A stretch of 64,000 nt of DNA from NCBI GenBank assembly GCA_038496445.1, contig JALMLS010000577.1, positions 744,001 through 808,000 on the forward strand, read 5' to 3'. Every line of letters begins with the position of its first letter. The first letter of the stretch is position 1. Positions 1 through 64,000 of the stretch are shown piece after piece. The translations under genes were made by a program, and so were the position numbers. The DNA comes from Trichosphaerium sp. ATCC 40318. Lineage: Eukaryota; Protista; Tubulinea. Below the pieces are notes generated by a model. It saw only the letters and a program-made list of their open reading frames with translations. It was not told the origin of the DNA and did no database searches.

Positions 1-2060
1 AATCATGCATTAGTTGTACTCGTGCAAGAACTTCGCGTGGTAGTTTGCTCAACTCTGATTCAAACTTGTTTTTGTTCTCTGCAACAACCATAACGCAGGT
101 CCAAGATAGACTCAGACGGGCAGCCTTAATGGACTTGAAAGTTAAGTGTTTAGCAGCCAGTAGTCCGTATGTACGCGTGGCCCCAGTTTGAGAAGCTGCA
201 AGATCAAGTATGACTTGAATCCAATCCTTTGTGTTAAGAATAGAGTGATGATTCTTATTCAGAGCGAGAACTGCAGCGCTGTATTTACCCAATTAACAAC
301 AAAGACTTTGAAATTGCTAAGAAAAAAGGGAAAGTTATAGCATACCAATATGCTCCTAGTGTCTGCACTTGAGGAATATGTGAAAAACAAGGACCCAAAA
401 AAGGTGTCAGGGTGCTGTATACATGGTGCTCGTCTTCTTTTGCTATCACCTTTACATTTGATGCTTCAACCCAAGCTATATGAAACATGTTAATGCTACA
501 TCAAAGAAAGAAGGAAACGGTGAGTACACCAAGTTTAGGGTTGTGATCCCTATCACACGTAGTGGTGTTAACAAGCGTTTTTCTGCATACCGTTTAGTGC
601 GTCAAATCCTTTGTGTTTATCGACAATCGCAATGTTTTCTTCTACCAATGACAAATTTGCCAACGCTAAAGTATGTGAGGTTATTACTTTTTCTTTCGGT
701 GGTTTACCTAGTGCTGCCCTATATTGCATGTACCATACGGACTGCCTATTTCCAGCCAAGTCTATGTCCAATACATCCATGATTACTGATAGTATATCTG
801 ATCCAGTAAGCATGTTAAGCGCTGCTTTTTTATTCAAAGCCAATTTTTGGAGTGACCCAAAACAACATTGTAATGTTTGATCAGATTCTCTCTTGCATCG
901 TATTTCCTCTTTTAACTCAACAGTTAATATATATCGAACGCGCTTATTCATACCTTTTGCAAGACCAATGAGAGCTGGAACACAACCTTGAAGTAAAACA
1001 GTTAATGCCTCCGAAAACCACAATCTTCGTTAAAAGTTGTAAATCAGCTTACCTTTTTCAACAGCTTCAACGCGACATTCATCTACACTTTAAAGTTAGT
1101 TTGCTACTCATGAATGCATATTTCGCTCTCACCCAAACCGGACAGGAGTAGCATGATGCCTGCGGCTGTCTGTTGCAAATTTAGTTTACTGCTCTGTAAC
1201 ATCGATATACACAATCCTAGTGCACCCTGTTTACTTAGTTAGACTACAAAGCTATCCTATTATAAATATTTAAAGAGCTTACACACTCCACTAAACGTTT
1301 TCTGTGTAGTGTAGTTTCACCGTAGTTCCATATCTAACAATAGTAAGCTTCCATTAATAGTAGTTCGTTAGTATGTTCTACCACGAGTTCAAAAAGAAGA
1401 ACAAGTAAGATGAAAAAACCGCATTTTGGGGGTAAAAATAGAAAAACACGTGCAGCCGACAGTGTACAACACTTGAGTTCTGTGACTTGTTGAGAAGTTT
1501 CAGGACAAGCAATAGCTAAATCTATCAACTGCTTTAAGAGACCAGTAGTATAGACAGTGTCCTTGTAAGGGTGAAATTGTTCTAAACACAGGTTTTTTGT
1601 TATCAGTGAAAGACAAAAAACGACTATTTTATAACGTACTTTGGCCCCAGCCGTGAAACTTTGATGATAGGAAGACGATTACATTAAATATAGTCCTTAC
1701 ACCAACAATTGTACCTTATAGAGTTGTTAACAATCGCGTTGTAATGAATAACGCGGTTGTAAACGATTTTGTTGGTTTTTGTAAACAAAAACGGCTAACC
1801 AGCTTTAAACTCGTCCGTTTTCTCCTTTAAGACGTCTTTTAAGTTTGAACATAAGGTTGCTTGATTCTCAGGCTCCATTAGCTCAAACAGTTGCTAACGG
1901 ACTTAAACCCCGAAGAGCGAGTTCGTACTTTCGTTGAAACAAAGTGATTATTTATTAACTTTACTTACAAGTAGCTAACAAAAAGTATTGCGTTACCTAT
2001 CAACAACTTTTGCAACATCAATAATACTCGCATTAGCAGCTACCACGGCATTAGAGCAGA
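1..2060 (-). CDS. ARM/HEAT-like helical repeat protein with possible C-terminal BC-box/SOCS-like motif (multi-exon; start uncertain; runs off the window edge)
   Basis: Spliced exons include ORFs 568-1023 and 285-488 (LQKLALNKKAALNML, LALANLSLVEEN). The last visible exon reads LSLSWTCVMVVAEN...LSKLPREVLARV, which resembles a BC-box plus cullin box. Confidence 0.5.
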
Positions 2061-2258
2061 AGAAGTTTAAGTGGACTCTTTGCTCAATTGCACGTGATGT
2101 TAAATCTCATGTTGTGTAAGAATAGAGTTCCCCGTTCAGTTTATTTTGCGGTTGTGTGCTTAAGGTATTCAAAGTGTTTATATCAAAAAAGAAAATACAA
2201 TTGTTATAGCGAGGACTTGTAGCTTTTGCGAGGTTTTTTTTTTTGACTTTATTATTTT

Positions 2259-4724
2259 TTATCTTCTTCTCTTGAAAATTTGCATAGCTAGTGATATAAC
2301 AACCTGACCTACAAATCTCGCTACAGTACTTACAATATTTGTTTGATTCCTAAAGACAAAGTAAACCAACCATAGAAAACAACACTGAAAGTCATTGCTT
2401 CGAAAAAAAAGAGAAAAAAAAAATCATCAGAAACTGATATCGTGGACGTACTGTTTTCTAGCTTTAACAAGATAGAAACTAGGTAAAAAGAGGAACAAAC
2501 AAGGATCCAGAATATTTTGCTCATTAACTTCAACTTTATAAGGCGCTCCCAATCTACTACCCATAGTAGCAAATGTATCACGATCAGCATAGAACCTATC
2601 AAACAAAATTAACTGAGAAACAATACCACAAAAAAAAAACAACTGCGCTCCATTCTTTCAGGCGAAAATTGTCACCCACCTACAAGGGCAAAAGGAAAAA
2701 ATAACAGAATATCAAAACACCAAAAAAAGGATAAAAGTAGGCAAATGCAAATTAACGAGAAACCAAATAAAGATAAGTAAAATTCCAAATGAAAAACAAA
2801 CACCAAATATTGGTAAATGGAGTAAAAACGGGCTAGGATAACTTACGCAAAGCTTGTAGTATATCCTCCACCAAAGGGATCATTAACCTTTCTACACTGA
2901 GATATTCTTGTCCCTTGTCCATCAAATACATCATAAAATGTGACAAAGTTTGAGCTGGAGAAAATGCCTTTACTTTGTGGTTGGACTTGTTGCATAGATA
3001 TAACCCTAGACGAATATTAACAACACGCTCAAGTACTAAAACACCGCTAAAAAATACTCTCAAGCAGCAGACACATATAAACTTTGGTCCAAAAAGCCGT
3101 TTGTACCTTTTTGATTTTTCATCCTCAACAAGTATTTTTTCTACACCGTTATCTATGTATCTCCTTGATTTATATCGTAATCTACTCTCTACATAACAGT
3201 CTAAACGCATTCCACTAATAGACATAATATTAATAAAGACAATCACACTAACAACAGACAATTACCTAGCATTGGAAGACACTTCGCGAATGACAGCTAA
3301 AAAAATTGTAAACAAAAAAACTGAAAAGAAAAACAATCCTTCATTTAAATACTTACCATAACTCATACTACTCTCATTTTTAACAGATAAAGTAACAAGA
3401 TTCTGATGTAATACTGGCTCTGGAATAACATAAAACCGTGAGGGTAGAACAAGAATAGTGTCAGATGAACTATATCTCTGTCTAGCTTGTTGATTTCTAA
3501 CTTCTCTCATAACCATTTCCCATGGATCTATACCTCCCATACCATCACCACCCATACCTCCTGCACTTCCCATTCCAGGTCGTCCTTGACCCTTTGATTT
3601 AAAGCGTAAATAATGGATTTTCGTGTTATTTCAACATCCTCAAATTGTTAAAAAGTTACGTACTCGTGCACCATACATATTGCCTCCAGTTGATCTTGAA
3701 AACCAATGATCAAACTCACTATTAGTCCCTTGACCTTGGAAAGGGTTTCTATATAATTAATAAATTACACAGGCACTACGTAACGAAGAACAAAGACTGA
3801 AAACAAAGAGAGAAAAGGCTCATAAAAACGTAAAAACTTTCTGTTAAAAACAACCTTGAAGCGTTAAAAACCCTTCCAAGGTCTAAAACAGACCATTGTA
3901 CATAGTTTCATATTACCTGTAATGACTTTTGTTACGCCTCTGGTTTGTAGAATTATGAGCTTGTTCTTGCTCATAAAACTGGCGTCTGAACTCTTCAAAT
4001 GGATTATCAGTGTATTCAGATGTTGATCCAAAGCCTGTTCGAGTACGAGTCCGGTTTTGTCCTTGAGAAAATCCAGACCTTTGACCACGTCTAGAATACG
4101 ATTGATTCGAGACTTATAGCAGATGGTGTCAGTTGTGTTTGTAGTCGTGAAATTACAGTGTAATAACTAAAAAAAACTGATCAAAATGTCGTACAAGCAC
4201 TACCAGCGCTACCAAATGAGCGAGCGGCGTCGTATTGCGCGCGTGCGTTTTTGTCTTTTAACACCTGACGAATAAGTTGAGTTCAAGGTGTAAAGCGCTA
4301 TTTTGTAGCCGAAAATATTGCAAGTACCTCATATGCGCGCGAAACCGTAACGAATTGCTTTTCCGCTTTTTTATTTCCTTTGTTTTTGTCTGGATGGTAT
4401 TCTTTTGCTTTCTATAGCGTATTAGGACGCGTCTATGTGTTAATAACGTACAGCAAAAAATGCTTTCTTTATATCTGCGTTAGAAGCGCCCTTGTTCAAT
4501 CCAAGATGCCTATAGTAATCCTCTGTCGCGTCTAAAACGGTATTAAAAACAATAACACTAAACTGCTCACGCTGTGTAATTACGTACCCCATTTGACAGC
4601 ATAGCACCTAATAGCAACTCTGTGCAATTTAGGTCGGTGCTGGCCGCTTCTAAGACACCTGTCAGTAAATTAGTGTATTTAATGAATATTATCACGCGTC
4701 CCTATGAGCGTTCTTTAGTAGCAT
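2259..4724 (-). CDS. J-domain (DnaJ/Hsp40, class C) protein with putative mitochondrial presequence
   Basis: Manual splicing gives DYYRHLGLNKGASNADIKKAFFA|KAKEYHPDKNKGNKKAEKQFVTVSRAYE|VLKDKNARAQYD, with the HPD motif. The N-terminus is Arg-rich, followed after the J-domain by a G/F/M-rich linker (ORF 3262-3573) and a non-DnaJ C-terminal domain. Confidence 0.85.
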
Positions 4725-4927
4725 GGACGCATAACGAGGATTGTCCGTAAAAAAAAGTCAATTAACATCAAAGTTACGGACTGTGGCATTTCTTCCTTCG
4801 ATAAGGGACCTAACGCTTTAGGTTTGGTACTGACCACGCAAAATATCGGCATTACTCGGCGGTTTAGTTACATTTGTGTGATTCTCAATTTCAATCAGTC
4901 AATAACTGCAACCCCGAATGACATGCC

Positions 4928-6772
4928 ATGCACAAAACTGATCTAATGAAGCTGGTCCCGCAACAACTGGAGACAAAACAACAATCCAGACACAACGTTT
5001 ACATACTGGCGCAAAATTACCTTGTTGCTTCGTACAACCACTCGTGCACCTATGTAGTGGCGCGTATAAAACAAAGAGACAATTATAAAGTTAGAGGAGG
5101 CAAAAATGATCGAAGTATAGACTCCATGACATTCAGCGATGACTGCTATATCATATCCGTACATAAAAAAGCAAACAAATCGAGCTTGAAAGTCCACAAT
5201 GTAAATACTGGCACAACTGCAAGCATGTCACTTCCAAAACACTTCCTCGCTGCCGTGTACGCTATCGACGCATTTATGAAGGGTTTTATATATTAATACG
5301 ACTCATAGTGCAGCAGAAGGTACAGTTGTTATAATTACAAAGAAATCATTGTACGAAATGCCCTTGGAGTCTTTCCCAGACGAACAGGTATTATGAAAAC
5401 CAAACTACCTGTTTTGAAATTTCGTATTTTACTTCCACTGAACGCAACTAACGAAAGCCTATCTGTTTGAAACGTTTTTTTTAGTTTTTTTGAAATAAAA
5501 TTTAGGAACCTTTTCCTATTCTGTACAATACACGTCCTTATACGTAACTAGGTAATAACAAAGATGAAGGACCCCATCAACGGACGTGTGATTGCCTCAA
5601 AATGTAAGTATAGCAAAAACCGCCTATTAGTATCGTTCGTCGATAGCTTTATACTTTTAGAAGAGGGAGCTATTATTTGTTCAGGTAAGCAACAACGGAG
5701 TACTTTTTTTTCGACGTTTTTTGTGTTTTTTCTAAATACGCAAAATACTGACTTTTTATCAACAAAATAGGATCCTCTAGAGCTGAGAGACGCGCAGCGT
5801 TTTGTCTAGAGATGCCATTCTCTATTTTAGACTTTTACAATAACGCTGTTGTTGGAGCAAACGCAAAGTTTCTAGAACTGTGGTTATTACCACCAGCGCT
5901 TAGTAATAAAAAGTCCATCAAAAGTACGATCCAATAAGAGGCTTACATAGCAAGAATATCGAAAAATTGCTACAAAAAACTAACACCTTTTTTTTGTCTG
6001 TTCAGTACAGTAGTTCTTTTATTGTTTTCACGAGAAACCTTTTTTGTTAACCTTATTTTTCTCACCTACAGATGTGTATTTACAAAATCAGATATCCGCT
6101 ATTTCAGCTGTGTATATAGATAGAAAGTATATAGTTACAGGTAAGTAAAAACGAGTAGTGTAACAAAAATGTGTACTGGTTTTTTTTGATTGATAAAAAT
6201 AGGAAATACTGTTGGCGCATTGGGTGTATTTGATGCTCTTTTTGGTAGCTTAGAACTCAAGATAGATACAGAAAAAGCCTTCCAGCCTAATAATACAACT
6301 GTTATAAGCAAGGTTTATCTAGTAGAAGAGTTCATAATGGCAGTCTCCGGCAACAGTGCGACGATCTACTTTTTTTTTTCTGTACAAGTCACAAACTCTT
6401 TACTTAGGTATCGGCGTATGGACGTTGAACGGCGGAGTACTACTAGACAATATCAAGCTCAAATCAACCATTTTAAGTGTTAAGTACATTGAACATACAC
6501 ACAGAGTTGCTGTCCTTTGTGGTGGTAATAATAAGGCAGCAAGATCAACATCAGATATGGAGTATATTCAATGGAGTCCGAACTTGAAAAAATACAGAAA
6601 AAAGAGCAAAGCTGTTCTAACATTCTCTGGTTCTTCTACGTTTACAAGCACAAGCAGTCCAGAATCAAAGAGTTATCGCAGACATAATAGTGATACAAGA
6701 GGTACAAAAGGAGGGCTTTCTCATAAGGGAAAGAGACGTCTATCAACTGATCTTACGTCTCAAAATTTTTAA
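4928..6772 (+). CDS. WD40-like beta-propeller protein (multi-exon)
   Basis: Beta-strand repeats such as IDSMTFSDDCYIISV, LKVHNVNTG, IVTGNTVGALGVFD and IGVWTLNGGVLLDNI across ORFs 4928, 5564, 6190 and 6356. Confidence 0.55.
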
Positions 6773-6935
6773 TTTAGAACATCTTAAACAAAGAAACTAA
6801 TGTACAATAATAAAAAAACAAGAAAAAATCTAAACTCCACACAGTGTACAAGAGGAGAGTTATCCGTAATGTGACTTCCAGGGCTTGGTTATTACCTGTA
6901 ATCTTATATACAGTGAGGGTTTATAGAACAAACAT

Positions 6936-7893
6936 CTACCACAGCATGTCCACGTCAAAGAGTGCCACATTTTTCTTGACTTTTTGTTTTTGCGATTGCA
7001 CCACTTTGTGGCCTTGTGATCTTCTTTGAGTCGTTTTTCTTTGTACAATCGGTTGGTGGTTGTCTTGTTTGTATACTTTTCTGGTTTTATGATGTGCTAG
7101 TGTGGCTTTGAAAGTGGTTTTAATTTTATCTTTAGTTTTGTAGCTGATGACCTTGTATTTATTCCATTACGTTCTGTTTTACCTCTCCTCTTTACAGGCT
7201 CTTCTTCATCACTTCCTTCCTCAATAACAGAACCAACCAATTGCTGCACGTGTTAGGAATCGAAAAAATGTTACAAAAATATCTTGGCTTTTATCGAGCC
7301 TCTACTTGAGTATGATTGCAAATAAACATGCTCAAAGTAATGCATGTGCTAGGTGCTTCATAGGGTGATAATTACATATAGGTTACAAAGGTTTTCAACG
7401 AGCTTGTTCATAATCATTGAAGAAAATGAACAAACTGTTGTTTGATATCGTATAAAGTATGTATATAGCGTTATTTAACACATACGGCTCCCTCTTCTGA
7501 TTCCATGTAGTCGATTACATCTGTACCAACGTAAACGTCCTCATCTTCAAGTAGTTGTTCTTTTATCGCGCGTTCGTTTGCAACCTTGCGAGTTAAAGCA
7601 TAATTGTAAAGATTTAAACAGAAAATTCATTTTTAAATTGAGGATACTTCCGTATGTTTAACTGGTGCCCATTTACACAAACGTAGGTGTCCTTTGCGAA
7701 CCCATTTTTTGCGCCAGAATTTTGTTAGCTCCTAATTTTGATGTTTAACAACATGTACATTCGTATGAGGTATTACGTAAGCGGGCGTGTGAGCGACTTC
7801 TTCTTCATCTGGTGTATTACGAAATAAATGCGCATTTAAGCCATGAACAGCACCAGAGCGCGTAACTGACGCCTGAGACGCAAACGTGCTCAT
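6936..7893 (-). CDS. Basic nuclear protein with a BCL7-like (SWI/SNF subunit) N-terminal motif
   Basis: One exon reads ELTKFWRKKWVRKGHLRLCKWAPV, similar to the BCL7 signature VRKWEKKWV...LRIYKWVP. Canonical splice sites; the middle exons are uncertain. Confidence 0.45.
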
Positions 7894-8010
7894 TTAATTA
7901 ATTGCTACAATTAATACAACAACGATTCCGAAAAATTATGTCGGAAATGACCTTTGTTAGCAAAAACTGCACCTCTTTTTGTAGTTTGGTTGATCCCTTC
8001 TTGTACAAGC

Positions 8011-11003
8011 ATGTCTTCTAAAAAGCGTAAACCGACGAAGGTTAAAAAGAAGAAAGATAAATACGCTGACAAGACCATTCGCAAATATGAGTGCGCGAGA
8101 AAGTTGTAGTTTTTTTATAACGTATTGTAAGTTCGACGTTACAGTTAAACGATCCCTATCCATTCATACGTAGAAATGATCTAAACTCCTTTCGCGACCT
8201 TGTGGAGAGTAGAAAAATAGGTACGTAACGTTATAGTGGCGAAACTGACACAAACAAAAAGGTCTGGCTGCTTGTGATGATACTATGGATAACTACACAT
8301 TTCTACATCACGCAGCAGAAGCAGGTGCCGTGGGTATAATACGCTATTTGCACACAAAAGATGCCGTTATTGATGCCAAAGATAGCCAAGGCATGACAGT
8401 ACGTTAAAATCGTTCTCTACACTACTTTAGAGTTTATTGCAATTAATTAAACACGTTTTAGCCCTTACATCGAGCTGCACTCTCTTCCCAATATCAAGCA
8501 GCACTGCTTCTTGTTAGATTAGGAGCTAATCCAAACGCAAAGAACAACAATGGACGACAATTAGCAGACTTTCCGTTTCTAATCGGTAAATCAGACTTTA
8601 AAAATAAACTTAAGCGTACGTATCCTAAACAAACTGTATCAATAGAATTAGCGTTAACTATAGAGTAGAAGCTCAACTTGAATATGTTCGCAGGGGCAGT
8701 GGACCTACATCATCAGCAATACCACCAAGCCGTACGTATTAGTAATTATATTTTATCTCGACACTAATTAAATAAAAAGTTGCTGGTGCGAGACTTGGAC
8801 AGAGTACAATATCCAATAGAATTAAAAAGCCTAAACCGTTAGTACCTAAGATGCCAAGGAGAAACAGCAGTACAAATGTTGATATAAATGGCGCATTAAA
8901 AGTTTCTAAAGCGCGAAAACGAAGAGCAAAGTGCGTTACCTCTTTTCTTCTTTTGTTTCGTTTTGAACAATGTGTCTAACGTGATTAAAGGCGAAAGTCA
9001 GCAGTACCTTCAAGGGACGGTAGAAAAAATGAGACGTGGCATAAAGGCCAAAGAAGGCCTACTTATAAACCTTCAGCTGATCGATTACATACTCTTTTTC
9101 CTGATCATTCACGGTCTTCTACACCTAATCCACAACGTCCCAATGGTGCAGGACAACCAGGAGCGCTTCGTAAGAAGCGATCAAGAAGCTTTGAAGTCCA
9201 AAAGCCAAAGTATGCCACTTTTTTCCGTTTTCAAGTTTTTTAAATTGCTTCACTTATCCGTCTTGTGTTTTTTGTTTTAACCTCCTGTCAAGGACTTCTA
9301 CGCAAGTATCATTACCTACACTTACAAGCCAACTTCTTTTCTTGGTGAAACCAACATGTACATCCTCATTTGGGACTCGTGAGTTCGCCGTACGTCTTTT
9401 GCTTTCTTTTTTTCGAGAAAGTTGGAATGAGTCTTAAAGTTTTTTTTCTGTTTAGGCTATGAAGATGGCTGTATCAATAAGGGAATTTGTTTCCTTATTT
9501 GGGAGCGCAACTAAAATTGTTGATCCTTTTTCGGAGGCTAAAACTGTTAATACAGTGAAGGAAGAACAACTTAAGCGTGTTCTTCTGGATGTACAGACTA
9601 CAGCAGGTAATTACATACTTTGATCAACGATACAGCTTTTTATTAATATGTATGTGTATAGGTAGAATAGGCTCTAGCTTTGTACGTATGAGCAGAAGCT
9701 TTCAAACAGCTACAGAGTTTCAGTACGATTGTTATTTTGGATTTAAACCCGAAGAACATCTAACTTATTTTCTATTTTTTAGACAACAGTTGATTGCATT
9801 CTGCAGACATTGTGGTCATGCTTATGTATTTTTTCAACCAGTACAATCTGATGATATTGTACTTGCAACAAAGATGGTGTTGGTAGCGCTAAAACAACTG
9901 AGCAGTAAGCTTGTTATTTTTTCTTTTCTAGCTACTCTGTCCTTTCTTTCTTTTTTCTGATATACAATCGTAGTCTCCACTGGTAGGGATAAAACAAAGG
10001 CTATACAGACCTTGCAAGGGTACTGGATTCATTGCTAATTATATATTGGACTCATTATTGTTTAAAGGAGCTTGATAGAGTTTTACAGTAAGGTTATTGA
10101 CTATGGGTTTATTTCCCAAAAAGCGAGTCAAAAACAACTTTTCGATGGTGTATCGCAAATGTCGCAATGTGCTAGACGTATGATTAATGATGCAAAGAAC
10201 AATAGAGATATGCAGGCGTCATTACAGCGTACTGTATCTCAAATGAAAGTAATCACGCAAGTGTACAAAGGTAGGCTTACACCAACGGTTTTTTTCCTTT
10301 TCAACTGATTGTTTTTGAATGTTATGTATCCTCTGACATTTATATAGCTTCTGTATATGCATCAAGTACTAATCTATCCGGTACTGAACGTGATGAAATG
10401 TTTGCCGCAGCATCTGCGCTGATACAAGTGTTTTGTGATCAACACGAATTAAAAAGAGGTGATCGATTAGATCGCACAGAAAAGGCAATAACGAACGCTT
10501 TGCGTAAAATAAAGACTGGTATAGATACACTACAACAATGCTTTGTATCATCAGATAACGTACGTACTAAAAAAACAAGGAGCAACTGAGTGGTTTTTGT
10601 TAACTTTTTTTTCCTAAGGAGCCAACTTTAGTTCATAAATTAGAACTTCTTAGCTGTATTCTACGACTAGGTGATGATATTGCTATTACTCTTCACCATA
10701 CTCTTGCTCTTTCAAAGCAACGTAAGATAAATATGGCTCATCCTAGCTATATGAAGCTTATTAAAGCTTTAAAGATAGTAGCGCGTGCGACTATTCAAGT
10801 ACGTGTTTGTTTGAAGTGTTTTATTTTTTTTGGAAGTTTTTTGGCATCTTTCTAATGATTATTAGCTTCGTATCCTTGCAGCTGAGCTTATTCTCAGTAT
10901 GGAGGCTAGTCATCATCCTTGGATTATGATACCGCTTATATCACGCTTTATTGGGCATACTATTGCTCAAGTTTTGGATTTCTTCCTAGACTGTGTATTA
11001 TAA
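8011..11003 (+). CDS. Ankyrin-repeat protein with Pro-rich linker and C-terminal helical-bundle region
   Basis: YTFLHHAAEAGAVGIIRYLHTKDAVIDAKDSQGMT|PLHRAALSSQYQAALLLVRLGANPNAKNNNG gives two ankyrin repeats. Many spliced, all-helical exons follow to a TAA at 11001-11003. Confidence 0.75.
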
Positions 11004-11384
11004 ATAAAAAAAACAGGTTTTAGCGAAAAAAAGCGTGTACGTCGTTGTTTTAAACGAAAAAGCGCGTGAGGTTCTCCAAAAAAAGTTTCTTTTCGAAAGA
11101 TATTCGTTCACGCGTTCATGATGCAATGAATACGACAAGCTGCAACACAAGTGCGATAGAATACGATGCAATGCGGTATACTTCACCTTTAATGATTGTA
11201 TTGCAAGCAACCTCATTTTTTTTGAAATCCTTGTTTCTCCCTTTCGCTGTTAGATGTTTGTCTATGAAACATGCACTGTGAATAGGACAGACATTCTATT
11301 TTTCTATTTTAGGCTTTTTTTAACCGAAAAAAAGTTGAACCGACGCGAAAAGTCGCATAATTTTAATTCTATTTATCTTTAGCC

Positions 11385-14300
11385 ATGCGTCTTATTCTGT
11401 TTATAGCATTGGCTATATTTATTACAATAATAACAAGAGGTAACCAATGCACATACCATTTTTAAGACAAAAACAAAGGAGAATTCGACAAGTTGCAAAA
11501 AACCGTTTTTGTCCAGACATTGTTTTAACACGTTTCTTTAGCGTCTGCTACTGTTACATGCCTTAAAGGAATCCCACCTTTTTTGCTAAGAGGCAGACAA
11601 TATTGCGTTTCACCTAGTAACTATACAGAGACATGGAGAGGTTCGTGTTTGATAATAACTACAAAACATCATTTTTAGAATTCAAAACAAAAAAGTTACC
11701 AAAAAACCAAAAAAACTACCAAAATTACAACCAACGGAAAAACCTTGTGTTCTATATACGCTTATATAGGTTCACTTAGGCGCTCATCGCAATTGCAAGT
11801 CTTTGGGTGATAAATGGCATCTCGCATCGCTCGTTTCGAAAGAAGACCACAAGTACGGTAGAAACTACTTAAAGCGCCTTCATTAACATATAGTAGATAT
11901 CTATACAAGCATTTGAAAGCAAATAACCGAAATGCAGCCTTCTGGCTTGGAGTAAGATTTCATCAAAACGGACAAGCACAAAGACCGTGTGGAACCTTTT
12001 TCGAACCTTATGCATACAACAACGCAGAGATTTCAAAAGAACCTACTAAAGTTAGTTGTTGTGGGCTTATGGACACAACTTCATCCCAACTCGGTCTAGC
12101 TGGTGACTATGGTGCATGGCTCAGAACACCTTGTGTGGAGCGACACCATTATGTTTGTGGTTCGTCCTTTTTTCTTACTTCTAAACAAACATTCCATTTT
12201 ACCCACTTCTTTCCTCTTTTTAACTGTAAACGCCGAGGCGGTTTATTTACTGGTTGCTTTTAGAAACAGTTTCTGTTGCAAATGGATTATCTATACACAA
12301 GAGAAACCTCCTACAGACCTCACCATCTACTGAACCACCTACAACTGGTACTTGATCGATTGTTTATATCTTTTTCCACCTAACTGTACTAGATGCACCA
12401 ACTACAGAGGCTCCAACCACAGAAGCGCCAACTACAGAGGCTCCAACAACGGATGCACCAACCACAGAGGCTCCTACAACTGAAGCCCCTACGACTGAAG
12501 CTCCAACCACAGATGCGCCTACAACCGAAGCTCCAACGACAGAAGCACCAACTACTGCTGCTCCAACAACTGAGGCTCCTACCACTGGTACTTAATCGAT
12601 ATAATTTTTAACTTTCTCCTCCTAACAGTGATAGATGCACCAACTACAGAAGCACCTACAACAGCTGCACCTACAACAGAAGCTCCAACCACAAATGCAC
12701 CTACGACTGAGGCGCCAACAACAGATGCTCCTACCACTGAAGCTCCGACAACTACAGCACCAACTACAGAGGCTCCTACAACAGAGGCACCTACAACTGA
12801 TGCTCCAACAACGGAGGCTCCTACCACTGTAGCGCCTACTACAGATGCTCCTACCACTGATGCACCAACAACAGAGGCTCCTACAACGGAAACGCCAACT
12901 ACTGAAGCCCCAAGTACTGACGCTCCATCTACTGCTGCTCCAACAACAGAGGCTCCAACTACTACTGAGCCTACGACTGAGGCACCAACAACTGAAGCTC
13001 CAACTACGGATGCTCCTACCACTGAAGCTCCAACTACAGATGCTCCTACTACAGAAGCACCTACAACCGAAGCTCCTACGACTGAAGCACCAACTGAACT
13101 TCCAACTACTCAAGCTCCAAGCACCGCATCACCAACTACCGCATCTCCTACAACTGGTAAAGCAACTACTGCATCACCAACCACTGTTCCAACGACTGCG
13201 GCCCCAACTACGGCCTCCGACTACTGCAGCTCCTACGGACGCTCCTGTAGCACCTACAACAGTTCCATCTAGTGCTCCTATGTTACCAACAGCAGCACCT
13301 ACAGAAGTACCTTTCCCAGACGTACTGCTCTCTTTTTGTAACACTGAAACATTGCTAATTTTAACAAGATTTTACCTCGGCTTGATTGTGTTTCTGATAA
13401 TGGCGATGGTACTTTCACTGCTCATTTGGGATGGACTGTAGATACAATCGTGACAGTACCAATTGGTGACGATAACGTTATTGTGCCTACGCCTTCTAAA
13501 AATCAACCAACAGTGTTTGCAGAAACAGCTCCTTTCTATCCTTCTCCAGGTTTGTACGAGCTCGTTTTTTCTGGCGTTTCAACCACGTGGACATTGGGTG
13601 TACGTCAGTTCATTTTACTGATTTAACAATGGTCTAACGTTCTGTATCAGCGTGGAGAAGTTACTTTTGTAGGAGGTGATAATGCAACTGCATGTCCAAG
13701 CACAGGTAAGCGAAAATGCTGGGAAGCATTTTTTTGTTTTATCACGTGTTCTTTGTTAATTTGATATTATCAGACTTGAAAGTATCAATGACACTTAGTG
13801 TCGCATTTCCTGCACCAGATAATGTTGTTCAAGAAACTGGTTTGGCAATCTTGAACGAGATGAACTTGACATCTAGTGATGCCAATATTACTCAAGAGGA
13901 GGTAACCTCTTCGAAGCGTCAATCAGGAACTCGTGTTGTGACCACAATTATAAGCAGTGGTGGTAAGATTTCTATGATGTTGTTTTGCGCTGTGAGGAGG
14001 AGTTCAACGCTGACTTTGTTATAGGAAACGGTGTTACACCATTAAAGCTCGTTCAATCTTATTTGAGTGATAATGCTGCCATTGCTAGAACGACATCAAC
14101 CGTACAGAGTAACGGACAAACAGTTGTGGTACAAAGAAGATTGCAAAGCTGTTTTTTTCTTCTGACGGATACTTGTAGAGCGGAGCTGCTGCTGTGCCTC
14201 CACCAACAGTTATTACCCCAACAACTAGGACCCCGGCACCTACTGTAGCACCTACGGTAGCACCAACATCAGCGGCAGCAGGCACAGATGCGCCATCATC

Positions 14301-14860
14301 TTCAAATCTTCCTCTGATAATCGGTGTTGGTCCGTAGTACCTTTTTTGCCAATCTGTTTGTACTAAATTTTGCTTTAGTTGCCGGTGTTCTTGTAGTTAT
14401 TGTCATTGTCGCAGTATTAGTATACTTCTTGGTAATACGTAAAGGCAGTGATAGCTCAGAAAAGGAGGATAAGAGTAGAGTCGATGCACCAGTACCATCT
14501 GGTACTGTAGAAGAACGTCCTGCTGATTCCTCTGATGGAGAAGAATCTGAAACTGGCAGTTCTTCAGATGAAGACTCTGAAGATGAGTTCGAATCTGGCG
14601 ATGAAGATGATGATACTGACTATGGTGATGACAGTAGTAGCTATGATGATGATGAGTCTAGTGGATCAGAATTGATATCTTCTACAGATAGCCAGTCATA
14701 TGATGAAGACAGCTCAAGTGTCGAAGATAGTGAATCTGGAAGTTACAGTTCTGACACTGGTGGTGATGGAGAAAGCTCTAGCTATGAGAGTGAATCTCAG
14801 GATACTGCTAGCTCTTCATATGAAGAAGCAAGTTCTTCTTATGAGAGTGCTGAGAGTTAA
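11385..14860 (+). CDS. Type I membrane mucin-like protein: signal peptide, C-type lectin domain, (T-E/D-A-P-T)n stalk, beta domain, SEA-like region, TM helix, acidic Ser-rich tail
   Basis: Signal peptide MRLILFIALAIFITII. CTLD motifs TWRGAHRNC...HLASL, FWLG and WLRTPCVERHHYVC. APTT repeats, TM VLVVIVIVAVLVYFLVI, Asp/Glu/Ser tail. One apparent +1 frameshift at about 13214. Confidence 0.8.
12393..13300 (+). repeat. Coding 15-bp tandem repeat (TEAPT/TDAPT mucin array)
   Basis: Dozens of degenerate ac(a/t)ga(a/g/t)gc(t/a)cc(a/t)ac units, interrupted by an intron. Confidence 0.95.
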
Positions 14861-16077
14861 GGAAACAAAAGAAAAAAAAGAAGTAATTGCTGGTTAATTT
14901 CTTCCGACTCTGTAAACCGATACTGTAAATAAAACACAAGCTAAAGGTCATATTTAAATTGATGATTGCTGCCATGAGAAAAGCGAAAGGAAATTATGAG
15001 TGATTTTGCTAAACCGTTTCTTTTTGTTGCCCTTGTACTTCTTTGCGCGTAGAAAATGGTATTTGTGATACGCCAAATGGCGAATGGGATTTTAAACCGT
15101 TTTTACGTACATCGTTTCCGCGAAAGCTTTGGAGTGCTTCAACCAATTCATTTCAAACAACCGAAAGCACTACTAGCTACAACGAGAGATCCACACAAGG
15201 ATTTCAGTTTTCTGTGCTTTCCTTATCTAGTCAAATACTAAACAGGTAGAATCCAAGAACGTATTTTTGCAATGGACAACAGCATTCGTTTTGAAAGATC
15301 AATCTACTTTTAATAGCTATTTAGCCTACGAAAGTACATTGGGCACTGTTTCCTACGCGTGGAGAAGCGCATAAGGTAATTTAGAGGTATTTTTGAAGCA
15401 AAACAACTAGTTTAAACTAATGTATCACTGTCAAGAATTTACTTCCTACCAAGCAGTGTTATATGTAGCAAAAGCGTGAGCGGAGAAAGGCTGTAGTACC
15501 AGTTGCTGCTGTCTAAAGGAAATGAAAGGCGTTGCCACGTGTGAAGTGGCTTGAACAGGCTCGTTTACAGCTAAAGTAAAAATAACTTAATTTTAACCTA
15601 ATTCAGGTGACCTTTTTCAGGAAGTATTAGCGACTACGGACAAACGTTCTTTGAAGATGGAAATAGCTTCTACATAAAAATCAATGACGCCATAAGTCAA
15701 AAACAGAAGTACTCTAAAGTTTTATTAAAACCCACTAAACTGATTTCCTGAGTTCTTTTTTTCAAATTAAACACTTGCTGTTGTATTTCCTAAACCTCTG
15801 TTATCACGATTACTCAGTTTTATCAGACTATTGTTGACGTCAAGAAAGTTTTATCGAAAAATCGATCATTTTTTTTTGTTTTTTGTACAAAAGTCAGTGA
15901 AGTAGCATCACCTTACCAGATAGTGAACCACCACACTACGCCCATAATTAAATACTACGTTATAATTTCTTGGTTACACCGTATACATACCGGAGAGTAC
16001 TAATTACAATTTTAATTGTAATTTTGATTTAAAAAAGAGACCCAAAAAAAAATAAGCATTTATATAACTATCACGTG

Positions 16078-17314
16078 ATGCGTCGGTTCACGGTAATGAA
16101 TGGTCGATCAAGGGCAGGATCATGCCCGCCAATGTTTATAGTACGCTCTTCATGTACAATTAATAGAGGACAGCAAAAAAGAACCTTTTAGGATCCTTCT
16201 TCAGCTGTATTGATTTTTACACTTTTTAAGGACTCTGATGCGCCTGCGCCTGGAAGTTTGCCACCAAAGCCGAGGTTCAAGACAAAAACGGCAACAGAGA
16301 GACATACAATAGGTCCTTTACGTGGTAGTACACCTGTGACATCAAAAGAGAAGCCTAAAGTTGTAACTGAGAAGAGTAGTTCCGGTATAAAGTCTGTTGA
16401 TTGTATCGAAGAGAAGGTACGAAAATACGTCAACCCAAACCAAAACATGTGTTTTTTGTATGAATTACAGTAATAGTCACGTGATGATATCATACCGTAC
16501 TTAGGATAATAGTATATATTTCTAATGCGATTAGGTTGTCGTTCCTCCACAAGAAACTGTAGATAAGCTATTTGCTGTGTTGGCCGTAAGCGCTTTTTTT
16601 TGTTTTATTTTTTTATAAATGGATATTGGTTTCGGCGCTGTTTTCTTACTCCCTATTGCAGAGGAAGATTAAAATGAACTATGAAACAACACAAGAATTT
16701 ACTACAGGTGAGAGAAAATTACATACAAAAATCAGTCTCCCTTATGTCTGTTGGAGCGTTTTAAAAACGTTTTTTTTGCGACAAGGTGTATGTTATTTTT
16801 TTTTCTGATGTCTTTTCGTCTAGAAAAAAAATGGACTCTGCTGGTTCAGTATGAAGCACTGTATTCAAAAGACGTCTCGGCTACACAAACGCCGTCACTA
16901 TCAGACAGTGAAGCTGGTAAGTCATGTGTTTTAAGATTGCCCTCACGTGGAAAACGTGAGGCAAAAAAAAGTTTTACTGTTTCTTTCTAGCAATCAATTT
17001 GCTCATATTTCATAGATTTGTCTTCCCTTTCAAGTGAAAGAATGATAACATTAGAAGAAGAAAACAAAGCCTTAAAAGAAATGCTTAAAAAACTACAGAA
17101 TAGAATGGATCGCAGTGAAAGATTAATAAGAAGATTAAAGAAAGAAAATGCAAGACAGAAAAAGCAGTTGAATTATATGGACCAATCTAAACCGAGACAG
17201 TATCGTGTTAATAGTGATAAAAGAAGAAGGAAATTTACAGTAACAGGTGAAGGAAATGGCAATGGCGAACGATCAAGTCCTCGCCAATTAAAGAAGCATG
17301 CTTCTGTGAAGTGA
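16078..17314 (+). CDS. Hypothetical protein with C-terminal coiled coil
   Basis: Spliced exons including ORFs 16210 and 17018 (LEEENKALKEMLKKLQNRMDRSERLIRRLKKEN). Confidence 0.55.
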
Positions 17315-17761
17315 AGCAGATCTTGCTTTTTTTTTATTATTGATTATTGGCGATCCCCTTTTTTAGTTTATTTAAAAGGATCCCTTACGAAAAGGATCAA
17401 ACACACGTGTAGTATAGCAAACGAACGTTTTGTTTTTTTTGAAACGACGAAATCGCCGCACCAGATGCTTAAAGAAGGGGTTAGATATCGTTTTTATGTA
17501 CAAACAACTTGAAAAAAAACCTAATTGTTAATGCTGTGCGTGTTTAATTATTGATTAGTACTTCATTACTGCATTTACTTTTATCTAATACACAGATGGA
17601 TTAAGGCCGCTACTATACTAAGCGTACCTTGCTATAGATAAACAAAAATCACGTGACTAGGACTACAAAACGTAACTTAGTTTTTTTTTGAAGTGACTTA
17701 TTTTATACCCAGTTTAAGTCGTTTGCACTGGTCGAGTAGCGTTGCTGATCATCAAAACAGC

Positions 17762-18786
17762 ATGGGTGAGTTAGTTGTATGGAATGCGAGGGTACATTAC
17801 TGTTATCCGTGGCAATTGGAGTTCAGGGACTTTATTGTATTTGATAGAGTGTACCGTATCAACCAGACGCCTAAAAAATCGATTGGAAGTGTTGCGTGGG
17901 ACACAGTATGTGAAAAAGGTGTATTGTACCTGTAATAACGTAATATCGTAGTGTTGGATCCTTAGCAAGCTCTTGGAGAACAAAGAAGTTGTTGATATCA
18001 AAGATAAACGTGTTATTGAATTAGGTGCCGGAACGGGCTTAGTGTCCATCGTAGCAGGTTCTCAAGGTACGTTACACCCGTCCAGGAGGTGATATACCTC
18101 CAAATACCACACCATAGCTAATAATGTTCAGGAGCAAAAATAATCGCCACGGACCTTCCAAGTGAAATAGAACTACTACAGAAGAACGTCACAGAGAATC
18201 TTGATGAAAAACAGCAAGAAAACGTATCAGTACAAGCTCTTGAATGGTAGTCAAAGTCAACAATTAAAGCAACGGTCTGTGTCTAATAACTTGATAGGGG
18301 AAACACAGAACAGCTTGATAAGCTTGATGATACTGTATTCGATTATATACTATGCTCAGATGTTGTTTATATACCAGAGACATTCAAGGATTTACACAAG
18401 ACGCTCATGAGACTTTGTCGTACGAATTTTTTTTTTTTGCAACTGAAATTCAACGTGTTTGGACTTTTTCTCAAATTGTAGTGTTGATTGACGTCTATTG
18501 TTTGGTTTCTGTGTATTTATAGTATTAATACATGTATTAGGTGATACTACAGTTATTTATATGGCATATAAGAAACGTTATCACAAAGAAGAAAAGTTTT
18601 TTCATATCATTAATCCTGACTTTGATGTTGAGCGTGTAAGTTCCACGTGCTATTGTTTTTTTTATTTTGTGTAGTGCGCAACATAATCTCATATTTATTT
18701 AGTTACCTCAAACTATGCTTCCAAAGGATTTCCATAATGACTTTTCATTTTATTTGATCAAGATTACAAAAAAAAAGAAGAGTTAG
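17762..18786 (+). CDS. METTL21/family-16 protein-lysine methyltransferase
   Basis: IGSVAWDT|CWILSKLL, KRVIELGAGTGLVSIVA, IIATDLP, ALEWG, DYILCSDVVY and YMAYKKRY. Confidence 0.88.
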
Positions 18787-19044
18787 TTACAGAAAACTGT
18801 TGCAATGTTTTGTTTTTTTTGCTGTTGGTATTATATTTACAGCGTATTCTATTGAAGTAGTAGCTGTCTTGTTAACACTAGTACCACAAAACACGTTGTA
18901 TGTTGATATAGCTTGTTCGTGGTGCACTTGCCTTGCGCCTCATTGTGTATTACTACAATTTAGTTAGAGTCTTCTGTAGTTCATCATTACTACTACACCC
19001 TACTTTAGCAAGCTGTTCTTGATGGTAAACTGTGAACTAGGTCA

Positions 19045-19891
19045 TTAAATTACAGTTTTATTAACATTGTTGTTCATGCCTGTGGCGTTCAAGAATACCT
19101 AAATAACACAAAATAAGTCAGCTCTTTCTGGACAAAGAGAGTCTATTGTTTACAACATCAGACTTTATATTGGACATGATTTCTTTAGCAGATCTACCAT
19201 CAACTTTACAGCCTTTGTATAGTTGTAAGAGCGGTACAAATGTTTCATGTCAAAGCACAAAAAACCCCAAAAACATTTCTATTTATAAATTGAATGACAG
19301 TACTTACCCATTGACAAACAACTACCCAGAATTTCATAAACAACACCAGAAAACTCTTTAGCTAGTGATTTAAATCTCATTGCCCTTGCTACATTATATA
19401 GTTCATCAAGTGTGATACCCTCTAAAGAATAAAGTCGTGAGCAAAAGTACAAAAACAAAAAACTAACAAAAGTGTAGTAGCCTTTGCCATTTGGTCTACG
19501 GATTGTTCTCAACACAAAAGCTGAAGCCGTAGGTACAACTTCGCATACAGACTGTCTATTTTGCACTGTAACCTTGCAGATAATGCGAATACCCTTCCAC
19601 TCTGTTGAAACATTCGCAATATTTTCTGATACTAGCCTTGGGGACTACATAAAGTTACAAATGGTGAGTAGCATTATGTCCAATCTGGATAACAAGCAAG
19701 TTGTATTCCAGATTAGTCGCTAATGTTCAGAATGTGCTTACTATGCCAAGACTACCAAGTTTTGGAGCCAATATAGCGCTATTTGGAGCCTCACCACCAT
19801 ACGCGCGGAAATATACTATAAATGTTAGTTTTGTAGCTTCACTTTGATTCGTACGTTCATGTACAGTCGTAGGATCGAACTTTGGAGGCAT
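19045..19891 (-). CDS. RPL12: 60S ribosomal protein L12 (uL11), divergent copy
   Basis: MPPKFDPT...GGEAPNSAILAPKLGSLG...WKGIRIICKVTVQNRQ...VVPTASA...ITLDELYNVARAMRFKSLAKEFSGVVYEILGSCLSMGCKVDG. Confidence 0.9.
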
Positions 19892-21899
19892 GGTTCAAGG
19901 TAGTGCTAATAAGCTTATGTTTTTAAGTTTTGCTAAAAAAATACAAAGTATCAGAGAAAGTCAATGTGGTGCAGGATTTGTAGGTTGAGTTCTTGAAAAT
20001 TAAAACAAAATTCTGTACTTTGCTAGCATACTCAAGACAACTTGAAGTGCCATAAGCTATACCTTTGCAGAGTTAATTTGAGTAATAGCCTCAATTCACT
20101 TTGTTTGACCCTTAATTACCGCCCGCTTACCCTTGTAACAACTGGTACTGCGTAATGGATCCTCTACGTTTATTCGGCAGTTGTTTGCTGAATCTATTTT
20201 AACGTAGTTAAGAATTTGTTGAGTGTTTTAAGTGAAGCGTTTCTAATACATCTACTTCTTGAGATTAAACAATACTGAACTTGACTGTTGTTGAGTATAC
20301 AAAAGTCACCTTTTACGTGATCGCATATCAAAGCAATTAAGACATATTTGAGCGCCTCAAATGTACATCTTTTATGTTTTTGTTGTAAAAAGCTATTGAA
20401 AAGGTAATTCTTGCTTTTTTCTTACTATGTTTGGGTTTTGATTACCTAAGTTTCGGGGTGAGCTAGCACCTACTCTAAATGTTAATACTCTTGAGTAGTG
20501 ATTTATCATACAGAAACAGATGTTTTGAAATTAATAAAGTGTACAAAAAGATACGTGTACTTTCCTCTTGGTACAGAAGTTCAAGGAAATAAATAGATAT
20601 CAGTTTTTGTAACCTAGCCGTGTTTATCTATGACTTTTGTTTATCTATTGATATCAAATCATCGCCATTTTCTGAGCACCATAGGTATTTAGTAGAGACT
20701 TTATCATGTACATTGAAAACATCGCTTTATGGTGATAGTGTTTCGGTACGCATGTTTGAGAAAGGAAAGGAAGATGGTTGATATTTTTCCAGGAGAACCA
20801 CCGTGACTACCAATAAGTCCACTGCACGCATTGTTGGGCCTCTTGTGTAATTAAGTATTGCGTTGGGTTGTTGTTTTGGGAAGATTGGTATAGCGTAGGG
20901 GTAAAGAGATTCACACTTGGTGTGATCTTCCCAACGTACGCATCGGAAGAAAACATGAAGGCCTTTGGCCTTCTTTATTTCAGTGGAGTCGGTACATCTA
21001 AATCTATATTTAAAATAAAGTTAGTCAGCGTCCTATTTTTTCCGGGTAAAAATCAAAAATTTCAGTACAAAACAATAAGTTTCTCCCTTCAAACATAAGT
21101 AAGATATTCCTCATTCTAGTATAAGGAATACACAGTATTAGGCACGCGGATTAGATACTCAGATATGCTGTTACTTGTTAGCTTACACGCATTTCTCACT
21201 ATTTTTGCCTCTGATATTGTAAAACAATTTTGGGAAACTAGAGCACGCTTTCATCTCTCACTACTTACACACCATCTACTAGACATATTTTCCTTATATT
21301 ATCTCTCATAAGAAACGTACAAGTCATGTTTGGAGTTTACAGCGGGCTGATTTGTTTTTTGTTAATGTAATGTTGTTTTTAATTTTGCTTTTCTAGCTTT
21401 CCATTGTAACTTTTTTTTTGCAAATTTGGGATACACAGGTTTTGTTACCAGTTGAGAACAAGTGTTGTTTCTCAGGTAGACTGAAAATTATTTCTATGTT
21501 TGATCTTTATCAAACTCTATTGCACTTATAGAATTAACATCGTACTCTTAGTCACCATCACCCAAACGCAGATGGGTATACGTGTTAATGTCAAAGGCTT
21601 GTTGTATTAACTATAACTCATTTATACTTTCATCGATGTTTTGTCAATGACTCCAGGTCAGACAAATCATGTTGGCACATCAGTTTTTTCAGTTTTTTTC
21701 CACAATCTATATTTTTCTGTAGGCCAACACCAGTGTATACCTATTGTGACATTAACGGTCCAACATTAGAGTATTAATATGTTTGCTTTGAACTACAGCT
21801 TTATATAAAATTATGTACCATATGTGACGTCAATATTGAGTTTAAACACAAACATACACAACAAGTAAGAATTGATGTGAAATGAGCATCTCCCATTAG

Positions 21900-22450
21900 T
21901 AAAATGCAATCTTATATAATGAGCGTCTACAACATAGTGTTGGTGCTTGTATACAAACATCAAGTAGCCTGTGGAATATAGGGATGGGGACTGAGAATGT
22001 TCAAATGTAGAAGCAAATTGTGAATTTTTTGAGAAAGGATAGTCTCCGTTTACCACTCACGAAAAAAATTTGCACCACTTCTACTACTATGATTTCCTTC
22101 CTCATTATACATGTAGTGCTGGTGATATGGAGCTGTAGCACAAACGCTTCTCTGAGCATAGAAATATACCACTTTTTACTCTTTACATGAGGATGCCACA
22201 AGTGTAATAAATACAGTATTAGCGCCTTTCCTGGATATATTCATTGCAAACGTCAACTTGCCCAGTATCTCACTTATCATGAATGATTTGTACCGAATTG
22301 GGACACATTTTGAATCATGGGATACAAACTTATGGAGTCAACTCCAAATACAACCACAAAAAACTAAAAATGTGATCAACAATTTTGGTGACATCACATT
22401 CTCAGAGTGTAAAACCTGAATGTTGCAGACTGGCTCACTATATTTCCTAA
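21900..22450 (+). mobile_element. Possible highly decayed IS630/Tc1-like transposase remnant
   Basis: Intronless, CpG-poor stretch. Broken frames give I*GWGLR (cf. YGWS.RG) and YLTY..NDLYRIGTHFESWDTNL (cf. YLPPYSPDLNPIE..FS.WK..L). No terminal inverted repeats identified. Confidence 0.22.
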
Positions 22451-24141
22451 TGACTCAGGTGTAGCAAGAAATATAGCGCATATGTACATCTTTGATTTTG
22501 TGGCCCAGTTTTAATGCTAATGTTCACACCCGAATCTTAAATCACTGTTTACGGCTTTGTGAATTTTAACAAACAATTATTTGATACTGTCAACAACCTC
22601 TCCTCTATGTTAAATTTCATACACTAAGTGGTTGGCCCAAAAAGTTGTGACACTTTTTTTTTCGGTGATTTATCGAAAAGTGTACGCTGAAATTATTTTT
22701 CTTTTTATTCTCACTTCATGTCATAGGCAGCTTGAGTTCTGTTTTAGCCTGATTGTTCTTTAGCCGTGTAGCGCCCAGCTATTTCGGTTGGAAATGTAAC
22801 GCTTGGCAATGCTAAAAGCTTGGAATTGTATGAAAACTAAGAAAGTGCGTTTCTCGACCGTTTGTGTCGCAAATGTCTCTGCACACATTAATACGCACTT
22901 TCAAAAGCGGAAAAAATAGGGCAACCCGGAAAGAATAGGACCGTGACTAAGTATTGTTATTTATATAGTAGCTACTGAATTAACTAAAGTGGTATTTATA
23001 ATAAGCTTGTTTTTGATATGATTAATGAAAGGTTACGTAGCTTTGTGAACCTCGACAATTTTCTTTAGCGTGGTATATGTTGTTAAGTACCATGGGTAGT
23101 TATTGTAGGTAGGGTACGTACGCATGTTTTTTTGTACTTTGTCGTACCTTTCTTCTTGTTTCTATTCTAGCAAAGTTCTCTCGTAAGCCTACGCGTAGTA
23201 GAAGCGCTCAAAGCGTTATTATCGTTTAGTTTCGGTAGTGATGACCAATATTTCAGGTAGTGAGACTTCTTTTGTTTCATTAGCACAAACTTGACTACAC
23301 GTGACCAAAAGTCAAATTTGGTTTTCGCTGTTTTGTGGAAATGATGTTTCAGCGGTTTTGTCATTGTAAGCATTCTCGCCTGTGATATACGCAACTTGGT
23401 CGATAGCGTTAACTGATACACGCACTAAAGAAGTTTTGGTTGAACAGTTAATTGTATAACAGTTACGACCGTCTAAGCATCGTACCTGCTGTCGTGGGTG
23501 CATTTAAAATGTACCAAGCAATTGGTAGCCTTGTAAACAGTTGGGAAAAGTGTACGTACTCGTAAGAGCGCTGGATGTACGTTCATACTAATGAATTAAC
23601 AAAGGGAACGTAGTTTTATTGTAAGCAATTCGATGGACGGAGAAGACCTGGTATCAATAGAGGAGTCTCCAAGGACGATACCATACATTCTGAAATTAGG
23701 TATGACCTTTCAACGTTTTGTTGTGTTGTCACGTGACATTCGAAAAAGTAAACGTGGTCTATTTCTGTACATCCAAGTAGGCAATACGGTATTGCTGATG
23801 TCAGAGGAAGACAAATTACATTCGTTGGTAGCGCCAATGGCGCTTAGAAAGGTGCTAAATTGTCAGGTGAGAACTTTTTGGAAGCCTGTTCGTTATGACC
23901 ATTGACAACTACGTAGGGCAGTCTGGCTGGACTCAGTGGTATAAATTATAATAGGCGCTTTGATACAGTGATCTAGAGCTGTAGTAAACTAGTGGTGGTA
24001 CGTGGCTGCGAAAAACTGCGTGCTTATAATATTGCCGGTTCAATGCAGACTTTTGCAACGCACTCACGTGCAAAGAAAACTTTCACACGCGCATAGTTAA
24101 TTTTTATCTTTTTATAGAAATACACAATTACTGTTTGGTTA

Positions 24142-24680
24142 TTATAAGGATGCCGCCCACGTCACTGAGTCTAAGCAGACGTAAAAATCGAATGAAGGGA
24201 TCTTCACGTTAAACTGTTGGCCGCTATGAGTCCAAATCCATTCAACATTAAACGGTGTAGATAAAACATCTTGTACTTCATCCCTAACGGCCCACCATTT
24301 TTCTAGCTCAGTGTATCTTATTTTATATCTCCACTGACGCCCTCTTTTTCGCGAATCAAGCATATGCACCCATCTAATTAAATTGAATAAAAACTACGAA
24401 CAGAAGAAAAAAAAGGAAACAATAAAGAGTGTACTTCTCATCCGTACCTGGCTAGTGACCTATACGTGCTATATTCGCATGTCGGTTTTTTGAACTTCCT
24501 AGACGTGAATAGAGACATCCCAAGCATGAATTGGTCATGATTTCTACATAAATTAGCACGTGCCAAAGTAGTATTTAGAAAAAAGTGAATTGTTAGTTTT
24601 TATCTATTTTCTCAGGTTGCCCTGTTCTGCCAGGGCACACCCTGAACAAAAACGCTGAACCTGATGCAGACAGCAAACAT
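24142..24680 (-). CDS. Small hypothetical protein, possibly chromo-like barrel
   Basis: The last exon WVHMLDSRKRGRQWRYKIRYTELEKWWAVRDEV loosely resembles the chromodomain pattern ILD.R...G..YLVKW. Splice signals lie upstream. Confidence 0.3.
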
Positions 24681-26949
24681 GACGTACGTTACTAGAAAAA
24701 CATTTGATTCCTGTGTCGGTTTTACGCCAATTCGAAGGTGTGTAGTCAAGCAAAGAGCAAAAAGAATAGGCCTTGTATTAGTACCAAAATATCTGTTTAA
24801 AGAAGGATCATAGCGTAGTGTGAATAACTCTATGGGATACTACAATTATTTAGTGAACACGTGCTTAAAGTAGTACGGAATATATGTATTTGTAGTAAGC
24901 AGACTACAACAAACACACCTGTGGCGTAAAAGCGTAAAATACTAAAACAAGCCGGGGTAAAAACCCGAGCAAAATGTGATTAACAGTTTTTTTTTCGCTC
25001 TACGCAAAAGACACAGAAAAGTGTTGATTATAAATGAACGTACAACGCGCTGAGGTGGTTGTTCCGGCGTATTTTTTTCTTTGCTTGTTGTAGATGTCGA
25101 TTGCTTCAAATAACAGCTTAGGCTTGGTACATTCAACCTACTTGTAGATATATTTGTAACCATTTTTTGGGTATGACTGGTGATGTGCATCGCAGCTGCG
25201 TGTTTTTTGAATGTAACTTTTAGTTCACTCTTCTATTATAATGGAAATGTTCAACGTGATTCAGCTCAACGGTTTCATTCAAACCGTAAAAGCAGTCATA
25301 ACCAAGTTCACGTGTAGAAATATTAAACACGTGTATTTAAAGTATGTAGAGCTTGGTTTGTAAGGCTCAGAATTTGATTTAAGTTATTTACACCCTTCAC
25401 AGCACACTATCAAAATTGACATCTTCTTCTTGAGTACACCTAGAATTAAGGATACAGTATTTTCTGTTTTTACAAGAAGTAATGAAGTACAAAAAAAAAA
25501 TCCACACAAATGAGAAGTGACGTTTTTTTGTCGCTAGCTCTAACCTTATTTCTCCAATTTATAGTTTCATTCGTACTTAGACCTACGGAGGCAGTCGTTA
25601 CTTGTAAACGGAATAACTAATTGTCCATATCACCACACAAGCCATAAAATGATATGTGATTGTAAAAGCGGCCAAAAAAATATCCGTCGGAGATTTTAGA
25701 CGATGTCAGTTGCTTTAGCTTGGTGTACTAAATGGCAATGCCAACCATCCATGATTTTTCCGTACGTATCATTTTTTGTATAGCCTTACCGTAATCTGTT
25801 AACGGCCCTTAAATCTAACCCCTCCAATAAGTTAAACCCGTTTGTGATGTTTGTGATTGTGTGTTTCGGAAAGTTTCTTTTTGGAGCGGGTTAACCTGAT
25901 TAATATAAGCACCATTTTTGTATAATTTGAATAAAAGGTGTTAAACTAAATCTATTTTCGAAAAGGAAAGTACAATTTTCAGCGTAGTTGGTATGTTAAA
26001 AACTCTAGAAAAAAAGCAAAAAATATTGAGAAGTAAAAGTAACAACCACTAGTGTTCCTAGTTGATGTATATCAAGCAAATAGCGCTACAATAGGTAACC
26101 CGGTTTCTTTCACTAACGCAATTATTTGTCAATGGACAGTGACGATCAAACGCGTGAGTACACCTACAATAACTTATAAATCAGAAGTCTGATCGTAACT
26201 ATTTTTTACTAAAAGAGGTGGACGGGATTGAGATCCGACACGCTTTTCCGTTATTCGTTTTTTCGGAAAATCTGAATATTTGACGTACTATGACGTATTG
26301 TAGCAGCTGAAGTGTTTTAATCGGAGTGGCCTGTTTATCTATCAAAGGTATAAGAAAGTTCGATCACACGTGTTTGATTTTTTTTTTCATGAAAAAATCT
26401 CATTGAGCTTATGGGGTATGTTGCGCTTTCTGTAGGGTACGTTGTTAGCCTTAACCCAAACTCGATTGCCTACGATAAAAAATGAGACTTTCATCTGAAA
26501 CGGCTTGTAAAGCGTCCACACTAAAAGATCGAAAAAAAAATGTTGATTTTGCTCAATAAACGAATCTAAGGTGACGGTTAGGCTACAAAGTAGGGATCTC
26601 GCTAATCTGATTCTGAAAACTGTAAACCAAATTTACCCGGGTAAGGGTAAACCAATTGATCCGAATGGTTTGAAAACCATTTTCGAACTTTAGACGTCTT
26701 AGCTACTAAAAATACTTCAGGCATTAGACAGTGACAAAAGATCAACATTGTAGTAAAACAACTTGTACCAATAAATGCGCTTTAGACTTTAAACCAAACC
26801 CAGGATCAGCTACAATAGCCCATTCTTAGTCTAACAAGTAAAAAGAGTTCAGTATGCAGTTTTTTTAGATGTACCTTGTTACAGGTGTAGCCGCCATGAC
26901 ATAGATTAAGATGAGCGGAAGTAAACAGATCCAAGCTCCGTTGTCTTTT

Positions 26950-27244
26950 GATGTCAATAAAACTTGATAGAGTGGTGATATATAGTAAACAAAGGACAAA
27001 AGAATGACCGGAAAACTAAGAACGTGTCCACCAAACTATGTTCTAGTCTCGGATAGGCGACACCTACGCACCAGGTACCAATGACGCTACTTATTCGTAG
27101 AGCTCAAAAAAAATAATACCTGGCGTGTAGGCGTCGCCTATCCGAGACTAGAACATAGTTTGGTGGACACGTTCTTAGTTTTCCGGTCATTCTTTTGTCC
27201 TTTGTTTACTATATATCACCACTCTATCAAGTTTTATTGACATC
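26950..27244. repeat. Foldback inverted repeat (128-bp arms, 39-bp spacer); MITE-like element or hairpin-RNA locus
   Basis: 26950-27077 is the reverse complement of 27117-27244, with only 3 transition mismatches near the loop. Confidence 0.95.
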
Positions 27245-27551
27245 CATTGAAACTTGAAATAGGTAGTGAACTGGCGACTATTGACACAAAAATAAGGCTG
27301 TTGTCTTGTGCGTGACGATAAAGAAAAAGAGATGGGTGCGTGCAAAACTAGAATAAAAAAATTAGGTTAAAATTGAACACCAATAGAATAAAAACACGTG
27401 CCACGCGTCGCAAAGATAAAATTAACGCTTTTTAAAAGCGTTACTGTATGTACTTAACACATTAGCTTAATAGCTTTAGTAGACAACATTCTTGCCCTCA
27501 CTGTGAAGCGTTATTGTTAAATATCGAAGCTGGCGTTCTAGATACCCTAAA

Positions 27552-28136
27552 ATGAATAAAAAGATGATTACATGTTCCCATAAATACATCAATCTTTTAC
27601 ACCTACCAATGGAGCTTCAACTTGATATAATTGATTTAGATTTTGATTTATATTTAAAATGGTCTGTTCTATCAAAAGGGACAGCAACAACAACAAGGTT
27701 TGACAGCAAGTTAAAAAAACACGGAAAATGGCTTTCACGATCTATTTACTCAGTGAAACAAGACGGCTATACAACAATCATAAAACCACATATTTCTATA
27801 CAAGCGTATTGGAACCATGGTGTTCTGCATGGAGAGTACAAGACATTTTATGGTGATGGTAAAATATGCTCAAGATGTACATATGTTAATGGTATCAAGG
27901 AGGGACAGTACGATAATTGGTACCCGAATGGTCAACTAGAGGGGCAGCGGTACTTTGTTGATGGTAAAGGCGAAGGGGAGTTCAAGGAGTGGCATTTTAA
28001 TGGAGTGTTGAGAACTCAAGGATACGCTATAAAGGGCTTTCGAAATGGAGAGGTCAGTAAATGGAACGACAAAGGTCAGTTGATAGATCATAGTTACTAC
28101 AGGTACAAGAAAAAAAACACGTGTGTTGTCATGTAA
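27552..28136 (+). CDS. Intronless MORN-variant (YwqK-like) repeat protein with F-box-like N-terminus, of giant-virus/bacterial type
   Basis: 194-aa single ORF. Repeats HGEYKTFYGDGKI, EGQYDNWYPNGQL, EGEFKEWHFNGVL, NGEVSKWNDKGQL. N-terminus LLHLPMELQLDII. Confidence 0.85.
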   Translation: MNKKMITCSHKYINLLHLPMELQLDIIDLDFDLYLKWSVLSKGTATTTRFDSKLKKHGKWLSRSIYSVKQDGYTTIIKPHISIQAYWNHGVLHGEYKTFYGDGKICSRCTYVNGIKEGQYDNWYPNGQLEGQRYFVDGKGEGEFKEWHFNGVLRTQGYAIKGFRNGEVSKWNDKGQLIDHSYYRYKKKNTCVVM

Positions 28137-28523
28137 AATAAACGTGGTATCAATGAGAAGTCTTTGTAAACCGATTTTAAAAAAAATGTATGTCATTAAA
28201 CAAATAATTTTTTCGCTACCCTTCACGTGATAGTTTTGGAAAAGGGACGATATTTGTAGTAGCACTTGTTCAAGGTTCATGAACACAAATGACTTGTAAG
28301 GTTGTACACGCTATCTCTTGATATGGCAGCATTGTGGTTGTAAGATCAGAAAGTCGCATACTAAGCCTGTGGCATTTTTAGTAGCTTAATTTCTGGTCCA
28401 TTAAAAGATAGGTTTTATGATTATAACTAAGTGTTTGTGGTTTAAACGTGTACCTAATGTAGGGAAGTCACTTTAGTGAACCTTACTGTCCTTGATGATG
28501 ATCACGTCATCAAGACCCTCCAT

Positions 28524-28576
28524 CTTGCGGCCCTTGCGGCCCAGGTGAACTTGCGGCCTTTGCGGCCCGGGTGAAC
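28524..28576. repeat. GC-rich 26-bp tandem duplication built from TTGCGGCC subunits
   Basis: cttgcggcccttgcggcccaggtgaa followed directly by cttgcggcctttgcggcccgggtgaa. Confidence 0.85.
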
Positions 28577-28716
28577 ATAAAGCTTGTAACTTGAATAAAC
28601 TTAATAAACCTCACAACGTTTATTATTTAACAAGTACAGAGAATCCTGGCCAGGTACATACCTCTTTACACTAAGCGAGAAAGATACCAAAAGTAACCAA
28701 GAAAATAGTGGTTTTA

Positions 28717-28856
28717 TCACTTTTTGGTTCTAGCTCAGTTGGTTGATCGCTGGGCTCTCAACTGTACAATCGATGTATCCACACTCTTTTGTGTACCTCA
28801 ACAGTTTTTGTATTTCGTACGTGATGTTAACAGTAGCTCAATGAGGTGAATGAAAG
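28717..28856 (+). mobile_element. tRNA-Lys-derived dispersed element (SINE-like or Pol III ncRNA), copy 1
   Basis: TAGCTCAGTTGGTTGATCGCTGGGCTCTCAACTGTACAATCGATGTATCCACACTC aligns without gaps to the tRNA-Lys at 50082 and is similar to 60743-60868. Confidence 0.65.
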
Positions 28857-29439
28857 CGCATTTGTTTTGCGCCAAATGTATTTCTTGGCTGGTACCACAA
28901 CATTGTACTAAATGTTTTACCTAGCATAGCAATGTGTACAAACTGAACGCCAACGTAATAAAAAGTAACTTTGATGCACGTGCTCAGTTGCCAAAGCAAT
29001 GAGCAACATAAGCACCAACAACACGTTATGATTTAACAATGGTTTCAATGATACATCAAAAGAGAGTCATGGACTAGATTCTTCCTGGATCCCTGCATTG
29101 GTAATGTATATCATTTGCCATTACGGAGAAGGTGAACAGCTTGGTTAAGTACTTAAGTGATAGCAAGTTAAAAGAATCATTGCAACCTTCTTTAATTTGT
29201 GCAAGTGATTACATACTTTTTTTTAAGTATTGGCGAAATAAACTTTCCCGTACTGTTTATTCAGTAACCTCTTAGCCTCTTTGTAGGGAAATGATAAACT
29301 TTCTAAAGGAAGGTCAAGACGACTTGGAATGCAACAACGGGCTTGTTAATTGCCTGGTGAGGTATGCAGACGAGGAATTGATGACAACTGATGAATTTAT
29401 TCTATGACATTTACCTTCAAAACAACTACTTCACTTAAC

Positions 29440-31719
29440 TTATATTTTAGGTTCGAATAACAAATCACGTGCACAGAATTTAGGTTTTGAAGCAAGATGA
29501 TGTGAGCTACAAAACTCAAGTTCCATTGAATTCGGTTCATTTGTTTCTGTCCATTCGAAGTTTTGTATATACGATGCAACAGCCCTATATACAAGAGATG
29601 TAGCTATTCTCTCTCCAGGACACTGACGTGGGCCTCGCCTAACAACGTACCAATTAGAAAAAAAGTGTTTGACCTTGTTTTTTGTACCCAAAAGGAAGTA
29701 CTTTGTTAGGTACTGGGTTATCCCATCTATCTGGATCAAATTTGAATACGTTTTCCCAACCTGCATTATGACATTCATATTGGTGAAGGAAATATACAAT
29801 TGACTATAGGTATGTAAGCGCAGGTATCAGCGAACAAAACATTGAAAATTAAAGCGAAAAGTTTGATTGTTCAAACTTCTAGCTTAAACTTTGACGATAA
29901 ACCGAAGTTTAAGACGCACATCTTTAGGAACAGTATATCCACCAATTTTGAAATCATCGCTTGCTTTATGGGCAATATAGAGAGGGGCTATTGGTGCTAT
30001 TCTGAACACTTCTTGAACAACGTTTCTAAGATACTGAATATTTTGCAAGTCCTACATCAGGGTTAATATTCGTTTGATGTGTAGTTAAAAATACCTTTAT
30101 TGGAACATTTATAGCATCAATATCACCTATTGCATCTCGTAGCTTTTGTTGCATATCTAAATTTTTAGCCAGAAGAGCGAGTGTGCTATATCAACAGTTA
30201 GTAAAAAAATTCAAACTTTATTTTGTTTAAAAATATAAACTTGTTGGTGTACATTTGAATAGCGTTGGCGCTTGTATCGTATCCTCCCAGTATTAATTCT
30301 TGTATATGAACTATCAATTCCCCGTCGCTGATGGAAGGCCTCTCTCTTAGTATAATATCGATGTAATGACGTGGAGGTTTGGTAGAATCTGAACTGGAAC
30401 GAATTTTTTTAAGTAGTCTTGTTAATTGTTCGTCTCTCGCTGTTGTTTTACCAAGAAGATCGTTAAGCTACAAGAAAAGTTAACAAAGAAAATATAAGTG
30501 TAAAAACTTGGTGGCTTTCAGTCCTTTTACAGGTACAGTCACAACTTGCCAGCTGAAATATGTTTTAGGTCAACAGTTTACTTTCTTTGATGAGTTCAAA
30601 AAGATTTGTGTACGTACACGTGATTTATCAAAGTAAGCAAGGTACGGTAATAAATCTTGTAGGAAAGGCACAGCTATTGCTTCTATAATAACTTGGAAAA
30701 CAGGTAAAAGAGTTGCTAAATCCTTATCAACATGATTATACCCTCTTTCATTAAATAAAACGCCAGTTATCATATTAAATGTAAGGCCCGTTGATATATC
30801 TTCACCGCTTACGAAAGTCTTTGTTGATGCACACTTTTTCACTTGAGTGATTACATCATAAAGTTCGCTTGTGATGATACTGTTAACTCTCTATATTACG
30901 TTAACAAAAACACATGAAATACACGTAGGATATCTTGAGATATAGTAAAGAATGTTCCATTCAACGTACTTGAAAGCCATCACCAGTTGTTATAAATGAT
31001 TTCATAAGAGCTCGGTATTTCTTGTGTGAGTCGGTGTAGTCACAAAAAGCGATACCTAAACCGTATTAATGTCACGTGAACTGTAAAAACCAACCGGCTT
31101 CTGGAGCTGGTAAAACCATTGTTTGCAAACCAATCAATCCATCTGAAGGCCTACATAGTTAATTAACCAAATCACGTGCTCAACGCAGAATTATCAATCC
31201 AGCAATCACAACACAAAGTGTTACCGTTAGAGGACGTTGAGCATGTAGTTCGCTCCATACCTATCCGAAAGAACAGCTCTATGCTTCGTCAAAGCGATGC
31301 TCATAAGATCAGGATCACCAATAAACACTATCTACGCAAGGAGGTTAATTCTAGTACTAAACCGGTTTGAAGGTTTTCTATCTACAATTTCTTCAGTTCA
31401 AGAAAAAACGTCTTTTTCCAACTTAGTTACAGTAAATCGTACTGTTTTTGTTCCAAATTTCATGCTGTAAATACCACCTAACGCCTTAGCGTATTTCATA
31501 GCCGTACTAAGCCATACAAAATTAGAAAGAAATCGATACTTTATTTTAACGGACGTACGTAACCATTTGCTTCGGGTCAGTCCATAAATGAAGGTGACCT
31601 ACGATAGGAAGAATCAACGGAGAAGGTGGGAGATTTCTCGCTTTATGTCTCCAGTTCTTGTAAACGGTCGTTAAAACGAATGCCACTAGAAACAATAGTA
31701 TTGTTACAGCTAAAATCAT
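29440..31719 (-). CDS. Cytochrome P450 (ER-anchored)
   Basis: N-terminal TM followed by LPPSPLILPIVGHLH; I-helix LILGGYDTS; ExxR as QEVFR; PDRW; heme motif GPRQCPG. Confidence 0.93.
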
Positions 31720-31992
31720 CGTTCCTGTGGACGCTAGTTTAAATAAAACTTATACTGATTTGGTATAACTTAAGCCATTTATTATGTGAACTGTTATTTG
31801 GCCAGTTCAATCAAAGTTTATTTTGGGTTCTTCTTTAGGTAACTTTATTGTCAAAACGTTTGTGTTCATTGAGTTTCTTTCTCAGTAGTGTACTTTTTTC
31901 AGCTTTCTATTGCCGTTCAATCAAATAGCACAACCCAATGCGATCATCTTTTTCAGCTTATTTTCCTTAATAAGGTGCAGCACAAACCAATA

Positions 31993-32776
31993 TTAAGCAC
32001 GTGCGAATGCCCGTTTGTACATCAACAGATTCTTCTCTTGCATTTTATTCTTTATCAATGCAATACCATTAGTTTTAAAACTTTGCTCCTCTTTGTACCC
32101 GCAAGGTAACGCTACTATTATTATAAGACGCACACCACTTGAGATAGCTTCACAACAGCAAAATAAAATGGCGTACAACTGTCTCAGAGATCTCTGCGCG
32201 CTACTTTTGTTACACGTGATGCCACTAAATGAAGGTCGGGCTTGAGTTCAATAGCAACAATATGTTTATAGAGTAACTAGGGAACAGTCAAAAGAGTAAA
32301 AGCGCTGGTGGAGTCTAATGGAAATCATACCTCGTCATCTCCTGTAGACAGCAGTACAATGCGGCTGCATTCGCGTACAAGCACAGTTTGGTCATTTCGT
32401 CGCTGTTTCCAGAAGATTTGAACTGCTGATAGCCCGGAAGTCTTTTTTGTTACAGTTTCAACCCATCTAATTGTAGTTTGAGCGTCGTGTTAGTGTTTAG
32501 TGGGAATTACTTGTCTCTGTTTTCAGCTCTACGCAAAAACGGATGGCTAGAGCGTAATCTACTCATAGACTGCGTATGAACGTAGAATTTGAATCCCACT
32601 TTTTCTGTACTGCGCCACCATTTTATAATTAACTCATTACGCATCATTAGCGTGTTTATGAGCGATTGCCAGATATAACAAACCCTTGAAGCTACATTGT
32701 AAAACGATATTGGTAGCTCCTTTATTATTAGCTCCTGTAACTCAACAGGTAAACGAGGCGTTGTATTTACTGCCAT
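31993..32776 (-). CDS. F-box protein
   Basis: RLPVELQELIIKELPISFYNVASRVCYIWQSLI is a typical F-box motif. Downstream exons are spliced. Confidence 0.7.
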
Positions 32777-33112
32777 AGCGTCATAATTATGAGTCACAAC
32801 CGTTAAGTACAAGGCGTGATTATTCTGGCACAAGCAAACTGACTTTTAAGTTTCTTGAGTTTTCACTTCAGCAAGTTTTCATAAAGACAAATTACAACGT
32901 ACGAGTACTATCATTATACCATTAGCAGCACTAGAAGATACGAAGTTTTGTGTTGGTCCTGTGAAACAGGTTCACCTTCAGAAGGTACATTACTTGATGG
33001 ATACAGTCTGGCAAAGGTGTTTGATCAGGTTCTGGCTATTCAGTTTCATCTGCTTTTGAATCCCACATGTACTGTAAACCCTTTCAAAATTTATTGGGTG
33101 CAATACCGATGT

Positions 33113-34884
33113 TTATTTTGGGCAGTCTGGGTTACAATTGATATCTGTGCATGTATCAACATAACGAAGTTGAGAAGATCGTGAAAAGAACCAGTCTCCA
33201 AGAACTGTAGCAAATGTCTTGCCGTTGATATGAATAGAATTAAATAAATCGGTATCTTCAACCTGAATAAAAGGTAAGCAATAAAGAATCACGTGTTTCC
33301 AAGCGACATAATATTGGAATTTAATGAGAAAACGATATTTATGTACGTACTTCATGTTTGTAGCAGTTTGGAGAGAAAACCTGTGTCTGGCTTTTTAACA
33401 ATGTATCCATTGTAATTCTGAACTTTTTAACAAATTCGAGTTGCACTGGGTTGTTCAAGTCATGTATGCCATCAAATCCATTGTTAGCTGCGTCTGTTTG
33501 AAACTCGTGATAGATTGTGTCTTTCAATACAAGTCAGTACGTTGCTAAAGAAAAGAAACCAAGATACCTGTTTTTATAAAAGGATAGGCGTATTGAGCAT
33601 GGAAGCATTTCCATTCTTCTCCTTTATAGTGATCCATACAATCTTGGTTGTAAATAACATGCCAATTGCTCAACAAATCTTGAGCGCACATACGAAATCT
33701 GCCACAAAAAAGTTTTTTAGAGAAGCGAAAAAGAAATATGAAAATTACTAACGTAAATGAAGTGTCGTTGTATGATGGGATATCAAGAAACCATCCAGCA
33801 TCCACAAAGGCTTTATACTTTATACTACTTTGTATAGGTTTAAGCAACTCGTATACATAGTCAGCATTACTAAAACCATGTAAACTTAATGTTGAGTAAC
33901 TCTAAATTCTTGTTTCTTTTTTCCAATCAGAAAAACAAGGTTCTTAATGAACAGTATTGGGTTAGGTGTACCTTATAGTGCCAACTCCACCAGCCGAATC
34001 ACCTGTGAGTAGCACCTTTTTGACAATAAGTTAGGACACTGTTCGGAGGAGAATATTGCGTACTTCGGTTGCTGTTCTAATTGAAGGCGTTTGCACGTTA
34101 AGCAAGTGATTTATCAATGATTTGACAACATCTTTTCCTCTGAAAACCCAACCATCTAACCGTACTTAACGAGATTTTATTGAAAGAGAGAAAAATAAGC
34201 TTATCCACGTGGAAGCGTCGAAAGAAACTTCTACAGATATTTCCCCTTTTGTCCTTTTATCCTGGTACGTACTTGTTTCTGGGGAAGCATTTCTAGTGCC
34301 AGCATGTGAATCCGAAGTGCAGTACCATAGATACACTTGATTTGCGTTGTAAAAATCAGGATTAATTGTAGCATTCGAAGACAAGATTCCACCTACGTTA
34401 GAAGATAGTTTAGCCGCCCAGTACGCTCTAAAAACAATATAATTACTAACCGTGCTTTGATCCTACAATTGTTACAGTGTCATTCATAGTAGGAGCGAGG
34501 AACTTGTTCGACATATATTTTGGTGAATTTTTCCATCTCTGCTTACAACTTTCAACGTCCCAGCACCATCCACCACCTCCATGTGTTTTTAGTTATCGCG
34601 AAAAACGTTCGTTAGTGATTTATACTCACCTTGGAGTCTTATCACCCATCTGTTAGCACCAGAACCAAAGCCTTCACGGAAATAGAAGCTATAGTAGTTA
34701 AACACGTGTATTTAGGATCAACAAGGTTTGATTAGTACCCTGCTGGCGTTCCATCGTTACATGGAGCTTCATCTACTGGAAGATAAGTCAAATGAAGCAA
34801 TCTATCGTCGTAAGGCGATTTTGTCGCATTCACAGTTTGAACAATGACAAAAAAGACACAAAAACTAAGAAATACAGCTTTCAT
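33113..34884 (-). CDS. Pectin acetylesterase/Notum-family secreted hydrolase
   Basis: Signal peptide; APCNDGTPAG, GGGWCWD, NPDFYNANQVYLWYCTSDSHAG, LLTGDSAGG (catalytic Ser), DAGWFLD, WKCF, NCYKHE. Confidence 0.92.
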
Positions 34885-35287
34885 TGTACTTGTGGTTGTT
34901 TTTGACCTATTCTGCCTTAATCACTTATGCAAGACACTTTAAGCTACTTTCGAACACCCCACTCCCTTGTGCTGCTATTCTTTATCATGACAGTCCATTC
35001 ATATTTCTTGTCTTTGGTTGTGTTGATGACAGTATCTTGGCGTGCACAATTTTCCTTGATTAACATCAGTGACGACGAAGGTATAGGATACTAGGTTGGT
35101 GCTTCATCCAAACTGTTGTGTGGTACATAAGAATCCCAAAGCGAACAACACCTTATCCTTTATTATTCTATTTCAGCCTGGAAAGATGTTTACTTATGGA
35201 AAGCAAAACGTTTGTAAACGTATCTCAACATCTTTTTTATTATTTAGACAATACTTTGCTTTGGTTACATTACGCTTTTTTTGGAAC

Positions 35288-37480
35288 TTACTTTTTGTTT
35301 GGGTGAATAAAATGAACGTCCTTCAAGTCTTTCTTGTTGATTAATGCAAAACTTTTATCACTTTTACGTTTTATGCGAGAACAAGAGTACTTTCCATCTT
35401 CATAATGATAAACTGTTTGAGCGAACAAGTCCTTCATAATAGCTACAAGAAAATTTAGAACAAAACTCACAATCACGTGATTGTTTCAGAAAGAAAACAT
35501 TCGTTTCTAGTGAAGAAAAATGTTACCTTCTTTGTTCTTCAAGTCAATATCATTGAACTCATCCGGATCAGGCGTCCCTCCGGCCACAGAAAGAACAATC
35601 TCTGGAGCCTCAAGTGTGAACTCTTCATCGGTATCGCTGATAACTACCTTGACACCTGTACTTTTCGCAACAACTATTGCAACAGCTGTTGCAACTTGTT
35701 TTGAAATAGAGATAGTAACATTATCACTCATATCAACCTACAAAATAAATAGTTAGAACTAAACGTTTTCGAAAAAAAAATTATAACGCACTTGTATAGT
35801 GTCTGCGCTTCCGCTGTTATTTAGTATACAATCTTTACAATGTACTAACTCTACGGCAGCGATTGTACCAACCTAGATATTGTTATTAGCATAGTTAAGG
35901 TACTAACGGAACTCGAGGAATTTCCACATGAAATAAATAAAAAAGTTGAAGTTTTGTTTCGGCTCGGCTTACCAGAGAGATAGTGCAATTTGTACATTTG
36001 TCAACAAGTGTACGAGTTACTTTTTTTGTTAGGTTGACTTTTGTATCTTTACAGTCAAGTATGTTCACAGTTTGTTGCATTTTTCCAGCAAAAGTGCAGT
36101 CTTCGTTCTATAACATATAACAATTAGTTTTTTCTTGTCTGATATCCGGTTGACGTACGTTCTTGTTTTTGATTGTATGTATGCGATTGTACACAGTCAA
36201 AAGGTTCAAAAATCCATCTTGTTTAGCTGCAACATGTGCTTGTTGTATAACTGATTCAGGTAGTTTTGGTTTTAAAGGAGCAAAGCTTGATACTTGTGAG
36301 TACGGCCTGCCTAAAATACTATGTAAGCATGACTGTCGTACACTTTGGATTACGCACCTGCTTGCGCAAAAAGGTTTCTGACTCTGTGACGTATAGATTT
36401 TGGATTATCTGCTGGCTTAACACCTAGAAAGCGGAAACTTAGCCAACTCATACAAAACTAAAAATTGCTGTAAGTTTGCTATCACATACCACGTGCTGTA
36501 AAACTATCACGTGTTTGTAATAGTATGTACATTGATTCCGAACCAAATGCAAAACGGGAATGTGTTGATGGATAAATTGGGCTGAATGTAGTGATGTACC
36601 TTAAAAATCACGTGTTAGAGTAAAAATTAAAAAAGGCAAAAGTAAAACAAGAGAAAGATGGCGTACCACTTGCTACCCATAAAAGTAAAGCCCCAACCTA
36701 TGACTTTAGTGAATCATGTGATACTTCTAGTGTACAAAAAAAAATACACTAAAGTTGTGTAAAGTTACCTGGAGCTTTCATGAGCGCTGTAATATCAAGG
36801 TCTTCACCTTTTTTAGGATCATTTTGCGATAACGCTTTTAGTACACGCCTAAGTGTTTCAAAAGTATTATCTTCGCTATCCCACATTGGTTTATGAGCTA
36901 TACATATAGCGAAGCCATCAAAGTAAGCTGTTCTGCGCATACTAGGGTTTTGATTTAGCAAAAAGTTAAACCGCGTATCGTTGTAGTTTTGTACCGTTTC
37001 TCTGGCGGTTCTTTGCCGTAGTGTTCGAGTTCTTTTGTATGAAACGCAACAAGCCCCGGTATAACCTTTTTAGCTATTTCTTCTTCTAGAGAAGCTGTAG
37101 AGAGGTCCAAATGCTCTTCAGGGAAGAAAACGTTCGCTTTCTTTGCGAAAGGGCATTGTGTACCTGTACAAACAGTTAGTATTGGTTTTAAACCGCAGTA
37201 TACCAACCTTGTCTAATTGGTTCGAAACCTGACTCAATACTTGTCTGTTTACTCTCCATTAGTGTTATTGCTTGTGTTGGTGTGTTTTTTGTCGAAATGC
37301 GGCACTAACAACAGAAGTACTACTTTTAGCAAAATCTGTATGAATTTCATCGAAATTTTTTGGCACGATGGTTTGCTGAATTAGGACTTCAATCAATTCT
37401 ATTGTGCGTCTGAATATCACGCAATACGCGATTATGTACTGCACAAGTTTAAAGCGAACTACAACGAAATTACAGTTCAT
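35288..37480 (-). CDS. Fusion protein: YqcI/YcgG-like domain plus C-CAP/cofactor-C beta-helix
   Basis: In-frame splicing gives QCPFAKKA...FDGF...RRVLKALSQNDP...GWGFTFMGSKWYITTFSPIYPSTHSRFAF...YILLQTRDSF...IRHRVRNLFAQAGRPY, then QTVNILDCKDTKVNL..KVTRTLVDKCTNCTI...IAAVELVHC...TIQVDMSDNVTI. Start uncertain. Confidence 0.7.
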
Positions 37481-37723
37481 ACTTTTACTGTACTTACAAC
37501 CTACACGACATTGTACAAAAGTTGTACCATTTTATGCTACTTGAATTACCATACTGGTATTTTACATCCAGGTGTAAGTACTAGGAGCCACGTTTGGAGT
37601 ACGTAACGAGGCAAACTACGGTCCTAAGCCAAAGGTGGTCCAGTGATTCACTGAATAACAAAGTGACACATTGTGACACTTGATTGACTTACAATAACAC
37701 TGTAAAGGGCAATGAATCATTTG

Positions 37724-38345
37724 TTATTTACAATCCGGAGTCTCAATAGTGATACGATCACTCGTAGATGACATAAAGTTGTTATAAGCGGGAGAGCACT
37801 TCTTGGGTCCTGTAGCCCAAACACAATAATATGCAATGTTTGAACTGTCTACATTCTTACCACACAGTTTGCTTTCAGTTGCTTTGATTGCCTTTTTCCT
37901 CTGTAAGCATTCGCCCAATTCTATACCATCACATGAACCAATTGATACATCGATATTTTTAGATTCAACCACGCATTTTTCGTTTGGTACACATTTTCCA
38001 TTTGATAGTTTGCAACCAACTCGTTCACTTGCATCTTCAACTGGAAGCTGTAAATGGAAAGTGCGGTTTTTTTGTAGTTACGAAAACGAGTTTCGAGAAA
38101 AAAAACGTACTGTTTTCGGTTTGTTTTGAAAACAGCATTATTGAGCAACTGCAAAAAAAAATGTGCAACGTGGGCATACCAAATTCAAAAGCGCCTTCAC
38201 AACAAGCTACCGATAAAGATTCGCATGCGCATACGCCCGTATTGTACTCATCACCGCTTATTGCGCCTGTACAAGTAAAAGATTGCAATGCAAGGCAATA
38301 TACAACGCATAAAGCAATGCACGATAATACGTATGTTTTAGACAT
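37724..38345 (-). CDS. Small secreted cysteine-rich protein
   Basis: Signal peptide MSKTYVLSCIALCVVYCLA; Cys-rich exons (ORFs 38037 and 37724); one intron. Confidence 0.65.
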
Positions 38346-38549
38346 TGTTTGAGCTAAATTCAATCACAAAACACAAAAAAAAAAGGGTCACAAAAAGTCG
38401 TAAGAAAAATAAAATAAATACGCTTTGTTTGAAATAAATAAATCCTGTTCCTTTTTTTTACTATACTACAATTCCCCAAAAATACCTTTACAATAGAACA
38501 ATCCAAAAGAAAAAACAAGCTTTTTTGCTTTTTCTTCCTTTCTGTTCTT

Positions 38550-39065
38550 CTACACCCAATCAGAAAATGCGCCCTTAGGCTTCGACTTGCGCTCTGTTAT
38601 CTCTCTTGCTTGTCTGAGTGATTTTGAAATATCGTGAGTGACAGTACGACTTAATCTTTTTCGTCGATTTGTTCTTGCCCTTGTGCGAACAGCCAGCCAC
38701 TCATCTTCTTTTTTTGGTGGCGCTGCAACTTCTGTAGAGCGTGTAACGCGTCTACGTCTTAATGCACGTGCTTTTCTTGCTTTAGCAGCCACTTGAGGTG
38801 TTTCAGTACTCGTAGATGTGTTACGCCTTCGTGTACCATCGTAATCCCTTGTTTTTGTGTGAGTTACGTCTTCGAAACTTGGTTCATCAGTAGTGTCCAA
38901 TTCTTCCTGGCGAGTCCAGTCATCTGTATTATAAATGTTTTGAAGCTCTTTCCATAGTTCTCTTGAATCTTTGGCGTGAGATTTCGATGTATTAGTGCGC
39001 TTTGATTTTCGCCGTGTTAGCTTCTTTCGCATGCTTCTAAACATACGAGAGCTTTTTTGCGACAT
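38550..39065 (-). CDS. Hypothetical basic, low-complexity protein (upstream exon likely)
   Basis: 171-aa Arg/Lys-rich ORF immediately preceded by a TAG acceptor. Confidence 0.55.
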   Translation of the reverse strand: MSQKSSRMFRSMRKKLTRRKSKRTNTSKSHAKDSRELWKELQNIYNTDDWTRQEELDTTDEPSFEDVTHTKTRDYDGTRRRNTSTSTETPQVAAKARKARALRRRRVTRSTEVAAPPKKEDEWLAVRTRARTNRRKRLSRTVTHDISKSLRQAREITERKSKPKGAFSDWV

Positions 39066-40108
39066 CTACAAAAACAATATTTTAATCAGGAGAATTCCGT
39101 TGGTGCTGTAGATGCTCAAAAACGTACTGTTGATACCAACAAAGGAAATGCGGTGCTGTTATAGCAGTAAATGTACCGGAAAATACACTAATTTATGAAC
39201 TTAAGCTTCAAGTCTTAAATAATCACTCACACCTGATTTAATATGTGATTGAAGCGTAAGTTGTGATGTGTGTAGTTATAAAAAAGGTGAAAAGGTAAAG
39301 GAAGAAAAGCTACAATGTCAGACAGTAAAAGGAATCAAACGAGTATACAAGTAAGAACAAGGTAATTATAGAGCTAGCAAAACACAGGTGCGACGTTTAA
39401 GAGTAAATTTTGACCCTTTTGGGCGGTGCTTTTCTATTTGTACTCCAATGCGTCCGGAGCGCGTAGAAGTGTAGTCTGTTTACGGATATACTGAATATCG
39501 GCTTTTTTTCAATTTTAGCGCTTTGTATGCGCTATATATCGCGTTAAACCTTTCAATATTCTAAAAAAAGTTTTCCAACAACTACAGCCACTCATGAAAT
39601 AACAATACACCCGAAAACGCAAATAAGGCTCTAGATTCCCTTGTATTTTTTGTTGTATCGTCTCTTTGATAACTTAGACTATAGCTCCTTGGTAAATATA
39701 TATATATAACAACACGTAGAGACAATTTTACGGTGATACGCTACAAGTGTTATGAAAACATTTCAAAGAAAAATCTGACAAACCAAACAAAAAAAAAATA
39801 TCGGACTTTCTCTTTTTCCGTGGTGCGCCGTTTTCTCCGGAAAGTGTATCTAGATAACACACTAGTTTCAAGCTACATTTTTTGTGTTTATGATTGTTGA
39901 TGGTGATAAATAAAGCGAGTAGAAGTCAGTTATATTTTTCGTTTTACGCTAGTTATCCTATCAAAATATACTTGTACATGTACATGAAAACTTTTTGGCA
40001 TTTTAATTTGTCGGTTTGTATTTAAAACGCATAAAAAATAAAATATATTCTGAAAAAACTACAAAAAGTAAATTTATTTTAACGTTTTAATTTAATATGT
40101 CAAGGTTG

Positions 40109-42405
40109 TTACATTGGCATTTCGCCTTTACTAGGTATGCCAGAATCTTTAAGAGATACGCCCGAAGCATTTGAACTTTTAAGTGCTTCACCTGGCGTTG
40201 ATTCTGCTCCAGACACTGTAGCATCCTCAAGAAGATTAGTACCATATGGGGCGTATACTTCAGTTTCTGCCGGTGTTTGTTCCTCTTCATCAGTGTAGCT
40301 TTCAGAACCTCTGGTCATCATTTCTCCCATTTTATGAGCACCTGCGGTTGCACCTGCAATTTCCCTAGTTCAGACGTCAGTGTAAAATTTTTTTCTTTTT
40401 ATTTCAAAATGTTTAGCACTCACGGTCCGGCGTTTTGTGATTTCCTCTTGTATCTATACACCAAAATAGCAATGACAATAGTTACTATGACAATAGCTAT
40501 GATGATAACAATAACTACAGCTAGAGTTAATCCCAGAGAAGACGAACCCCCGTCATCACTATTATTGTTGCTGCTAGCGATCCTACGAAAATATTTTAAC
40601 ATCAAAATAGACATTAATTTCTGTACACTGAAGGTTGTTCTGTAGGTCCTTCTGTAGTTTGTTCCGGGACAGGAGCAGCTGTGGTTGTAGGTCCATCAGT
40701 TGCCGCTTCACTAGGTTGTTCTGTGACTTCGGTTGGTGCTATTGTTGTAGCTATAGACTCTTCTGTAGGATTTACTGGAGCGTCTGTTGGAGAATCTGTA
40801 GGACTTGCTGTTGGGCCAACGGTTGGAGGTGGTGTTATCATTGGAGGTAGTGTAGTTTCAGGCATTGTGAATCCTGTAGCTGTTGCCCATACTACTCCAA
40901 AATCGGTTAACTCTTGTGCTTGTCCATGTCGAACCAATTCTATAAGTTTTGGAATCGGCTACAAAAATCACGTGAGTTCTCCAAAAAAGAAACTTACAAA
41001 AAAATAACCGCATTACTTACGTTTGTAAGTTCAAAAGCAATATTAACAGTATCGCTCGCTCTTTTAAAGCCGTAAGTACATGTGTCATCAAAAATGACAA
41101 CATTTTTAGACTCCAGTTCCAACAAAACGGCAATAACCGCCCGTAGTACAGCTTACAAAATAAATGTTTAGCAATATAAAGAGATAATTAGATTACCTGG
41201 ATTTTCTGGACATGTGTCAAGAACGAGCAATGCTGATAGTGCTGGTGTAGGCATGACTGTTGTAGGTCTTTCTGTTGGAGCTATTGTTGGTGGTACAGTT
41301 GTTGGTGGTAACGGGGTAGGAGCTAGTGTTATAAGTTCCACCATACAGTTGTAACTAGACGGTTGTTAGAAATATATTGTGCACTCTTAAGTTATCGGCA
41401 CCTGCATCCATCGCCACTTCTTGTATTTCCATCATCGCAACCTTCAGTCCATTCTTCTATATTGTTACCACAAGTTGGCTGTATGTATTCTAAAGAATAC
41501 GTCAATTCGTTTATGGAAAAATTTCCAAATATTGATGTTATTTACGAGCTTTGGCTGAGATTCCAACTCCATAATTGGGTGTAGATACATGCGTAAATGT
41601 GCGCCATTGATTATCGGGATTTATTGATTCTGTCTTTATCACAGACCTGGCGAAAAACGTGTAAGTATAGCGGCCTCAAGACATATCGGTTTTTTTTTTG
41701 ACTGTACTGTCTGTTATCATCATCCCAAATTATCCCTGTATTAAACGTGCATACATTGCCCGTATCTTCTTCCCATGCGTCCAATAAAATATTAAAATGC
41801 ATAGGTTCTCCTGTTGTACAAACAAGTCAGATAAATTGTTTTAAATAAAAATGTCCACGCGACAGTCCATGCCTTTTCTAATTGTCTGTTGAATCCTATT
41901 TACAAAATGTTACTGTTGAGTTTAACGAATGAGGTTTAAAGTCTCCACGTGCTCAAATTTTGTAGTATTTATGTAACGTACGACCGTGTGGTTAATTCTA
42001 CATTCTTGTTCCATACTTGTGAGTTTTGGAATACAGTTAGCTTCTCATGAAAGCATCTAAGAGAGCCAAATTAGAAAATACACGTGAACTTTTTTTGTAG
42101 ATAGTCGAACCCGGAAAAACTATTACGTGGTTTCTGCTGATGCAAAAAACCCACTGGTGTTTATTTATCACGTGATAAATAAGGTTTTTTATATAAAGTG
42201 TAATAATACAATTAGGACGTTACCTTCTGTTCGGAAAATTAGCCAAGATGATCTCTTTGAAGGAGACAATAAACGAAACTTCTTGGTTTAGCTCAAAATC
42301 AAACCCAATACCACCAGCGGTTAGAGTGTCCACACGCAGTGTAAGTAGTACATATCCTCCCGTACATATTTGTACGAGCAAAAGGAGAAGGGCGGAGGAG
42401 CGCAT
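40109..42405 (-). CDS. Type I membrane surface protein with a Myxococcus-type Cys-rich repeat (DUF4215-like), Thr/Pro stalk and TM helix
   Basis: Signal peptide MRSSALLLLLVQICTG; CGNNIEEWTEGCDDGNTRSGDGC|S..NCMVE; PTT-rich stalk; TM LAVVIVIIIAIVIVTIVIAILVY followed by RYKRK. Confidence 0.75.
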
Positions 42406-42783
42406 GTCGCAATTAAATGGTGAACAATATCAAAAAAAAAAAAACCATGTGTCAAACCTGTTCAAAACAAAATTATCTACTTGTCGTATCGTTTTTTCTG
42501 ACATAGCTTTGCTTATCTTACGCCTACACAATACAAATTGTCCCTACTGAGCGTACTTCTAGTGCATTTGGTTGCCGTTTTTTTCAGCTTGATCTGATCA
42601 ATTCGTACGTGTATGCTACGTTTGCGTATACGAAAAAAGATGCGAATGGCAGTCTTTTTAATACTGGTCAAAGTCAGACAAAATTGCTATTTTCTGACGA
42701 TCAAAAAGTACTCACAGCTTTAAAAAAGGATAAATTCTACTTTGAGTACCAGTAAATCGCAGGGAAATGTATAAGAACCTAAG

Positions 42784-43651
42784 ATGGCGGGATGTAAGGT
42801 AGTATAGCACTAATATGGACTCACTGTAGTAGCTGGAGGATCCAGAGGTCACTTTAGATTCAATTGTGGTTACTCCGCATTTATTACTCAAGTTTGAAGC
42901 GTATATGCAGGAATGCTGCGCACCAGAGGGACTGTAGTACGTCAATAATGCTCATTAACACTAGCCAGTGTATTATGAATACTCAAATTGAAACTTACTT
43001 CGTAGTTACTATCTTGCAACAAGGAGATTATCAGCCACGAAGGACCCAAACACTCAAACGATGATACTAGAGGACATTGCAAAGCACTTCTTTTCTCCAG
43101 TTCAGGTATTTACTTATTACGGTCATCAAGTTTTCTAAAACGTTTTAGCTACCACTGAGGCGCGCAACAAGCGATCCTATCGTTAGTATGATCAAAAAAA
43201 AGGAATTCTCCCCCACAATGTATAAAATCAATTACTACTCCTTTAAAACCATCCAACATCAATCAATTTCGCTATCTAGCATACTTTTACTGCATCGGAC
43301 ATTTTTTAACATTTTTCCGTTTTCAGGTTCAACAACGCTACATACGAAGTAAAGAATATACTACAGACAATGTTATTAGACTTTACAGAAAAGATAATGA
43401 AACAAGACAGCAATGCAAGTAGTAATATTTCGCCACCGAAACGTAAAAACTCTAAAAAGACTAAAGAAAAGAAGTCTCCAATAAGCGAATCAAGATCACG
43501 TCGTAGAATGTCAGCAAAGCAATCAAAACATGATAATTCTTTAAGAAAAGAAGTAGCTGAACTAAGAGCAACTGTATTCCGTTTACAGGGAAAGCTTAGT
43601 GCAATAGAGAAGACTGGGCGTATTAATAGTCGTAGACCGCTGAGTTCATAG
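42784..43651 (+). CDS. RGS (regulator of G-protein signalling) domain protein
   Basis: Spliced LDSIVVTPHLLLKFEAYMQECCAPEGLYYYLATRRL...ILEDIAKHFFSP|LPLRRAT...PTMFNNATYEVKNILQTMLLDF matches the RGS helix pattern. Confidence 0.7.
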
Positions 43652-43984
43652 CAAAAATCCAAAAAAAAAAAAGAAAAAAAAGAGAAAACTTACCCTTACA
43701 CCTTATGGCCGGTGATGAGGATGGGTGTTTTTTAATACCCCTCCACAAGATAAATTAATCCATTAAAAGCCATTGTACAGAATGTATTATACAATAAGAG
43801 GTTGGAAAAACAATAAAACGACGATGGATAAATTATGTTGTTAGGTAAGCTTGCTGTGCTGCTTAGTATGTTGCCTCGAGCGCTCCATCCTGATAATGTT
43901 CTTACTACATCAATAACTCTACTATTTGTACACGTTGGAAGCAATAACAATGTTGTTGTGGTATGGAATTAAGTTTAATTAGGG

Positions 43985-46337
<2,353 letters not shown>

Positions 46338-46713
46338 CAAAAATATATCAAAGCGTTAACTCCTCTTTCAAGCTTGTTTTGTAGTGCGTTCATCAAATTG
46401 TAATAACTGTCAATAGAATTCTGCAAAAAAAGGAAAATTACTTGTTCAAATTACTGCGCTACAAGGAAGTCTTTCTTATAATTTCGTATTTACAAAGCAG
46501 TACAATTATGTTGTGATACAGTTCAATAGTTTTTCTTTTTGTTTGTGTTCTCATAGTGAGCGTAAGGGTAGTCTTTGCAAAAGAAAAGAAAAAAAAACAC
46601 CTAGGTTTGATCATTTTTTCTTGTTTCGGATTGCTTGCGACTGCTACTCATGATTGTCTTAATGCGATATGCTCTTCCTTTTGGAAAATAAGCTCTATTT
46701 TTTTAGTATACAA

Positions 46714-49349
46714 CTAAGAACCAAACCATGATCTGACTTTACTAATAATTGGCCTCTGATGTAATTTGTTAGCTTTAATCGTGTAACAATATTAATTGGT
46801 TCCTTACCCTAGTTCGCACATCGTTCGTATTTATAATAACTGAAAGAGTAGGTGATACATTAAGTGTCAGATGTAAAGGCTCTCGGTTATACATGGTAAG
46901 GGTTTCGGATTGATCGAGACTCTTGATGTTGTTGGCAACAACCACTGTAAAAAAAAATTAATAATGAATTTGATTGAGGCGCTTTTGACTTACTGGCATG
47001 ATTCTCAGCATTTGAAATAAGCGACTAATATGCATAAGGAAAGTAAAAGATTAAATCACACATATTTATAACATACCTCCTGCTCAAGCCAAACAGTGTT
47101 ACCACAAGCAAACATATTAGGATGATTCTAAAAACATTAACAAAAAACCAAGAAACCCGAAAGACGAATGTAGACAAATACACATCAAGGTATTAAATTG
47201 CATAAAATAGAGGATACGTACTTGAACTTGTAAGTAATCATTGACTTTAATATGTCCCAGATTATTCAAACAGTCAGGCATGTTTTTTTCCAAATATGCT
47301 GTATTTGGTTTAAAACCAACACAAGTAATAACAAGATCAGCAGGTATTTTTGTTTCTACAAGTAATTAATTAGCGATCAAACCAAGTAACGTAAGAAACA
47401 AAGACTTACTGATATCAGTTTCTGCAAACTTTAGAGAGTTATAGTACCGCGTGATACTCTGACCAAGGATGACATTGCAGTTATCTATTCAAGAAAAAAA
47501 ATAAGATTAAAGATTGGCTATGAAACACGTACGTCTCTTCAAATACTGTAAAACAATCTTTCCAGCATCTCGCGGCAACCTGTGTACTAACGTAGGAGAC
47601 CGAGATATGAGCGTTATTTTTTTCGCAGGGAAGGCAATAGCTACTTTGGCAGCGACTACAACAAGTTAGTTTGAAACAAACATTAATTTAAAACACACCC
47701 TCCACACCAATCAGACCTCCTCCAACAATTAAAACTGACTTACAATCTTCTTCAGCAATTCTAGACCGCACTTTGGACATTTCTAAGGTAATAAGTACAG
47801 GACTGAATAAAATGTTGAGTTCTTACCTTCAAAATCCATACAGTTTACAACACGGTCACCAGTTATGGTGTCTGGTATGTTACATCGTGATCCTGTAGCT
47901 AGAACCAAGTACTATGTAATTTAAGGAGAAGCACACTTAGCGGTTATTCGCACGTCAAAAGGTATAGCGGCCATGAGACGTCCATTTGAAATGAGTAAGC
48001 GCTCATCTTTTATACTCACAAGTTCTGCTTGTGTAAATTTCCCATTTTTTAAAACCTGTCACTTTTAAAATCACGTGATAATATTTTTCAACATACCATA
48101 TCAAGATCAGCTTGTACTTCGTTGGCTCGAGATGGTGTTGAAATAAGTGCGGGCAGTAGGGGTTTATATTCAAAGAAAGGGCTTATTATTGTTAATGAAT
48201 AAACAAAAAGTATGCACATCAACAAAATTTTAATGTTCCCTATGAGACTTGAACTCACAACCTTCTGTGTATTAGACAGATGCTCTGACCGATTGAGCTA
48301 AGAGAACTTACTGGTATATTTACTGTTATTGCGGCAAAGCGGCCGAGAGTGGAGTCAAGGTAAACACGTTTTTCAAAAAAAAAAAAGGAAAAAATATCGT
48401 CGATGAATAAGACGACGTATTACTGCATTCTTCAATGGACACATACCTCTTGTCAACTAGTGTGACATCAAAAAAATCATCTAGTAATTTAGCAACCATA
48501 CACCCACCATATCCTCCACCAACGACGACAACCTTTTTTTTTTCGACAAATTGATAAATGTGCCTTCCACCTGTAAGACGAAAACCATTAATAATGTTCT
48601 GGCACGCAATATTCGTATTGCAGAAACGCGAAACAAGTGTCAATACGCACCCACTTGGAAGAATTCTTCACCAGTTGGCTTTTTGAGCCTTCCACTTTCT
48701 GCCATAGCCTCGCAAATCAGTATAGATTCTTTTCTTGATACATTTAGATTGCTTTTTAGCCATTCCATAGCAATCGACGCTAAACTATGTTAAAATGAAT
48801 TGTCTTTCTGGCAATTCGCCTGAAGGATGGCGTAAGTACCCGTAAAACAGTTTGGGTAAGTTCTCATATTGTGCGTGACTTCTTTCCTCTTGAAACCAGT
48901 TACAGAATCTCTCACGCGCCGTATTAGGGACCCCATTGCCTGTACGCTATTATTTTAAACTACAACTTATCTAGTACCCGTGGCGTAGCGAAATACACTT
49001 CATAGTTAGGTCTACCTGCGTTTCTAACCATCCGAAGCAACGTTTGGCACACCAGCTGGCAAATAAACCTTAATATTGTAAATCGCCTAAACTACTAGTG
49101 AGAGTAGTATTGAAGGTACCTATCGGCCGGATTGGTCAAAAAATCAATAATCATGCGCCATAACGCTTCAGGGAGTATTGCAAGTCCTTCAGTCTGCACT
49201 ATGGTATTCTCCATCACACCAGAGTTTCTATAACGGCGTGTGAATCGAGGCGACTGTTGGTTTTCCCCAAATTGAGAGATTTCAGGCATAGGTTCACGTG
49301 CTTCTCTTCCCGGGCCAATTCTCATTACTGGTACAGAGGTGTAATACAT
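46714..49349 (-). CDS. F-box + DEP domain + FSP1/AMID(AIFM2)-like FAD/NAD(P)H oxidoreductase
   Basis: F-box LAILPEALWRMIIDFL...CQLVC; DEP THNMRTYPNCFTASIAMEWL...SRKESILICEAMAESG...HIYQF; Rossmann motifs VVVVGGGYGG, YLVLATGS, LIVGGGLIGVE, ADLVITCVGFKPNT. Confidence 0.82.
48234..48307 (-). tRNA. trnI-AAU: tRNA-Ile(AAT), intronic
   Basis: GTTCTCT-TA-GCTC..GAGC-A-TCTGT CTAATAC ACAGA-AGGTT-GTGAG TTCAAGT CTCAT-AGGGAAC-A. All four stems fold, with two G-U pairs. Confidence 0.8.
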
Positions 49350-49738
49350 TGTAGATACAAGCTGACCTTGGTTTGCAGTCCTTATCCACGTTTGTACCGC
49401 TTCCTTGTGTCCGCCAATTAGAAAAACGGTTGATCTGTTCTCTTTTTTAATGTATGTTTACTAAATAGCGTAGTAACCGAAGGTACCCTCGTTCACTGAC
49501 GTCAGTTTGTTGGCGAGCAGTTAACTCAGTTCAAAAAATGCGAGTTTTCATTAATGGCAGTACCAAAAAATGTAGAAAGTATGTAATTAACAAACGAAGC
49601 ATTTATAAGTAAGTAACACAATGCCACTATTATAGTGTAGCAGTATAAGCTTGTACAATAGAAGTGTAGCGTCACAATAAACAAATACTTTTTATGAAGT
49701 TTAGTTTGCATACTTTACCAACTGAGCTGTAGAAAAAA

Positions 49739-49811
49739 CTCCCGACGAGGGTCTCGATCCCTCGACCGTACGGTTAAGAGCCGTACGCTCTACCAACTGA
49801 GCTAGCCGGGA
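49739..49811 (-). tRNA. trnK-CUU: tRNA-Lys(CTT), copy 1
   Basis: Identical to 50082-50154 on the opposite strand; followed by a T6 terminator. Confidence 0.92.
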
Positions 49812-50081
49812 CTTGTCGATGTTATGTTTATGGATTTAAGTGAATGGTATAATTAAAAATACAATTGACGCTTTTTAAAGAATTAGTAATATTTGTATTA
49901 GGTAAAGTTGTCTCAGTTAATGTAGTGTACACGTAGCGCCCCAGCACTGGTTGGTACTGTATCATGCATGAAAAATGCAAATCAAAACGCAATGCACTTG
50001 ACTTTGTTTGCGTAAACGAGATAGGAAAATTATATTTTAATTATAGGATTCACTTAAATCCACAAACATAACATCGACAAG

Positions 50082-50154
50082 TCCCGGCTAGCTCAGTTGG
50101 TAGAGCGTACGGCTCTTAACCGTACGGTCGAGGGATCGAGACCCTCGTCGGGAG
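50082..50154 (+). tRNA. trnK-CUU: tRNA-Lys(CTT), copy 2
   Basis: TCCCGGC TA GCTC AGTTGGTA GAGC G TACGG CTCTTAA CCGTA CGGTC GAGGG ATCGAGA CCCTC GTCGGGA G, then TTTTTT. Confidence 0.92.
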
Positions 50155-50636
50155 TTTTTTCTACAGCTCAGTTGGTAAAGTATGCAAACTAAACTTCATA
50201 AAAAGTATTTGTTTATTGTGACGCTACACTATTATACACTTATACTGTTACGCGCTTTATTTGTTACATATTCTCCTCTAATTTTGTTTACCATTTATCG
50301 CGTTAACGCTTTATTTTGCGTTTACAACGCCAGTTCTGTTCTACCTGAACTGCCAGCCACATTGAATGCCTCAAAACGCTTCTCGTTGTCCATAAATGCT
50401 TTTTTATGGCCACCTACAGGTACCAACGCTTATTTATAGGTATAATATATGTACGTGCCTCTAGCGCTATTTGGCGTAACGCAGTTTACTGTGCGTATTT
50501 ATTCGTTGGCCGCAACCTTAGCGTACCTGTGATAGCAGTTATATTACCCGGTAATAGTCACGTGTCACAATTTGTACTCTTACCAAACGTAGTACGAATA
50601 CATAAAATGCACTAAGTCAACTTGACTAAACGTTGT

Positions 50637-51566
50637 TTATTCACGGAATACTTCTTCTGTTTGTACCAAGCGTATAGAACAACTATCGTACGAACTTAGG
50701 TGCAGATACCATGACACGTTTCTTGCAAGCGACATGCTTTGTTTAGAACCATTAGGGAACCGTATAAGTAAGCAACATTGCCGACAATCAAGTCGAAGTT
50801 TTATGGTTCCAAAACAATCTGTACCGACATGTGTACAAAACGACCCTCTATCGTAGCTTAAGTTGTTGGACCACCCAAAGCACGTCTTCAATTGACGAGA
50901 GTTACTAGTCTGAGCGTTCCTATCAGCGAACCCTAGAACGCCAACCATTAAGTCTCCATTAGTTAAGCTGTCAATAGTCCACTCTATAATTCCTACTTTA
51001 TGGCTTCTACTACTAACAACAGCACCTTTGCCGAGGATAATCAGATCGCCATCACTTCTTGTAGTACCATGTAAATGCTCTAGATGTTCCGTAATACGCA
51101 TACGATCGCGTACAAGCCCAAAATAGTTACAAAGTTTCGAAAATTCCATATCTTCCCTAACACGTTGTAAAATAGTACCAGAGATATTCTTATCATTAAA
51201 CATAGCCATAGAACGTAATGCTTTTAAAATAACGGTAAAATCAACAGGATCAACGTCAAGAAACACGTGACCATCTTTATCTCTCACGTGACGAGCTTCC
51301 CAACGACCACTGAACATGATACTAAGCAGAGAATCTTTTACTTGACACAAAGTCCTTCTCGTTGTTGTCATAAGCGTACCACCAACGTTCAACGTTATAA
51401 TATCATTTGCAGGTGGTTTGTTGCTCTCAGTTGCCAATTTCAACTGTTCTTCTGCTAGTTTACTCTTCTCCGCGGAAATACGTCTTGCTTCTTTTGATAA
51501 CTTGCGTTTCTGAGCGTTTAACGCTTCTGTAAAGGACTCAAATAACTCTTCAAATTCTGCGTCCAT
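50637..51566 (-). CDS. Intronless KCTD-type BTB/POZ (T1) protein with coiled coil and SPRY-like C-terminus
   Basis: IITLNVGGTLMTTTRRTLCQVKDSLLSIMFSGRW...DGHVFLDVDPVDFTVILKALR. Confidence 0.88.
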   Translation of the reverse strand: MDAEFEELFESFTEALNAQKRKLSKEARRISAEKSKLAEEQLKLATESNKPPANDIITLNVGGTLMTTTRRTLCQVKDSLLSIMFSGRWEARHVRDKDGHVFLDVDPVDFTVILKALRSMAMFNDKNISGTILQRVREDMEFSKLCNYFGLVRDRMRITEHLEHLHGTTRSDGDLIILGKGAVVSSRSHKVGIIEWTIDSLTNGDLMVGVLGFADRNAQTSNSRQLKTCFGWSNNLSYDRGSFCTHVGTDCFGTIKLRLDCRQCCLLIRFPNGSKQSMSLARNVSWYLHLSSYDSCSIRLVQTEEVFRE

Positions 51567-51889
51567 TTTAGAACTAACGAAAGCTTTTCTGGACGTATGG
51601 TGGAAAGAGGAGAAACGTATTTGTCCGATTGGTTTTATTGAAATGTGCTATCTAACGATAAAAACAGGTTAAGTATTTCGATTACAACAACTTAATCTAT
51701 AAGATCGCTAGCGCCAGAACAAACATCTTGCTGTCTTCTAACTGCCTATCGGTGTGTAGCCAGTTTTATTTTGATGTACCCACATCAATCTCCAAATGTT
51801 ATGTTAGGTCTCAAATGAGTACCAAACGATGACACTCGCCATAGTCTTTTTTATAATTTTGGTTATGTTACCTAAAACAGCCGCGATCA

Positions 51890-53290
51890 TTATGCTTCTT
51901 CCTTTGGTTGTAGTCTCAAGTTGTTCGTTACACAATGATTTCCTCCATTTGATGTACTGTTGTACCATGTCTTCGCGTGCTTTGGAGGTCTGATAGTTGA
52001 GAAAATCATTCCTTTGAAGTCTGCCAAAAGTGTATGTTCATAACCGCCTATATTTGATGGTAATGGCGTTGCATAGTACAAACGGGATCCCTGTGTGTAT
52101 ACTATTCTATCTGATTGATCTTTCCATGTGTTTGTGCTCTTTATCAGCGCTAGAGACATAAAAATTAAACTACTTTTTTACCTTTAATTTTATCAAAAAG
52201 AGTAAGCTTACGTTCATCCACTAGTCTATATCTCCAATTCCACAACCCATTCTTTATTGGAGCTTGTTTAAAGCGCTTGTTATTTATCGTAACAAAAGAA
52301 GGTACAGGCCTTGGAGTAGGATCATTGCCTAAAAGAATAATAAGCAACTAATTGATGACTTTTGATAACACGTGCCTACAATAGCCTGTGCTAAATACAA
52401 GTGAAGTTTATAGTTAGGGGCGGAACTAACATAACAAAGGTTAGCATGCGAAGCTCAAAAAGTCAATGCCTTACGCAAAATCAAAGTGTCCACCGCCTCT
52501 CATTGACCAATGTGCTTGAGGCCAGAACCCTACTGCAGTGAAATATGGTAATCGCGATACAGCCGTCCAATTCATAAGAGGATCTGAGTGTTTACGGATA
52601 AAATAAACAAAGTATTCACCATCTGGTGATATGTCACAGTAGTCAGGTCTTATTTTACCCTAAAAACATAATCAATTTCGAACAACTGTCAGTTCTGTCA
52701 AGCGTACACTGAACCACTGACCCAAGTGTAAAGTGTCTTTTTTTGTATCCCATTTCACTAAGCGCCAGTGATAGCGAGTTCTTCCGTGGCCTCTAATGAG
52801 AATCGCGGCCTGTCAGGCATAAATGTCAGTATGAGCGAGTTTGTTGATATTCCACGCGGAGCGTCGGGTATGGCGCACGATTGGAGCGTTCTTGGCGAAA
52901 TAAATCCATTGTCTGCAGTCTTTGCCATGAAGATCACCAGGCGTTGTAGCTTCTAACGTTTGATGGTGCAGGAGTTGGTAAACTTCCAAATATACAAATC
53001 CTTTTGTGTTTTTTGTGTAATCCTTTGGGCCTATTAATTACATTGTAACACGCACTAATTAAATGTTGGCACGTACCTGTGTAGATTTCTTGCCAGTTTG
53101 GCCACCTACGTTCTACTTGACGCTTCCATATCGCTTGAGAGCCCATAATATGTATGTAGAAACGCCAACTAACAGTAGAAGCTACAAACAAGGACGCTAG
53201 GTCACATTTTACCAAAACCTTTTCTAAAGCGTCTTCATTCAAGCTGTTTATGATACCCTCCTCTCGTAGGCCAGTGGTAAGGTTTCCCAT
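51890..53290 (-). CDS. F-box protein fused to a bacterial-type uncharacterised beta domain
   Basis: F-box INSLNEDALEKVL...ASTVSWRF. Spliced C-terminal part: FAKNAPIAAILIRG..RLVKWDTKKDTLHLGQWFSGKIRPDYCDISPDGEYFVYF...WTAVSRLPYFTAVGFWP...GGGHF...LLADFKGMIFSTIRPPKHAKTW. Confidence 0.72.
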
Positions 53291-53411
53291 TAATTTAAAC
53301 GCGTTTGTTTTGCTTTAAAAGGAAAGAAATTTCAAATATTTTTACAAAATGATTTAAAAATAAAGTTCGTAAGGTTTTATTTGTGCTGTACAGTAATGGT
53401 TTTATTGTTGT

Positions 53412-54231
53412 TTAAAAGGAGCGCTTATCTTTTGGCTGTGGTACTTGAATAGCATGGTAATGAACTCTCTACAGAAAAACAGTTAACAAACATTTTTAAC
53501 ACATTGATGAAAAAAGCGTTCTATGACTTCTCACCTCGTCATTTTTTAGCGCTGCTATTTTTTCCTTTGCGTCAACTTGGTTGCGGTGCTCTGCACGTAA
53601 TTTAAACAAGTACGTGTGTTCTGTAAACGTCAGTTAGTTTTTTTTCTTTCATAATTGCTATAAAAACGCACCTATGCTCCCTACTTGACCAAGGTTATGA
53701 AATCCCTGTCATTTGTGAGTTAAATGTTCTACTTTACAGAAGTTTTTGTAAACTAACCTTCTCTCTCGCAAATTCATGTGGGTCGGTGTCTGGGTGTAAT
53801 TTAACTGCGTGGTGGGCGTGCAGATCCAATGGTTTGTCGTCATCGTCTTAATTCAACGTCAACAAAGTGGTGTAATTAATATACCACGCACCGGTGAAAA
53901 CAGAGCCGTCGGCGTTACGTTGTACTGGTGGTTCGGCATTTGCGTAGAAATCCTCAGTGGAGCCCTCAGAATATTCTGCAGGTGTGTTTTTGGAGTAGAA
54001 ATCCTCTGCTGACGTATTTTCTTCTTCTTTGTGCTCCGCTGGGGTGTTTGTTGAATAAAAGTCCTCTGCTGACGTGTCGTCATCTTTATATTGTGTGGGC
54101 GTGTTCTGAGCGTAAAAATCCTCAGCTTGATTGGAACCTTTTATTTATCAGTTAAAAGTCACGCTTTATATCGTACATAGCACTACGCTTAAAGCACACA
54201 GTAATAGGAGACTAAATAATGCGCTCGACAT
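53412..54231 (-). CDS. Secreted stand-alone peptidase S8 (furin/kexin) prodomain protein with acidic repeats
   Basis: Signal peptide MSSALFSLLLLCALSVVLC; four (S/T/A)EDFY-type repeats; HAVKLHPDTDPHEFARE|GFHNLGQVGS|..EHTYLFK...RVHYHAIQVPQPKDKRSF then stop. Confidence 0.65.
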
Positions 54232-54359
54232 GATGAAAAGCGGAAAATACAATAATCAAACTTAAAATTGCCTTCCCGTTTAAGTTCGTGAATTGAATCA
54301 CGTGACTCCGCACTTTGTGCAATTGAAAATTGAGAGAAGAAATAATTTACAACACTATA

Positions 54360-56117
54360 TTACATAAGGTTATTTACAGCCAAGTGTAACCATCTACCAG
54401 CAAGCGTTAGCAAGAAAGTGTTAAAAAAACGTAGCTGTACCTTTGCGATGATTTCTTATTTAAGCTATTGAATCGATGCCATTGCCACTTGTATTCAGGA
54501 TATAGGAACTGTAACGCATTTGGATAGTACGATACCATACCTTTTCCTCCATATGCAATCAATTGAGTTGAGGACAATCGATACCTTAAAAAAATCAATA
54601 TCAAAATACCGCTAATAAAACTAACCAGTCTTCAGGTTTTGTAATCGCTGATACTGTTTTAATTGACTCTAAGAACGTCATTTGATTTTCGGTATTTCTC
54701 CAATAGTCATTAGGCAATTTGGTAGGTCTATAATCGAATCTATCAAGCTCCCAATAAAACTTAGGAAACATAGTTAAAAGTGCTTGGCGCATTGATCCAT
54801 GCCTGTTTTTATAAGGTTAATCAAGGCTTTCGGATGTAATGAATGTTTCGACTTACATTTGTAGTATACGATATCCACTATTATCATTAATGTTATTGCG
54901 AGATACTTCATGCCAATCGTCAAGAGACTTAACATTAAGACGTTCAGAAATTGTGTCAAATACTTTTTTTTGATTTTCAACTTTTGTCAAATACCCAGAT
55001 GGTACATTACTGCCTCAAGACTATAAGTAGATGATGGTTTATATATGGTCATACGTTAGAAGCCAAGGTTTCCATACATAATTGGGGTATATTGCTAATA
55101 GAGTACGATAGAGTGAGGCATCATACCTAAAGCATGTCAACAAACCATCATAAAAAGTTAACATACAAAATTAATACTTTTGCTGCGCCTTCGTTCAAAG
55201 ATGTCATTGAGACATTATACCATTCAGACATGGTTTTGACGTTCAAAGATCTTGCTACATCTTCCATTGTACGCTTTTGATTCGAAAGGCTTTGCCAGAA
55301 GCGACTTGGAACAGTACTATGAAGCTATGTAAACGACGGATTGTAATGTAAAGTAGTACCTAAAAAATGCGTGTTCCCACTTGTGATTGGGAAACAAGCA
55401 TCCCAGGGCACGGGATAATGATCCACCGTATCTTGGAGCCAGTTAACCTTTACTAAATAGTGTACAAGGAGCACAGTACGATTGTAAAAAACCTCCACAG
55501 TGGAATGCATAAATGTCTTCTTTGGAATATTGATACCTTGTGGTGTTGTTAATACGTTTACAGAGTTTGAGAGTTCAATACCAATCGTTTAATTGTTTGA
55601 CACCAAGCGCTGATGCAATATCGTTCAAAGCACCTCTTCTATTTTCTTCACTGTCCCAGCACCCATTCGCTATAGTTCTGATATGTTAGCTGTTGATTAG
55701 ACTATTCATGAGCGTACTTGAACTGCCATGGTTTCCAGTTGTGCGTAGGATAGGTATTGGGTAGATAGAGCGAAAGGGAGCCTGATGATTGGCTAAAAAG
55801 GTGTAAGCGCTACATTGACATTTTTTTTTACCCTATCGTCAACGAATCGCGTTGTTCTCGTTGTAGCTTGTCGTTACTAAAGGAATACCACTCATCTAAA
55901 TGACAAATGCGATATTTTGATCCAACACGCTCAAAAAATCCCTTTGCGTATTCAGCTTGCTGCGCAGGGAGATTAGTCTTGAGGTAGAGGATTGTTGTAA
56001 CGTACTTTTATGTACATAAGCACAAGCGCTGTAACTTCATGCCTTTCTTCACAAGTAAGTATTTGAACCAATGAATAAAAACTGTGAAAATAACTGACTT
56101 AGCCTACTAAAATGCAT
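54360..56117 (-). CDS. Trp-rich tandem-repeat protein (FW....Q..F...I....I....DWY...YP...W..W.F repeats); start uncertain
   Basis: At least five repeats, e.g. YWRNTENQMTFLESIKTVSAITKPEDW, FWQSLSNQKRTMEDVARSLNVKTMSEWY, LYPEYKWQWHRF. Confidence 0.65.
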
Positions 56118-56161
56118 TGCAATTTTTTGTGAATACAACGTCATATCAATAAGAATAAGCC

Positions 56162-56255
56162 TGCAAAAGGCACCTCCCACAAGGCCCGTCAAGCGCCAGT
56201 GTGCACTCTCTGGTAAGGTTAACGGGTGTCATGATGACACGTGGTCTGCTATCCA
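56162..56255 (-). ncRNA. Candidate structured small RNA of unknown class
   Basis: GC-rich intergenic island with nested stems CCCGTTAA/TTGACGGG, CCAG/CTGG, GTGTCA/TGACAC and CCAC/GTGG, followed by TTTT. Confidence 0.3.
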
Positions 56256-56367
56256 CAAAAACATGGAATTCAGAATAGAAATTGAAAATTCATTTATTTC
56301 GTTTCTATAAAAAAACTCAACTGTTTAACAACGTCACCATACGTTCGTTAAAGTAAAGACGGCGCTG

Positions 56368-59300
56368 ATGGAACCAAAGGAGACAAATAAGCCAAAAGTA
56401 CATTGACAAAACACAATAACACTTGTAGTAATAGTATAGGTGGTAAAAGTATCCCTTGATGATCTTACATCATCAAATACGACCTCTGACAATAATAACG
56501 CTCAAAAGCCTCACAAAAAACGCTCAAAACGCAGCAGAGGCCAAATGTACGCGCTAGAGACATATAATTTTAAAAACAAATAACTTGCATTGGAATTACG
56601 CTCTAACGCAATTATTTCAGCCAATACACAAAGCCTACGCGACGTAGTAGATCAAGAGGCAGAGGAAGAGCGCGAAGAGGTGGAAGAGGTAAAGGTGGAT
56701 CAAAACGGAAGCAACAGAATCATCCAAAGCAAGAACAAGCCCCAGAGCAGAAAAGAAATACGGCAAAGAAAAATGGGCAAAGAGTCGCACCAAGCCCAAA
56801 AGGCAAAGGGCGGACTAGAAAAGCGCTTTACACCGAATTATTGGATAAAACTACAGCTGAAAAGCTTATTAAGGTGATTTCTCCATAAAAACCTGAGTTT
56901 GGATCTGACATTCGTGTAGGAAGGCAAATTAGTTGTAGCTGACGCTCTACGCATAAATGCTTACAATAGAGAAGAGGCATACGCTACAGTTGAAGGATAC
57001 AAGCAAGATGTATTGATAGAAGGCATGATAGATCAAAACAGAGCCATGGAAGGCGATATGGTTGTACGTTATTTAATACCCCAAAACCTTGTTGCAACAA
57101 AACCCTACCACTTGTTATTGGCCTCCTAGCTGTGTTGCTCCATGTCAAAAAACTAAAACCTCTCAGAGACTTTTTGCTTTGCATTGTACTAGAACCTTTA
57201 CTGATGTTGTGTTTTTTAGGCTATTAAGATGAAACCGAAAGAGGAATGGAAGGTTTTGTCTGCTAAAAAGGTAGACGAAACTAATAATACAGAAGAGCTA
57301 CCTCAACTTGATGCGGCTGCTGAGGAGAAGATGATACAAGCGATGATACGATTAGCAAACGGCAAAAAAGTGTCAGAAGAAGAAGCCGAGAACTCTCCAG
57401 TTTTGGATTCTGATGATACGAGTGATGGCGTAGATGTATCTCACACGGAGGATAAAGGTAAAGAAGAGGTAGAACAAGACGTTGAAGGCAAGGAAAGTGA
57501 AGAAAAAAGAAAAATTGTAGTGAATACAGACGCTGCTAATAGAGTAATCAAAGACGGTATTGATGAGGTGTTACCAGCTTATTCGCCTAAATTACCTATG
57601 CCTAAACGTAAACACAACCCAGAACACTTTGAATTAGAGCAACCAGAACCTATAAGAAGATCTGTAGTGACAAAATCGAATATTACAAGTGCAACTAAAG
57701 AAGATAAAAAACAAGAAAAAAAAGAAGCTGTTGAATTCATAGACGACGAAGAAGATAACTTAAGACCTACAGGAACAGTATGTTATAATTTTGGGTATTC
57801 AAGTATCTAAAATATCATTTTAGGTTGTTGCTATCCTTGAAAGAGCTAACAAGGATCGTGTTTTTGTTGGAAAACTAAAGACTCAAGATAGAAATGGAAA
57901 ACTTCGAGCCAAAGACAAAACAGTTATGTTTTATCCTGAGGACAAGCATCTCCCACGTATGATTGTACAGATTAATGATATTCCTGTTAAGCAAAGAGAT
58001 GCTGAGTTGTTCAAAACTCATATTGTTGCATGCAAGGTAAGGAGATACGCTCAAGTTTTAGTTAGTTATTGCGAAGCAGCAGAATCTCTTCATCTCTAAC
58101 TTTCTTTATTGCGTTTGTTTAATTCATTATTAGTTCTCACACTGGCCTACTGGTCTACGTTTACCATATGCAAAGTTTGAAAGAGTTATTGGGGAAGCTG
58201 GAACTGTAGAAACTGAAACAAAATCATTACTTCAAACAAATAATGTTGATGATAGAGACTTTCATCCAAGCGCAATTGCAGGGATACCTGATAAATGTAC
58301 TATTACAGAAAAGGATCTTAGCGAACGTAGAGACTTGAGAGAATATCGTATATTCACTATTGATCCACCTACAGCCCGAGACTTGGATGACGCTTTATCT
58401 TGCAAAGCGCTTGACAATGGAAACTTTGAGATTGGTGTACACATCGCTGATGTGTCTCATTACGTTCGTGAAGGATCTGAGCTTGATACTATCGCTGCTT
58501 CAAGAAGTACAACAGTATACCTTGTTCAACAAGTTGTACCTATGCTTCCACGCCTTCTGTGTGAGAAGCTATGTAGTTTGAACGAGTTAGTTGATAGATA
58601 CGCTTTCTCTGTCATTTGGGAAATCACACCTGAAGGCGAGATTGTAGAACAGTGGATAGGAAAAACAGGTACGCATTATCACTTTACGAGAACAACATAT
58701 TATTTGTTGTTGTAAGCGAGAAAGAGATTCTTTGGTTGCCCTTTTTCTTTTTTTGGTTTTTTGAAAACGAACTTGTTTGTACTGCTTCTATTTGGTGTTG
58801 AGGCCTTTTTAATGTTTGATTATGATCTAATTTCGATATAGTTATCAATTCTTGTGCTCGTTTGAGTTACAATGACGCACAAAAAGTTATCGATGGTGAA
58901 GAAGATGCAAGACAAGCTATTGAAGCAAAAAAACCTTCGCATCCTGTTGATGATATAATTTCTGATATTAAGACATTACATAAGATTGCAAAACTATTAC
59001 GGTCTAAAAGATTCGATAGTGGAGCTTTAACTTTTAACAGAGTACGTCCAAACAATCCACAAAAAGAAGCCAAAAACATTTATAAGCTTTTCTACTTTTC
59101 TTGCTTTTTTTCTCTTTAACATAACTTCTTGGTGCCTTTTCTTTGATGATGTGTTGTATACTTTTGGGTTTTAACGCTCACATAGTTTAAAATATCTTTC
59201 GAATTAAACGAAGATCAAAAACCTGTTGGCATTAATTTGTACAAAACAAAAACAGCAAATCATCTTGTTGAAGAGTTTATGTTACTTGCAAATGCGCAAG

Positions 59301-60629
59301 TTGCTCAATTTATATCTGAGAAGCTACCACAGCTATCTCTTCTAAGGAGACACCAATCTCCAAAGATTCGTAAATGGAACGAATTCGTATTGGTACACTT
59401 TTTGTTTATTATTGTGTTTACACACTAAAATACAATTTAGTGGGCTAAAGCTATCGGCGTGCACATGCCAGAATTGCCAAAAGCAAAACCTTGGAGAGCA
59501 GCTCTAGAAAAATTAGATGAACGTGTCCGCTGCATTGTCAATGCTGAAGCAGTACGATCAATGCATTCAGCAGAGTACGCCTTAAAAACAAAAATGTCGA
59601 AATAGTTCAAGTTTCTTTGTCTCGTTTAGTTTGCACGTGATCTTCTCACAATATTTTTGTAGATATTTCTGCACCTGTGACTTTTCAGATGAAAAGGAAT
59701 ACTGGCATTACGCTCTGAATATGCCGTTCTACACTCATTTCACTTCTCCTATTCGTAGGTATCCTGATTTGGTAGTTCATAGACTTCTACTTGCCGCTCT
59801 GAGCGGTAAGAGGCCAAGTCTAGATACTACTAGGCTTAAAGCGATAACAAAGCATTCAAATCAGAAGAAGAGTAATGCTAAGCGGGCTTCAGATAGAAGC
59901 GATGAATGTGCGTTCGTAAACTCTTCAGAACTGTTTTTTATTTCATATGCTAATACTTTTCTAGTATTCTTTCATCAGTGGCTTGATGCCCATCCAACAA
60001 GAAGTACTTGTTTGGTAACTGGTATTGGCAAGAAGTCTTTCCGAGGTATATCATTAGAGTTTGGTGAAGAGGCAAAGATTTTCTATGTACGGAGTTTTTT
60101 CTTCTTAACTTGTGTGTAAATAGATTTTGTTATTAATTGCTTTCTTAGGAAGATATTGTTGGTCTCGTAAATCTAAAACCTGAGCTATATATTAAAGATG
60201 GCCTAAAGCACGTTGTTCTAACTTTCGAAGGTCGCGAGGCCATGACATTAGGTACCAGTTTCTAAAGCATAACAATGATATTTATTGGTTTTTTAGCTGC
60301 ACTTCAAGAGTTTGTTGTCGAGTTTAGGTACAACCGAAAAACCATGCAAGTATGCTATGAATTACTACTGCCGCCACTACTTGATAAAACCTTAAAAGAT
60401 CAACCAGAAACAGGTACACAAAGAAAAGAAAAACTCAACCAAATGCTTTGTGTTTCTGTACCCAAACTTGGCTAACAATTTGTCTGTAGCACGTGTTGTG
60501 AGGGGCGGAAATAATGGAGGATCAAATAGAACACCAAGAAAGAAAAAACGACCAGCGGAACCACGGGATCATATTGTAGTGGGATCAAAAGTACCACATA
60601 CTCAGGAACTGGAAGTTCTCAACGACTAA
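56368..60629 (+). CDS. DIS3L2: DIS3-like exonuclease 2 (RNase II/RNB family, no PIN domain)
   Basis: [93 protein letters not shown]. Confidence 0.93.
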
Positions 60630-60742
60630 CCAAAAAAAAAAAACCAACAAAAAAAAAGTAAAAATTGTAATTAAATTAATTGTAATTCATCACAGCTGTA
60701 ATAAAATAACATCATTACTATGAAGCTACCAAAGATTCCATC

Positions 60743-60868
60743 CTTTTATCCGTCATTGAGCTATTGTTGACAAAAATCACTTTGACGGGTACACAAAGTG
60801 AGTGTGGATACATCAACCGTACAAGTGAGAGCTATTAGATCAACCAACTGAGCTAGAACCAAAAGTGA
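60743..60868 (-). mobile_element. tRNA-Lys-derived dispersed element (SINE-like or Pol III ncRNA), copy 2
   Basis: Minus strand TCACTTTTGGTTCTAGCTCAGTTGGTTGATCTAATAGCTCTCACTTGTACGGTTGATGTATCCACACTC...GTCAACAATAGCTCAATGA matches 28717-28856. Confidence 0.65.
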
Positions 60869-61310
60869 CAGGATAGAGCTATTGTTGTTTCTGCTGAGAA
60901 CATCACTGCATTTTCTGATGTAACGAATAGCTTTGTCATTGGCGGTAAATAAACATCAATAAACCGGTGCATTACAAAAGATCCGCGCAAATTTTACGTT
61001 GCAGTATTGGAAATAGTTTGAACTTTCAGAATAAGAGAAACTTATCCATTTTGGGATTCTGAGTTAAAACTAGGTTCCGAACTCCGAAAACCGAAATCTA
61101 AACAAACTTAATAGTCTAAAATACCTCAAGCCATACTAAGTTTAGTCAGAAAAACCAAAAAGGTTGCGCGTTGGTTCAAAACAAACTATTTTCAGAAAAA
61201 AACACAATTTCTATTCCACTTGATCAACAATCACAAGCTCGTCTTTGATACCTTAGAGTGGTTTTCGTACATTATGAACTAATTTGACACAGTTTCAAAA
61301 AATTGTCACA

Positions 61311-62590
61311 ATGATTAAAGCACTTGCCTATCTATTAACTCTGTTCACTATAGCACAATCAGTTAGTACGTATACAACTTTATCCAAGCTCTTGAGAACC
61401 TCAAAAGCGACAGCATATTAAAAGGAAAATAAACGCGTTAAACCGCTGTCTAGACGTAGGGGATGGTGGTTCCTGTTCTCTTGTATTTATCCGAGGTGAT
61501 GTAGACATTCTAGGAACCTTTCCCGATTTTACAGTGAACGATACAGCCATTGAATACGAACCCAACCTCGCAGCATCTGTACAATACACGTACGTACAAG
61601 ATTGAAGTATATAGATTAATTTATACTTGCGATAGCTTAAACATTGACTCAACGGGCTTTACGTTCATAATGAATGTATCACTAGCTTTGTACAGTCCTA
61701 ACAGTCCACTAGTAATGATCTGTACTATGGACCAACCTGTTGTAACAGGTACAAATAGAAACAGCTGTTTTCATTCAATATTATGGTACTCCTAACCATT
61801 TTGCAAGGGTTTTATCTTCTATCGTCAGAAGTCACAATATCGAACGTGTTATTCACTGCTTCAACATTCAGGTTAACCATTTTACTATATTTGTTACTAA
61901 CTATTCTCATCAAGATTCACATACCCCATCCAAACGACACTCATGGGTGTATACACCAATGAGTTTCTATACACAATACCTCCACCCCCAACAACACAAG
62001 CACCCACAACACTTCCACCACCAACAACTCTACCACCAACTACTTTACCACCAACAACACTACCTCCAACAACGCTATCTCCAACGACGCTACCGCCTAC
62101 TACGCTACCCCCTACCACCCAAACTCCAACAACACAACCTCCAACAACCTTGCCACCAACAACACTATCACCGACTACACCACCACCAACCACACTGCCA
62201 CCAACCACACTGTCGCCAACCACACTGCCGCCAACTACACTGTCACCAACCACATTGCCGCCAACTACACTGTCTCCAACCACACAGTCGCCAACCACAC
62301 TGCCGCCAACTGCACTGCCTCCAACCACACTACCTCCACCAACCACATCAACCCCTACAACTCAAACAACTACACAATCTCCAACACCTCATCCTACAAC
62401 AGCAACACCAGCAAGTTCTCCTCCGGCACTAGTTACTGCAGCTCCAACAACTGCTCCGCTAACCAACACAACAGAACCACCAACACAAGAACCAACTTTA
62501 TCAGCATCACTAAACTCTTCTGCAAAACAATTCACTTTTGCACAACTTCAATTTGTAATTATTTCGCTTGTACTAGTATGTAGCGCATGA
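61311..62590 (+). CDS. Secreted, probably GPI-anchored mucin-like protein with (TTLPP/TTLSP)n stalk
   Basis: Signal peptide MIKALAYLLTLFTIAQS; spliced N-terminal exons; 15-bp coding repeat at about 61980-62340; hydrophobic C-terminus FVIISLVLVCSA with no cytosolic tail. Confidence 0.75.
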
Positions 62591-63198
62591 GTATCAAACA
62601 CATGAGACAATAAAGCAAAAATATTTAAACTAAACCAATGATGGTCAAAAGTGAATTCAAATCAATCAGATTTCAAAATGTTGTGATTGATACCGAATTT
62701 GAGATTGATTGATAGAATATTTATAATTTGGTGCTATACCACTGCCGTTCTTGAAATCACGTTAATAGCATGTAGGGGGTACACAAGCAATTTTTCAAAA
62801 CCCACATTTTTTTTGTTGTCCAGTTGTTGGTGTTTAAAACATTTCGATATTTCTATCAATAAATGAAAGGATTTGTGAAACGTTCTAGAGACTGGTTGTC
62901 TGGAAACATTATGGAGTCCAATCACAGAGTATTGGAGTATCCAAGACTTCTTCAACCCTGCGTTTCCAAAACCGAACAGAAGTGTTGTTCCTCGCTTTGG
63001 TACTCTAAAAGTGGTTGTTGCAATATCGCTCTGTGGTGGGTCTTAAAACATCCTCCAGTTGTAACAATTTCATTACGAACCAGCAACGACACTTCGATGT
63101 CCTAATTTTTTGTTCTCACATACCTTTCAGGAGTGACATATTTAATGTGTAACATTCAATCAAGTCTTAGTTCACAAAACATTTTAATCACAGTTTTT

Positions 63199-64000
63199 TT
63201 ATTTGTTGGAATTCTGGTACATTTGTGGTGTTATCAAGCCGTTTTCTTTGCCTGAAAAGTAACTGGCTAAAGCGCTACTATAATCCCACCTATTATCAGA
63301 AAGACATCCTTGAGCATACTGCATTTTTAAACCTGTCATAAAACATAGTTTTCTGACCATTGCTTCTTTATCGTTCTAATAAATGGAATTATGGCTTTGT
63401 ATGATAATGGTTTTAATTATTTTGAATCAAAAGCGATAAAAAACATGTAGTGTTACAGGTTTAGAGTACTTTGAGGCTTGTACGATAATACATTGGACAA
63501 ATCAAACTTGGAAACACAAAAAAAAAACAATTTGAAGGAAAGAAAGTTTGGCCATTTTTTTGTCATGTGGGTTCTAACAACGCACTGATAAAAATTACAC
63601 TAAATAAACAGATTTCTTTTTGGCAGTAAATAAAAATCCGATGTCAAATACTTACTTGTTGAGGCATGCGTAGACCAAGACCAACAACTGGTTTTTGTGG
63701 CTGCTGTTGTTGATTTGCAAAACCGCTTGTACTAAGTTGATTTGAGAAACCACTACTGCTTAGTATTGGTTGTGATTGTGGCCCGGTAGTAGCTTTTGGC
63801 AAAGGTCCTGGGAAGAGTCAGTAAAAAACGAAAGATGATTTAAAAAGTTTTTTTTGTTTGAATTTTTTTTAATCACCTGAGTAGTCTCTTATTGTTAATT
63901 GATCATTTATAATACTAACAGACCATCCAGATTGTGAAGAACGGCTTCCAGATAAGCATGGCTCGAGTATCAATGTTCTATGAAAACTTCTATTTATACC
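63199..64000 (-). CDS. NXF1: mRNA export factor NXF1/Mex67, 3' part (end of NTF2-like domain plus TAP-C/UBA)
   Basis: SFHRTLILEP...VSIINDQLTIRDYS (NTF2-like) and EAMVRKLCFMTGLKMQYAQGCLSDNRWDYSSALASY...GLITPQMY (TAP-C). Confidence 0.85.

What the first reader, a model, noticed from the sequence alone, without database searches (positions are those of the whole stretch)
28717..60887. Dispersed element family derived from this genome's tRNA-Lys(CTT): candidate new SINE or Pol III ncRNA
Seen in sequence: two elements of about 130-140 bp (28717-28856 +, 60743-60868 -) align without gaps to the tRNA-Lys at 50082. tRNA: TAGCTCAGTTGGT AGAGCG TACGG CTCTTAA CCGTA CGGTC GAGGG ATCGAGA CCCTC. Copy 1: TAGCTCAGTTGGT TGATCG CTGGG CTCTCAA CTGTA CAATC GATGT ATCCACA CTCTT. 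Copy 2: TAGCTCAGTTGGT TGATCT AATAG CTCTCAC TTGTA CGGTT GATGT ATCCACA CTCAC. The copies share changes absent from the tRNA (TGATC, anticodon CTT to CTC, GATGTATCCACACTC). They also share a 5' TCACTTTTGGTTC and a 3' tail (TTTGTGTACC...TTTTTG...GTYAACARTAGCTCAATGA). The A-box is perfectly kept while the cloverleaf stems are lost. Copy 2 carries a 12-bp direct repeat GAGCTATTGTTG (60758-60769 and 60876-60887). Inference: the element spread as its own lineage after leaving the tRNA. Two copies in 64 kb suggest many more genome-wide.
Basis: partly seen in the sequence, partly recalled or inferred. Interest (0 to 1): 0.75.

Follow-up and report, generated by a model that had tools for sequence, protein, structure and literature searches.

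The report
Small local family of tRNA-Lys relics
The two look-alikes of a lysine transfer-RNA gene are real, but they belong to a family of only seven places that all lie near the real lysine tRNA genes of this amoeba, so they are locally copied gene relics (perhaps still in use) and not a jumping SINE.

Summary
Observation confirmed; the SINE reading is not supported. Both window elements (28717-28844 +, 60753-60887 -) derive from tRNA-Lys(CTT) and share changes the tRNA lacks. ARAGORN and Rfam call neither a tRNA. Whole-genome pattern and model searches (70 Mb amoeba genome) find 11 copies, about 7 distinct loci once near-identical contigs are merged. All lie on the five contigs that hold every tRNA-Lys(CTT) gene, each within 21 kb of one. 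All copies share 8 substitutions against the tRNA, so there was one founder. The family-wide unit is about 75 nt: a T-rich leader, an intact A box, a remodelled T-arm block and a T-run. Flanks are unrelated. There is no family-wide target-site duplication, no LINE-like tail and no stable fold. One inverted junction, and patch-copied real tRNA-Lys genes, point to short DNA-level duplication. One result hints at function: two copies sit upstream of paralogous P450 genes (dS about 1.1) and are the only alignable non-coding DNA there (82% identical). The core is therefore kept by selection or by gene conversion. Transcription is untested. The window copies are the most decayed members. The scan's first readers noted this family on other pieces of this genome (s1-390802, s1-406661); one follow-up (s1-406669) looked only at what is probably the inverted pair.

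The parts
28717..28844 (+). Window copy 1 (w1): leader, tRNA-Lys-derived core, T-run, spacer and shared tail block
   Evidence: model R1 scores 75 bits
28731..28742 (+). w1 A box, identical to that of tRNA-Lys(CTT)
28772..28790 (+). w1 remodelled T-arm block (28772-28786) followed by T4 (28787-28790)
28825..28844 (+). w1 tail block shared only with w2 (18 of 20 positions); contains a second A-box-like start
   Evidence: 0 of 300 shuffles
60753..60887 (-). Window copy 2 (w2): upstream repeat, leader, core, hairpin, T5 and tail block
   Evidence: R1 scores 72 bits
60844..60855 (-). w2 A box
60800..60814 (-). w2 remodelled T-arm block; the run after it has only three T
60876..60887 (-). w2 upstream copy of the 12-bp direct repeat
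60758..60769 (-). w2 downstream copy of the 12-bp direct repeat; lies inside the tail block shared with w1
50082..50154 (+). Parent-type tRNA-Lys(CTT) gene
49739..49811 (-). Parent-type tRNA-Lys(CTT) gene; forms an inverted pair with the one at 50082
50155..50190 (+). Conserved tRNA-Lys trailer: T6 followed by a second A-box fragment (50165-50175)
49703..49738 (-). The same trailer behind the other tRNA-Lys gene (A-box fragment 49718-49728)

Best explanation
The two window elements are the most decayed members of a small family of about 75-nt units that arose once from a tRNA-Lys(CTT) gene. A unit keeps the layout of a Pol III gene: a short T-rich leader, an intact A box, a remodelled T-arm block where the B box would be, and a T-run. 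It has lost the 3' acceptor strand and the T stem, so it cannot be a tRNA. The family did not spread through the genome. It was copied as short DNA patches of roughly 100-170 bp inside the two neighbourhoods that hold all tRNA-Lys(CTT) genes, much as the real tRNA-Lys genes there were copied (about 300-bp patches). At least one pair of copies is older than a gene duplication whose silent sites are saturated, yet the core is still 82% identical. I therefore infer that the core is maintained, most likely as a Pol III/TFIIIC-recognised unit. It could give a roughly 70-nt poorly structured tRNA-like RNA, or act as a DNA-level site between genes. Shown: origin, copy number, confinement, boundaries, lack of fold, position next to P450 paralogues. 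Inferred: DNA-level copying, constraint, Pol III use.
For: One founder: 8 substitutions against tRNA-Lys are shared by all 11 copies. A closed family: the pattern search gives 11 exact hits, then 3 intermediate pseudo-tRNAs and 9 tRNA-Lys. Model R1 gives 11 hits at 71-85 bits, then a gap down to 40 bits. The T-arm block occurs nowhere else above the control level. Confinement: all copies lie on C1, C142, C216, C317 and C358, at most 21 kb from a tRNA-Lys(CTT) gene. Flanks of 1 kb on each side are unrelated between loci. Only nearest relatives share 14-70 nt beyond the T-run. DNA-level copying: the inverted pair on C216 has a palindromic junction in the A box. Real tRNA-Lys genes are copied as patches of about 300 bp. 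Age and constraint: the copies C142:150101 and C216:62554 lie 217 and 546 nt upstream of collinear P450 paralogues. P450 exon dS is about 1.08 at 69-76% nucleotide identity. The introns and spacers do not align, but a 98-nt block around the element does, at 78% (core 82%).
Against: No transcript data are available. The B-box position matches the consensus at about 5 of 9 defined bases (my own comparison). No copy folds better than shuffles, and no pair shows compensatory change. Comparisons of near-identical contig pairs show no special constraint on the core. Gene conversion between copies could mimic selection. The window copies have broken D and anticodon stems, and copy 2 has only three T in its run. 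The dS estimate rests on 95-117 codons.
Confidence: 0.5

Rival explanations
1. These are purely neutral tRNA-Lys pseudogenes. One decayed copy was reduplicated by local copying accidents. The copies stay alike only because they are young or exchange sequence by gene conversion. They have no function.
For: The tRNA-to-element changes in the middle region are the three CpG-to-TpG/CpA decays expected of unselected DNA (read directly). An intermediate pseudo-tRNA exists near one locus. Contig-pair comparisons show no extra constraint. There is no stable fold and no covariation. The window copies are degenerate. An earlier follow-up judged what is probably the C216 inverted pair a one-off copying accident.
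Against: The two copies upstream of the P450 paralogues keep 82% identity where all other non-coding DNA is unalignable and dS is about 1.1. Each of these two copies has its own private changes, which argues against recent conversion. The 13-nt A-box stretch is invariant in all 11 copies.
Confidence: 0.3
2. This is a low-copy tRNA-derived SINE, or a set of retroposed Pol III transcripts. The RNA is reverse-transcribed by a LINE and reinserted.
For: The family-wide homology runs from about 12 nt before the A box to the T-run, which is roughly a Pol III transcript. There is a 12-bp flanking repeat at w2 and a 10-bp one at C142:147428. A 144-bp piece with a 96% copy on C197 was inserted into the T-run of one copy, so short pieces do get inserted at T-runs here. 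The scan reports a young LINE in this genome (not checked).
Against: There are only 7 loci, all within 21 kb of tRNA-Lys(CTT) genes. No LINE or any other sequence shares the tail. The w2 repeat lies in sequence that w1 also has downstream. The 10-bp repeat belongs to another small repeat family. Close relatives share sequence beyond the T-run. No empty site was seen in any contig pair. The element predates an old gene duplication.
Confidence: 0.08
3. These are recognition sites for a sequence-specific DNA-binding or recombination protein that targets tRNA-Lys genes. The conserved part would be the A-box word, not an RNA.
For: The near-palindromic 9-mer at the start of the A box is reiterated 16 times at a period of about 17.5 nt behind a tRNA-Lys pseudogene on C358. 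It is repeated in every tRNA-Lys trailer. The scan reports a recombinase-type element inserted in a tRNA-Lys gene (not checked).
Against: The array is unique in the genome. The elements conserve much more than the 9-mer. No binding protein is identified.
Confidence: 0.07

Closest known systems
tRNA-derived SINEs (for example rodent B2/ID, MIR)
   Same: The head derives from a tRNA, has an internal A box and is a short unit. The copies share diagnostic changes that the parent tRNA lacks.
   Different: There are 7 loci rather than hundreds to millions. All are next to the parent gene cluster. There is no LINE-related or A-rich tail, no family-wide target-site duplications and a weakened B box. 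Copies share flank sequence beyond the terminator.
tRNA pseudogenes and tRNA look-alikes in tRNA gene clusters
   Same: Derived from a neighbouring tRNA gene, unable to fold as a cloverleaf, produced by local duplication, and showing CpG decay.
   Different: One decayed variant was itself multiplied to 7 loci. It kept the A box and T-run throughout, and it outlasted a gene duplication with saturated silent sites.
BC1 RNA / ID master gene (tRNA-Ala-derived Pol III ncRNA; from general knowledge)
   Same: A tRNA-derived Pol III unit that no longer forms a cloverleaf (BC1's tRNA-like part folds as a hairpin) and is kept as a gene.
   Different: BC1 is a proven, expressed, single master gene with a dispersed SINE progeny. 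Here expression is untested and there is no dispersed progeny.
Extra-TFIIIC (ETC) sites and tDNA boundary elements of yeasts; ex-B boxes behind Dictyostelium tRNA genes (from general knowledge)
   Same: Partial Pol III promoter pieces lying between Pol II genes or just behind tRNA genes.
   Different: Those rest on the B box. Here the A box is the perfectly kept part and the B-box position is altered.

Membership tests
SINE (tRNA-derived) | Many dispersed copies across the genome | tested here: not met
   11 copies in about 7 loci on 5 contigs, all at most 21 kb from a tRNA-Lys(CTT) gene
SINE (tRNA-derived) | Internal Pol III promoter with both A and B boxes | tested here: inconclusive
   The A box is intact in the window copies and in most others. 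The B-box position keeps about 5 of 9 consensus bases (consensus from general knowledge)
SINE (tRNA-derived) | Target-site duplications flanking each copy | tested here: not met
   Only w2 (12 bp) and one other locus (10 bp) have flanking repeats. Both are explained otherwise
SINE (tRNA-derived) | 3' tail shared with a partner LINE, or an A-rich or simple-repeat tail | tested here: not met
   The tail query matches only itself in the genome. In the 151-nt query, only positions 8-88 match elsewhere
Functional tRNA gene | Cloverleaf with acceptor stem and T arm; recognised by tRNA models | tested here: not met
   ARAGORN and Rfam RF00005 are negative. There is no 3' acceptor strand. Folds are no better than shuffles
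tRNA-derived pseudogene or relic | Sequence descent from a specific tRNA gene without tRNA function | tested here: met
   Gap-free alignment to tRNA-Lys(CTT) with 8 fixed differences. An intermediate form lies nearby
Pol III-transcribed tRNA-derived ncRNA gene (BC1-like) | A discrete transcript and Pol III/TFIIIC occupancy | not testable with these tools
   No RNA or ChIP data could be reached. Only the anatomy (A box, T-run) and long-term conservation speak for it
ETC / tDNA-type TFIIIC site | B-box-dependent TFIIIC binding without Pol III transcription | not testable with these tools
   The elements are intergenic, but the B-box position is altered

The most novel reading that the evidence does not exclude
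A tRNA-Lys-derived unit has been domesticated in this amoeba. It would be a conserved, low-copy Pol III/TFIIIC-recognised element, older than a P450 gene duplication with saturated silent sites. It would work either as a roughly 70-nt acceptor-less tRNA-like RNA or as an A-box-based boundary site between genes. It may be linked to the odd reiteration of A-box words around tRNA-Lys genes.
Probability: 0.3. Interest if true: 0.55.

Novelty: new member of a known kind. Interest (0 to 1): 0.33.

Why it matters
As a SINE it would have been the first tRNA-derived SINE I am aware of in Amoebozoa, but the evidence rules that reading out. What remains is a modest but clean case of a tRNA gene relic that multiplied locally and seems to have been kept for a long time. 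It adds to the many rearranged tRNA-like genes that earlier scan notes report for this genome. If the units are transcribed or bound by TFIIIC, they would be a small, tractable example of a tRNA gene turned to another use in a little-studied protist.

Tried and rejected
1. Rfam scan of the window and of ten family loci at E up to 1: only true tRNAs matched.
2. Exact-pattern scans of metagenome and viral collections for the element, and of metagenomes for the parent tRNA: all blank, so there is no cross-species comparison.
3. The idea that the upstream flank of C142:147428 is a decayed tRNA-Lys 3' half plus trailer: the alignment is no better than shuffles (149 of 500), so I dropped it.
4. Family-wide homology of the 130-140-nt unit: only w1-w2 and the C216 inverted pair share significant downstream sequence. 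No pair shares upstream sequence beyond the leader.
5. Constraint test on near-identical contig pairs: not informative, because the core is no more conserved than its local flanks.
6. Segmental duplication of the window region: the BTB gene beside the window's tRNA-Lys pair has no paralogue on the other four contigs.
7. Secondary structure: an alternative long hairpin is 92% paired and the cloverleaf arms 80%, but there is no compensatory change and no energy signal.
I could not inspect the third P450 paralogue on C216, the copy of the 144-bp piece on C197, or the weak hit on C131.
9. A literature search found the Trichosphaerium genome paper (PMC10521059), which does not mention tRNA genes or SINEs. 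I did not verify the organism's identity myself.
Full report
**What is in the window.**
- ARAGORN and Rfam find three tRNA genes: Ile-AAT at 48234-48307 (-), and an inverted pair of Lys-CTT genes at 49739-49811 (-) and 50082-50154 (+).
- The two reported elements are present. Their tRNA-like part aligns to tRNA-Lys without gaps.
- They share a leader, an intact A box, a changed D arm, anticodon CTC and a remodelled T-arm block.
- They also share a 20-nt tail block some 35-40 nt further on, matching at 18 of 20 positions (0 of 300 shuffles align as well).
- The 12-bp direct repeat of copy 2 is real.
- Neither element is called a tRNA, and neither folds better than shuffled sequence.
- The observation therefore stands.

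**Size and location of the family.**
- The window is C1:744001-808000 of a 70.3-Mb, 642-contig eukaryotic assembly. Earlier notes of this scan call it a marine amoeba, probably Trichosphaerium. I did not check that, but the published genome is of similar size (PMC10521059).
- A 26-nt pattern spanning the A box to the anticodon loop gives exactly 11 hits without mismatch. With one mismatch it adds three copies of an intermediate pseudo-tRNA-Lys. With two it adds the nine tRNA-Lys(CTT) genes.
- A sequence-only covariance model of the 74-nt core gives the same 11 at 71-85 bits. It then drops to 40 bits for the tRNA-Lys genes. Only 150 first-look candidates were scored.
- The T-arm block alone occurs nowhere else above the control level.
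- Flank comparison merges the 11 copies into about seven loci, because C142, C216, C317 and C358 carry near-identical stretches.
- The seven loci are w1, w2, C142:118171 (with C216:78124 and C358:12940), C142:147428 (with C317:28445), C142:150101 (with C317:25780), C216:62554 and C216:62973.
- Every copy lies on one of the five contigs that hold all tRNA-Lys(CTT) genes, 0.14 to 21 kb from one. That zone is at most about 0.6% of the genome.
- This is not the distribution of a SINE.

**Anatomy and descent.**
- All 11 copies share eight substitutions against tRNA-Lys within the tRNA body. The family therefore has a single founder.
- The changes in the middle region are the three CpG decays. The T-arm changes are mostly G-to-T and G-to-C transversions that destroy the T stem.
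- The 3' acceptor strand is gone, and a T-run of 3 to 5 bases follows directly.
- Homology across the whole family runs from about 12 nt before the A box to the T-run.
- The A-box stretch of 13 nt is invariant in all copies.
- Only nearest relatives share more. w1 and w2 share the tail. The C216 inverted pair shares 36 nt. Two further loci share a borderline 14 nt.
- The window copies are the most diverged members, with broken D and anticodon stems.

**How the family spread.**
- The 1-kb flanks on each side are unrelated between loci.
- The w2 repeat overlaps sequence that w1 also carries downstream. It therefore belongs to the copied unit and is not a target-site duplication.
- The 10-bp repeat at C142:147428 is part of another small repeat, present at about seven dispersed loci.
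- The tail of w1 matches nothing else in the genome, so no LINE partner was found.
- C216:62973 begins at a perfect palindrome centred in the A box and is identical in the core to C216:62554, which lies 420 bp away. This is a DNA-level inverted duplication. An earlier follow-up in this scan reached the same view of what is probably this pair.
- The real tRNA-Lys genes are themselves copied as patches of about 300 bp with a conserved trailer.
- A 144-bp piece with a 96% copy on C197 sits inside the T-run of C142:118171 but not in its two sister contigs.
- Short-patch DNA copying within the cluster is the simplest mechanism. This is an inference.

**Evidence that the core is maintained.**
- The 2.7 kb between C142:147428 (-) and C142:150101 (+) holds a cytochrome P450 gene on the minus strand.
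- Its close paralogues lie on C216 at about 55-57 kb and 60-62 kb.
- C142:150101 and C216:62554 both lie upstream of a P450 start codon in divergent orientation, 217 and 546 nt away. The exons are collinear.
- For 95-117 aligned codons, dS is about 1.08 and nucleotide identity 69-76%.
- The introns and the spacer between the start codon and the element do not align.
- The element does align: 98 nt at 78%, with the core at about 82% and private changes in each copy.
- Independent insertion upstream of two paralogues among only seven loci is very unlikely.
- The element was therefore probably present before the duplication. Since then it has changed roughly five times more slowly than silent sites, through selection or gene conversion.

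**Evidence against a function.**
- Comparisons of near-identical contig pairs show no extra constraint on the core.
- No structure is supported. The best candidate, a long hairpin, is 92% paired but shows no compensatory change and no energy signal.
- No relatives were found outside this genome.
- Expression could not be tested.

**Context in the window.**
- w1 lies between the 3' end of a MORN-repeat gene and the 3' end of a distant P450 gene.
- w2 lies behind an RNB-domain gene.
- The BTB gene next to the window's tRNA-Lys pair has no paralogue on the other four contigs. The C1 neighbourhood is therefore not a simple segmental copy of the others.

**Verdict.**
The claim that the element spread as its own lineage is supported. 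The claim that it is a dispersed SINE is not.
- Best reading (0.5): a small, locally duplicated family of tRNA-Lys-derived Pol III-type units whose core is maintained.
- Main rival (0.3): neutral pseudogenes kept alike by gene conversion.
- Interest is moderate to low.

Noticed in passing
L034:1163-1434 (G000:C358:19186-19457): An array of 16 copies of the near-palindromic 9-mer ARCTSAGYT, which is the start of the tRNA-Lys A box. The period is about 17.5 nt with variable spacers. It lies directly behind a 3'-truncated tRNA-Lys(CTT) pseudogene. There are 17 hits against 0.2 expected. It is the only such array in the genome, and TRF misses it.
   Followed up: partly
window 50155-50190 (+) and 49703-49738 (-); L028, L030-L033 downstream of each tRNA-Lys: Every tRNA-Lys(CTT) gene carries a conserved trailer: T6 followed by a second A-box fragment. 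On C142, C216 and C317 this fragment has become a 16-nt perfect palindrome.
   Followed up: partly
L014:1561-1704 (G000:C142:118231-118374): A 144-bp insertion lies exactly inside the T-run of one family copy, flanked by T5 and T6. It is absent from the sister contigs C216 and C358. A 96% copy lies at C197:106832-106987. This looks like a templated or retroposed patch.
   Followed up: partly
L015:1619-1694 (G000:C142:147546-147621): A roughly 76-nt repeat with about seven dispersed loci (C474, C120, C110, C179, C116, C92). A related piece directly follows the T-run of the neighbouring family copy. Its identity is unknown.
   Followed up: partly
L023:1498-1560 (G000:C142:122788-122850; also C216:82687 and C358:8382): An intermediate pseudo-tRNA-Lys. 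It has the family's D-arm and anticodon-stem changes but still has anticodon CTT and most of the T arm. It has no terminator.
   Followed up: partly
L022, about 130-190 nt upstream of the family copy (G000:C358, near 13.0-13.1 kb): On this contig the tRNA-Lys gene beside the family copy is chimeric. An element-like 5' part is joined to the true tRNA 3' end and its trailer.
   Followed up: no
L058:1500-1590 (G000:C179:64916 region): A circularly permuted tRNA-Lys(TTT)-like unit (T arm and 3' acceptor, a short linker, then 5' acceptor to anticodon arm) turned up as a weak hit of the family model. Its type matches permuted tRNA-Lys notes already made by this scan.
   Followed up: no
G000:C142:147.9-150.0 kb (L015, L016); G000:C216:55-62 kb: A cytochrome P450 gene is bracketed by two outward-facing family copies. 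Two tandem P450 paralogues lie on C216, of which only the second has a family copy upstream.
   Followed up: partly
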